Assembly: GCA_038851755.1 (NCBI GenBank) | Contig: JAWCKR010000011.1 | Coordinates: 1 to 41,492, forward strand | Origin: Candidatus Hadarchaeales archaeon | Lineage (GTDB): Archaea > Hadarchaeota > Hadarchaeia > Hadarchaeales > WYZ-LMO6 | Direction of reading: 5' to 3' | Length of the DNA: 41,492 nucleotides | In this document: piece by piece, positions 1-41,492 of the stretch | Position numbering within the stretch: the stretch's first letter is position 1 | Layout: every line of letters starts with the position of its first letter | Notes under the pieces: generated by a model | The model's input: only the letters and a program-made list of their open reading frames with translations | What the model was told of the DNA's origin: nothing | The model's database searches: none | Program-made: the position numbers and the translations under genes

Positions 1-720
1 ATGCTGGGGTCCGGGAAGGGTCTTGTGGGTGCTGCAGGTCATCACATCCGCTCCCTCCTTGAGGGGGTCCTGGAACTGCTTGCCCGCTATCAGCCCAGCC
101 ACGTGAGCGGCATCGTATCCTATGTATGCCCCAACCTCATCGGCTATTTCCCTGAATTCTTTCACTGGGTGGGGAAAAAGAAGAACGCTCCCTCCGAAGA
201 GGAGCAACTTGGGCTTGACCTCCCGAACCTTCTTCGCTGCCGCATCCACGTCTATGTTCATCTTCTTCTCGTCAAAGGGTAGATTCTCCACCTCGAGCCC
301 ATGGACCGCCCCTGCCGTTCCCCCCATCTTCTTCTTGCCCATGCTTATGTGCCCACCTGAGGGAATAGCGAGACACATCATCCTGTCGCCGGGCTCCGTG
401 AGGGCGGTGTACATGGCAAGGTTGGCCACCACCCCCGAAGTGGGCTGCACGTTCGCGTGCTCCGCCCCGAAGAGCTCCTTGGCCAGCTCTATGCCCAGGA
501 GTTCCACCTGGTCTATGTATTTGCATCCCGCGTAGACCCTCTCTCCAGGCCACCCCTCGGCGTACCTGTGCTGGAAGTCCGTGAGCAGCGCCTCCCTCAC
601 GGCGAGACTGGTGATGTTTTCGCTGGCGATGAGGTTTATGGTCCTCCCCATCCACTCGTGGTGCTGTCGAAGCAGTTCGAAAGTCTGCTCGAAAGCCTCC
701 TTGGGTGTCCTTCCCGTTAT
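1..720 (-). CDS. glyA: Serine hydroxymethyltransferase (archaeal type), 3' end outside window
   Basis: Not in the ORF track (no stop in window). Manual translation gives [44 protein letters not shown] and [11 protein letters not shown] (PLP lysine). Start inferred at ATA 720, overlapping the thrC stop. Confidence 0.95.
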
Positions 721-1946
721 CTCACCACCCCCAGTATTTCCTCCTTCTCCCCCTCTACCTCCACGGGACCTCCGGAGACCCTAACCACCTCCTCAGGGTC
801 CTTCATCACGTTGCCCGTGGCCACGCACACCACCCTTTCATCTCTATCCACCTCACCTGCTTCCACCAGCTTTTTAAATCCTGCCAGAGCAGCCGCACTG
901 GCTGGTTCCACCCCTATCCCCTCCAGCCTCGCCAGCATGAGCTGGGCTTCCACGATTTCCTCATCCGTCACGCTCTCAGCCGTACCTCCAGAGTTCCTTA
1001 TCGCCCTCATGGCCTTGGGGCCGTTCACCGGATTGCCTATTCTGATGGCAGTGGCGATGGTCTCCGGATTCTCCACGGGCACGAACCTTTCAAGACCCCT
1101 CTTGATGGCGTCCACTATGGGCTTCGCCCCCTCCGCCTGAATACCCGTCATCCTGGGCATCCCTCTCACCAGTCCAGTCCTCTGGAACTCTAGGAATCCC
1201 TTGTAGATGGCCCATATGTTGGCGCAGTTCCCCATGGGCACCACCACCCTGTCAGGGACCTCCCACCCCATCTGCTCCGCTATCTCGAAACCTATGGTCT
1301 TCTGCCCCTGGGGTCTGAAGGGGTTCAGGGAATTGAGAAGGTAAAGGTCCTCTCTTTCCAGGCATATCTCCCGCAGCAGGGAAAGGGCCCTGTCGAAATT
1401 CCCCTTTATGGCCACCACCCGCGCACCGTAAACCAGCGCCTGTGCCAGCTTCCCCATGGCCACCTTCCCTGCTGGAAGAACCACCAGACACCTCAGTCCC
1501 GCCTTGGCCGCATATGCCGCCAAGGAGGCTGAAGTGTTACCCGTGGAAGCGCACACTACCGTCTTCACTCCGAACTCCAGCGCCCTGGTGACCCCCACCG
1601 TCATCCCCCTATCCTTGAAAGAACCAGTGGGGTTAGCCCCCTCATACTTCACGCGTATTTCCCTGACCCCCAGCTTTTCCTCCAGCTTCCTGCACCGGTA
1701 GAGGGGCGTCCCACCCTCACCGAGCGTCACTATCTTGCTCTCGTCCTCCACTGGCAGAAAGGGACGGTACTTCCAAGCACGGAGGGGTTCCTTCTCCATT
1801 CTCTTTCGGTCCAGCTTATCCGAAACTTGTTCGAGGTCCAGCTCAATCTCCAGCAGTCCGCCGCATCTGGGACACTCATAGAGCTTCTGGTGTGGGTCCC
1901 TCCTCTCTCCGCACTCTATACATTGGTACTCGAACCAAGGATCCAT
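717..1946 (-). CDS. thrC: Threonine synthase
   Basis: N-terminal CxxC/CxxC zinc ribbon, [18 protein letters not shown] (PLP lysine), [15 protein letters not shown]. Confidence 0.95.
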
Positions 1947-1991
1947 CTTCCCTCCTTCGCGAGCTGGTTAATAGCCTTTCAATCCCTCTTC

Positions 1992-2993
1992 CTACTTCCC
2001 CAGCAAGGTCTGGTGTATGTCCACCAGATCGCCCAAGAGGGAGCTGGAGGTCTCTTGGGGTCCAGCCCCGAACCCGGTGATGGTTATCTCCCTGGCCAAG
2101 TCGAGTTCCAGAGACACTGCGTTGAGGGTGCCGCTAACGGCCAAGGGGTGATGGACGGGCACCAGCCTGGGCGCCACCTCCAGCGTATTCTCGCTGGCCG
2201 TGCCCACCAGCTTCACCGTGAATCCGGCCTCCTGAGCCAAACGCATCACCTGCGGGGTAACCCGCATGATCCCCTCCCTTTTCACCTCCTTCAGCTTCGC
2301 GTTCCTCCCGAGCACAGCGTTTGCCAGAATGGTTATCTTACAGGCTGTGTCCACACCTTCCAAGTCCAAGCTCGGGTCCTTCTCCGCTATCCCCAGCTCC
2401 TGGGCCTCCCTGAGGACGATATCAAGGGGCACGTCCTCCTGGCTCATGCGCGTGAGGATGTAGTTGGTCGTGCCGTTGAGCACTCCCCTTATAGCCAAAA
2501 TCCTGTTCCCGGTGAGAACCTTTCTGGCCAAGCTTATCACCGGAATGGCTCCCCCCACCGAAGCAGAGTACCTGAACTCCACCGATTTCTTCTTGGAGAG
2601 TTCTTCCAGCTCCCTGAAGGCCACCACCAGCGGACCCTTGTTGGAGGTCACCACGTGCTTACCCGAAAGCATGGCCTCCTTTATGTGGGTCAGACCTGGC
2701 TCCCCCGTCTCTATGTTGGTGGGGGTCAGTTCAAAGACCACCTCGCCCTCTACCTCCCTCACCACCTCCTCTCCGCTCATCTTCTTCCCACCCACCACCC
2801 TTCCCTTCTCCGCCAGTTCCGCCAGCTCCCTGAAGGAGAACCCTTCCTCCTTCACCAGCGCCCCGTACTCGTCCACCACGGCGCTCACTTTCGGTGAAAG
2901 TCCGTACCTCTTCCCTAGGAACTCCTTCTTCTCGGAGAGAACTCTGACGAGGGCCCTCCCCAAGTTCCCAAACCCCACGATGATGAGTCTCAA
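1992..2993 (-). CDS. hom: Homoserine dehydrogenase
   Basis: GFGNLG Rossmann motif, HVVTSNKGP, ASVGGAIP, GVLNGTTNYIL, GAGPQET. Confidence 0.95.
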   Translation of the reverse strand: MRLIIVGFGNLGRALVRVLSEKKEFLGKRYGLSPKVSAVVDEYGALVKEEGFSFRELAELAEKGRVVGGKKMSGEEVVREVEGEVVFELTPTNIETGEPGLTHIKEAMLSGKHVVTSNKGPLVVAFRELEELSKKKSVEFRYSASVGGAIPVISLARKVLTGNRILAIRGVLNGTTNYILTRMSQEDVPLDIVLREAQELGIAEKDPSLDLEGVDTACKITILANAVLGRNAKLKEVKREGIMRVTPQVMRLAQEAGFTVKLVGTASENTLEVAPRLVPVHHPLAVSGTLNAVSLELDLAREITITGFGAGPQETSSSLLGDLVDIHQTLLGK

Positions 2994-3493
2994 GTCCCTT
3001 CCTCCACCGCCTTCAACAGCAGAAGACCCTTCTCTCCTGAGATCCTCTCCAAAAGGGAAAGGGCCGTCCCCAGAACCCTCTCATCCCTCCCGTTAAGCCT
3101 CAGGCGCACCGCCATCTCCCCTCTCTCACCCATGGAAAGCCTCATGTCGGAAACCTTCGCCCCGCTGGTCCTTTCCATCCTGTCCGTTATCTCCCTCAGA
3201 TCCTCCACTGTCATCCTGCCCGCTATCAGCACCACCTTCTTGCTGAGTTCTTCCTTCTCCCCCACATGGGTAATCCTGACCCCCTGCACCTTCAGCTCGG
3301 AGAGCATCTTTCTGAACCTGCTCCTGTCACCTATCTCCAGAACCACCGTGACGGGGACCAAACCCAGTCTGGTCTTCTTCTCCCTCCTATGGATCACGCT
3401 CTTGATGTTGCCCCCGAACCTGGAGATGGGCTCAAGGGCCCTCACCAGCTGGCCGGGCACGTCTTCCAGCTCTAACTCCAGTCTGACTAGGAT
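2990..3493 (-). CDS. ACT-domain protein, likely regulatory partner of homoserine dehydrogenase
   Basis: LELEDVPGQLVRALEPISRFGGNIKSVIH is an ACT signature; stop overlaps the hom start (TTGA). Start extended to ATC 3493 (ORF track GTG 3460). Confidence 0.8.
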   Translation of the reverse strand: MLVRLELELEDVPGQLVRALEPISRFGGNIKSVIHRREKKTRLGLVPVTVVLEIGDRSRFRKMLSELKVQGVRITHVGEKEELSKKVVLIAGRMTVEDLREITDRMERTSGAKVSDMRLSMGERGEMAVRLRLNGRDERVLGTALSLLERISGEKGLLLLKAVEEGT

Positions 3494-3514
3494 TGCCCTC
3501 CCCTCCCGAAACCC

Positions 3515-3934
3515 TCAGGACCTCTTCCTCTTTGGAATAATCAAAACTAAAAACCCATCCCTCACCCTCAGGATGCGCTCCTGCGGAACCGCGTTCCGGG
3601 GAAGCTCGAAGGTGGAGAAGTATGCCTTTCCGTCCGCCCTCTTCGCAACGATCTCCAGGGCCCTTCCTCTCGTTCTTATCTCGATGCCCTCTCTACCCAC
3701 ACCAGGCACGCTCATGCAGAAAATCACTTCTCTGGGTTTCTCCAAGCACAGGTGCTCCGTTTCCAGTGTTTCCTTCACCTCCGCCTGCTCCTCCAGGGTT
3801 CTCAGGGCCCTTCCCCTCCGAACCCTCACTTGGGGTGTTTGAGGGCCTTTGACTTCTATCGAAACCTCCTCAGACTTCCTCTCCATCTCCTCAACCATCT
3901 TCCGTATCTTCTCGAAGAAATCCCCTTCGAACAT
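3515..3934 (-). CDS. Hsp20/alpha-crystallin family small heat-shock protein (divergent)
   Basis: MSVPGVGREGIEI...FELP...DGFLVLIIPK resembles the alpha-crystallin domain; DFFEKIRKMVEEM N-terminus is typical of archaeal Hsp20. Confidence 0.75.
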   Translation of the reverse strand: MFEGDFFEKIRKMVEEMERKSEEVSIEVKGPQTPQVRVRRGRALRTLEEQAEVKETLETEHLCLEKPREVIFCMSVPGVGREGIEIRTRGRALEIVAKRADGKAYFSTFELPRNAVPQERILRVRDGFLVLIIPKRKRS

Positions 3935-4048
3935 TTTCCCATCAGAAAATCCTTTTTCAAACCTAATAAATCTCTCGGGTAGACCCCTCGATTTCCACTG
4001 GAACTGTTAATTATTTTTACCCAAAATTTTGTAATGGATATATCAAAT

Positions 4049-4375
4049 ATGGAAAGGGAGTGGATCTTGGGATATATAGAAGCAAAGGGGTGCTTCACCA
4101 CGAACAAAGTGGTAATGGGGAACAGGGTTTACCAGAACCCAGTTTTTTTCCTCACACAGAAGGAAAAGGAGACCCTCCTTTTTTTGAAAGAAGCGACGGG
4201 ACTGGGAGAGGTGAAGAAAACGGGGGGACTCCACCGATGGGAGGTAAGAAAAAAGAGGGAAGTGATAGCGTTGATGGAGTTCTTGGAGGGGGGGTTCAGA
4301 ACCACCCACAGAGCCCGGCAGTTTGAGAAGTGGAAGGAAGGGGTTCTCCAGTGGAAACAGAGGGGGAGGTCCTAA
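4049..4375 (+). CDS. Single-motif LAGLIDADG homing-endonuclease-fold protein, probably inactive
   Basis: WILGYIEAKGCF aligns to the WLAGFxDGEGCF motif, followed by FFLTQKE...L...GLGEV...WEV...T...FEKW. Start is ATG 4049 or 4034. Confidence 0.75.
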   Translation: MEREWILGYIEAKGCFTTNKVVMGNRVYQNPVFFLTQKEKETLLFLKEATGLGEVKKTGGLHRWEVRKKREVIALMEFLEGGFRTTHRARQFEKWKEGVLQWKQRGRS

Positions 4376-4406
4376 CCTTTTAGAGTTTTAGGTTTTTTGA
4401 GAGAGG

Positions 4407-5990
4407 ATGGAAGAAAAGAAGTCGAAGGTGAGGTCCCTCGTTCATGGGGGAGTGCTAGTTCCACCCTACGAGTTCAAGGGGTTGCACATCCTCTATCGAG
4501 GGAAAAGAGTGGACTTGAACCCCCTGCAGGAGGAGATGGCTGTGGCCTTTGGCAGGCATCTCCTGGCGGGCAGGGGTGAAGACAGGGTTTTCGTCAGGAA
4601 CTTCCTCTCAGATTTCAGCGAAGCCCTGGGGTTACCCAAGGACACGGAGCTCGAGCATTTCGACTTCTCGCCGGTGCTGGACTGGCTCAATCGGGAGAAG
4701 AAGAGGAAGGAGGAGATGACGAAGGAGGAGCGCAAGAGGCTGGCGGAGGAGCGGAAGCGTCTGAGGGAGGCCAACAGGGAGAGATGGGGCACGGCCTGGA
4801 TCAACGGGGAGAGGATTGAAGTGAAGAACTACACGGTCGAGCCCCCCTGCGTCTTCGTGGGGAGGGGAAAGCACCCCCAGCGGGGGAGGTGGAAACCCAG
4901 AGTGGAGTACGAAGACATCATCCTGAACCTCTCCCCCGAGGCACCCATGCCTGAGGCCCCGGAGGGCAGGAAGTGGGGCGGGAGGGAGTGGGATCCTGGG
5001 GCTCTGTGGATAGCGAAGTGGAGGGACAAGCTCACGGGCAAGATGAAGTATGTGTGGCTCTCCGACTCCTCCCCCCTGAAGCAGGAGAGGGAGAAGGAGA
5101 AGTTCGACCAGGCTAGGGAGCTGGGAAGGAAGATCGAGAGGGTGAGGGAGCACATAAGGCGGGGTCTCTCAGACCCTGATCCAAAGCGCAGGATGGTGGC
5201 CACCGTCTGCTACCTCATAGACGAGCTGAAGCTGAGGGTGGGGGACGAGAGGGACAGAGAGGAGAGGAACACGGTGGGGGCTACCACCTTGGGTCCAGAG
5301 CACATAAGGTTCGACGGGGGGAGGGTGAGGTTCAGCTTCTTGGGAAAAGACCACGTGCGATGGTCCAAGAGTTTGGAGCCCATTCCCGAGGTTCTCCGGA
5401 ACCTGAAGGAGTTCGCGAGTAGAGGGGAGGAGAGGATTTTCCCGGGGGTGAGTTCGGAGGATGTAAACTCCTTCTTGGGAGAGGCGATGCCAGGTCTCAC
5501 GGCGAAGGTCTTCCGCACCTATCACGCCTCGAAGATAGTGGAGGAGGAGTTGAAGAGGAGGAGGGTGGGGAAGGAGAGCACGGAGATGGAGAAGAAGTAC
5601 GTGGCCAAGATGGCCAACCTGAGAGCCGCGGAGGAGCTGAACCACAAGCGCAAGGTGCCCGCCGGATGGAGGAAGAAGGTGGAGAGGATGAGGGAGAGGA
5701 TAAGGGTGCTGGAACAGAGGATAGCGGAGCTACGGGCGAAACCAGGGAAGAGGACCGAGGAAAGGGTGAAAAAGCTGAAGGAGAGGATAAGGGAGCTCAG
5801 GCTCAGGCTGGAGCTGGAGCGAGAGATAAGGGACTTCAACCTGGGCACCTCCCTCAACTCCTACATCGATCCCAGGATCTACGCCTCTTGGGCCAAGAGG
5901 GTGGGTTGTGGAGTGGAGAAGATTTACTCCAAGTCCCTCCTGAAGAAGTTCTCCTGGGCGGTGGGTCACGACGGGCAAGCCCAGGCCTGA
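4407..5990 (+). CDS. DNA topoisomerase IB, eukaryote-like long form
   Basis: EPPCVFVGRGKHP.RGRWK; catalytic pentad R (LRVGDE), K (FLGKD), R (KVFRTY), H (LNHKR), Y (GTSLNSYIDPR); coiled-coil linker before the Tyr domain. Confidence 0.95.
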   Translation: MEEKKSKVRSLVHGGVLVPPYEFKGLHILYRGKRVDLNPLQEEMAVAFGRHLLAGRGEDRVFVRNFLSDFSEALGLPKDTELEHFDFSPVLDWLNREKKRKEEMTKEERKRLAEERKRLREANRERWGTAWINGERIEVKNYTVEPPCVFVGRGKHPQRGRWKPRVEYEDIILNLSPEAPMPEAPEGRKWGGREWDPGALWIAKWRDKLTGKMKYVWLSDSSPLKQEREKEKFDQARELGRKIERVREHIRRGLSDPDPKRRMVATVCYLIDELKLRVGDERDREERNTVGATTLGPEHIRFDGGRVRFSFLGKDHVRWSKSLEPIPEVLRNLKEFASRGEERIFPGVSSEDVNSFLGEAMPGLTAKVFRTYHASKIVEEELKRRRVGKESTEMEKKYVAKMANLRAAEELNHKRKVPAGWRKKVERMRERIRVLEQRIAELRAKPGKRTEERVKKLKERIRELRLRLELEREIRDFNLGTSLNSYIDPRIYASWAKRVGCGVEKIYSKSLLKKFSWAVGHDGQAQA

Positions 5991-6027
5991 AAGCCGGTTT
6001 TTTACCCCCGGGAGGGGAAGGAATCCG

Positions 6028-6990
6028 ATGGACGCCTACGAGAGGGTGAGGAGGGGGGCCGCAGAGGTGGTGACGGAGGAGGAGCTGAGGGAGGTGATGA
6101 AGGGAAGGCCCACGGTCTACTGCGGATACGAGCCCTCGGGAAAAATTCACTGCGGTCATGCCCTCACCGCCTTCAAGCTGCTTGACTTCCAGAGGGAGGG
6201 CGCCAAGGTGATAGTGCTCCTGGCTGACCTTCACGCCTACCTGAACCACAAGGGCACCCTGGAGGAGATAAGGAAGACCACGGAGTACAACAAGGAGTGC
6301 TTCATAGGGATGGGACTGGATCCCGGGAAGACCGAGTACAGGCTGGGATCGGAGTTCCAGCTCAGCCGGGAGTACATGATGGACGTGCTCAGGATGTCCA
6401 CGGACACCACCCTCCTGAGGGCCAGGAGGGCCATGGCGGAGATAGCCAGGAAGGCAGAGAACCCTGATGTGGCCCAGGTGCTCTACCCCCTCATGCAGGC
6501 GGTTGACATAGCCCACTTGGGGGCGGAGGTGGCGGTGGGAGGGGAGGACCAGAGGAAGGTTCACATGATAGCCAGGGAAAAGCTGGAGAAACTGGGACAC
6601 AGAAAACCCGTTTGCGTGCACATGCCCCTGCTGCACGGTCTCGACGGGGACATCAAGATGTCCTCCTCGAAGGGGAACTTCATAGCGGTGGACGACCCTC
6701 CGGAGGAGATAAGGAAAAAGGTACAGAAGGCCTTCTGTCCTCCCAAGCAGGTGGAAGGGAACCCCGTGGTGGAGTACGCCGAGCATTTGGTGCTCCCCCT
6801 CACGGGTGGGCTGGAGGTGAGGAGATCCGAAAAGCACGGTGGCACGCTTTTCCTGAAGGAGGCTGGCGAGCTGAGGAGGAGGTACATGGAGGGAGGGCTT
6901 CATCCCGCCGACCTCAAGCCGGCGGTGGCCGAGGGTCTCGTCGAACTCTTCCGTCCCGTGAGGGAGTACCTGGGGAAGAGAGGAGCCTGA
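6028..6990 (+). CDS. tyrS: Tyrosyl-tRNA synthetase (archaeal type)
   Basis: YCGYEPSGKIHCGH, LADLHA, YPLMQAVD, GGEDQRK, KMSSSK. Confidence 0.95.
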   Translation: MDAYERVRRGAAEVVTEEELREVMKGRPTVYCGYEPSGKIHCGHALTAFKLLDFQREGAKVIVLLADLHAYLNHKGTLEEIRKTTEYNKECFIGMGLDPGKTEYRLGSEFQLSREYMMDVLRMSTDTTLLRARRAMAEIARKAENPDVAQVLYPLMQAVDIAHLGAEVAVGGEDQRKVHMIAREKLEKLGHRKPVCVHMPLLHGLDGDIKMSSSKGNFIAVDDPPEEIRKKVQKAFCPPKQVEGNPVVEYAEHLVLPLTGGLEVRRSEKHGGTLFLKEAGELRRRYMEGGLHPADLKPAVAEGLVELFRPVREYLGKRGA

Positions 6991-7003
6991 GGGGGTTTGC
7001 CCC

Positions 7004-7011
7004 TTTATAAA
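7004..7011 (+). promoter_or_regulatory. TATA box for minD
   Basis: TTTATAAA about 30 nt upstream of GTG 7041 in a GC-rich background. Confidence 0.55.
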
Positions 7012-7040
7012 TCCCTTCCCCCAACCTCTGGGGGGGAAAG

Positions 7041-7877
7041 GTGGGAAGGAAAAACCTTCGCAGGTCCATCGCCATCGCCTCAGGTAAGGGGGGCACGGGA
7101 AAGACCACCATGACGGCCAACCTGGGGGTGGCCCTGGGGGCACTGGGCAGGAAGGTGACCATTCTGGATGGGGATCTGGCCATGGCCAACCTCTCCATCG
7201 TGATGGGGCTCACCAAGTTCAGGACGAACCTGCTCGATGTCCTGATGGGTAGGGCCAGGGTGGAGGAGGCCGTTTACCGGAATTACGGGATAAACGTGAT
7301 ACCCACTGGCTTCAGGTTCGAGGAGGCCCACGAGGCCCTCTTCAAGGTCAGGCCGGAGAAGGTGGAGGAGGTGGTGAGGAGCATCCTGGAGGAGGCGGAG
7401 TTCCTCCTCATCGATGCCCCGGCGGGGATTCAGGACTCCACCATCCTTTCGCTGGCTGCCGCCAGGGAGATGATCGCCGTATGCAACCCCACCTACACCA
7501 GCCTGGTGGACTGCTACAAGACGGTGAGACTGGCCAACGTCCTCGGTTCCTGGACCAGGGGGGTGGTGGTGAACCGGACGGGCAAGAGCGCGGACCTCTC
7601 CACGAGGGAAGTGGAGGAGTTCATGGGCCACACGCTGGGTGCCGTACCCGTGCTGGCCGAGGTGCCGGAGGACCCCGCGGTTCAGGAGGCGGAGAGGGAG
7701 GGTGTGCCGGTGGTGGTCTATGACCCCGAGTGCAGGGCCTCGCTTGCCGTCCAGGCTCTGGCCGAGGTGCTGGTGGGTAAGGCCGGACCCCCTTACGGTT
7801 TCCCGGGGGAGAAGGGAAGGGACGAGACGGTGGCGAGGCTGGTCAGGGCCCTCACGGGCAGACCCGACAGGGTGTAG
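7041..7877 (+). CDS. minD: MinD/ParA family ATPase
   Basis: Deviant Walker A SGKGGTGKTT, DGDLAMANL, IDAPAG, VVNR, PEDPAVQEA. Confidence 0.9.
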   Translation: MGRKNLRRSIAIASGKGGTGKTTMTANLGVALGALGRKVTILDGDLAMANLSIVMGLTKFRTNLLDVLMGRARVEEAVYRNYGINVIPTGFRFEEAHEALFKVRPEKVEEVVRSILEEAEFLLIDAPAGIQDSTILSLAAAREMIAVCNPTYTSLVDCYKTVRLANVLGSWTRGVVVNRTGKSADLSTREVEEFMGHTLGAVPVLAEVPEDPAVQEAEREGVPVVVYDPECRASLAVQALAEVLVGKAGPPYGFPGEKGRDETVARLVRALTGRPDRV

Positions 7878-7878
7878 G

Positions 7879-7950
<72 letters not shown>

Positions 7951-7974
7951 GCTTAAACTGGGAGGGGTACCTTA

Positions 7975-9120
7975 TTACATTTTGAGAACCATGATCACTT
8001 CCAGGAGCACGATGGCGGCTATGAGGAGGAGGGTGAGGAACTCCAGGGTGCTGGCGTGTTGGGCGTCCACCCTCTCCATGGCCATGGCGTAGAGTTCCTG
8101 GAGCTGGTCCAGCTTTTTGTCCACCAGGGAGAGCCACTCCGAGACCCTGAAGCGCTCTCCGGCCAAACGGTGAATCTTCCCCAAATACCATTCACCTGTG
8201 AACTTCAGGATGTTCCTCAGGTCCCCCACGTACTCCATGATCTCCACCCTGAGTTCGGCCAGCTCGCTGGCGGTTTTCATCAGCTCCCGGTAGGACCTGC
8301 TTCCCCACCTCACCCCCATCCTCCTTGGGAAGGCCGTGCGCAGGGCGCTGTAGGCTTTCTCCGTCTCCAGGTCCAGCATGGAGTCGTAGGTCTTGAGCTC
8401 CAGGAGCTGGATCTTGGCCAGCTCTATCATCCTCACGTAATCGTCCACGTATCCCTCCTGTTCGTAGATGAGGGCGGAGTACCAGTCCACAATCACCAGA
8501 TCCCTGTTGGAGTAGGTCAGGAAGGACCTGAGGGCGTCGTCCACCTCTTTCCTGCTCAGGGACCTCCACTCCGTTTCTCCCCTGAGCAACCCGGCCGTGT
8601 GCTTCCTGAACTTGGTGAGGAGGTCGGGGGCGGAGAGGGGTGGATCGGAGCGTGAGAGGAGAATGAGGGTGTAGGTCTCGGGCCTGCCGAACTCCTGGTA
8701 GGGAAAGATGATGGCCTTCTTGATCTTCTTCCTGAGCTCCTCGAAGTACCTTCTCGCTATTTCCCCGAACTCCACCTCCTCCCCCCCCACCCTCACCCTC
8801 CTCTCGTCCAGTCCCACCAGCCTGACCACGGAGTCCAGCTCGGCTCCCTCGAACCTGAGGGTGAAGGAAATCTCTATGGCCCCCACGGGGAAGATCTTGG
8901 CCTCCACCTCCAGCCTGTGGCCTTCCACCTCCAGGGTCCCCAGCTTCCCCACCAGGGGGATGAGACCTATGTGCTCGTACTTGGGAGCCAGGATCCTCAT
9001 CCTCCTCCTAGGTCTCTGCTCCACGAGCCCCAGCCTCTCGGCCGGTATGAGGGTCAGGTTCACCTCTCCACCGCAGTCGTAGAAGTACTGGAAGACTATG
9101 GAACCCGTGAGGCGCATCAC
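7975..9120 (-). CDS. Hypothetical membrane-anchored protein, RMD1/DUF155-like
   Basis: 381-aa ORF with host-like codon usage, YFYDCGGEV N-terminus, IFPVGAI, a helical C-terminal part and a terminal TM helix (LEFLTLLLIAAIVLLEVI). Family call from recall only. Confidence 0.55.
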   Translation of the reverse strand: MMRLTGSIVFQYFYDCGGEVNLTLIPAERLGLVEQRPRRRMRILAPKYEHIGLIPLVGKLGTLEVEGHRLEVEAKIFPVGAIEISFTLRFEGAELDSVVRLVGLDERRVRVGGEEVEFGEIARRYFEELRKKIKKAIIFPYQEFGRPETYTLILLSRSDPPLSAPDLLTKFRKHTAGLLRGETEWRSLSRKEVDDALRSFLTYSNRDLVIVDWYSALIYEQEGYVDDYVRMIELAKIQLLELKTYDSMLDLETEKAYSALRTAFPRRMGVRWGSRSYRELMKTASELAELRVEIMEYVGDLRNILKFTGEWYLGKIHRLAGERFRVSEWLSLVDKKLDQLQELYAMAMERVDAQHASTLEFLTLLLIAAIVLLEVIMVLKM

Positions 9121-9196
9121 AGTGTCTTCACTTCTGGGTCTAAATAGTCGGACCAGGGTGCTCGAGCCCGAGAGCTGATCGGGATAAAAGGTGAGG

Positions 9197-9301
9197 CGCC
9201 GGGGCTGGGATTTGAACCCAGGAAGCGCGTAAGCGCTAACGGGTTAGCAACCCTTGGCGGGTCTTTCGACCTGTCGCCGTACCTGGCTGGGCCACCCCGG
9301 C
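9197..9301 (-). tRNA. tRNA-Ser(GCT) with a 19-nt intron at position 28/29 (intron 9254..9272)
   Basis: Acceptor GCCGGGG/CCCCGGC, discriminator G, long variable arm AGCGC-TTAC-GCGCT, T arm CTGGG-TTCAAAT-CCCAG. Removing AGGTCGAAAGACCCGCCAA restores the anticodon arm ACGGG-TTGCTAA-CCCGT. Confidence 0.93.
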
Positions 9302-9400
9302 TTATCCTCTTTCAGTTTCTCCCACTTTAACCCTATCGGGGCACCCGCTCGGAGAGCCGACGGGGGTGAGAAAGACCGAGGTCAGGGCGATCTGGTCAAG

Positions 9401-9796
9401 TTACTTCTTTTCCTTCTCCTCAGCTGGCTTCAGGAGTTCCTCCAGAGGTTTTTCTCCATATTTGATGACCTTGACGTTCAGCTGCTTGATGTCATCCGCC
9501 ACCACGCACCCGTGCACCCTCTTCCTCCTCCTCTCACCCCTCTTCCTGGGGTGGTATCCCGTACCCCCCGAGAGGAGGACCCTCTGGTGCCCGGGTCCTG
9601 GTGTATCCGCCCTCATGGGGAAGCCGTCCTTATCCGTCCCCCCCGTGATCTGGAGTTCGTACCCTGGCAGGCCCAGGAGGCCCCCGTCGAAGGAGTCCCC
9701 TATCCTCTTCCCTATCAGGGCCCTCGAAGAGGGCTCCTTCAGCTCCACCTGGTAGCTCTTTCCCGTTTTCGGGTCCCCTATCACCACCTTGAACAT
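9401..9796 (-). CDS. rps6e: 30S ribosomal protein S6e
   Basis: FKVVIGDPKTG, LIGKRIGD, ITGGTDKDGFPM, GERRRKRVHG. Confidence 0.97.
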   Translation of the reverse strand: MFKVVIGDPKTGKSYQVELKEPSSRALIGKRIGDSFDGGLLGLPGYELQITGGTDKDGFPMRADTPGPGHQRVLLSGGTGYHPRKRGERRRKRVHGCVVADDIKQLNVKVIKYGEKPLEELLKPAEEKEKK

Positions 9797-9821
9797 TCCT
9801 TAGGCTTGTGGGTTCCCCCGC

Positions 9822-9827
9822 TATATA
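9822..9827 (-). promoter_or_regulatory. TATA box for rps6e (probably leaderless mRNA)
   Basis: TATATA about 25 nt upstream of the ATG, with purine-rich BRE-like bases upstream of it. Confidence 0.5.
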
Positions 9828-9976
9828 GGTTCTCTCCACCTCAGGACCGGGGGGCCAACTTATTTATGTGGTTTCCGAGAAGAAAGAGTGAAGAGCGTGA
9901 TGGGGGTTGGGGGGATGTCGGAGATTAAATCGGGTCGGCTGAGTCCCTTCCACGCTCTACCGAGGGTATAAGGGAG

Positions 9977-10132
9977 ATGATAAGCCCGCCCACCTGGGAA
10001 AAGGTGAAGTGCCCTCTCTGCGATAAGAGAGTTTCCCTCCCTAACCTGGTTCCTCATCTCTACCGGGAGCACGAGCTGACCCTCTCTGAAGCCAGGGAGT
10101 TCCTCCAGAAGTTCGCGGGCTTGAAGTCCTGA
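9977..10132 (+). CDS. Small C2H2-type zinc-finger protein (51 aa)
   Basis: Below the ORF-track cutoff. MISPPTWEKVKCPLCDKRVSLPNLVPHLYREHELTLSEAREFLQKFAGLKS: C-x2-C-x11-H-x4-H. GAGGG and GGGAG purine runs upstream; stops 2 nt short of the convergent aIF5B stop. Confidence 0.75.
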   Translation: MISPPTWEKVKCPLCDKRVSLPNLVPHLYREHELTLSEAREFLQKFAGLKS

Positions 10133-10134
10133 GG

Positions 10135-11919
10135 TCACATCACCCCGTACGTGGGGTCCTCTCTCCGTTTGATGGAGAGGATTTCGTCCAGCACCTCCTG
10201 CTCGTCCCCGCTCAGCAGGTCCCTCAGGTCCCTCTGGAGCTTCAGCGCGTGGTCCCTGGGTATGTCCGTGAAGAGGATGTCTCCCTCCCGCACGTTCCTT
10301 CCGACCACCGCCTCCTCAATGGAGACTGCCAGCTCGTCCCCCCTCCTGGCCTCCTGCAGGCTCCTCTTCTCCTGCTGCATCTCCTTGATCCTCCCCACGG
10401 GCTTGCCGTCCTTCCTCATCACGGGATACTTGGGGCGGAGAATCCCCCCCAGCATGGAGATTCCCACGATGGCGGGTTCGCTCCTCCTGAACACGTATCC
10501 GGGCTTGAGGGAGAACTTGGCCGGCCTGATGAGCCCTTCCAGTTTCTTCTCCCTAACCTCCCTCTGCTTGGCCTCCCTCCACTTGTCGAACTCCTCCAGG
10601 AGCTCGTAAATCACCTTCCCGGAGAGGATCTCGACCCCGCTTTTGGAGGCCTCCTCCTCCGCGTCGGGGAGGATGGAGACGTTGAAGGCGAGCACCACCC
10701 CCAGCAGGGGATCGCTCTGGGAGACGGTGGAAGCCTCCACCACGTCCCTCCTGGAAACCTCTCCCACGTCGGCCCTCCTTATGGGCACCCCCTTTCCCCT
10801 CAGCTGTCCTTCCAGCGCCTCCAGAGAACCCAGGGTGTCGGCCTTCAGGACCACCCCGTTGATCTCCGAGGCTATCCTCACCCTCTTCATTTCCTCCTCC
10901 ACCTCCTCCCAGAACTTCTGGGCCTCGGAGGGCTCTCTTATCACCCGGAAGGGGGTGCCCGCCACCACACCCTCCAGCTGTGGAGCGGAGATCCTTACCC
11001 CGCTCGCGGCGGTCACGCTCTTCACCCTCTCGAAGCGGTCCTCAGGGTCCCTTATCTCGTCCAGGGGCTTGGGCTTGAGGATGGCCCTCACCCTCGAGAC
11101 CCTCACCCCCTCCCTCCCTACCACCGCGAAGAGGTCACCCACCGAGAGCCTCCCGTCGTAGAGGATCAGGTCCATCACCGTCCCCAGCCCGGTCTCCTCC
11201 TTGACCTCCAGCACGGTGCCCTTGCCTGGACCGGTGACCTCGATGGTCAGGGCCTCCCTGAGGAAGCGCTGGGCCAGCCCCGCCAGCACCACGAGGAGCT
11301 CGGCCAGACCCTCCCCCGTTCTCGCGCTTATGGGGACGATGGAAACCTGCTTTCTGAAGTCAGCCACCCTGTCGAAGCGCTCGGAGTCGAAACCCTGCCG
11401 GTGGAGCTCCCCCACCAGCTCGTAAATCCTCCGGTCCAGGAGCGCCTGGACCTCCACTCCCTGTCTGCGAAGGGACTGGAGGAAGCTGTGTTCGGTTCCA
11501 GGCTTCCACCCGGGAAGGAGGTCTATCTTGTTGGCCGCCACCATGAAGGGGGTCCTGTAGGTCCTCAGGATTTGAAGGGACTCTAGGGTCTGGGGCATGA
11601 AGCCCTCCTTCACGTCTACCACCAGGACCGCGAGGTCGGCGAGGCTCCCCCCCCTCTTCCTGAGGTTGGTGAAGGCCTCGTGACCGGGCGTGTCCACGAA
11701 GAGAAGGCCCGGCACCGCCAGTTCTATGCCCATCCTCTTCATCAGCTCCCCGCTGATTTTCCTGATGGCCTCCACGGGTACCTCGGAGGCCCCTATCCAC
11801 TGGGTGATCCTCCCCGGCTCCCTGGAGGCCACGGCGGTACCCCTTATGGTGTCCAGGAGGGTGGTCTTCCCGTGGTCCACGTGGCCCAGGATGGCTACGA
11901 TGGGGCACCTGAGGCTCAT
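10135..11919 (-). CDS. infB: Translation initiation factor aIF5B (IF2)
   Basis: GHVDHGKTT, ITQWIGA, DTPGHEAF, NKID, KADTLGSLEAL. No intein. Confidence 0.97.
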   Translation of the reverse strand: MSLRCPIVAILGHVDHGKTTLLDTIRGTAVASREPGRITQWIGASEVPVEAIRKISGELMKRMGIELAVPGLLFVDTPGHEAFTNLRKRGGSLADLAVLVVDVKEGFMPQTLESLQILRTYRTPFMVAANKIDLLPGWKPGTEHSFLQSLRRQGVEVQALLDRRIYELVGELHRQGFDSERFDRVADFRKQVSIVPISARTGEGLAELLVVLAGLAQRFLREALTIEVTGPGKGTVLEVKEETGLGTVMDLILYDGRLSVGDLFAVVGREGVRVSRVRAILKPKPLDEIRDPEDRFERVKSVTAASGVRISAPQLEGVVAGTPFRVIREPSEAQKFWEEVEEEMKRVRIASEINGVVLKADTLGSLEALEGQLRGKGVPIRRADVGEVSRRDVVEASTVSQSDPLLGVVLAFNVSILPDAEEEASKSGVEILSGKVIYELLEEFDKWREAKQREVREKKLEGLIRPAKFSLKPGYVFRRSEPAIVGISMLGGILRPKYPVMRKDGKPVGRIKEMQQEKRSLQEARRGDELAVSIEEAVVGRNVREGDILFTDIPRDHALKLQRDLRDLLSGDEQEVLDEILSIKRREDPTYGVM

Positions 11920-11975
11920 CGATGGATATCTCTACCTTTCTCTATAAGGAAGCAGCAAGTCCGGCACCGGGCAGT

Positions 11976-12188
11976 CTATGAGGTTCCTTTTTCCCCGCCC
12001 CGCGCCCCGCGCCCTTTCCTGTATTTCTCCGTCCACCTGGTCCAGTCGGGCCTTCTACCCAGCTTGAAGTTGCGCTCGCACTTGGAGGAGCAGAAGTAGA
12101 GGAGGCTCCCGTCCCTCCTCACGAACATGGTACCCGTGCCGGGGGCGACCTTCCCCCCGCAGAAGGAACAGCGGAAGCTGGCGGGCAT
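11976..12188 (-). CDS. rpl24e: 50S ribosomal protein L24e
   Basis: CSFCG...PGTGTMFVRRDG...FCSSKC...WT. Confidence 0.95.
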   Translation of the reverse strand: MPASFRCSFCGGKVAPGTGTMFVRRDGSLLYFCSSKCERNFKLGRRPDWTRWTEKYRKGRGARGGEKGTS

Positions 12189-12407
12189 TCAGGGCACCCT
12201 TATCTCCTTGGCTTCCCTCTCCGTTTCCCTGAGCGTCAGGATGTCCCCCACCTGGACGGGACCCCTCACGTTCCTGGTCAGAATCCTCCCCTTGTCGGGT
12301 CCCTCCAGCACCTTGCACCTCACCTGCTTGACCTCTCCCGTCACCCCAGTCCTTCCCTTGATCTGAAGTACCTCTGCTGGATAACCTAGTCTCTGCTCCT
12401 CAGGCAT
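12189..12407 (-). CDS. rps28e: 30S ribosomal protein S28e
   Basis: [35 protein letters not shown]. Confidence 0.97.
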
Positions 12408-12411
12408 TTTC

Positions 12412-12783
12412 TCATCGCTTCAGCTCTTTGAGCCTGGAGAGGATCTCCTTCACCAGGGGTGCGGCCTCCCCCTCCTCCACGATGGCCACGGCGGCCGAGG
12501 AGACCTCTATCCCGGAGGCGGCCCCCAGCTCCAGCTTCTTTGGCACGTACACGTAGGGGATGCCCTTCTCCTCGCACAGGAGGGGAAGGTGGGCCACCAC
12601 CTCCGGTGGGTCCACATCCTCCGCGATCACCACCAGCTTGGCCTGCCTGCGCTCCGCTGCCTTGACCGTCTCGTTCACCCCCTTCCTTATCTTCCCCGTC
12701 TTCCTGGCCTCCTCCACCGCATCGTATACCTTCTCGGCCAGGTCCTTCGGCACCTCGAAGCGCACGTAGATGGGTTTAGCCAC
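12412..12783 (-). CDS. rpl7ae: 50S ribosomal protein L7Ae
   Basis: [39 protein letters not shown]. Confidence 0.97.
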
Positions 12784-12789
12784 TCGATC

Positions 12790-12813
12790 ACCCTCCGCTT
12801 TCCCTCATCAGGT
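12790..12813 (-). promoter_or_regulatory. Kink-turn in the rpl7ae 5' UTR overlapping the Shine-Dalgarno sequence
   Basis: ACCU-GAU-GAGG-GAAAG-CGGA-GGGU: C-stem ACCU/GGGU, 3-nt bulge ending in U, tandem G.A pairs. TATA (TTTTTAAA) at 12835..12842. Confidence 0.7.
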
Positions 12814-12842
12814 CATACTATTAAGGGAGGTCGGTTTAAAAA

Positions 12843-13418
12843 CTATCGGGACTCCACTTTCTCGAAGTACCTCCGGAAGAGGGGACCCAGCTCCTCGGGA
12901 CCCCTCAGGATTTCCACCCCCTCCATCCTCCTGAGCCTCTTCACGTTCTCCACATCCTCCCTCCTTATCCTCAGCCTCAGCTCCTCGCCGCTGGGGAGCC
13001 TGGTGACGGTGAACCCCTCCTCCAGGTCGCAGGGCATCACGTACACGGGGACGGGGGGATGGACCTTCAGGGCCTGCAGGGCGGAGTTGGTGAGGAGGGA
13101 GTCCCCTATCCCCACCGCTATCTTGGCCACCGTGTTGGAGGTGGCAGGGGCGATCAGGAGGAAGCGGTAGGAGCCCCTCTGTAGGGCCCCGGCCAGGAAG
13201 GGCTGGTTGGGGCCCCGCTCCACCGAAAGCCTCCCGAAGGTCCCCTCCAGTTCCTCCCAGAGACCGTACATCCTCACCACCTCCTCCCCGGCCTTTGAAA
13301 GGAAGACCCGGATTTCCACCCTGCCTTCGTACTCCTTCGCCAGCCTTGCCATCTCCCCCACGATTTCCCTCAACCTGTCCCCGCTCCCGGTGATCCCCCA
13401 GGCCACCCTCTCAGCCAT
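12843..13418 (-). CDS. afpA: Archaeoflavoprotein AfpA (HFCD flavoprotein family)
   Basis: VAWGITGSG, FLSKAGEEVVRMYGL, IAPATSNTVAKIAVGIGDSLLTN, PVYVMPCD. Confidence 0.85.
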   Translation of the reverse strand: MAERVAWGITGSGDRLREIVGEMARLAKEYEGRVEIRVFLSKAGEEVVRMYGLWEELEGTFGRLSVERGPNQPFLAGALQRGSYRFLLIAPATSNTVAKIAVGIGDSLLTNSALQALKVHPPVPVYVMPCDLEEGFTVTRLPSGEELRLRIRREDVENVKRLRRMEGVEILRGPEELGPLFRRYFEKVESR

Positions 13419-13995
13419 ACCTGTTCAGCGCCTCCGCGAACCTCTTCAGGGTTTGCTCCAGGCTCCTCAGCCCCTCCTCGTCCCTTTCCGCTCCCTCCGG
13501 CAGGTCCCTGCTCCAGAAGGTGGCTCCCAGGTTGGCTCCAAAGGCCCCCCCGCTTACCGGAATCACCCCGTTGAGGAGGTAGAAGGTGTGGATTTGGAGG
13601 AGGGCCAGCTCCTGTCCACCCATCCTGTCCCCCCCCACCGCTATCCCCATCCCCACCTTTCCCCTCAGGGCTCCTGGGTGGGAGGCCAGGAGGGCCCTGG
13701 TGCGGTCCATCACGGTCTTGAGCTGTGCGCTGCAGCCCCCGTTGTACACGGGTGTGGCCAGGATGAGCCCCCTCGCCTCCAGCAGGTGTCCGTACAGCTC
13801 CTGCATGTCGTCCTCCAGCGCGCACTTTCGGTGCTTCAGGCAGAAGTCGCAGTGCCTGCAGTACCCCAGGTTCTTGCCCCTCACGGTGAAGAAGCGGGTG
13901 GAGAAACCCCTTTCCTCCAGCCCCTTCAGGGCTCTGAGCAGAACCCTTTCCGTGGACCCCATCCTGGGGCTTCCGCAGATTCCCAGGACCAGCAT
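13411..13995 (-). CDS. Iron-sulfur flavoprotein (Isf, flavodoxin-like)
   Basis: GICGSPR, compact Cys motif CRHCDFC-x5-C, ATPVYNG, GGDRMGGQE. Start set at ATG 13995; the longer ORF-track call overlaps gltX. Confidence 0.88.
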   Translation of the reverse strand: MLVLGICGSPRMGSTERVLLRALKGLEERGFSTRFFTVRGKNLGYCRHCDFCLKHRKCALEDDMQELYGHLLEARGLILATPVYNGGCSAQLKTVMDRTRALLASHPGALRGKVGMGIAVGGDRMGGQELALLQIHTFYLLNGVIPVSGGAFGANLGATFWSRDLPEGAERDEEGLRSLEQTLKRFAEALNRYG

Positions 13996-14000
13996 CCCCT

Positions 14001-15692
14001 CTACCTGTGTGCGAAGACGGCTGATATCTCCCTTCCGGTTTCCTCCACCCTGACGAACCCGTAGCGTTCGAACTGAACGATTTCTCCAGGCTTCACCCCC
14101 CTGAGGGCAGGCTCTCCCAGGCCCTCCTCCACGGAGCCGTCGGGCCTCAGCACCCTTACCCCCACGGGATTCCCGGACACCCACTGCACCTTGGGCACCC
14201 CAGGCAGGAGCTCCAGGCCCCGGAACTCGGCCTCCGGTGGCGACCTGGAGACCAGGGAGACGTTCATGAGGTCCTTCAACCTGAAGACCTCCCCCTCCCT
14301 GAAGGACTCCAGGTCGCCGGGGGGGAGGAAGACCAGCAGATATCCGTCCCGATAGAGGAGGGGAAGGCGGCGTTTACCCCTCTCGGGATGGGAAGGGTGA
14401 AGGGGGAGTTCCACCTCCTTGAGGTCAGGTGCACCCCTCACCCTCACCCAGACCCCGGAGGGGACGAAGAAGTACCTGAGGGCCAGGTCGTCCACGAGCT
14501 TCCGGTTGTGGGCCTCCAGGCTCTCCCAGCTGAGGGAGGAATCCACGGGGGTCAGACCCACCTCCAGGATCACCCTCCTTATGCTCTCGGGGAGGAAGCC
14601 CCTCCTCCTGAGGGCGGAGATCGTTCCCAGCCTCACGTCGTCGTAGCCCTTCAGCTCACCCCTCTCCACCGCCCTCACGATCTCCGTTTTGCTGAGCTTG
14701 CTTCCCGCCAGGTTGAGGCGTCCGTACTGCACCACGGTGGGGTACTCCCAGCCCAGCAGCTGGAAGAGGACGCGCTGTCTGGCCTCGTTGACCTCATGTT
14801 CCTTCCCCCTTATCACGTGGGTGATCCCCATCTCGTGGTCATCCACCGAGACGGAGAAGTTGTAGAGGGGCCACACACGGTACCTGTTCCCCACCCTGGG
14901 ATGGGTGGCCTCCACCACCCTGAAGGCGGGCCAGTCCCTCACGGCCGGGTTGGGGTGCTGGAGGTCCGTCTTCAGGCGCACCACCGCCCTCTCCTCTCCG
15001 TACTTACCCTCCCTCATCCCTCTCCACCTCTCGAGGTGCTCGGAGGGGGGGAGGTCCCTGCAGGGGCATGGCAGGCCCCTGTCCCTCCTCTCCTTGAACT
15101 CCTCGGCCCTGCACACGCACACGTACGCCTTCCCCTCCCCCAGCAGCCTCTCCGCCACCCCGTAGTAGAGCTCCAGCCGGTCGGACTGGAAGAACTCCTC
15201 GTCCCAGCTCATCCCCAGCCAGCGCAGGTCCTCCTTTATCCGCTCGTACATCTCCCCCCTGGCGTTGGCCGGGTTGGTGTCCTCGAACCTGAGGACGAAC
15301 TTCCCCCCGTACATGCGCGCGTACTCGTGGCTCAGGAGGGCAGCCCGCACGTGGCCCAGGTGCAGCGGCCCGTTGGGGTTGGGGGCGAACCTGGTGACCA
15401 CCCTTTCGTACTTCTCCACCTCAGGGAGTTCGGGAAGTCCCTTCCTCCTCTCCCTCCTCTCCCTGGGCCTCACCCCCAGCTCCTCCAGCTTCCTCACCTG
15501 CTCCTCGGGGGTCATCCCGTTCACCCCGGAGAGAACCTCCCTCACCAGGGGGAGGATCTCCTTCAGCCTGGGGCGCAGCTCCGGGAACTCCCCGGCGATC
15601 CTCCTCAGCACGGGGTCCAGCAGGGCCTTTCCCCCGTGCTCCACCGCGTTCTCCAGGGCCAGCCTGATCAGCCTGCTCCTGAGTTCCTCCAA
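14001..15692 (-). CDS. gltX: Glutamyl-tRNA synthetase (archaeal type)
   Basis: TRFAPNPNGPLHLGH, LRFEDTNP, THVIRGKEH, LSKT, QFERYGF. Confidence 0.97.
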   Translation of the reverse strand: MEELRSRLIRLALENAVEHGGKALLDPVLRRIAGEFPELRPRLKEILPLVREVLSGVNGMTPEEQVRKLEELGVRPRERRERRKGLPELPEVEKYERVVTRFAPNPNGPLHLGHVRAALLSHEYARMYGGKFVLRFEDTNPANARGEMYERIKEDLRWLGMSWDEEFFQSDRLELYYGVAERLLGEGKAYVCVCRAEEFKERRDRGLPCPCRDLPPSEHLERWRGMREGKYGEERAVVRLKTDLQHPNPAVRDWPAFRVVEATHPRVGNRYRVWPLYNFSVSVDDHEMGITHVIRGKEHEVNEARQRVLFQLLGWEYPTVVQYGRLNLAGSKLSKTEIVRAVERGELKGYDDVRLGTISALRRRGFLPESIRRVILEVGLTPVDSSLSWESLEAHNRKLVDDLALRYFFVPSGVWVRVRGAPDLKEVELPLHPSHPERGKRRLPLLYRDGYLLVFLPPGDLESFREGEVFRLKDLMNVSLVSRSPPEAEFRGLELLPGVPKVQWVSGNPVGVRVLRPDGSVEEGLGEPALRGVKPGEIVQFERYGFVRVEETGREISAVFAHR

Positions 15693-15702
15693 GTCTCTCC
15701 CT

Positions 15703-16701
15703 TTACACCCGGCGCTCGATTACGAACTCCGTCAGCTCCTCTAAAAAGCTGAGAGCCTCGGACCTGCGGAAGCCGCGGAGGAGTTCCCTGGCCCTGCCGG
15801 AGAACCTCAGCGCCCTCTCCTTGGTCTTCTCCAGGATGCCCCTCCCTTGCAGGAGGGAGATCACCCCTTCCACCTCCTCCCTGGGGGCCGCGGGATTCCC
15901 CAGCACCCTCAGAAGCTTCTTCCTCTCCTCCCCCCTGAGGGTCTGGAGGGCCAGGGAGACCACCAGCGTGCGTTTGCCCTCCAGGAGGTCGGAGCCCACG
16001 GGCTTGCCCAGTTCTCCCTTCTCCCCCACCAGGCCCAGGATGTCGTCCTGGATCTGGAAGGCTATTCCCAGGTTCTTCCCGTATTCCCCCAGCCTCCTCA
16101 CCTGGGAGGAGGTCCCTCCCCCCAGCAGGGCCCCGGCCGCGGCGGAGGCCCGCATGAGGGCCCCGGTCTTGAGGGCCACCATCTCCACGTATTCCTCCTC
16201 CCTCAAGCTCAGGCGCCGCGAGAAGAGCATGTCCAGGGCCTGCCCCCTGCTCAGCTCGAAGCTCGCCCTGCTCACGATCCCGAAGAGCTCAGCCGTCCTC
16301 TTTCCCTCCAGCTTTATCCTGGAGGCGTTGAGGGAGAGGGCCTCGAAGACCTTGGCGAAGAGGGCGTCCCCGGCGAGGATGGCCATGGGCTCCCCCCAGA
16401 GCCTGTGCACGGTCTTCACCCCCCTCCTGAGGTCAGCGTGGTCCATGATGTCGTCGTGGATGAGGGAGAAGGTATGGAGCAGCTCCAGGGCGGCGGCGGT
16501 CTCCAGCGCCCTCTCCGCCCTCCCCCCCACCACCTCGCAGCAGGCCAGGGTGAGGCAGGGGCGGAGCCTCTTCCCCCCAGCCTCCAGCAGGTGCCTGGAG
16601 GCCATGGCGAGCACCCTGGGCTTCATCCCCGGCGGGAGGAGCGCGCTGAGGGTCCTCTCCACCGCAGGGTTCCTTTTGCTGATGTACTCCAGGACGCTCA
16701 T
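15703..16701 (-). CDS. idsA: Geranylgeranyl diphosphate synthase / polyprenyl synthetase
   Basis: GGKRLRP, FSLIHDDIMD...RRG, KTGAL, FQIQDD, GKPVGSDL. Confidence 0.93.
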   Translation of the reverse strand: MSVLEYISKRNPAVERTLSALLPPGMKPRVLAMASRHLLEAGGKRLRPCLTLACCEVVGGRAERALETAAALELLHTFSLIHDDIMDHADLRRGVKTVHRLWGEPMAILAGDALFAKVFEALSLNASRIKLEGKRTAELFGIVSRASFELSRGQALDMLFSRRLSLREEEYVEMVALKTGALMRASAAAGALLGGGTSSQVRRLGEYGKNLGIAFQIQDDILGLVGEKGELGKPVGSDLLEGKRTLVVSLALQTLRGEERKKLLRVLGNPAAPREEVEGVISLLQGRGILEKTKERALRFSGRARELLRGFRRSEALSFLEELTEFVIERRV

Positions 16702-18008
16702 TCCGCCAGCCTCAGGGGTTTCCCGTTCTCCAGGAGGTGGAGGCGATCCTCCCCGTACCCCAGCTCCCTTCCCAGCCTCATCATGGCCTCCAGCTTCTCG
16801 GGGGTCCCGTGGCAGGGCAGGAGGTGTTTGGGGGAAAGGGCCCGCAGGAACTCGGCCGTGTCGGCCCTGGCGGCGTGGCCGGAGACGTGCACATCCCGGT
16901 GTATCCTGGCGCCCTGGACCAGCAGCTTGGTCTCCAGGATGCTCCTGTTGTTCTGGTTGATGGGATTGGGGATGACGCTGGCCGAGAAGATCACCTGGTC
17001 CCCGTCCTGGAGGCGGAAGGGCAGCTTCCTGTCCGCTATTTTGCTGAGCACGGAGGTGGGCTCCCCCTGGTGGCCCGTGCAGATCAGCACGTAGTCCCCC
17101 CTGGAGCCGTTGGCCTTCTTCAGGAACTTCTTGATGGGGCCGGGTGAGCCGTGCACGGGGAGGTCGTGGGGCAGGTGGGGCAGGTTGAGCTCCACGGCGG
17201 CGGAGAAGTAGTTCTTCATGGACCTTCCCACCAGGACGGGTGTCCTCCCCAACCCCTCGGAGATCTCCACGATGGATCTTATCCTGGTCAGGTGTGAGGA
17301 GAAGGTGGTGACCAGCAGGGCCCTGCCGTCCTTGTCCGCCTTCTCCATGGTTTCCTCCAGCATCTCCCTGGCCTTTGCCTCGCTACCCGTGGGCCCCGGT
17401 TCGTCCACCCTCACCGCTCCCACCAGTGCGGCCTCCAGTCCGTCTCCCACCTTTTTCTTCAGTTCCTCCAGGTCGGTGGGCGGGCCCAGGAGGGGCGTCT
17501 CGTCGAGCTTGAAGTCGGTGGCCAGGAGGAGGGAGCGCTCCCCTTCCCTCAGGAGCAGGAAGACGGTCTGGGGGATGCTGTGGTTGGCGTGCAGGAACTC
17601 CACCTCCAGGTCCCCCACCTCCACCCTCTCCCCTGGCTTCACGGGGACCAGCTCCAGCTTCTCCTCTCCCAGCACCAGGCGCTTCACCAGCTCCAGCGTG
17701 AAGGGAGTGCCGTAGAGGGGCGCCCGGTAGGGACGGGCCAGCTTTCCCACCGCCCCGATGTGGTCCAGGTGGCCGTGGGTGAGGAAGATGGCCTTCACCT
17801 CCTTCTTCCTCAGGGGGCGGTCGTCGGGGATGGCGCTCACCCTCACCAGCTCCTCCAGGCTCATCTCCGCCAGGTTGGCATCCTCGAAGGCCTGAATGGC
17901 GTCCAGCCTCACCCCCATGTCCACCACCACGTACCCGTCGCCGAAGCTCACGGCCGTCATGTTCCTGCCCACCTCCCCCAGCCCGCCCAGCGGAAGCACC
18001 TCAAGCAC
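16698..18008 (-). CDS. rnj: Archaeal RNase J (beta-CASP)
   Basis: [40 protein letters not shown]. Confidence 0.93.
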
Positions 18009-19074
18009 CCTTCTCCCTCCTCTCCGTCCTCAGCCCCCTGGAGAGGAACCACTCCCTGGTCCTCCCCGTCACCACCAGCGGGACCTTCTTGAGCTCCCCC
18101 ACGCGCCTGCATCCCGTGAGGAACATGGCCACCCTGAGCTCCCGCAGGAATCCGTCCAGCCATCCCTCCAGCGCCCTCCTGCCCCTGGAGGCCGCCCTGA
18201 GGATGGGGAGGGCCACCCCCACCAGGTCAGCCCCCAGCGCCATGGCCTTGGCGGCGTCCAGACCCGAGCGTATTCCTCCGCTGGCTATCACTGGCACCCT
18301 GACCGCCCTGGACACCTCTGCCGTGCACACGGCCGTGGGGATGCCCCAGTCCCAGAAGGTGTGACCCAGCGAAGCCGAGTCTTGGTTCCTGAGGGCCTCC
18401 ACCCCTGCCCAGGAGGTCCCCCCCGCCCCGCTCACGTCTATGGCTGCCGCGCCCGCCTTCTCCAGCTTCCTGGCCACCGCACCGCTGATACCCGCCCCCG
18501 TCTCCTTGGCTATCACGGGCACCCGGACTCCGGCGCATATCCTCCCGAACCTGGCGAGGGCCCCCCTGTAGTCGGGCTTCCCCTCTTTCTGCACCACCTC
18601 CTGGAGGGGGTTCAGGTGAATGGAGAGAGCATCGGCCCCTATCATCTCCACCGCCTTCCTGGCCTCCTCCCCTTCCTCCCCGGAGAACTGGGAAATCCCG
18701 AGGTTGGCCACCAGGAAGACGCTGGGTGCCACGTCCCTCACCCGGTACGTGTCGGCCAGGTCCTTCCTCTCCAGCGCCGCCCTCTGGCTCCCCACCCCGA
18801 AGGCCAGCCCCCTCTCCTCGGCCACGGAAGCCAGCAGGCGGTTGAGCTTCCCCCCTTCCGCGTGTCCCCCGCTCATGGGCAGGATCAGCAGGGGTGCTTC
18901 GAGCTTCCTCCCCAGGAAGGTGGTTCTCAGCTCCACCTCCTCGGGGGAGAGTTCCGGGAGGGCCTGGTGGAGCAGGAAGACGTCCTCCAGGCCCGTGGTG
19001 TTCCAGATCATCTCCACGTTCTTCCTGAGGCAGATCTCCATGTGGGACCTCTTCCGTTCGCTGATGGACCCCGT
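18001..19074 (-). CDS. fni: Type 2 isopentenyl-diphosphate delta-isomerase
   Basis: [45 protein letters not shown]. The conserved RKxxH motif lies upstream of ATG 19041, so the start is placed at ACG 19074. Confidence 0.93.
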
Positions 19075-19078
19075 GCCC

Positions 19079-19867
19079 TCACCTCCTTATCAGGGTGCCC
19101 AGGCTCCGGTCACCCTCGAGCGCCCTCCTGAGGACCCCCTCCTTGGAGGCGTTCACGATCTGCGCCTCTATCCCCCTCTCCGCCAGCCTCAGGAGCTCCA
19201 CGACCTTTCCCAGCATCCCCCCCGTGACATCCCATCCGGAGGAAGAGAAGGAGGGCCTCATCCTCTCCCACTCCCTGGGAGTGATGAGCTTTATGAGTTC
19301 GGCCCTGGGGTTCCTCCTCGGGTCCTCGGTGAAGACCCCATCCACGTCCACGCCCAGCACCACGCGCTGGGCCCTCAGGCGGAGGGCCAGGTGGGCGACG
19401 AGCTTGTCACCCGAGAGGATGTTGATACCCTGCTTGAGGTCCAGCACGGCATCGCCGTAGAGCACGGGGAGAAGGCCCAGCTCCACCATCCTCTCCACGG
19501 GTCCCAGCTCCATGACCTTCACCTCTCCCCCTTCCAGCAGGCAGCAGGCCGAGGGGGGGACGGGCACCGCCGGGATTCCCTCCCTTCCCAGCTCCTCCAG
19601 CACACAGAGGTTCAGGCGCTCCATCGCCCTCCTCACCTCCGCGAACCCCTGCAGCTGCTCGGGCCTCCTCAGCCCCCCGGTGATATCGTGGCGCTTGGCG
19701 AGGGGGTGGCCGAAGGAACCACCACCGTGGACCAGGACGAGTCCCCTCCTCCCCCTGAGCTCCCGGGCGAGCCTCCTGAGGGTTTTTCTCCTGACCGAGA
19801 ACTCCCTCTCCTTGTTCGTGATCACGCTTCCCCCCAGCTTCACCACCACCGGACGGGAGGGGCTCAG
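19079..19867 (-). CDS. ipk: Isopentenyl phosphate kinase
   Basis: [42 protein letters not shown]. Start is CTG 19867 or GTG 19849, not the ORF-track 20014. Confidence 0.92.
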
Positions 19868-20703
19868 CCCGTCACGGCGAGAGATCCGTATCCGACCACC
19901 TCCGGCATCGGACCAGCCGTGTCCCCGCTCGTGGCGTACTTGAGCAGCTTCCCTTCCCTGGCCCCGAGCTCCGAGCAGGCGCGGAGCATGGCCGCCACCG
20001 GACCGTACCCGCACATCGTGATGTCCTCCTCCTCCACCGTGCGCAGGAGGCCCCTCCAGTCCAGGGCCTCTATCCTCCTCAGGGCCTTCTCATCCTTCTT
20101 CCTTGCCCTCTCCTGGGGCTCGTAGTGGGTGAAGTCGGTGGAGGCGATGACGACGGCCTTCCTCCCCTCCAGGGCCTCGGCCAGGGCCCTGCCCACCTGC
20201 TCGCTCGTTCTCTCGTCCTGGAGCATCATGCAGATGGCCACGAGCTTGAACCTGGAGCCGAAGAGGTGCTGCAGGAAGGGGAGCTGGACCTCGATAGAGT
20301 GTTCGTACTGATGGGCCAGCTCGTCCAGATCGATCAGCTCGCACTCCTCGGCTATCGAGCGGGAGAGTTCTCCGTCCACCTCCACCTCCCCCAGAGGGGT
20401 CCTCCAGGCCCGGTGGGGGGAGAGCGAGACCCCGGAACCCATTCCCGTGTGGTTGGGGCCCAGCACCACCACCGTCTCAGGGGGGGAGGAGGCCAGGAGG
20501 GCGTAGCCGTGGGCCGCCACGGGGCCCGAGTACATGTAGCCGGCGTGGGGTGAGACCAACCCCAGTACCTTCTTCCCCTTCCTTCCAGGGGTGGGCAGCC
20601 CTCCGGGACCGTGGGGGTGGGTGTAGCACCACTCTATCCTGGAGAGGAGGGAGCCCCTCTCCCCTTCATAGAAGCTTCCGGCTACCGCCGGGAGACGTAT
20701 CAC
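19864..20703 (-). CDS. MEMO1 family protein (AmmeMemoRadiSam protein B)
   Basis: PAVAGSFY, PHAGYMYSG, GPNHTG, EHSIEVQLPFLQ, ASTDFTHY, TMCGYGP. Confidence 0.93.
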   Translation of the reverse strand: MIRLPAVAGSFYEGERGSLLSRIEWCYTHPHGPGGLPTPGRKGKKVLGLVSPHAGYMYSGPVAAHGYALLASSPPETVVVLGPNHTGMGSGVSLSPHRAWRTPLGEVEVDGELSRSIAEECELIDLDELAHQYEHSIEVQLPFLQHLFGSRFKLVAICMMLQDERTSEQVGRALAEALEGRKAVVIASTDFTHYEPQERARKKDEKALRRIEALDWRGLLRTVEEEDITMCGYGPVAAMLRACSELGAREGKLLKYATSGDTAGPMPEVVGYGSLAVTG

Positions 20704-21344
20704 TCGGGGACCTCCCTGGGCTTGCTCTCAAAGTCCTCCAGCGGAACCGAGAAGGGAGCGTCAGGTGCCAGCTCACCCCTTTCCCTCAAAACCTGTCGGG
20801 CCAGGAGCCAGTAGACCAGGGCCAGGGCCTTCTTCCCCTTGTTGTTGGTGGGGATGACCAGGTCTATGTCGGCCGTTTCGTTGTCGGTGTCGCAGAGTCC
20901 TATCACGGGTATGCCCATCTTGGAGGCCTCGGCGAGGGGCTGGGAGTCCGCCATGGGATCCGTGAGGAGCAGGAGGGAGAACTCGGAGTATCCGGGGTAG
21001 GAGGGGTTGGTGAGGGTCCCCGGGATGAACCTCCCCACCATGGGCTTGGCGCCCACCACCTCGCAGAACTTCAGGACGGGCTGTTGACCGTATTGCCTGG
21101 CCGAGACCACCAGGATGCGCTCCGGCTTCTCCCTGGCGATCATCTTGGCGGCCACCCTGATTTTGGCGTCCGTCTTCCTCACATCCAGGATGTAGATCCG
21201 GTCGGGGCGAACCCTGTAGATGTAGGGACCCATCGATCCCGTTTTCTGCCTGGTCCCTATGTGGACCCCGCAGGCCAGGTAGGTGTCCTGCTCCACCAGC
21301 AGCTCGGTTCCGGCCAGCTCCCCAATGGGTTCACTCTCGCTCAT
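20700..21344 (-). CDS. rps2: 30S ribosomal protein S2
   Basis: YLACGVHIGT, GRFIPGTLTNP, DLVIPTNNKG. Confidence 0.97.
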   Translation of the reverse strand: MSESEPIGELAGTELLVEQDTYLACGVHIGTRQKTGSMGPYIYRVRPDRIYILDVRKTDAKIRVAAKMIAREKPERILVVSARQYGQQPVLKFCEVVGAKPMVGRFIPGTLTNPSYPGYSEFSLLLLTDPMADSQPLAEASKMGIPVIGLCDTDNETADIDLVIPTNNKGKKALALVYWLLARQVLRERGELAPDAPFSVPLEDFESKPREVPE

Positions 21345-21374
21345 CCCTTTTCCTCGGTGGCTTTGGGTTAAAAG

Positions 21375-22616
21375 TTATCCGCCCGCGAGCCTCAGCTTCG
21401 CCGTCCTTGCCCCCAGTTCTTCCTCCAGGCGGATGAGTTCGTTGAGCTTGGCAGTTCTCTCACCCCCCACCGCCCCCGTCTTGATGAGGGGACACCCACC
21501 CCCCACCGCGAGATGGGAGATGGTTTCGTCCGTGGTCTCCCCCGAGCGGTGGGAGACCACGGGAAACAGCTTCTTCCCGCGCGCCAGCCGGATGGCGTCC
21601 AGGGCCCCGCTGAGGGTGCCCACCTGGTTGGGTTTGATCAGCACGGCGTTCGCGGACTTCTCCCTCATCCCCCTCCTTATCCTTTCCACGTTCGTGACGA
21701 AGAGGTCGTCCCCGCAGACCACGCATCTCCTCCCCACCCTCCGGAGCAGCTCGGAGAAACCCCGAAAGTCCTCCTCGTGAAGGGGGTCCTCCAGGTAGAG
21801 GAGGTCGTAGGTCTCCACCAGTTCTACCATGAGCTCCAGCTGTTCTTCCTCCGTGAGCCTTCTCCCCTCCCTGGCGTACACGTACCTCTCCGCCTCGGGG
21901 TCGTAGAGGCTGCTGGCCGCCGCGTCCAGACCCATCCTGACCTCCACCCCCGTTTCCCGGCCCACCTCCTCGCAGGCCCTCCTCACCACCTCCAGGGACT
22001 CCTCGCTTCTCAGCGGGGAGATCCAGGCGCCCTCGTCACCCCTTCCACCCGCGAACCTCCCTCCCCTCTCCCTCAGGAGCTCCCCCACCCTCCGGTGCAC
22101 CCTGGCGTTGGTCAGGGCGGCTTCCAGGAAGCTCCCCGCTCCCGTGGGGACCACCAAGAGCTCCTGCAGGTCCGTCCCTCCCCCGCCCGCGTGCGCCCCG
22201 CCCCCCAGCACGTTCCCCAGGGGGAGGGGCAGGACGGAGCCCTTCCCCAGCAGGCGGTGGAGGGGAAGGTTCTTGGCGGAGGCCTCGGCCTTGGCCACGG
22301 CGAAGGAGAGGGCCACGGCCAGGTTGCCCCCTATCCGCGAGAAGTTGGGGGTGCCGTCCACCTCCCTGAGGAAGGCGTCCACCTCCCTGAAGTCGAGTTC
22401 CATGCCCACGAGCCTCGGGGAGAGCTCCTTCTTCAGAAGGGTGAGAGAGGCATCCACCCCGCCAGGCGGGAAGGCCACCGCCTCGTGCTTGCCCCTGCTC
22501 TTGCCGCTGGGTGCGGATCCCCTCCCGAAGCCCCTTCCACCCCTCACCTCCACCTCCACCGTGGGCTCGCCCCTGCTGTCCAGGATCTTCCTCCCCCTCA
22601 CCTCTTCGATCCTCAT
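21375..22616 (-). CDS. eno: Enolase
   Basis: ILDSRGEPTVEVEV, GDEG, EDP, GDDLFVTN, IKPNQVGT, SHRSGET. ATG 22616 overlaps the upstream TGA (ATGA). Confidence 0.95.
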   Translation of the reverse strand: MRIEEVRGRKILDSRGEPTVEVEVRGGRGFGRGSAPSGKSRGKHEAVAFPPGGVDASLTLLKKELSPRLVGMELDFREVDAFLREVDGTPNFSRIGGNLAVALSFAVAKAEASAKNLPLHRLLGKGSVLPLPLGNVLGGGAHAGGGGTDLQELLVVPTGAGSFLEAALTNARVHRRVGELLRERGGRFAGGRGDEGAWISPLRSEESLEVVRRACEEVGRETGVEVRMGLDAAASSLYDPEAERYVYAREGRRLTEEEQLELMVELVETYDLLYLEDPLHEEDFRGFSELLRRVGRRCVVCGDDLFVTNVERIRRGMREKSANAVLIKPNQVGTLSGALDAIRLARGKKLFPVVSHRSGETTDETISHLAVGGGCPLIKTGAVGGERTAKLNELIRLEEELGARTAKLRLAGG

Positions 22617-24016
22617 TTTCCCCCCCTGGAGAGGACGGGCTGGGGGAGGCATCGCTCCACCTCCCTCACGAAGTCCTCCATCCTGTCCTTGGGGATGTAG
22701 GCTGCTCCGGAGACATCGTGCCCCCCTCCCTCCCCGCCCACCATCCTTGCTGCCTCGTTCATCACCCTCCCTATGTTGATTCCCAGGGAAGTGAGGTAGA
22801 AGGTGGCCCTCCCGGAGACCTTCACCTCGCCCTCCCCGCTTTCGGCGAACCCTATCAGGGGACGGTCTCCCTCCACGAGCCTGGACTCCAGCGCCAGGGA
22901 GAGCATCTCCCCCATCTCAGAGGAGGGCACCTCCCTTCCCACCCTCACGTATCTGGCCTTGGGGGTGACTTCGAAGGAGGGAAGGTTCTTGGAGAACCAG
23001 GCCATGTTCTCCAGCATCCTCCGCTGGTATCCCTGGAGCAGGAGGAGGCACTCCTCCCTCGCCTCCTCGTCACCAAGGTTGGCGGCGAAGCCTATCTCTG
23101 GCCTCTTGTAGGTGTCGCTGGCGTCCAGGGCCACGGCCCACTTCCTGAGGTTGGGGAGGGATCTGTCCTTCAGGTAGTAGACGGTGCCCCACAGCGCCCC
23201 CCTCATCTCCTCCCCGAACCCCAGCCTCTCCAGCAGGGCCTCACAGAGCCTCCTCTCACCCTCCTCCCCCAGGTCCTCCACGGAGGAGGAAGGAGGTATT
23301 CCCAGCTTCTCAGGTATTTCGGCCGAGGCCACGGAGTTTCCCGAGATCCCGGGGAGGTAGGGGCGGACGGAGATCCTGAGGCACTCCGAGGCCGGGACCC
23401 CCTCCCTGTCCAGCAGCTTTATTCCTTCCTTCTTCTCCACCACACCCTCTTCCAGGGCCCTGCGGAGGAGGAGGGCGTTGACCCCCGTGAAGCCCTCGGG
23501 CAACTCCTGCCGGTCCCCCAGCGCCCCCACCAGGGCCAGCCAGACCTCCTTCCTCAGCCTCCTCTCCATCTTCTCCACCACGCTGTAGACCACGGTGGAG
23601 GCGCAGGCTTCCTTGGCCCCGTTTAGCCCCATCAGGTGGGGATTCAGGCAGAGCAGGCGGGGGTCCTGCGTGGGTTGTCCTGGATGGTGGTCCAGGATCA
23701 GCACCTCGTGTCCCCTGTTCGTCACCGCCCTCTCGAGGGTGGGGATCTCCCTGCTTCCCTGGTCGAGGAAGATGAAGAACCTCTCCCCCTCGCTTTTGCC
23801 CAGCTCCACCATCTCCTTGGAGCCGTAAGGGCGGGTGAACTTTATCCTGAAGGGGAGACCGCGCAGGTGGAGGTACATAGCGAAGAGACTGGAGGCAGAA
23901 ATCCCATCGGCGTCGGCGTGGGTGAAGATGTCCACCGTTTTTCCCTCCAGCTTCTCCCGGAGGATGGAGGCGACTTCGCCCGCTTTTTTCTCGAAGGCAG
24001 CCACCTCCTCCCTCAA
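22613..24016 (-). CDS. DHH/DHHA1 family phosphoesterase (RecJ/GAN-like)
   Basis: HADADG, FLDQGS, LDHH, GALGD, GGGHDVSGAA; lies directly downstream of rps15 as in other archaea. Confidence 0.9.
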   Translation of the reverse strand: MREEVAAFEKKAGEVASILREKLEGKTVDIFTHADADGISASSLFAMYLHLRGLPFRIKFTRPYGSKEMVELGKSEGERFFIFLDQGSREIPTLERAVTNRGHEVLILDHHPGQPTQDPRLLCLNPHLMGLNGAKEACASTVVYSVVEKMERRLRKEVWLALVGALGDRQELPEGFTGVNALLLRRALEEGVVEKKEGIKLLDREGVPASECLRISVRPYLPGISGNSVASAEIPEKLGIPPSSSVEDLGEEGERRLCEALLERLGFGEEMRGALWGTVYYLKDRSLPNLRKWAVALDASDTYKRPEIGFAANLGDEEAREECLLLLQGYQRRMLENMAWFSKNLPSFEVTPKARYVRVGREVPSSEMGEMLSLALESRLVEGDRPLIGFAESGEGEVKVSGRATFYLTSLGINIGRVMNEAARMVGGEGGGHDVSGAAYIPKDRMEDFVREVERCLPQPVLSRGGK

Positions 24017-24025
24017 AGGCTCACC

Positions 24026-24403
24026 TCACCTGACGAGCAGAGCGGCCTTCTCCCTTTCGTACCTCCAGTCCCTGGGGAGCCTTCCCACCTTCACGTAGTA
24101 GCGGGAGAGCTTCCTTATCCTCTGCTCCGTGATCTCCAGGGAGCGGAGGGAAACCTTGTCCTTTCTGTTCTTCTCCAGGTGCCTCTGAAGGCGCAGGGCC
24201 CTCCTCACCAGGTTGGCCAGGTCCTCCGGCAGGGGTTTCTTCACCCCCCTTTCCTCCAGGATCTTGGAAACGCTCTTCCCGGTGGCCTTCTTGACGGAGC
24301 CCACCCCGTGGAGGTCCCTCAGGAGGATGCCTATCCTGCTGGGAGGATGGCCCTCCCTGGCCAGCTTCACCACCAGTTCCTCCACCTCCTTTCCTTCCGT
24401 CAT
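24026..24403 (-). CDS. rps15: 30S ribosomal protein uS15 (short N-terminus)
   Basis: EVEELVVKLAREG..PSRIGILLRD, LPEDLANL, HLEKNRKD, LPRDWRY. Confidence 0.92.
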   Translation of the reverse strand: MTEGKEVEELVVKLAREGHPPSRIGILLRDLHGVGSVKKATGKSVSKILEERGVKKPLPEDLANLVRRALRLQRHLEKNRKDKVSLRSLEITEQRIRKLSRYYVKVGRLPRDWRYEREKAALLVR

Positions 24404-24414
24404 GCCATCACCGG

Positions 24415-24981
24415 TTATTCCTCCTTATGAAGAAGATACCACCTAAAGAACCCTTCTATTGCCCTTCCACGGTGGGAGAGGGCGTTCTTCTCCTCCACCG
24501 ACATCTCGGCGAAGGTCCTCCCGTCCCCCTCGTCCGGTATGAAGATGGGGTCGAAGCCGAAGCCCCCCGTTCCCCTCTCCTCGCTCGAGATCCTCCCCTC
24601 CGCCTTTCCCTCGAAGGTGAGGGGTTTCCCGTCCCTCCCGCAGTATCCCACGCAGGAGCGGAAGACCGCCCTCCTGTCCTCCACCCCCTCCATGAGCTTC
24701 AGCACCCCCCTGTTCCCTATGGTGAGGAAGACGTACTTGGAGTAAGGACCTGGAAAGCCCCTGAGGGAGGAAATGAAGAGCCCGGAGTCCTCCACGAAGC
24801 AGGGGGCCTTCAGGATCCCGAAGGCCTGCTGCACCCCCACCTTGGCTATGTCGGAGAGGTCGTCCGCCTGGATCTCCAGATAGGGGATCCTGCTGTGCCG
24901 GAGTTCCACCCCGAGCTTGGCCGCTAGGGCGCTCGCCTCCCTGAACTTCCCCTCATTTCCCGTCACGAAGAAGAGCACCAC
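24415..24981 (-). CDS. rdgB: Non-canonical purine NTP pyrophosphatase (Ham1/RdgB)
   Basis: TGNEGK, EDSGL, FPGPYS, GFGFDPIF, KNALSHR. Confidence 0.95.
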   Translation of the reverse strand: MVLFFVTGNEGKFREASALAAKLGVELRHSRIPYLEIQADDLSDIAKVGVQQAFGILKAPCFVEDSGLFISSLRGFPGPYSKYVFLTIGNRGVLKLMEGVEDRRAVFRSCVGYCGRDGKPLTFEGKAEGRISSEERGTGGFGFDPIFIPDEGDGRTFAEMSVEEKNALSHRGRAIEGFFRWYLLHKEE

Positions 24982-25633
24982 GCTCCTCCCTCCCGATGTA
25001 TCTCCCCCTCCTGCCTATCTCCTCCGCCCTCGCCAGCACCTCCCTACCCCCCTTCCCGAACTCCCTCAGGTAGGCGGAGCAGATCTCCCTGTAGGCCTCT
25101 TCCGCCACCCGGAAGTGAACGCTCTGGAGGGCCCTCCTGAGCAGGTGGAGGTCCACCCCCCTGGCCTCTAGGGAGGAGGTGTATTCGCCCAGTCCAAAGT
25201 CCACCAGGTAGAGCTCACCCTTTGGGGTGAGCAGGAGGTTGGAGGTGGTGAGGTCCCCGTGAACCAGACCCCTGCGGTGGAGACGGGCCACGTACCTGCC
25301 TATCCTCCTGCAGATTCTCTTCCTCTCTTCCTTCCCCATTCCTTCCAGAACCTCCTTCAGGGGCTTGCCCTCCACGTACTCCATCACCACCCTCATGTTC
25401 TCCCTGTCCACCTCGTAGACCGGAGGGGTGGGGACGCCGGCCCTTTTGGCGTCGAAGAGGAGCTTGGCCTCCAGGGAGGTCCTGGCCTCCCGGAGGGAGA
25501 GGTCCAGCTCCCTGATCCTGTACCGCTTGGGCACCCTGTGCTTCACCACCACCCTTCCCTCCCCGAAGGGGTGGAGGACCCCGGGGAAGGTTTCCAGGTG
25601 AAGCTCGGCCTCGGCACCCCTCTTCAGCAGCAT
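24953..25633 (-). CDS. bud32: KEOPS kinase Bud32
   Basis: GAEA, R..KRYR, HGDLTTSN, DFGL, RGRY; adjacent to kae1. Confidence 0.93.
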   Translation of the reverse strand: MLLKRGAEAELHLETFPGVLHPFGEGRVVVKHRVPKRYRIRELDLSLREARTSLEAKLLFDAKRAGVPTPPVYEVDRENMRVVMEYVEGKPLKEVLEGMGKEERKRICRRIGRYVARLHRRGLVHGDLTTSNLLLTPKGELYLVDFGLGEYTSSLEARGVDLHLLRRALQSVHFRVAEEAYREICSAYLREFGKGGREVLARAEEIGRRGRYIGREERGALLRDGK

Positions 25634-25658
25634 ACGACCTTAATGAGAGGGGTCGGTT

Positions 25659-26651
<993 letters not shown>

Positions 26652-26720
26652 TTACTGGAAGGGGGGAGATTTTAGGAGGAGGGATGAAGGTCTTAATACG
26701 CTCTCTCCCCGAGTCAATCG

Positions 26721-27572
26721 ATGGCGGTCTTCGACAGGAAGGCGGAGCCTCACACTCCCCCCCTCCTCAGGGAGCTGGAGGAGAAGGCCAGGGCCATCCG
26801 CAGGGACTCCCTGATCATGACCACCGAGGCCGGCTCCGGCCATCCGGGGGGCTCCCTCTCCTGCGCCGACCTCCTCTCCGTCCTCTACTTCCACCACCTC
26901 CGCTACGATCCCTCGAACCCGGGATGGGAGGGAAGGGACAGGTTCATCCTCTCGAAGGGGCACGCCTGTCCCGCCCTCTACTCCGCCCTCTCCCTCGCAG
27001 GTTTCTTCCCCCGGGAGTGGCTGCGCACGCTCAGGAGGCTGGGCAGTCCCCTGCAGGGGCATCCCGACTCCACCTCCACGCCCGGAGTGGAGGCCTCCAC
27101 GGGCTCCCTGGGCCAGGGCCTCTCCATAGGGTGCGGCATGGCCCTGGCGGGGAGGCTGGACCGGAGGGATTACAGGGTGTACGTGCTCATGGGAGACGGG
27201 GAGCTGGACGAGGGGCAGGTCTGGGAGGCCGCCATGTTCGCCGCCCACCAGAGACTGGACAACCTGGTGGGGATAGTGGACAGGAACCGTATCCAGCTCG
27301 ACGGTTTCACGGAGGAGATCGTGGGGCTGGAGCCCCTGGCGGAGAAGTGGAGGGCCTTCGGATGGAACGTGGTGGAGGTGGACGGGCATGACCTCAGGCA
27401 GGTGGCGGAGGCCCTCGACGGCGCGGAGGGGGTGAAGGGAAAGCCCACGGTGCTTCTGGCGAGGACGGTGAAGGGGAAGGGCGTTTCGTTCATGGAGAAC
27501 CAGGTGAAGTACCACGGTACCCCCCTCACCAGGGAGGAGCTGGAGAGGGCGCTGGAGGAGCTGGGAGGATGA
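26721..27572 (+). CDS. Transketolase, N-terminal subunit
   Basis: GSGHPGGSLS, DRFILSKGHA, LQGHP, TGSLGQG, TPP motif GDGELDEG...N. TTAATA TATA-like element at 26693..26698. Confidence 0.93.
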   Translation: MAVFDRKAEPHTPPLLRELEEKARAIRRDSLIMTTEAGSGHPGGSLSCADLLSVLYFHHLRYDPSNPGWEGRDRFILSKGHACPALYSALSLAGFFPREWLRTLRRLGSPLQGHPDSTSTPGVEASTGSLGQGLSIGCGMALAGRLDRRDYRVYVLMGDGELDEGQVWEAAMFAAHQRLDNLVGIVDRNRIQLDGFTEEIVGLEPLAEKWRAFGWNVVEVDGHDLRQVAEALDGAEGVKGKPTVLLARTVKGKGVSFMENQVKYHGTPLTREELERALEELGG

Positions 27573-28531
27573 GGCCCTCGGCTTCCATGAGGGAGGCCTA
27601 CGGCAGGACGCTGGCGGAGCTGGGGGAGGAGCACCCGGAGATCGTGGTGGTGGATGCGGACCTCTCCACCTCCACCCAGACCTCCCTCTTCGCGAAAAGG
27701 TTCCCGGACAGGTTCTTCAACGTGGGTGTGGCAGAGGCCAACCTGATGGGTGTGGCAGCGGGCCTGGCCTCCTGCGGCAAGCTCCCCTTCGTCAGTACCT
27801 TCTCGGTCTTCGCCACCGAGAAGGGACTGAGCCAGTTCAAGCAATCCATCGCCTACCCCAACCTCAACGTGAAGGTGGTGGTCACCCACGCCGGGCTCTC
27901 GGTGGGGGAGGACGGGGCCTCCCACTTCTGCCTGTGGGATCTGGCGGTGATGCGCTCCCTCCCCCGCACCACCGTGATCGTCCCGGCGGATGCGGTGGAG
28001 ACGGGGGAGGCGGTGAAGGCCCTCGTCCGCCACAGGGGACCGGCCTTCCTCAGGCTCCCGAGGGCCAAGACGGGGCTCGTCTACGGGGAGGGGTACACCT
28101 ACAGGGGGGAGAGGCTGGAGTTCAGGATAGGGGGGAGCGTGAGGCTGGAGGAGGGTGAGGATGCCACCATCCTGGCCACCGGTCCGCTGGTGGTGGAGGC
28201 GCTGGAGGCCTCCGAGGCCCTGAGGAAGGAGGGCCTGAGGGTAGGGGTCGTGGACGTGCACACGCTGAAGCCCCTGGACGAGAGGACCGTGCTGGAGGCC
28301 GCCTCCAGGACGGGTTACCTGGTCACGGCGGAGGACCACAGCGTCGTGGGAGGGCTGGGAGGGGCGGTGGCCGAGCTGCTGGCCGAGCGCAGGCCCACCC
28401 CGCTGAGGAGGGTGGGGGTGAGGGATGAGTTCGGGAAGTCCGGGTCCTGGAGGGAACTCTACGAGGCCTACGGCCTTACCTCCCGCCACCTCCAGCAGGC
28501 GGTGAGGGAGGTGAGGGGGATGGTCAGGTGA
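27569..28531 (+). CDS. Transketolase, C-terminal subunit
   Basis: DADLSTST, GVAEANLMG.AAG, GEDGASH, EDH..GGLG; ATGA overlap with the N-terminal subunit gene. Confidence 0.93.
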   Translation: MRPSASMREAYGRTLAELGEEHPEIVVVDADLSTSTQTSLFAKRFPDRFFNVGVAEANLMGVAAGLASCGKLPFVSTFSVFATEKGLSQFKQSIAYPNLNVKVVVTHAGLSVGEDGASHFCLWDLAVMRSLPRTTVIVPADAVETGEAVKALVRHRGPAFLRLPRAKTGLVYGEGYTYRGERLEFRIGGSVRLEEGEDATILATGPLVVEALEASEALRKEGLRVGVVDVHTLKPLDERTVLEAASRTGYLVTAEDHSVVGGLGGAVAELLAERRPTPLRRVGVRDEFGKSGSWRELYEAYGLTSRHLQQAVREVRGMVR

Positions 28532-29193
28532 GAATCAAGATAGCCCCCTCCCTCCTCTCGGCCGATTTCGGTAAGCTGGAGGAAGAAATAAAGGAGGTGG
28601 AGAGGGGAGGGGCAGACCTCCTCCACTGGGACGTGATGGACGGCCACTTCGTCCCCAACCTGACGGTGGGTCCCTCCGTGATCCGCTGCGTGAGGGAGAG
28701 GACCGACCTCCCCTTCAACGTCCATCTCATGATAGAGAGCCCGGAGAAGTACCTGAAGAGGTTCGTGGAGGCGGGCGGGGACATCGTGACGGTGCACGTG
28801 GAGACCTGTTCGAATCTCCGCCGCACCCTCTCCTCCCTGAGGAGGATGGGGGTGAAGGTGGGGGTGGCCCTGAACCCCGAGACTCCCCTTTCCTCCGTGG
28901 AGGGAGTGATGGAGGAGGTGGACCTCCTGCTGGTGATGACCGTTCACCCAGGCTTCGGGAGCCAGAAGTTCCTCAAGAGCACCCTCCCGAAGCTCAGGAG
29001 GGCCGGCAGACTGGTGAAGGAGAGGGGGCTCGGGCTGGACCTGGGAGTGGATGGGGGCATCTCCGTGGAGACGGTCCCCCCCGTGGTGAGGGCCGGGGCC
29101 AACCTGCTGGTGGCAGGCACCGCCATCTACGGGCAGAGGGACAGGGCGCTGGCCATCCGCAGGCTCAGGGAAGCCGCGTGTAGCACCGAATGA
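28528..29193 (+). CDS. rpe: Ribulose-phosphate 3-epimerase
   Basis: APSLLSADF, HWDVMDGHFVPNLT, VHLMI, MTVHPGFG, VDGGI. Confidence 0.96.
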   Translation: MRIKIAPSLLSADFGKLEEEIKEVERGGADLLHWDVMDGHFVPNLTVGPSVIRCVRERTDLPFNVHLMIESPEKYLKRFVEAGGDIVTVHVETCSNLRRTLSSLRRMGVKVGVALNPETPLSSVEGVMEEVDLLLVMTVHPGFGSQKFLKSTLPKLRRAGRLVKERGLGLDLGVDGGISVETVPPVVRAGANLLVAGTAIYGQRDRALAIRRLREAACSTE

Positions 29194-29383
29194 AGCGCTC
29201 CAGCGAGCGGTCGTAGGTCCGCTCTATCTCGGGAGGGAAGAAGCACCCCGGGAGCTCCTTCCTGCTCCAGTGGTACCTCAGGCACTCGCAGCACACTCCC
29301 TTCCTCGAGCAGGGTTCGTAGGTGCAGGTGCAGTTCCTCAGGTTCTCCCTGAGGGAGCAGCTCCTCTCTTTCTTTCCCGCCAT
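29165..29383 (-). CDS. Small cysteine-rich protein (DUF6485-like)
   Basis: C...NL..CTCTYEPCSRKGVCCECLRYH....ELPGCFF...E.TYDRS; follows aIF2gamma with a GGTGGAGG SD. Confidence 0.75.
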   Translation of the reverse strand: MAGKKERSCSLRENLRNCTCTYEPCSRKGVCCECLRYHWSRKELPGCFFPPEIERTYDRSLERFIRCYTRLP

Positions 29384-29414
29384 CCTCCACCTGAGGAGGA
29401 AAGGGGAAAAAAGG

Positions 29415-30617
29415 CTATGCCAGGATCCCGTACCCTATGAGCCTCCACCTGCCCCCCACCCTCCTGCTCAGGGCTACCCTGGCACCGGGTGAGGCGCAGA
29501 CCAGACGGGTGAGCTTCACCTCGGCCCTTTCCCCCTTCATCTTCACCACCGTGCCCACCGTGGTGGCGGTCCCCACGTTCAGGACCAGCTGCTCCCCATG
29601 GGCCAGGGGCTTCACCTCCAGCTCCTCGGGCAGACCCACCACCCTCTCCATCAGGTGCACCTCCAGCTCCAGCGAGCTCAGGACGGGGGGCATCGCTCCC
29701 TCCTTCCCCACCACGCACCCCACCAGACGGTCCGCCTTCGTGAGGAAGGGGTCCAGCAGGGTGGAGACGCCTATCAGTCCCCCCGGCACGGCCTCCTCCA
29801 GCCTCTCCTTCCCCGCCTGGATGGAGGCCACCTTGCTTTTCAAGGGGGTGAAGGTTCCTCCCTCCTGAACCCCAGGCATGATCTCTATCTCGTCACCCAC
29901 CCTCAGCTTTCCCTGGGAGAGCATCCCTCCCACCACCCCCCCCACCAGCTCCTCGGGCCTGGTCCCTGGCCTGTTGGTGTCGAAGGACCGGGCGACGTAC
30001 ATCAGGGGGGGCCTGGAGAGGTCCCTGGTGGGGGTGGGGATGTTCTTCTCGATCTCCTCTATCAGCACGTCCAGGTTGGCCCTGTGGATGGCCGAGATGG
30101 GTATCACGGGGGCCTCGGCGGCGAAGGTCCCGGAGAGGAAGCGGCGGATCTGCTGGTAGTGCTCCACCACCTTCTCCTTCGGCACGAGCTCGATCTTGTT
30201 CTGAACCACCACCACCCGGTGCACCCCCGCGATGTCCAGGGCGGCCAGGTGCTCCTTCGTCTGGGGCTGGGGGCAGGGCTCGTTGGCGGCTATCACCAGC
30301 ACCGCCCCGTCCATGATGGCGGCCCCGCAGAGGGTGGTGGCCATCAGGGCCTCGTGCCCCGGGGCGTCCACGAAGGAGACCCTGCGGGAGAGTTCCGTCT
30401 CACCCCCGCAGTACGGGCACTTCCCTTTGGTGCTGTACCTCCCGCAGGAGCGGCACCTCATGAAGGAGGTGTCGGCGTATCCCAGCCTGATGGTGATTCC
30501 CCTCTTGATCTCCTCGCTGTGCGTGTCCGTCCAGATCCCTGAAAGGGCCTCCACCAGCGTGGTCTTCCCGTGGTCCACGTGCCCTATCATCCCTATGTTC
30601 ACCACGGCCTGAGGCAT
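29415..30617 (-). CDS. eif2g: Translation initiation factor 2 gamma subunit
   Basis: GHVDHGKTT, RGITIRLGYA, CxxC/CxxC, DAPGHE, PCPQPQTKEH, NKIE, WRLIGYG. Confidence 0.97.
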   Translation of the reverse strand: MPQAVVNIGMIGHVDHGKTTLVEALSGIWTDTHSEEIKRGITIRLGYADTSFMRCRSCGRYSTKGKCPYCGGETELSRRVSFVDAPGHEALMATTLCGAAIMDGAVLVIAANEPCPQPQTKEHLAALDIAGVHRVVVVQNKIELVPKEKVVEHYQQIRRFLSGTFAAEAPVIPISAIHRANLDVLIEEIEKNIPTPTRDLSRPPLMYVARSFDTNRPGTRPEELVGGVVGGMLSQGKLRVGDEIEIMPGVQEGGTFTPLKSKVASIQAGKERLEEAVPGGLIGVSTLLDPFLTKADRLVGCVVGKEGAMPPVLSSLELEVHLMERVVGLPEELEVKPLAHGEQLVLNVGTATTVGTVVKMKGERAEVKLTRLVCASPGARVALSRRVGGRWRLIGYGILA

Positions 30618-30659
30618 CTCCTCCCTCTCTCCCTCCTCTCTCTTAACCCTACCGAGGGC

Positions 30660-32447
30660 TCAGACCGACACGAGGGAGAGCAGGAGGTAGGAGGAGGTGA
30701 AGACGAGGGCCGAGACCAGGACCATGCGCCTGGCCGTGAGGAGGAACTCCACCTCCTCCCCGCCCGTCCTCAGGAGGGAGAGGTACCAGGCCAGGAGGAG
30801 GGAGAGCAGGAGGGAGGTGAGGCCCAGGGCCAGCTTGAGGAGCACCAGCTCTCCCGCCTCCACCATCCCGGGCAGGAAGGGAAAGGAGGCGAGGCCGGCG
30901 CCAGCCGCCCTCTCCCTCACGAGGAGGGAGACCCCGGAGAGGAGGCCGGTGGCCCAGAGGGACATCGCGCAGACGAGGGGGATGAGGAGCATCGCCATCA
31001 GACCCAGGTTCCCCAGGCTCTCGTCCATCTCCTCCCTGAACCTCCTCTCCACCCTCCTGAGCATCCCCAGGAACTCACCGGCCAGCATGCAGGCCCTCCC
31101 CGCCGCCTGCTCCGAGGTCCTCCTCACCTCCACGATGACCTTCAGGAAGGAACGCACCAGCGAGCTCCTGATCCTCTCCCCCTGCCTTCCCCTGCCGAAG
31201 AGGGCCTCCCCCACTCCTACCCCCAGTCTTTCCTGGGTCCTCGCCACCTCCTCCAGCTGCTCCGAGAGCTCGGAGCCCTCCATGAGCTCGGCGGTCTCCC
31301 TCAGGGCCTCCCCCATCGACTTGCCGTCCAGCATGCGGGAGCCCATGGTGCCCAGGGCCACCTCCCAGTCCCCCAGCTTCCTTCTCTCCTCCTCCCTGAG
31401 CCTGGTCCTCGGACCGAGGGAGAGGGTGGCGTGCAGGTAGAGGGCCCCGGCCGCCCCCCAGATCACCCAGAGGGAGTCCCCCCACCCCCATCCCCTCCAA
31501 ACGTGGAGGAAGAAGGGGGAGGAGAGGAGGAGGAAGAGGCACAGGGGGGCCAGGAGGAGCAGAGGGCCCTTGGGACCCGGGGGGAGTTCGGGAGGGGGGA
31601 GGGTGGGGGGTCTCTTGCCCCCGGCGTAGAGGCAGAAGATCCAGAAGGAGAGGAGGACCAGCAGGCAGAGGGGGAGGAAGAAGCGCAGGCCGAGCCCCAT
31701 GCCCGCCATGCCGAAGAGGGGGGAGAGGCCTATGCCCACCACGATGAGGAGGGAACCGAAGATCACGAAGGCGGCGGTGAGGGGTACCAGCTGCTCCAGC
31801 TCCCTCCTGAGGAAGGCCTCCCTGCTCTCCAGCAGTCGCTCGGGCGCCCTGGAGAGGTCCCTGAGCCTCAGGGCCTCCTCCCTCTCCCCGGTGGAGCGCA
31901 GGATGTCGAAGAGGGCGGTCCTCACCCCCTCGTCCACCCTGCCCCACTTCCCCGCCAGGTGGGTGAGGAGCTCCCTGGTGCTCCCGTACCTCCTCCTCTC
32001 CACCTCCACCATTCCCCTCCTGAGGTCCTCCGCCAGCCTGCCCTCCCCCTGGGCAGCCTGCAGGACGGCCCCCCTCAGGTCTGGGCGGGAGTGGAGGGCG
32101 AAGGAGAGGACCATCACGGTGTTCACCGCCTCCTCCCTCGCCTTGCTCCTCCTCAGCCCCTGGAGGTGGAAGGGATAGAGGTAGAAGAGGAGGCCTAGGA
32201 GGAGGGAGGAACAGAGGGAGAGGGAGGGGAGGTACCAGGGGAAGGAAGAGAGGAGGGCGAGGGGGAGAAGGGGCAGGAAGGGGAGGAGGAGGGAGGCGAG
32301 GAAGCCCGCCAGGAACTCCCCGGGCTCCACTTCCGCCTCCCGCAGGGCTTCGAGGGTGGAGGGGCTCAGCCCCTCTCCCCTGATCCCCGTCACCCTTCTC
32401 CAGAACCGGCAGTGGGCGCGGTAGAGGGAGAGGCCGGGGGAGCCCAT
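30660..32447 (-). CDS. Polytopic membrane protein, TadB/TadC (GspF/ArlJ-like) platform
   Basis: Many TM helices alternating with two cytoplasmic helical domains (GKSMGEAL); starts 1 nt after the ATPase stop. Confidence 0.7.
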   Translation of the reverse strand: MGSPGLSLYRAHCRFWRRVTGIRGEGLSPSTLEALREAEVEPGEFLAGFLASLLLPFLPLLPLALLSSFPWYLPSLSLCSSLLLGLLFYLYPFHLQGLRRSKAREEAVNTVMVLSFALHSRPDLRGAVLQAAQGEGRLAEDLRRGMVEVERRRYGSTRELLTHLAGKWGRVDEGVRTALFDILRSTGEREEALRLRDLSRAPERLLESREAFLRRELEQLVPLTAAFVIFGSLLIVVGIGLSPLFGMAGMGLGLRFFLPLCLLVLLSFWIFCLYAGGKRPPTLPPPELPPGPKGPLLLLAPLCLFLLLSSPFFLHVWRGWGWGDSLWVIWGAAGALYLHATLSLGPRTRLREEERRKLGDWEVALGTMGSRMLDGKSMGEALRETAELMEGSELSEQLEEVARTQERLGVGVGEALFGRGRQGERIRSSLVRSFLKVIVEVRRTSEQAAGRACMLAGEFLGMLRRVERRFREEMDESLGNLGLMAMLLIPLVCAMSLWATGLLSGVSLLVRERAAGAGLASFPFLPGMVEAGELVLLKLALGLTSLLLSLLLAWYLSLLRTGGEEVEFLLTARRMVLVSALVFTSSYLLLSLVSV

Positions 32448-32448
32448 C

Positions 32449-34575
32449 TCACCCTCCCCTCAGCCACCCGAGCCACTCCCGGAAGGTCCCCTCCCCCGCC
32501 CCCTGTTCCCTCACGAGCGAAAGGTATCTGCCGTAGCTCCTGGTGACCCCCTCGAGCTCGATCAGGGAGGGATCTTCCCCGGAGAGCTCCACCAGCCTGG
32601 CCTTCACCAGGGCCTCCCACAGGATCTCCTCCAGCACCTCTTCCTCCTCCCTTCCCTCCCTCCTGCACACGAAGGGCACGAGCTCGCTCCCGCCCTCCTC
32701 CGGGGGGAGGAAGCGGAGCCTCCTCGCGGCCTTCCTCACCCACGCTTCCCCCGGCCTGCGGGAGGAGAGCTCCTTCAGGATCTTCCTGTCGCCCTCCAGC
32801 AGGGAGAGGGGGAAGAGCAGGTCCCTTTTCCTGTCGTAGGAGAAGAGATCCGAGTACTCGGGTTCCTCACCCCCCTTCTTCCTCACCTCCGAGACCTCGA
32901 TCACCCTTCTCACCGTTCCCTCCTTCCCCCTGAAGCGCGCCGTCCCCACCACCAGGTCCACGTGTCTGTACACGGCGGGGGGAAGGCCGAGGATGCGGCA
33001 GATAAGCTCGTACATCTCCCTCCTGCTCCTCGCGTGGAAGCTGCTCACCACGGGCTGGCTCCCCCTCCTCGCCGCGGCCCCCAGCGCCGCCCTCACAGCC
33101 TCCCCCGATCTGACCTCGGCGATGAACCAGTGGGCAGGGCCGCCCCTGAGGAAGGCCTCTATCTGCCTCTCGAGCTCCTCGGGTCTCCCTATCCTCACGT
33201 TCTCCACGGAGTAGCCGCACCTCACGAACTCCTCCACGTGCAGCTCGGGGGTGTCCTGGAAGCAGATCACGTGGTGCTCCCTCCCCACCTCGGGCAGGAG
33301 GCTCTCCAGCAGGCTGGTCTTGGCGCTCCCCACCTCCCCTATGATGAAGGCCGAGGCCCCCTCCCTCACCGCCCACGAGAGGAAGGAAGAGGCCAGGGGG
33401 GTGAGGCTCCCGCGCTGGAGGAAGAGGGGCTGGGTCCAGGTCCTCTCCCTCCTCTTCCTCACCGCCATGCCCACTCCCTTCCCCCAGAGGGCGGGGTCCC
33501 TGGCCAGGAAGACCCTGAGGCCGAGCTCCTCCACCTCCGCGTCCAGCTGGGGCCTCACCTCGTCGAAGGAGGTCCCCATCCTGGAGGCCAGCCTCTCCGC
33601 CAGGGAGAGGAGGAAGGGCGTGGAGCAGTGGATGCCCGTCTCGCACAGGTCCCACCTCTCGTGGACCACCCTCACGGGCTGGAGCTCCGGAGGGGAGGGG
33701 AAGAGGAAGTCGGTGAGGTGCTCGTCCCTGCTCAGGGCCTCCAGCACCCCGTAGGAGGTCCAGGAGGAGAGGAGGAGGGAGAACCCCTCCAGTTTCCTGG
33801 CCGGATACCTCTCTCCCCCCTTCTCCAGGAGGGCCCTCCTCCAGCCTTCCTGCAGCTCCTCCAGGGGAGCGGGCTCCTCCAGGAAGACCTCCTCCAGCAG
33901 CTCCATCTCCTCCTCGGGCAGGGAGAACTCCGGAAGCTCGAGCTCGTAGAAGGGGAGGGGTGAGTCCTCCCTCCTGTAAATTCTCACTTTTCCCCTCCCT
34001 TCCTCGAGGGAGTAGGTGTCCAGCACCTCACCCTTCCCGCTGAAGGGCAGGATGAAGCAGTCGGCGAAGAAGGGGCGGAGGACCTCCCGGGACGCCTCCT
34101 TCCAGAGGGAACTCAGGCGGCGGTATCTCCCCTCCAACTCCTTCAGGAAGGAAGAGAAGAGAGAGGTGCACTCCCGGCACTTCCCCTTCCCGGCCCTCAC
34201 CCGCGGGTGCGGGACCTCCAGGGTCCGCAGGAAGGAGGTCAGGGTTCCCTCCACCGCTTTCGCCCTCTCCCCCACGCACTCCCGGCATTCCTTCCTCCCT
34301 CCCGTCCCCAGCCTGCTTCGCTCGGAGAGGAGGGGGCGGAGGGACCTGAGTTCACTGAGGAAGGGAGGGAGGAAGGGATAGAGGCGGTGGTAGGAACGCC
34401 TGAGGATCACCCCCTCCACCTCCCTCTCGAGGAGGTGGACCAGCACGCACTCCCTGCAGGAGGGATCCGAGAGGGTGGCTCTACCACGGCAGTGATGACA
34501 CTCCACCTCCGCCAGCCTGAGGGGACCGGAGAGCTCCACCTTCATCCGCTCTGGTCCGGCCTTCCGGAGCTCCAT
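32449..34575 (-). CDS. VirB11/CpaF (TadA)-like secretion or pilus ATPase, divergent
   Basis: Walker A GEVGSAKT, Asp box QDTPEL, Walker B FIAEVRSGE, His box SSFHA, RRVIEVSEV; N-terminal CxxC pairs. Confidence 0.82.
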   Translation of the reverse strand: MELRKAGPERMKVELSGPLRLAEVECHHCRGRATLSDPSCRECVLVHLLEREVEGVILRRSYHRLYPFLPPFLSELRSLRPLLSERSRLGTGGRKECRECVGERAKAVEGTLTSFLRTLEVPHPRVRAGKGKCRECTSLFSSFLKELEGRYRRLSSLWKEASREVLRPFFADCFILPFSGKGEVLDTYSLEEGRGKVRIYRREDSPLPFYELELPEFSLPEEEMELLEEVFLEEPAPLEELQEGWRRALLEKGGERYPARKLEGFSLLLSSWTSYGVLEALSRDEHLTDFLFPSPPELQPVRVVHERWDLCETGIHCSTPFLLSLAERLASRMGTSFDEVRPQLDAEVEELGLRVFLARDPALWGKGVGMAVRKRRERTWTQPLFLQRGSLTPLASSFLSWAVREGASAFIIGEVGSAKTSLLESLLPEVGREHHVICFQDTPELHVEEFVRCGYSVENVRIGRPEELERQIEAFLRGGPAHWFIAEVRSGEAVRAALGAAARRGSQPVVSSFHARSRREMYELICRILGLPPAVYRHVDLVVGTARFRGKEGTVRRVIEVSEVRKKGGEEPEYSDLFSYDRKRDLLFPLSLLEGDRKILKELSSRRPGEAWVRKAARRLRFLPPEEGGSELVPFVCRREGREEEEVLEEILWEALVKARLVELSGEDPSLIELEGVTRSYGRYLSLVREQGAGEGTFREWLGWLRGG

Positions 34576-34627
34576 AACTTTTTCCCTTTCCTCCCCGCTT
34601 TTTGTGGATTTTGAGAGGTCTTTTTTA

Positions 34628-35614
34628 GTGGGGAGGGTTTGGGGGAAGATGGATCTCCCCCTCTACCTCCTCTTCGGGGCCCTCACCGCCCTCCTCCTGG
34701 CCTCGGCCTTCCTCTTCCAGCTCACCGCGCAGGCGAGGGAGGCCGTGGACGAGCAGGCCTGGGGGCTCCTGGAGGGCCTGGCCCGCTCGGCCTTCTCCCT
34801 CCTCCCCGGGGAGGAGACGAGGGTGAACCTCCCGCCCTCCCTGGGGGGATGCGCCTACGAGTTCCGGGTGGAGGGGAACGTCCTCCGCGTGAGGATCCTG
34901 GATGGGGTGAGGGAGGGGAAGCTCTACTCCCTTGAACTCGCTGAGGAGGTGAGGGTGGAGAACTCCTCCTTCGGGGGAACGGTCTACCTGCGAAGGGAGG
35001 AGGGTGGTCTGGTTCTCTCCTCCTCTCCCCTTCCTCCCCTTCCCTCTCCTTCTTCCTTCTCCCCCTCTTCCTCCCTCCTCCCGCCCTTCTGTTCCCTCGC
35101 CAGGGAAAACCCAAGGGTCGCTTCTGCCCTCCTCCTCTCCTTCTCTCTCTACGGGGACCCCGAGGGATACGCAGTGAGGGGGGAGAGCGTGGCGGTGAGG
35201 GTGGGCGGCAGCTGGTTGCTGGTGGGTGGGAGGGAAACGGCTGAGAAGGTGGGAGCGGTGGAGAACGCCTGGGTGGTGGAGAGGGTGGAGGAGGGGAGCT
35301 GTGGGGGAGCATGGGAGGACTGCCCTTCCGTGGGGGAGGCGGTCTCGGGGGGATGGGCCCTCACCCCTTCCCAGGCCCTCTCCGAATTCCTGGGAAGGGC
35401 GTGGAGGTGGGAGAACGGCGTGGTGGAACCAGAAAACCTCACGTGGAGGGCGGCCGCGGTCACCACGGCGGTAGGTTCCTTCCCCGCCTACCGTTTCGAG
35501 TTCAGCTCGGGAGGGGAGGACTTCGTGGTCTACTACAGGATGCTGAGGTGGTGGTACCTGGAGAACTCCCCGGGGTTCTTCATGCAGAGCGAGCCCAGCC
35601 TGGAACCAGTCTAG
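34628..35614 (+). CDS. Pilin-like or secreted hypothetical protein
   Basis: N-terminal hydrophobic helix after ...WG, NLPPSLGGCAYEFRV segment like archaeal pilus-associated proteins, Ser/Pro linker, second domain. Start uncertain (34604, 34628 or 34649). Confidence 0.55.
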   Translation: MGRVWGKMDLPLYLLFGALTALLLASAFLFQLTAQAREAVDEQAWGLLEGLARSAFSLLPGEETRVNLPPSLGGCAYEFRVEGNVLRVRILDGVREGKLYSLELAEEVRVENSSFGGTVYLRREEGGLVLSSSPLPPLPSPSSFSPSSSLLPPFCSLARENPRVASALLLSFSLYGDPEGYAVRGESVAVRVGGSWLLVGGRETAEKVGAVENAWVVERVEEGSCGGAWEDCPSVGEAVSGGWALTPSQALSEFLGRAWRWENGVVEPENLTWRAAAVTTAVGSFPAYRFEFSSGGEDFVVYYRMLRWWYLENSPGFFMQSEPSLEPV

Positions 35615-35647
35615 TTCCTGGTTCTTCAAAAAGGGCAGGGGCGACCG

Positions 35648-36157
35648 TCAAACTCCCTCGATCATCCTGATGATTTTAGAGTACAGCTCCGCCGAACACC
35701 TCCAGCCTGAGCTTACCATATCGTCCAAGGCCAACTTCGCCCTTTCCTTCGAGATCGACCCAAGCTTTACCAAAAGGGCGAGGATGAAGGCGGTGCCCCC
35801 GTGCTCGATTCCGTAGACCTTGGCTGCGTCCCTGGCCACTCTGTCGTCCACCACCGCCATTCCTCCGACTTCTTTCGCCAGGGCCAGAACCTCCGCATCC
35901 GCCGGGTGGAGCTCGGGTACCCTGCAAAGCAGGCGGAGGAGCTTCTCGTTTCGGACCCTCACGATTTTCAACGTTTCCTCTTGGAGGATTCTCTCGATTA
36001 TGAGGGCATCCTTCGCCGCCTTTTCCTTTCCCTTGTTTAAGACCTCTTCTTTAACGCTGGGGGGGATGAGTTTCTCACAGGGTATGTCCCTCAAGAGGGG
36101 GAGGAGGCCTACCTTGGCCAGATACATCAGGGGGGTTGAGTTGAAAACGAGACGCAT
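35648..36157 (-). CDS. PIN-domain toxin (DUF3368/VapC-like)
   Basis: VFNSTPL, PPSVKEE, LHPADAEVLALA, VVDDRVAR, GTAFIL. Confidence 0.85.
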   Translation of the reverse strand: MRLVFNSTPLMYLAKVGLLPLLRDIPCEKLIPPSVKEEVLNKGKEKAAKDALIIERILQEETLKIVRVRNEKLLRLLCRVPELHPADAEVLALAKEVGGMAVVDDRVARDAAKVYGIEHGGTAFILALLVKLGSISKERAKLALDDMVSSGWRCSAELYSKIIRMIEGV

Positions 36158-36164
36158 GCAGCCT

Positions 36165-36482
36165 TCATCGCGAGATTTTTTTGGCCAATCCGAATTCGCG
36201 CTCTATTTCTTCCGGCGACAGATGCACCCACTCGATTTTTCGATCCCTCACCAGCTCTGATATCTCCCAGAGGGAAACGCCCGCCAGTTCCGCCGCTTTC
36301 GCGAAAGTTATTTTTCCCTGCCTCAGCAGTTCCAGCGCCCGCTCCTTCCTCCACTCCGAGATACCACGCTCGAGGATTTTTCTGACCGCGGTTGATTTGT
36401 CCACGCCCTCCACTTTTATGAACTCCCTTATGTACCGGTCGATTTCTTCCGGAACCCGTGCGCCGAGAGGCTTGGACACCAT
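36165..36482 (-). CDS. UPF0175-family antitoxin with RHH-like N-terminus
   Basis: GARVPEE...DKSTAVRKIL (RHH-like) and GKITFAKAAELAGVSLWE (HTH); directly upstream of the PIN gene. Confidence 0.85.
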   Translation of the reverse strand: MVSKPLGARVPEEIDRYIREFIKVEGVDKSTAVRKILERGISEWRKERALELLRQGKITFAKAAELAGVSLWEISELVRDRKIEWVHLSPEEIEREFGLAKKISR

Positions 36483-36550
36483 TCCTTTTTTCTTGTTTAC
36501 GTTTGTATATAAATGTTTACAAGAGACACCAATTTATCCAGGGTTTCGGC

Positions 36551-37765
36551 TCAGTCCCAGAGCTCCACCTCCACCCTCTCTCCCCCCTCCACCACCTCCG
36601 TGTCCTCCGGGACCGCGAAGAAGCCGTCCGAGCCCGTGAGGGAGCTGAGGATCCCGGATCCCGTCACCCTGAGGGGCTCCGCCCAGAGCTTTCTTTTCCT
36701 CTCCAGGAGCCTCACCCTCACCACGTCCACCCTTCCCAGGGAGGAGGCCACCTTCCTGGTCACCCTCGCCTCCACCTTCCTGAGCCCCCTCTCGGGAGGG
36801 AGCCCCTGCATGAGGCGGAGGAGGGGTCTGACCAGGAAGACGAAGGAGATGAGGCAGGCCGCCGGGAAGCCCGGGAGGCAGAACACGGGTTTCCCCCCCA
36901 CCCTCCCGAAGGCCGTGGGACTTCCAGGCCTCAGGTTCACCCCGTGGAAGAGGAGCTCTCCCTTTTCCCCCACCAGCTCCGGCACCAGGTCCTCCTTCCC
37001 CACGGAGGTCCCGCCGGAAATCAGCATCACGTCCCCCTTCCTCACTCCCTCCCCCAACCTCCTCTCCAGTTCCTTCCTCTCGTCAGGACACCTCCCCAGC
37101 CGGAGGGGGAGGGCCCCGCACGAGCGCACGGCGCAGCTCAGGGAGTAGGAGTTGATGTCGGGGATCTCCCCCCTCCCCAGCTTTTTCCCCGGCTCCCTCA
37201 GCTCGGAGCCCGTCGAGAGGATGGAGACCCTCGGTCTTCTGAACACCCTCACCCTCCCCATCCCCAGGCAGGCCAGCATCCCTACCTCCTGGGGCCCCAG
37301 TCTCCTCCCCCCCTCCAGCGCCCTTTCCCCCCTCTTCACGTCCTCTCCCCTCCTCGAGACGTTCTTCCACGGGGTGACGGGGGCGAGCACCTCTATCTCC
37401 CTCCCCTTCCCCCTGGTGTGTTCCACCATCACCACCGCGTCCGCCCACGGGGGAAGGGGTCTGCCCGTCATCACCTGTACGGCCTTCCCGGGGCCCACCC
37501 TTTCCCTCACCACCTCCAGCGTGCGGGGTGAGGTCTCGCTGGCGCCGAAGGTGTCGGAGGCCCTCACGGCGTACCCGTCCACGGCGCTCCTGTCGAAGGG
37601 CGGGAAATCGGTGGGGGAGAGGAGGTCTTCGAACAGGACCCTCCCGCATGCCTCCTCCAGCCGTACCTCCTCGGGTCCCAGGGGTCCGGAGGAGGAGAGG
37701 ACCAGCCTGAGGGCCTCTTCCACCCGCAGGTACTCCCTGAAGCCCCTCCACCTACTCCCTGGCAT
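36551..37765 (-). CDS. moeA: Molybdopterin molybdenum/tungsten transferase MoeA
   Basis: PPFDRSAVDGYAV, MTG..LP..ADAVVMVE, STGSEL, SGGTSVG, LPGFP. Confidence 0.95.
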   Translation of the reverse strand: MPGSRWRGFREYLRVEEALRLVLSSSGPLGPEEVRLEEACGRVLFEDLLSPTDFPPFDRSAVDGYAVRASDTFGASETSPRTLEVVRERVGPGKAVQVMTGRPLPPWADAVVMVEHTRGKGREIEVLAPVTPWKNVSRRGEDVKRGERALEGGRRLGPQEVGMLACLGMGRVRVFRRPRVSILSTGSELREPGKKLGRGEIPDINSYSLSCAVRSCGALPLRLGRCPDERKELERRLGEGVRKGDVMLISGGTSVGKEDLVPELVGEKGELLFHGVNLRPGSPTAFGRVGGKPVFCLPGFPAACLISFVFLVRPLLRLMQGLPPERGLRKVEARVTRKVASSLGRVDVVRVRLLERKRKLWAEPLRVTGSGILSSLTGSDGFFAVPEDTEVVEGGERVEVELWD

Positions 37766-38267
37766 GCTTCACCAGGTGCCCCAGCTCGGGGAGGAGGAGC
37801 TTCATCCCGACCTCCACGGAGGAGGGTGCCCCCGGCAGACAGCAGATGAGTTTCCCCTTCGACACCCCGAAGATGGACCTCGTGAGGAGGGCGGGGGTCC
37901 CCACCATCTCGTACCCCATCGCCCTCAGCCTCTCCCCGAAGCCCGGCAGCTCCTTCTCCAGCAGGGGACGCAGCGTCTCCACGGTCACGTCCCTGCGGGT
38001 GATGCCCGTGCCACCGCAGGTGAAGATGGCGTCCACACCGGGGTCTTCGAGGTGTTTCTTCACGGCCCCCAGGATGAGCTCGGGCTCGTCGGGGACGAGG
38101 TCCCTCACCACCTCGTGCCCCTCTCCCTTCAGCTTCTCCTCCATGATCCTTCCCGAGAGGTCCTCGTCCCTCCCCTCCAGCCTGGCCCTGTACCTGGAGT
38201 CGCTGATGGTGATCACGGCCACCCTGAGCTTCTTGGGCGCCGCCCTCCTGTGCTCCTCGAAGCCCAT
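37752..38267 (-). CDS. moaB: Molybdopterin adenylyltransferase MoaB/Mog
   Basis: VITISDS, DLSG, GGTGIT.RDVT.E, LPGFGE, LPG. Confidence 0.93.
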   Translation of the reverse strand: MGFEEHRRAAPKKLRVAVITISDSRYRARLEGRDEDLSGRIMEEKLKGEGHEVVRDLVPDEPELILGAVKKHLEDPGVDAIFTCGGTGITRRDVTVETLRPLLEKELPGFGERLRAMGYEMVGTPALLTRSIFGVSKGKLICCLPGAPSSVEVGMKLLLPELGHLVKHARE

Positions 38268-38551
38268 CTTTTCCCTTACCGCTTCCTTTGTATTTGAACC
38301 TTAGAGAGCTTGCTGGGTGAGCTTGGGAAGGTCGGCACGCTCTGGAGGAGGGCTTTTTTTTCTCGCCGGTGTTGAGAGAAGGGCCCTCCCAGGACGAGGA
38401 AAGGGTGGAGGGCAGGGTTGGGTCCCATCTCCTCATCGCCCTTCCAGCGAAGGGGACGCAAACTACAGTTCCACCCCGCACGCGTGCGCCCGCTTTCTCT
38501 TTGGGATGGTGGGGGAATTCACGAACTCCGGCGGTCTGGGGTGGCTGGTCC

Positions 38552-39001
38552 TTACCCTCTTTCGGGGATTTCCTTGATCTTCTCCACCACCCTCACGTCG
38601 GTGATGCGGGTGGTGGGGTACTGCCCCCTCTCGTCCTTCTCCAGCCCCTTCACCATGTCCCAGACGGTGAGGAGGGCGGCCGTCACCCCCACCAGGGCCT
38701 CCATCTCCACCCCCGTCCTCGCCACCGTCCTGACCTCGACGGTGGCCCTCACCCCCTTCTCGAAGGGCACCACCCTCGCCTCCAGGTGGGTGAGGGGAAG
38801 GGGGTGGCAGTGGGGGAGGATTTCCGAGGTCTTCTTGGCGGCGAGGAGGGCGGCGAACTCCGCCGCGGCCAGCGGATCGCCCTTCTCCACCCTCTTCTCC
38901 CTGATGGCCCTCACGGTTCCAGGCCTGAGGAGGATCTCCCCCTCGGCCCTGGCGGTCCTCACCACCTCCTTTTTTCCGCTCACGTCCACCGTTCTGGCCA
39001 T
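38552..39001 (-). CDS. moaC: Cyclic pyranopterin monophosphate synthase MoaC
   Basis: VDVSGK, KGDPL, ILPHCHP, TGVEMEAL, WDMVK. Start set at ATG 39001. Confidence 0.95.
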   Translation of the reverse strand: MARTVDVSGKKEVVRTARAEGEILLRPGTVRAIREKRVEKGDPLAAAEFAALLAAKKTSEILPHCHPLPLTHLEARVVPFEKGVRATVEVRTVARTGVEMEALVGVTAALLTVWDMVKGLEKDERGQYPTTRITDVRVVEKIKEIPERG

Positions 39002-39217
39002 CTTTCCCCCTTTCCCCTTCCTTCCTTTAACCTTTGGGGAGGGATTTGTATTACCATCTTCTATTTTGGTATTACCAGTATTCTCGTTTCGTCTTCCGAC
39101 GAGGGTCCTTTCGTCTTTCAACGAGTTCTTTCCCGGTTCTTTTCCGCGGCGGAAGGCTCGAAACCCTTAAATAGCCACCTCTTGAGACCTTAAACCGAAA
39201 AAAAGGAGGAATGGAAA

Positions 39218-41492
39218 ATGAAGGAAAAAGCGGCGCTAGCGATCGCAGCGTTGATGCTAGTTTCCCTAGCGATGGGAATCACGATAGGCACGACCACCAC
39301 GGTCACCGGGGCGCACACGCCCTCAGTCTCTGTGGACAAAACCAAAGTCGTAGGCGGCTACAGCGGGGTTTTCACCATCACCGTGACGAACGCCTCCGGT
39401 TCCACGCACGCCATCAAGGAGGTGCAGCTGACCCTGCCCTCCGGCTGGTCTGGAGGCAACCCGCTGAAGAAGGTCCCGAAGGACAACGTAGTCCTGCTGG
39501 TGGGTGACAACCTTGTGGTTCTGCCGGCGGGGACTGTCTTGGAAGTCTTCGCCGAAAACAAGGACAACATCATCATCCCTGAGAACACCGACGTGATCAT
39601 CCCGAAGTACGAGAACTTCTACTTCGGAATTCAGCGCTACCAGCTACTGGAGAACGCCATCATGGAGCCCACCAATGATAGGAAGACGGATAATTTCGAG
39701 ACTATGAAGGGGATAGCAGGTTGCGTGGATAACGAGGAGAACTTCAAGTTGGCCAAGCCCCTCACCGTCACACTGTGGCAGGACAACCGGCTCAGGCTCC
39801 TCCAGGACACCCTCGTGATACTGGACAGTGACAACATAGTGATACTGCCGGAGAACCTCCTGGCCCAGGTGGTTGCTGACACCAACGAGAACGAGCGCGA
39901 GAACCTGGATGTGACGCCAATAAAGGAGATAAAGGTGAAGGTGAAGGAGAACACCTTCAGGTGCGTCTCCTCCAGCCTTTCCACCAGTCCTTCCCTCTCA
40001 GGGGTCAACATGAGCGGGGAGCTGGTGCAGCTGGTGGAGAACATCGTGGTGATACCCGCCAACACGGTGGTGAAGATAGAGGGTAACCTCAGGGCTAAGA
40101 TCCCGGAGAACACGCAAGTGATAAGGGAGAGCGGAAAGAAGCTGGAAGTGGCTGCGGCCGAGAACTTGCCTGCTAACTGGATGCAGGCCACCAACAAGTG
40201 GACGGCGATAGGGGACAACACCCTGGCGCCCGGCAGCAGCTTAGAGTTCCCGGTAAGGTTAACCGCTCCTTCGGCCGCTGGCACCTACACCCTCTACGTG
40301 ACCACCACCGATACCGCGGGCATCATCATCGACACCCCCGTGCAGATTACTGTGGACAACGCCGCTCCTTCCCTGACCATCTCGGTCTCCCCGAGCTGGG
40401 TGAAGGGAGGGGTGGAGGTTACGGTAACCGTGAAGGGTAATGAGCCCTTCACCTTCGACAACGTATTCGTGGCAGAAAACAATGGAGAGAACGTGCCTCT
40501 CACCATGACGCCTAACGCCGACAACACGGAGTGGACCGGAACCTACACCACGGGCGAGAACGAGAACAGGGATGGCTGGGCGACGATTACGGTGGTGAAA
40601 GCCAAGGACGACTTGGGCAACTCCACCACCGTCTCCGACAACACCAAGCTCTTCATCGACAGGAGGAAGCCTGGCAAGCCCAACCTAGGCGCGATGGGCT
40701 TCCCCGGCGCCTGGGATTCCAAGTCCAGCTTCGCCATCAACTGGACCTTCACCTTAGCCAACGCTCTCACGGAGGACAACTTGCCCTTCGTTCCGTCAGG
40801 TTACAGCCCCGAGAACATGAAGCTCGTAATCCTAGTGGACAACGCCGAGGTGGCCACTCTCACCGCGGGTCCCACGGGAAGGGTCAGCTACGCGCTGACG
40901 CTCTCCGATGGGAAGCACGTGGTGGGTGCCTACTTCGCGGACAAGGCGGGTAACAAAGGAGAGGAGAACCTGGAGAACGTAGTTATCGACAACAACAAGC
41001 CCACCATCACCTTCGTCTTCCCGGAGAACGGGCAGTACATCAAGGACAACACGCCCACCATCCAGGTAATCATAGCGGACACCGTGGGGGTGGAGAACAG
41101 CAGGGTCATCGATGGTGTCACTGACAACGATGGGTACAGGGTGGGCCTCTACCTCGAGAACGGCACACCCATAGATGAGAACCTCGTGCCGAGCGCCAAT
41201 CCGACCCAGACTGACAACGTGGCGGGAAGGATTGTCTTCACCACCTTCACCTTCGAGAACACCTGGCCAACTGAGCTCCCCGACAACACCTACATCCTCC
41301 GCGTCGTAGCAGGAGACAACCTCAGGCTCGAGAATCTCTGGATCAAGTTCACGGTGGACACGCACGCGCCCCCCTCGCCCCCGTCAACCAGCTTGGTGGG
41401 GAGCATCACGGCCGGGACGCTGGCTGATCCCACCGGAACGAAGAACAGGACTATGAGCCTGAGGGGTACCGCGGAGGCTGGTGCCACCATCA
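39218..41492 (+). CDS. Large secreted S-layer/cell-surface protein with Ig-like domains, 3' end outside window
   Basis: Not in the ORF track (no stop). Frame open for 758 codons by manual translation; signal peptide MKEKAALAIAALMLVSLAMG; Ig-like boundary motifs TVDNAAP, DKAGN, IDNNKP, TVDTHAP; AAGGAGG SD. Confidence 0.9.
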   Translation, partial: MKEKAALAIAALMLVSLAMGITIGTTTTVTGAHTPSVSVDKTKVVGGYSGVFTITVTNASGSTHAIKEVQLTLPSGWSGGNPLKKVPKDNVVLLVGDNLVVLPAGTVLEVFAENKDNIIIPENTDVIIPKYENFYFGIQRYQLLENAIMEPTNDRKTDNFETMKGIAGCVDNEENFKLAKPLTVTLWQDNRLRLLQDTLVILDSDNIVILPENLLAQVVADTNENERENLDVTPIKEIKVKVKENTFRCVSSSLSTSPSLSGVNMSGELVQLVENIVVIPANTVVKIEGNLRAKIPENTQVIRESGKKLEVAAAENLPANWMQATNKWTAIGDNTLAPGSSLEFPVRLTAPSAAGTYTLYVTTTDTAGIIIDTPVQITVDNAAPSLTISVSPSWVKGGVEVTVTVKGNEPFTFDNVFVAENNGENVPLTMTPNADNTEWTGTYTTGENENRDGWATITVVKAKDDLGNSTTVSDNTKLFIDRRKPGKPNLGAMGFPGAWDSKSSFAINWTFTLANALTEDNLPFVPSGYSPENMKLVILVDNAEVATLTAGPTGRVSYALTLSDGKHVVGAYFADKAGNKGEENLENVVIDNNKPTITFVFPENGQYIKDNTPTIQVIIADTVGVENSRVIDGVTDNDGYRVGLYLENGTPIDENLVPSANPTQTDNVAGRIVFTTFTFENTWPTELPDNTYILRVVAGDNLRLENLWIKFTVDTHAPPSPPSTSLVGSITAGTLADPTGTKNRTMSLRGTAEAGATI

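Follow-up and report, generated by a model that had tools for sequence, protein, structure and literature searches.

About a dozen ordinary genes of an uncultured hot-spring Hadesarchaea archaeon probably start at CTG, ATA, ATC or ACG

Introduction

The bacterial and archaeal genetic code (NCBI table 11) allows the rare start codons CTG, ATT, ATC and ATA, ACG not being included, and AUU starts are found in infC and pcnB of Escherichia coli. In these rare starts, as proposed here, the initiator tRNA reads a near-cognate codon behind a Shine-Dalgarno (SD) element; what sets the present case apart is that a single small archaeal genome would have about a dozen such genes, purA, argB, idi, glyA and secD among them, with conservation across species. 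Eukaryotic near-cognate initiation (CUG, GUG, ACG) by Met-tRNAi has the codon classes CUG, ACG and AUN in common with these genes, but it relies on scanning and Kozak context, whereas an SD element in fixed register is found here. Plant organelles offer a different solution, namely start-codon editing of ACG to AUG.

Archaea are described as permitting GUG and UUG besides AUG, and as having eIF1- and eIF2-type factors in common with eukaryotes (PMC4705826). Switches to rarer codons were counted by Belinky et al., whose figures, as given for annotated starts, are two AUG-to-CUG and one AUG-to-AUU among 61,358 AUG starts in 36 groups of close genomes, and whose account of these switches judges the genes concerned to be few (PMC5622118). 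In the Ribo-seq study of Methanosarcina mazei, a CTG start is proposed for 5% of 314 unannotated small ORFs (PMC11456600); those are novel small ORFs recognized from footprints, whereas the genes considered here are long, conserved housekeeping genes in which CTG is homologous to the ATG or TTG of relatives.

The window analysed here is a stretch of 41,492 nucleotides from G000, a metagenome-assembled genome (MAG) of 26 contigs that is 93% complete. It was compared with G001 to G004, which are other species of the genus, and with G005, which belongs to a second genus.

Near-cognate starts in the window

The sequence-only reading had proposed that four genes, all on the minus strand, have or may have conserved N-terminal residues with no usable canonical start (ATG, GTG or TTG). 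This was borne out for glyA, an ACT-domain gene and idi, in which conserved, profile-matched residues lie 5' of any canonical start and a near-cognate codon occupies the place where relatives have ATG, GTG or TTG. It was not for ipk, as described below. The features of glyA are as follows.

717 to 1946, minus strand: thrC (named by eye from its translation), overlapping the glyA ATA with its stop TAA (717-719)
721 to 732, minus strand: SD-like run of glyA, GGGGGTGGTGAG, in the register GGTGGT-GAG-ATA (SD register score 8.0)
718 to 720, minus strand: proposed glyA start codon ATA, overlapping the thrC stop as ATAA
1 to 717, minus strand: coding sequence of glyA (serine hydroxymethyltransferase) after the ATA, running off the window

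The glyA frame is open from 780, and its first canonical codon, the ATG at 651-649, is residue 44 counted in that frame. Its product matches NF000586 (1.4e-88) and PF00464 (9.4e-58), and the serine hydroxymethyltransferase profiles align from residue 31-32, that is, 12 residues ahead of this ATG. At the homologous codon, G003 has GTG and both G004 and G005 have ATG, while an ATG lies one codon downstream in G001 and three codons downstream in G002. Among the genomes compared, the ATA is confined to this species, and it may represent a mutation that arose recently and is slightly deleterious.

3496 to 3507, minus strand: SD-like purine run before the ATC of the ACT-domain gene, GGGAGGGGAGGG (SD register score 5.5)
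3491 to 3493, minus strand: proposed start codon ATC of the ACT-domain gene, 21 nt past the upstream stop TGA (3517-3515)
2990 to 3490, minus strand: coding sequence of the ACT-domain protein, including the stop at 2990-2992

The product of the second gene matches PF01842 at 29.3 bits (cut-off 27) over residues 11-75, with position 2 of the Pfam ACT profile at residue 11, and the first canonical codon, a GTG, is residue 19, within the first ACT strand. Fourteen loci were compared: the start codon is ATC in G003 and G002 as well, ATT in G001 and G005, and, in other families, ATG in seven and TTG in two. ATC or ATT is thus found in five genomes, these being all four genus genomes in which the gene was found, plus G005 of the second genus.

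19079 to 19088, minus strand: SD of idi, AAGGAGGTGA, whose TGA is the ipk stop codon (SD register score 9)
19072 to 19074, minus strand: proposed idi start codon ACG, 4 nt past the ipk stop TGA (19081-19079)
18001 to 19071, minus strand: coding sequence of idi (type 2 IPP isomerase), including the stop

The idi product belongs to TIGR02151 (389.6 bits for a cut-off of 281.3, over profile positions 1-337 of 338), position 1 of the profile falling on residue 10 of the open frame and the first ATG six residues later, at residue 16. ACG is present in G000 and G004, GTG in G003 and G002, and ATG in G005; G001 has GCG at the start codon and ACG three codons downstream, and in other families an ATG or TTG stands one codon further upstream.

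Errors of assembly or consensus could be suspected in a MAG of this completeness. The identical non-canonical codons recur, however, in the separate assemblies of other species, and since further members of the genus share them (ATC or ATT in the ACT-domain gene, ACG in idi, CTG in secD), the near-cognate codons are not assembly errors. In addition, only base substitutions are seen at the start codons, with frames intact. A contig of run X2 spans 600-1483, glyA start included, without a single difference, and a contig of run X1 spans 14377-19200 with two (those tabled for X1 in this range are at 15255 and 17277), although X1 may be the source sample of G000 itself. In runs X4 and X6, the strain's contigs are interrupted near 710-740, at the glyA start. 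Taken as a whole, we regard assembly error as scarcely credible.

19865 to 19867, minus strand: CTG proposed as the ipk start by the sequence-only reading, overlapping the stop of the upstream gene as CTGA
19841 to 19849, minus strand: three in-frame GTG codons of ipk, an available canonical start by alignment to the IPK profile

For ipk, the suspected lack of a usable start is contradicted by GTG GTG GTG at profile positions 1-3. The product belongs to the isopentenyl phosphate kinase family NF040647 (240.8 bits for a cut-off of 120), with position 2 of the profile at the second GTG, and the triple GTG is kept in G003 and G002, with GTG GTG GTC in G001. The upstream codon is CTG in G000, G003 and G002 and GTG in G001, and in the stretch from there to the GTG codons, G002 and G001 differ by whole codons only. 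A start at the CTG (19867-19865) is possible, but would not be needed.

Near-cognate starts elsewhere in the genome

Homology-guided mapping over the whole genome extended the pattern beyond the window. Further cases in G000, mostly with CTG, are purA, argB, the HcyBio gene, the HacA-family gene, secD, the FtsX-type permease gene, the B3/4 gene and the AMMECR1-type gene; fdhD, with ATA, is a weaker one. CTG, which had merely been suspected from the window, turned out to be the main class genome-wide. At the homologous codons of these genes the genus alternates between CTG, TTG, GTG and ATG. In purA, CTG is present in G000 and G003 and TTG in G001, G002 and G004; argB has CTG in four species, TTG in G001 and ATG in G005; the HcyBio gene has CTG in G000 and G002 and TTG in G003. 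CTG is found in two, TTG in two and ATG in one for the HacA-family gene, in five of five genus members for secD (ATG in G013), and in three, with TTG in one, for the FtsX-type permease. Finally, the B3/4 gene has CTG in four, GTG in G004 and TTG in G005, and the AMMECR1-type gene CTG in G000 and TTG in G002. The recurrence of near-cognate codons in other species of the genus (ACT-domain gene, idi, secD) was the outcome of the comparison with sister genomes that had been suggested.

Profiles extend 5' of the first canonical codon in glyA, the ACT-domain gene, idi, purA, the HacA-family gene and the AMMECR1-type gene. Position 1 of the profile falls on the CTG itself in purA (NF003295) and in the AMMECR1-type gene (NF002000), and two residues past it in the HacA-family gene; the P-loop of PurA, GDEGKGK, precedes the first canonical codon. 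The B3/4 gene, a Tsr3-like gene, fdhD and ipk are ambiguous, with a canonical codon a few codons off.

The codon classes also bear on C-to-U editing of the mRNA, by which CUG would become UUG and ACG would become AUG, as in plant organelles, where the genomic ACG likewise sits at the start-codon position. One such change would indeed turn each of the CTG and ACG classes canonical. Editing cannot, however, mend the ATA, ATC and ATT starts, which are beyond its reach in the ACT-domain gene of five genomes, glyA, fdhD and genes of G013, and it seems highly improbable here. To our knowledge, mRNA C-to-U editing has no known instance in archaea. Two runs carry a metatranscriptomic label but probably consist of DNA, and in its counts of differences X4 departs from the DNA run X6 by a single G>A.

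After candidate lists had been vetted by hand, near-cognate starts amounted to 8 of 476 genes in G000; a different family of the same order gave about 5 among 477. These rates do not single out one lineage, and an outgroup sample of 55 gene pairs was too small to add to the comparison. Three sites among about 45 genes, as in the window, exceed this genome-wide rate (binomial P for at least three, about 0.04). GTG and TTG starts were also, roughly, as frequent as had been claimed: by a crude rule that takes the canonical codon nearest 5' of the conserved block, 452 genes comprise 217 with ATG, 193 with GTG and 42 with TTG.

Coding constraint and Shine-Dalgarno register

In every case in G000, a canonical codon is found 5-23 codons past the near-cognate one. 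The start codon could therefore have been lost, leaving the near-cognate codon dead and an N-terminally shortened protein made from the next ATG, GTG or TTG. In line with this, the glyA ATA is specific to one species, and a start at the first canonical codon would still leave argB and the HcyBio gene with their core domains (TIGR00761 from residue 34 and PF01837 from residue 27, respectively). However, purA would lose its P-loop and the ACT-domain gene its first strand, and some relatives with the near-cognate codon lack the downstream canonical one, as is the case for the ACT-domain gene in G003 (GTA replaces the downstream GTG, leaving it without a rescue start), for idi in G004 (the residue-16 codon is CTG, so that the ATG of G000 is absent) and for secD in G004, G001 and G002. 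Furthermore, the skipped codons evolve as coding in frame: over 151 codons from the proposed to the first canonical starts, variable sites number 34, 25 and 96 at codon positions 1, 2 and 3 (chi-square p = 2.7e-13), versus 64, 73 and 76 over 100 codons upstream of the proposed starts (p = 0.58). In the ACT-domain gene alone, the 10 codons from ATC to the first GTG have 2, 0 and 8 variable sites by codon position in four species. These counts show coding constraint to begin at the near-cognate codons, and a downstream restart is very unlikely.

The 16S 3' tail of the relatives is GATCACCTCCT, and ATG starts have their SD peak at GGTGA-N4. Nine of the ten near-cognate starts found by homology score at least 5.5 in the GGTGA-N4/5 register, versus 22% (best candidate per gene) or 9.8% (nearest candidate) of 451 canonical genes (binomial P 9.7e-6). 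When all near-cognate codons 5' of the first canonical start were pooled, SD enrichment was not significant (12/348 versus 203/7083, p = 0.51); CTG alone was enriched (8/107 versus 207/7324, odds ratio 2.8, p = 0.012), as one of many codons tested. By homology, coding constraint and SD register, the near-cognate codons behind SD motifs appear to be genuine start positions.

The proximity of several of these starts to the end of another gene recalls the stop/start coupling known from ATGA and GTGA overlaps: the ATAA of glyA corresponds to ATGA in G004 and to GTGA in G003, and the idi, AMMECR1-type, B3/4 and HacA-family starts lie few bases past an upstream stop. Ribosomes finishing the upstream gene might accordingly restart without free codon selection, the effect being limited to coupled genes. 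The distances in glyA, idi and the ACT-domain gene (overlap, 4 nt and 21 nt) would fit, as would the position of the upstream stop, which is inside the SD in idi and the AMMECR1-type gene and directly 5' of the SD-like run, or overlapping its edge, in the B3/4 and HacA-family genes. On the other hand, the start codon is non-canonical here, and near-cognate starts are also found in purA, argB and the HcyBio gene, which have in-frame stops directly ahead of the start, no adjoining gene end and TATA-like boxes about 30 nt upstream, probably marking promoters of their own. Both kinds of gene share one SD register. Termination-reinitiation as the only explanation is thus distinctly unlikely; it fits better as one route that contributes at some of the genes. 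As for the earlier suggestion that SD or coupling drives these starts, the SD run before them stands, while coupling is not required.

Initiation machinery and proposed mechanism

Translation of these genes from near-cognate start codons, most commonly CUG but also AUA, AUC, AUU and ACG, is the reading that we consider likely from the comparisons above; initiation would presumably be with methionine, and some of the genes are probably essential. The ordinary initiator tRNA, with its CAU anticodon, would read these codons, strong SD pairing with the 16S 3' tail GAUCACCUCCU positioning the P site over the codon that lies about 3-4 nt past a GGUGAU-like element, and a match at two codon bases would be enough once the SD has fixed the position. 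Because the SD would do most of the work, a gene could survive a drift of its start codon from TTG to CTG or from ATG to ATA or ACG. Such drift could take place at operon-internal genes that start at or just past an upstream stop (glyA, idi, the ACT-domain gene), and likewise at genes with an apparent promoter of their own (purA, argB). Counting against this proposal is an in vitro result related in the review by Asano (2014; PMC4705826), namely that a model mRNA with AUU was rejected by the aIF1 of Sulfolobus.

More tentatively, and with the balance tipping slightly against so broad a claim, in Hadesarchaea, and perhaps in many uncultured archaea, it may be chiefly the SD register (GGUGAU and about 3 nt after it) rather than the identity of the codon that sets the start site, so that any near-cognate of AUG would work and start codons would drift freely among AUG, GUG, UUG, CUG, ACG and AUH. 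If so, 1-2% of genes, essential ones included, would at any given moment have no canonical start, and among the proteins that public databases predict for genomes of this kind a similar proportion would be truncated. Prodigal is described as considering ATG, GTG and TTG starts only (PMC2848648), and gene finders of this type would therefore truncate or shift genes in such genomes. A purA gene annotated from its canonical start would lose the P-loop, and such errors would pass into pathway reconstructions and into protein families built from these genomes. Archaea combine eukaryote-type fidelity factors (aIF1, aIF2) with bacterial-type SD pairing, and a lineage whose housekeeping genes keep CUG, ACG and AUH starts would offer a natural setting for asking how far the SD overrides codon-anticodon checking. 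The alternation of TTG with CTG, and of ATG with ATA or ACG, at homologous starts would also provide a measure of selection beyond the three canonical start codons.

Two observations bear on the cause that the sequence-only reading had put forward, an altered fidelity of aIF1, aIF1A or aIF2, which stays conjectural. The initiator tRNA of G000 (C10:4379-4472) is normal, with a CAU anticodon, an A1:U72 pair and the GGG/CCC stem. The aIF1 gene was found in 21 of 21 genomes. The autoregulatory logic of E. coli infC, which would be betrayed by a near-cognate start on aIF1 itself, left no sign in G000, G003, G001, G004 or G005, where aIF1 starts with ATG; its start codon is CTG in G018 only, a genome of another family.

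Start codons of glyA, the ACT-domain gene, idi and ipk

The window is contig C11 of G000, a metagenome-assembled genome of 1.25 Mb in 26 contigs (93% complete); its GC content is 62.5%, and composition skews fit purine-rich coding strands. In the sequence-only reading, glyA, the ACT-domain gene, idi and possibly ipk had been assigned near-cognate starts, i.e., CTG, ACG or ATH (ATA, ATC or ATT) in place of the canonical ATG, GTG or TTG. The sites concerned are as follows:

720-718, minus strand: proposed glyA start ATA, overlapping the thrC stop TAA (719-717)
3493-3491, minus strand: proposed ACT-domain gene start ATC, preceded by GGGAGGGGAGGG
19074-19072, minus strand: proposed idi start ACG, 4 nt past the ipk stop and behind AAGGAGGTGA
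19849-19841, minus strand: GTG GTG GTG of ipk
19867-19865, minus strand: CTG earlier proposed for ipk, overlapping the upstream stop

For the first three genes, conserved profile-matched sequence indeed begins ahead of the first canonical codon. The glyA open frame begins at 780 and has its first canonical codon, an ATG, at 651; matches to the SHMT profiles begin at residue 31-32 of this frame, 12 residues ahead of that ATG. In the ACT gene, no canonical codon occurs before residue 19, where a GTG already falls within the domain's first strand, and position 1 of TIGR02151 aligns 6 residues ahead of the first ATG of idi. The claim that ipk has no usable canonical start fails, as its GTG GTG GTG matches positions 1-3 of the IPK profile; a start at the CTG, whose homologue in G001 is GTG, is possible but not needed. 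Elsewhere, ipk (DNA pieces L008 and L010) has ATA in G013, ACG in G007, a GVG-type GTG in G006 and ATG in G005 and G020, with a TTG three codons downstream in each.

Conservation of the start positions

Start regions were read in 20 related genomes, of which four belong to the same genus (G001-G004), one to a second genus of the family (G005) and 15 to other families of the order. The glyA ATA is replaced by GTG in G003 and by ATG in G004 and G005, the ATG being displaced downstream by one codon in G001 and by three codons in G002 and G011. The overlap of thrC stop and glyA start reads GTGA in G003 and ATGA in G004; given the latter, the ATAA of G000 is one G-to-A change away from ATGA, with the thrC stop kept. 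The glyA ATA is specific to this species and could be of recent origin. All 14 ACT loci start at the same codon, which is ATC in G000, G003 and G002, ATT in G001 and G005, and, in other families, ATG (7 genomes) or TTG (2 genomes); the downstream GTG is GTA in G003. Among 12 idi loci, the codon is ACG in G000 and G004, GTG in G003 and G002, and ATG in G005, while G001 has GCG there, followed three codons later by ACG. In other families, an ATG or TTG stands one codon further upstream; the downstream ATG is CTG in G004.

Since relatives have starts there, the glyA, ACT and idi codons stand at true start positions, and are real and heritable. Assembly error, the objection raised in the sequence-only reading, is excluded by this conservation across species. 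The stretch is also found in nine sequencing runs, all hot-spring metagenomes from three studies (two are labelled metatranscriptomic but are probably DNA). These were compared as contigs rather than reads, with 142 differences outside the listed ones, and a site was counted as confirmed when a run contig had no difference or when the listed differences in its range equalled its total. By this rule, among three start sites checked, run X2 confirms glyA and run X1 idi only; the contigs of runs X4 and X6, where the mean word depth of the organism is in the thousands, break near 710-740, in the glyA start region.

Probable near-cognate starts across the genome

Genome-wide start mapping, as proposed in the sequence-only reading, was performed on G000 genes called with a codon log-odds model, best hits being paired with those of G013 (1.19 Mb, another family, GC 48%). 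A gene was flagged if a strongly conserved block (at least 5 of 8 residues identical) begins upstream of every canonical start, and the resulting candidates were checked manually. Gene names come from profile matches, except for tyrS, rpoK, the transglycosylase gene and thrC, named by eye. In G000, 35 of 476 evaluable genes were flagged and 8 kept: idi (ACG), the ACT gene (ATC), argB, purA, the HcyBio gene, secD and the B3/4-domain gene (all CTG), and, more weakly, fdhD (ATA). Outside this set lie glyA, whose frame runs off the contig, and an AMMECR1-type gene (CTG); an SD (Shine-Dalgarno) scan added two more CTG genes, one for a HacA-family aconitase large subunit and one for an FtsX-type permease. 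This gives 12 supported near-cognate genes in a genome of an estimated ~1,200, the Tsr3-like gene and ipk being ambiguous. In G013, 28 of 477 evaluable genes were flagged and about five kept; the fifth is not clear-cut, and two of the other four sit behind GGTGAT and 3 nt:

tyrS: ACG, context GGTGAT-CAA-ACG
archaeosine tRNA-guanine transglycosylase gene: ATT, context GGTGAT-GTT-ATT
rpoK: ATT
regulator-like gene: ATA, 89 codons ahead of the next canonical codon

A same-genus extension test (G000 against 400 kb of G002) yielded 92 'extensions' of at least 12 residues, many in overlapping-gene regions, and was rejected because close genomes align in other-frame and intergenic DNA too. An outgroup sample (287 kb of G022, GC 38%) contributed 55 gene pairs, among them 0-1 doubtful cases; this number is too small to serve as a baseline.

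Codons at the proposed starts of the newly found genes in G000 and its relatives
purA: CTG in G000, G003; TTG in G001, G002, G004
argB: CTG in G000, G003, G004, G002; TTG in G001; ATG in G005
HcyBio gene: CTG in G000, G002; TTG in G003
HacA-family gene: CTG in G000, G003; TTG in G002, G001; ATG in G004
secD: CTG in 5/5 genus members; nearest downstream GTG absent in G004, G001, G002
FtsX-type permease gene: CTG in G000, G003, G001; TTG in G004
B3/4-domain gene: CTG in 4; GTG in G004; TTG in G005
fdhD: ATA in G000; ATC in G003; ATG in G001, G004
AMMECR1-type gene: CTG in G000; TTG in G002

Profile position 1 is the CTG itself in purA and the AMMECR1-type gene, and lies 2 residues past it in the HacA-family gene. 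Ten genes, each aligned in 3-5 genomes of the genus, were pooled in a coding test. Over the 151 codons from the proposed start to the first canonical start of G000, variable sites number 34/25/96 at codon positions 1/2/3 (p = 2.7e-13), against 64/73/76 in the same frame of the 100 codons just upstream (p = 0.58), which are about twice as variable; coding constraint therefore begins at the proposed codon. This coding pattern of the codons that would be skipped contradicts a restart of translation at the next canonical codon downstream, as do the purA P-loop and the absence of that downstream codon in some relatives.

Ribosome-binding sites

As the 16S rRNA of G000 itself was not found in its assembly, the 16S tails of eight relatives were used, all of which (8/8) end in GATCACCTCCT. 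At ATG and TTG starts, the SD signal peaks at GGTGA followed by 4 nt. In this register, 9 of 10 near-cognate starts, found by homology and not by their SD, score at least 5.5, fdhD alone failing; among 451 canonical genes this score is reached in 22% with the best-scoring candidate of each gene and in 9.8% with the nearest one (binomial P = 9.7e-6). Examples are:

idi: GGAGGTGAG-GGC-ACG
purA: GGTGAT-TCC-CTG
argB: GGTGAT-GAG-CTG
HcyBio gene: GGTGGT-CAC-CTG
glyA: GGTGGT-GAG-ATA

SD-like purine runs are ubiquitous in this G-rich genome, and in-frame near-cognate codons that precede the first canonical start show no SD enrichment when pooled (12/348 vs 203/7083, p = 0.51); CTG alone, one of many codons tested, is enriched (8/107, odds ratio 2.8, p = 0.012). 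Three of the 12 near-cognate matches from the pooled test were rejected: g0_510 and g0_282, where a downstream GTG and ATG fit, respectively, and an ACG ahead of fdhD that belongs to the conserved terminal part of the preceding gene. Many ATG starts of G000 have a TATA-like box ~26-30 nt upstream and no SD, which suggests that leaderless transcripts exist beside SD-led ones.

Initiation machinery and mode of initiation

The initiator tRNA of G000 (C10:4379-4472, plus strand) is an ordinary one, with A1:U72, a GGG/CCC anticodon stem, a CAT anticodon and an intron after position 37; no sign of a special CUG-reading initiator was seen in this genome. ARAGORN without its intron option reports no tRNA-Met in G000, as it misses or mislabels tRNAs where genes carry introns, which several do; an Rfam tRNA search together with the intron option recovers three CAT tRNAs, one of them the initiator. 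A weak, intron-bearing tRNA match (35.4 bits) lies at 9197-9301 of the window, minus strand. The initiation factor aIF1 (PF01253) is present in 21/21 genomes, and its start codon is ATG in the family that includes G000. In G018, from another family, the aIF1 (SUI1) gene has CTG (L163) where the other eight genomes compared have ATG, the next GTG falling inside the Cys-x2-Cys motif. A fidelity factor whose own start is weak would recall infC. GTG and TTG starts are frequent, as had been claimed: by a crude rule, ATG makes up only about half of canonical starts in G000 (ATG 217, GTG 193, TTG 42; n = 452) and G013 (ATG 250, TTG 108, GTG 103; n = 461).

Judged from the sequences, the best explanation is that SD positioning would set initiation on the near-cognate codon, which the normal initiator tRNA would read, in coupled genes and in genes apparently transcribed from a separate promoter alike. 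Translational coupling alone would leave the promoter-proximal genes uncovered: TATA-like boxes ~30 nt upstream of purA, argB and the HcyBio gene are putative promoters. C-to-U editing of the transcripts could mend CTG and ACG into canonical starts, but ATH starts are beyond its repair.

Comparison with published work

According to a review, GUG and UUG are allowed as archaeal starts alongside AUG, and Sulfolobus aIF1 turns down an AUU model mRNA (PMC4705826). Belinky et al. report, for 61,358 AUG starts from 36 sets of closely related genomes, two AUG-to-CUG switches and one AUG-to-AUU switch, and call such genes few, with counts based on annotated starts (PMC5622118); Prodigal, as described, leaves ATA, ATT and CTG out of consideration (PMC2848648). 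Of 314 small ORFs newly proposed from Ribo-seq of Methanosarcina mazei, 5% are reported to start with CTG (PMC11456600). A literature search, mostly without subscription journals, returned nothing on near-cognate starts in Hadarchaeota or on conserved CUG/ACG/AUH starts of archaeal housekeeping genes. Rather than being particular to Hadesarchaea, the phenomenon may occur widely among lineages that have received little study.

Other features of the window

In the ~99% identical strain of runs X4 and X6, five single-base indels fall within 183 bases at 9849-10031, downstream of an aIF5B-like gene. At 3986-4372, plus strand, upstream of a topoisomerase-like gene (4407-5990, named by eye), lies a small free-standing gene that scores 27.2 bits (cut-off 23.1) with the LAGLIDADG endonuclease profile PF00961.

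Follow-up and report, generated by a model that had tools for sequence, protein, structure and literature searches.

The window analysed here, a stretch of 41,492 nucleotides of Candidatus Hadarchaeales DNA, ends within a gene for a surface protein in which most Asn residues stand immediately after Asp or Glu, and the question that it raises is what maintains so simple a pairing along an extracellular chain. A first-pass annotation had suggested a lineage-specific signal on exported proteins, which might be non-canonical N-glycosylation, succinimide/isopeptide chemistry or metal binding.

The surface protein and its acid-Asn pairs

The 3'-truncated gene for this Hadarchaeales S-layer-type protein occupies positions 39218..41492 of the forward strand, with 758 codons to position 41491 in the ORF list. 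It has 62 Hadarchaeal-type homologues, several of which bear Hadesarchaea or Hadarchaeales source names, and its full-length relatives comprise ~915–1050 aa, the ORF in the window being the N-terminal, outward part of a ~950-aa Hadarchaeales surface protein. Its signal-peptide-like N-terminus (residues 1–31; 39218..39310, forward strand; hydrophobic stretch AALAIAALMLVSLAMGI) was recognised from the sequence and has a putative cleavage site; hydropathy gives a hydrophobic window at residues 3–29, in a segment conserved among homologues, and the AF2 model has pLDDT <50 for residues 1–30 with a low-confidence helix at 4–15. The model as a whole (mean pLDDT 88.1) is multi-domain and all-beta. A bacterial Ig-like domain, Big_13 (Pfam PF19077, E 1.7e-07, 32.1 bits, cutoff 27), covers residues 517–591 (40766..40990, forward strand), and Foldseek matches the protein to arrays of Ig domains, including the Nitrosopumilus maritimus S-layer (8c8o, E 3.3e-09). 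The consensus of full-length homologues has a C-terminal hydrophobic membrane anchor, of which the copy in the window stops short. Given the signal peptide, the array of Ig-like domains and the C-terminal membrane anchor of the full-length homologues, we describe the protein as S-layer-like. The signal peptide and the Ig-like chain, together with the C-terminal anchor of the homologues, recall the N. maritimus S-layer (PDB 8c8o), but TM-scores are low (0.18) and the likeness is therefore to a generic domain array, with no specific relationship.

The ORF (39218..41491) encodes 65 Asn, of which 45 are preceded by an acidic residue (25 E-N and 20 D-N), so that the initial hand count of about 45 in about 65 proves exact. 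The composition of the ORF predicts 7.55 such pairs. The comparison with composition-matched shuffles that had been proposed as a check leaves the enrichment intact: 20,000 shuffles averaged 7.56 pairs (sd 2.47, maximum 18) and 0/20,000 attained 45, which rules out a composition artefact. The pairs are found between residues 89 and 706 (39482..41335, forward strand) at a mean of one site per 14 residues, and span several predicted Ig-like domains; the ORF contains no tandem or long direct DNA repeats, only short similarities around GA[GC]AAC, in line with the earlier description of sites spread over domains and free of tandem repeats. That description had also placed most of the pairs outside canonical N-x-S/T sequons, and indeed N-x-S/T holds only six Asn of the ORF, N648 alone among them being a [DE]N site (1/45). 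Regular spacing of the sites was considered and rejected, with only one of eight sequences below the 5% tail and coefficients of variation of 0.71–0.97 compared to about 0.94–0.95 under random placement.

Pooled over the family, no other dipeptide is as enriched as EN (x5.67) and DN (x4.53), the next reaching x2.44; the reverse dipeptides are unenriched (NE x1.32, ND x0.74) and [DE]Q is depleted (x0.30–0.38). The signal is at the level of protein and is directional, with D and E interchangeable. Asn itself makes up 8.6% of residues in the ORF compared to 1.8% in the cytoplasmic genes of the window.

Distribution across families, lineages and compartments

Every one of the 62 Hadarchaeal-type homologues is biased (z 8.8–17, with 42–77% of Asn in the motif) and the bias recurs in independent assemblies, while the sole Elusimicrobiota homologue has 9/75 Asn in the motif (z 0.3). 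Throughout the N-terminal part of the family, 43% of acidic residues (1824/4203) have Asn directly after them. An acid occupies position -1 in 32 of the 41 conserved Asn columns, 20 of the 32 being mixed for D and E, and even in columns with few Asn (<20% of sequences) an acid precedes 40% of them, compared to a background of 12%; both figures bear out the earlier suggestion that there is selection on the dipeptide. Newly gained Asn follow acids that other lineages share, as seen in the alignments of two further families described below (family 2 and the clostripains). Conservation of the Asn residues, another of the proposed checks, is evident from these 41 columns and from several invariant sites, N175 and N681 being invariant [DE]N sites. 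At several conserved sites Asn is substituted by Gly, for example in 16/46 sequences at residue 690, which suggests roles in backbone conformation.

The membrane-proximal stalk (the last ~230 residues of full-length homologues, past the end of the window) has only 15/283 Asn in the motif, and within it alignment columns 1300–1470 have 1/195 in the motif and 77/195 in N-x-S/T. Alongside the motif, canonical N-x-S/T sequons occupy other conserved positions, in the stalk and at N58 and N468. Paralogues are biased too in their beta-helix parts, as in P0090 with 99 pairs observed compared to 35 expected, the lineage of P0090, P0145 and P0209 being tentatively assigned from similarity and from the signature itself.

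A second ORF of the window, P0200 (321 aa; 34649..35614, forward strand), is unrelated to the surface protein and displays the same bias, six of its eight Asn being in E-N. Its AF2 model (pLDDT 82.5) places an N-terminal hydrophobic helix at residues 3–50 ahead of an alpha/beta body, which is probably oriented outside the cell. It belongs to no Pfam or NCBIfam family and Foldseek returned no PDB fold match at E<=0.001, and for want of such a match we do not call it a pilin. Across this family (family 2), 49/60 Asn are in the motif compared to about 8 expected, and the predicted positions of the sites include strands, a hairpin and inter-helix segments; one conserved site is E-N-P (4/49). The P0200 gene adjoins a divergently oriented FlaI/type II-IV secretion-type ATPase gene on the reverse strand (32452..34575; Pfam T2SSE, 28.3 bits), downstream of which lies a gene for a polytopic membrane protein with about eight hydrophobic segments by hydropathy and no Pfam match (30663..32447, reverse strand). 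The ATPase also has an NCBIfam FlaI-like match (E 3.4e-21), which falls far below the curated cutoff.

The third family consists of the clostripain (Peptidase_C11) domains of P0120, P0208 and P0209, a trio in which only P0208 carries a Hadarchaeales source name and the others probably belong to the order; here 9/17, 15/30 and 18/29 Asn are in the motif, with 2.6, 4.5 and 4.9 expected. ESM Atlas gave no usable match for P0120. We also observed a leader domain common to the surface protein and a surface-anchored clan-CD (C11) peptidase. As far as tested, the bias is independent of fold, occurring in three unrelated exported families of Hadarchaeales; the enrichment, which might have been confined to one structural repeat, extends over several domains of the surface protein, the beta-helix parts and two unrelated families.

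Homologues from elsewhere lack it. Among 120 clostripain homologues listed, the 117 others (by source name Eremiobacteraeota, Thermoprotei, Thermoplasmata, Heimdallarchaeota and others) have 706 pairs observed compared to 664 expected (ratio 1.06, median z 0.08), and 38 aligned clostripain domains of other lineages have 117/865 Asn in the motif compared to 129 expected; the motif occurs 9–18 times per domain in the trio and 3.1 times elsewhere. Generic multi-Ig proteins have z around 0 for [DE]N. A few non-Hadarchaeal multi-repeat proteins (P0105, P0125, P0160) reach z 5.8–6.4, plausibly because their tandem Ig/PKD domains repeat a motif. In the window's 31 cytoplasmic genes with Pfam support, 16/170 Asn are in the motif compared to 23.5±4.4 expected, the contrast between exported and cytoplasmic proteins covering three families and one 41-kb window. 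To this extent the proposal of a lineage-specific signal on exported proteins holds, in three exported families set against cytoplasmic genes and homologues from other lineages.

Residues around the motif and comparison with known systems

Pro is nearly excluded at position +1, being present in 13/2967 [DE]N cells of the family compared to 75/1617 for other Asn, in 2/230 compared to 21/285 alignment columns (Fisher p 3e-4), and in 0/66 sites of the clostripain trio and 0/185 of the paralogue parts; a slight deficit of [DE]N-P relative to xN-P (3.1% compared to 4.9%) exists outside Hadarchaeales as well. The motif is [DE]-N-{P}, and as far as tested it is positively selected in exported proteins of Hadarchaeales and nowhere else. 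The near-exclusion fits an enzyme acceptor motif, or a chemistry that needs the backbone NH at +1. In N-P cells the acid at -1 drops to background (13/88). Bulky V/L/I/T dominate position +1 after [DE]N, with A/I/L/V/M/T found at 61% of sites compared to a background of 45%, and G, S, D and N are at about x0.5 there (D x0.51). Acids are depleted at -2 (D x0.62, E x0.45). Ser or Thr follows at +2 in 295/2992 family-pooled [DE]N (9.9%, background S+T 19.1%), but in 31/230 [DE]N compared to 46/285 other columns; the apparent avoidance of N-x-S/T by [DE]N in the pooled data is not significant when alignment columns are counted and is therefore not relied on. In the model of the surface protein, 15/45 [DE]N Asn fall inside predicted strands, 17/45 on the first residue of a strand or one residue ahead of it (136/728 residues overall) and 28/45 within 0–3 residues before a strand start (255/728, or 35%, overall), and other Asn of the protein are predicted at strand starts similarly often (9/20).

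Like the canonical N-x-S/T sequon of AglB, STT3 and PglB, [DE]-N-{P} is short, centred on Asn, located on exported proteins and free of Pro at +1, an exclusion described as a hallmark of oligosaccharyltransferase sequons (PMC8342417). Unlike that sequon it has no need of Ser/Thr at +2 and its key residue is at -1; with a hydroxyl residue at +2 in so few sites of the query, an identity with N-x-S/T was rejected. In the bacterial PglB extended sequon, D/E-x-N-x-S/T, an upstream acid is likewise described as helping to define the acceptor Asn (PMC8342417), but it lies at -2, whereas the Hadarchaeal acid lies at -1, acids at -2 are depleted and no hydroxyl is required at +2; the depletion at -2 led us to reject a PglB-type sequon as well.

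A parallel in logic, though in logic only, is the general O-glycosylation motif of Bacteroidetes, (D)(S/T)(A/I/L/V/M/T), which is described as phylum-specific and as acting on extracytoplasmic proteins including S-layer proteins (PMC8550257). Both consist of three residues with an acid at -1 and a mostly aliphatic residue after the centre, and both belong to exported proteins of one lineage. The Hadarchaeal motif differs in that its centre is Asn rather than Ser/Thr, E and D are equally frequent, the host is archaeal, the preference at +1 is weak apart from the exclusion of Pro, and it is known here from sequence alone. D[ST][AILVMT] is unenriched in the surface-protein family (309 observed, 416 expected).

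An archaeal Glu-Asn pair with unusual chemistry is described in the GATase of Methanocaldococcus jannaschii, in which a stable succinimide forms at Asn109 within Glu108-Asn109-Asp110; Glu108 is given there among the residues with possible roles, and the D110P mutant keeps an intact Asn; this chemistry needs a residue other than Pro at +1 (PMC13234242). Unlike the single, cytoplasmic, Asp +1-dependent site described for that enzyme, the Hadarchaeal sites number dozens, are extracellular and are depleted in Asp at +1. The shielding of the imide by Asp at +1 finds no counterpart here (D at +1 x0.51).

Explanations for the motif

The reading that we prefer, at a probability of about 0.35, is that [DE]-N-{P} serves as the acceptor motif of a lineage-specific extracytoplasmic modification of Asn. 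The Asn side chain would be modified outside the cytoplasm and only in Hadarchaeales, most plausibly with an N-linked glycan from a divergent transferase that would read the carboxylate at -1 in place of Ser/Thr at +2, and N-x-S/T would be glycosylated in the ordinary way as well. Those domains of the S-layer protein that face the environment would carry a coat of the modification, at ~one site per 15 residues, and so would those of surface enzymes and of the membrane-anchored protein adjoining the pilus/archaellum-type ATPase. S-layer and pilus-type proteins are the classical substrates of archaeal N-glycosylation. More tentatively, Hadarchaeales may own a second, non-canonical Asn-directed modification system, such as N-glycosylation at [DE]-N-{P} independent of Ser/Thr at +2, which would decorate S-layer, pilus-associated and surface-enzyme proteins and whose sequon could be read straight off genomes; no transferase gene was found in the 41-kb window or at two related loci (L001, L002). 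Against an acceptor motif stand its absence from the stalk, where a general sequon should occur, the very high density of sites, their position within predicted strands in a third of cases (15/45), the invariant sites, the E-N-P site of family 2 and the slight deficit of [DE]N-P outside Hadarchaeales. The absence from the stalk, the many sites at strand starts and the replacements by Gly fit a structural role.

Such a role is the main alternative and, with its two variants taken together, a possible one: an unmodified structural or physicochemical motif in which the acid at -1 would cap the +1 NH in the manner of an Asx/Glx turn while Asn adopts a turn or strand-start conformation, or in which the acid-amide pairs would form hydration or Ca2+/Mg2+ sites that stiffen and solubilise the outward domains. 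Capping of the +1 NH would account for the exclusion of Pro, and the predicted preference for strand starts (17/45 and 28/45 sites), the frequent presence of G or D in place of Asn at conserved sites, the 32 conserved columns and the limitation of the motif to the canopy part of the protein are consistent with it. Sites 380, 591 and 610 moreover lie in inter-domain motifs of the V/I-D-N-x-x-P type, which are common in Ig-like domains and to which the DxNDN calcium sites of cadherins may be comparable. However, the same folds elsewhere do without the motif (117 clostripains at x1.06, 38 aligned domains, generic Ig arrays at z ~0), as do cytoplasmic proteins of the same genome; the motif also occurs within helices and in the segments that join them, and D and E are swapped at 20/32 sites, which would be unexpected for a geometry-critical cap. 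The other Asn of the query share the tendency towards strand starts (9/20), and position therefore fails to explain the acid.

Alternatively, the pairs might be what remains if Asn in long-lived extracellular proteins that cannot be repaired is tolerated only where it is shielded from succinimide-type deamidation or an Asn-directed protease, whether by an acid at -1, by Pro at +1 or by a glycan on a sequon. We consider this unlikely, as a filter could not lift the frequency of Asn after acids to 43–51%, or the number of pairs to 9–18 per clostripain domain compared to 3.1, from which it follows that the motif is positively selected. Protection would agree with the background level of acids before N-P (13/88), the halving of G, S, D and N at +1 (about x0.5), the prevalence of N-x-S/T among stalk Asn, and the surface-anchored C11 peptidase with the leader domain of the surface protein, but N-G falls only about 2-fold, compared to a 5-fold rise in the acid, cytoplasmic proteins lack such a preference, and the threat of an Asn-specific protease should cut Asn, which instead stands at 8.6% compared to 1.8% in cytoplasmic genes. 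Deamidation rates in peptides are in any case dominated by the residue at +1, that at -1 mattering little. Much less probable again is the formation of stable succinimide or isoaspartyl staples from [DE]-N that would rigidify the surface proteins. Although M. jannaschii GATase provides a precedent at Glu108-Asn109-Asp110 (PMC13234242), and cyclisation needs the +1 NH in agreement with the exclusion of Pro, the Asp described as central there is depleted here (x0.51), the bulky V/L/I/T that dominate +1 slow cyclisation, there are about 45 sites per chain as opposed to one, and the known case is cytoplasmic while the cytoplasmic proteins here are without bias. Finally, the idea that the pairs reflect a signal in the nucleic acid (the hexamer GANAAY acting in DNA or RNA), composition or an artefact of cryptic repeats has been largely refuted. 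GAG-AAC (22) and GAC-AAC (18) do make up 40/45 pairs, and two of three genes use GAT less often ahead of Asn codons than at other positions (p 0.017 and 0.024), a mild avoidance before AAY that probably reflects avoidance of TpA. Nevertheless GANAAY occurs entirely in frame (45, 0, 0) with three on the other strand, every codon for an acid (four) and for Asn (two) is in use, with no consistent restriction and none in the third gene, no composition-preserving shuffle of 20,000 attains the count, single alignment columns have D in some sequences and E in others, the exclusion of Pro is a protein-level feature, and the bias is the same in independent assemblies.

Literature searches on Hadesarchaea/Hadarchaeota S-layers, glycosylation and AglB, and on archaeal non-canonical sequons and Asn dipeptides of surface layers, turned up no account of the bias. 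As [DE]N accounts for half or more of Asn in these proteins, it can serve as a marker for exported proteins of Hadarchaeales, and it poses a question for comparative genomics, namely which gene tracks [DE]N. If the motif is instead structural or ion-binding, it is still an unusual two-residue rule that governs 40–75% of Asn in the exported proteins of one lineage and is invisible in the same folds elsewhere. If the motif proves to be an acceptor for modification, no earlier Asn sequon would work without Ser/Thr at +2, and archaea would have their own equivalent of the D-(S/T)-x motif of Bacteroidetes. It would then point to a novel transferase, and sequence alone would allow the surface glycoproteome of this uncultured order to be predicted.

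The dipeptide signal in the surface protein and its genome

The open reading frame at 39218..41491 (+) translates into 758 residues and is still open at the window end. It contains 65 Asn residues, 25 preceded by Glu and 20 by Asp, so that the estimate of the first-pass annotation (about 45 of about 65) was in fact exact; 7.55 such [DE]N sites (Asn directly after Asp or Glu) are expected from the protein's composition. The enrichment persisted against composition-matched shuffles, a check proposed in that annotation, as none of 20,000 reached 45 (mean 7.56, sd 2.47, maximum 18). Its further claims that most sites lie outside N-x-S/T sequons and that no tandem DNA repeats lie behind the dipeptide also held, since the six N-x-S/T Asn include just one of the 45 sites and the gene has no tandem or long direct repeats. 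GANAAY hexamers number 45 in frame and three on the opposite strand, with none in the other two frames; the commonest codon pairs are GAG-AAC (22) and GAC-AAC (18), although the sites draw on each of the four acid codons and the two Asn codons. On all these grounds the signal is therefore real and lies at the protein level. Codon choice shows a single effect, a scarcity of GAT ahead of AAY that two of three genes share: in this gene (window 39218-41491) GAT encodes 2/20 Asp before Asn codons compared to 10/22 elsewhere, and the shortage recurs in the family copy on contig L001 (1-2697) and is absent from that on contig L002. A possible cause is that TpA is disfavoured where two codons meet.

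The window has a high GC content (about 0.59-0.67; its genes have a GC3 of about 0.85-0.9) and carries archaeal housekeeping genes (aIF2-gamma, aIF5B-like, ribosomal proteins S6e, L24e, S15 and S2, Kae1/TsaD, MoaB/MoaC/MoeA). It also holds a complete eukaryote-type topoisomerase IB at 4407-5987 (+) (Pfam Topoisom_I_N, Topoisom_I and Topo_C_assoc, E 3e-54 to 8e-62), adjoining small DUF3368 and UPF0175 genes at 35651-36482 (-), a putative pair of toxin-antitoxin type, and a 381-aa ORF at 7978-9120 (-) with good coding statistics, one C-terminal hydrophobic segment, no Pfam family and three Asn, none after an acid.

A word-index search with the surface protein returned 63 proteins, its own cluster among them, at 33-81% identity and mostly 915-1050 aa long, the named sources being Hadesarchaea or Candidatus Hadarchaeales. 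An exhaustive representative search gave 474 matches at E<=0.001, with full-length family members on top and generic multi-Ig proteins below. In the family consensus a signal-peptide-like segment comes first and a hydrophobic anchor last, and Pfam places Big_13 at residues 517-591. The AF2 model (46-sequence alignment, mean pLDDT 88.1) is an all-beta multi-domain chain for which Foldseek found generic Ig arrays only, including the Nitrosopumilus maritimus S-layer, at low TM-scores. We take it for the main surface protein, of S-layer type, of a member of the Hadarchaeales, putatively forming a lattice.

Composition of the motif and placement of its sites

Among 52 family members the pooled Asn context is strongly biased at -1 only (E 5.6-fold, D 4.5-fold), and EN and DN are the two most enriched of all dipeptides, with no enrichment of the reverse pairs (NE, ND) or of [DE]Q. 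An acid precedes 32 of 41 conserved Asn columns, D and E being mixed in 20 of the 32. The [DE]N share of Asn is 69-78% in Asn-common columns and 40% in Asn-rare columns, compared to a background of 12%; in variable columns, cells that lack Asn have an acidic preceding residue in just 535/5877 cases. Homologues at 35-40% identity retain about half of the sites and have 8-19 new ones. Pro is almost barred from +1, following 13/2967 [DE]N cells compared to 75/1617 other-Asn cells; as the family sequences are akin, such pooled counts overstate independence, and we give column-level counts where it matters, here 2/230 [DE]N compared to 21/285 other Asn columns (p 3e-4). About 5% would be expected from predicted secondary structure. 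Other residues at +1 show milder effects, with G, S, D and N reduced about twofold and V, L, I and T mildly favoured. The motif thus reads [DE]-N-{P}.

In the model, 17/45 [DE]N Asn stand first in a strand or immediately before one (136/728 of all residues), 28/45 lie 0-3 residues ahead of a strand start (255/728) and 15/45 lie inside strands; the other Asn have a similar strand-start tendency (9/20). Along full-length homologues the bias ends abruptly. In their alignment (A1), Asn makes up 5-10% of columns 60-1100 (about 720 residues), and 45-77% of it is [DE]N. In the ~230 residues that lead up to the anchor (columns 1100-1470, past the end of the window) 15/283 Asn are [DE]N, and in columns 1300-1470 1/195, with 77/195 in N-x-S/T, figures that rest on few conserved columns and thus mean absence of enrichment rather than depletion. 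Canonical sequons are conserved in this membrane-proximal stalk (consensus AGNES and GNxSS), so that the Asn context differs between two zones of one protein.

Distribution among families, lineages and compartments

All 62 Hadarchaeal-type family matches are biased (42-77% of Asn after D/E, z 8.8-17), with which the copies on L001 (40/60) and L002 (46/73) concur; the lone Elusimicrobiota match to the surface protein has 9/75 (z 0.3). Where proteins have only the leader and first domains in common with the family, the parts without homology to it are biased too, for example 29 [DE]N compared to 6.4 expected in P0062, 42 compared to 16.7 in P0145, 15 compared to 3.3 in P0120, and 99 compared to 35 in the beta-helix part of P0090. 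A second family is represented at 34649..35614 by an ORF that has an N-terminal hydrophobic helix and adjoins the gene of a FlaI/T2SSE-type ATPase; six of the ORF's eight Asn are in E-N, and eight members pooled have 49/60 [DE]N compared to about 8 expected. In their alignment Glu stays while Asn comes and goes (VENAW / VEKAW / VERAW; WENCP / WEDCP / WEECP), and sites occur at the start, in the interior and at the end of a strand, as well as between helices and in an E-N-G hairpin. This E-N-rich membrane-anchored protein (34649-35614, +) is divergent to genes at 30663-34575 (-) for the ATPase, which has a Cys-rich N-terminal extension, and a polytopic membrane protein without family match; the three may form a pilus-like assembly locus.

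P0120, a surface protein of 1031 aa from a metagenome, joins the leader and first domain of the S-layer-type family to a clostripain-like peptidase domain; it also has a C-terminal membrane anchor and, at residues ~779-827, a collagen-like G-P-x repeat. Searching with its clostripain (Peptidase_C11) domain, we found bias in only P0120, P0208 and P0209 (z 7.4, 7.8 and 9.5) among the 120 proteins in the matches listed; P0208 is named Candidatus Hadarchaeales, and for the many proteins without a source name, such as the other two, we infer the lineage. In this third family the other 117 listed serve as lineage control; they, with sources including Eremiobacteraeota, Thermoprotei, Thermoplasmata, Heimdallarchaeota and Anaerolineales, have 706 [DE]N compared to 664 expected. 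Counted over the domain only, the biased trio has 9/17, 15/30 and 18/29, compared to 117/865 (129 expected) in 38 other aligned domains, and the acid before many Hadarchaeal Asn is conserved in other lineages. Pro at +1 of [DE]N is absent from the trio (0/66) and from paralogue parts (0/185), and one conserved E-N-P site in the second family is an exception; in unrelated lineages Pro follows 3.1% of [DE]N and 4.9% of other Asn.

Among 31 Pfam-supported window genes, taken as cytoplasmic control, 16/170 Asn follow D/E compared to 23.5±4.4 expected, and neighbours of the surface-protein gene on L001 and L002 show no bias. Asn is itself very scarce in these window genes (170/9482 residues, 1.8%, compared to 8.6% in the surface protein). 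Generic multi-Ig proteins from elsewhere have z values spread about 0; the few reaching 5.8-6.4 are all multi-repeat, and motifs that recur from one tandem domain to the next plausibly account for them. In the sample covered, in which a 41-kb window, two short loci and three families of exported proteins stand for a proteome, the bias is lineage-specific and not fold-specific, and also compartment-specific and directional.

Candidate explanations for the bias

A nucleotide-level or compositional artefact is essentially excluded. The bias depends on charge at -1, because D and E are interchangeable, and [DE]N is positively selected as a unit; 1824/4203 acidic residues of the N-terminal part precede Asn. 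Short motifs that combine such properties with the exclusion of Pro typically mark the acceptor sites of enzymes. Pro is likewise barred from +1 of the canonical sequon (PMC8342417), and (D)(S/T)(A/I/L/V/M/T) is a phylum-wide O-glycosylation motif of exported proteins in Bacteroidetes (PMC8550257). In the literature covered, which takes in few subscription journals, we found no description of the [DE]N bias and no link of Hadesarchaea to AglB or S-layer chemistry.

A structural motif comes a close second in probability: the acid would cap the +1 NH with Asn in a turn or strand-start conformation, and hydration or cation sites may form. Such capping explains the exclusion of Pro. A structural role at a good many of the sites is favoured by the stalk result, by how densely the sites are packed, by those that are invariant or lie within strands, and by the exchanges of Asn for Gly. 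A structural reading leaves unexplained why the motif is missing from these folds in other lineages and from cytoplasmic proteins encoded by this genome. Protection of Asn from deamidation or proteolysis would fit the behaviour of N-P but is improbable, as positive enrichment is beyond its reach and avoidance of N-G is just mild. A succinimide of the MjGATase type is very improbable, the +1 residue being wrong (PMC13234242).

The properties of the bias, the exclusion of Pro and the precedents lead us to rank first, at a probability of roughly one in three, a putative modification directed at Asn, which would take place at [DE]N sites outside the cytoplasm. Non-canonical N-glycosylation would be the likeliest form of such a modification in these exported Hadarchaeal proteins.
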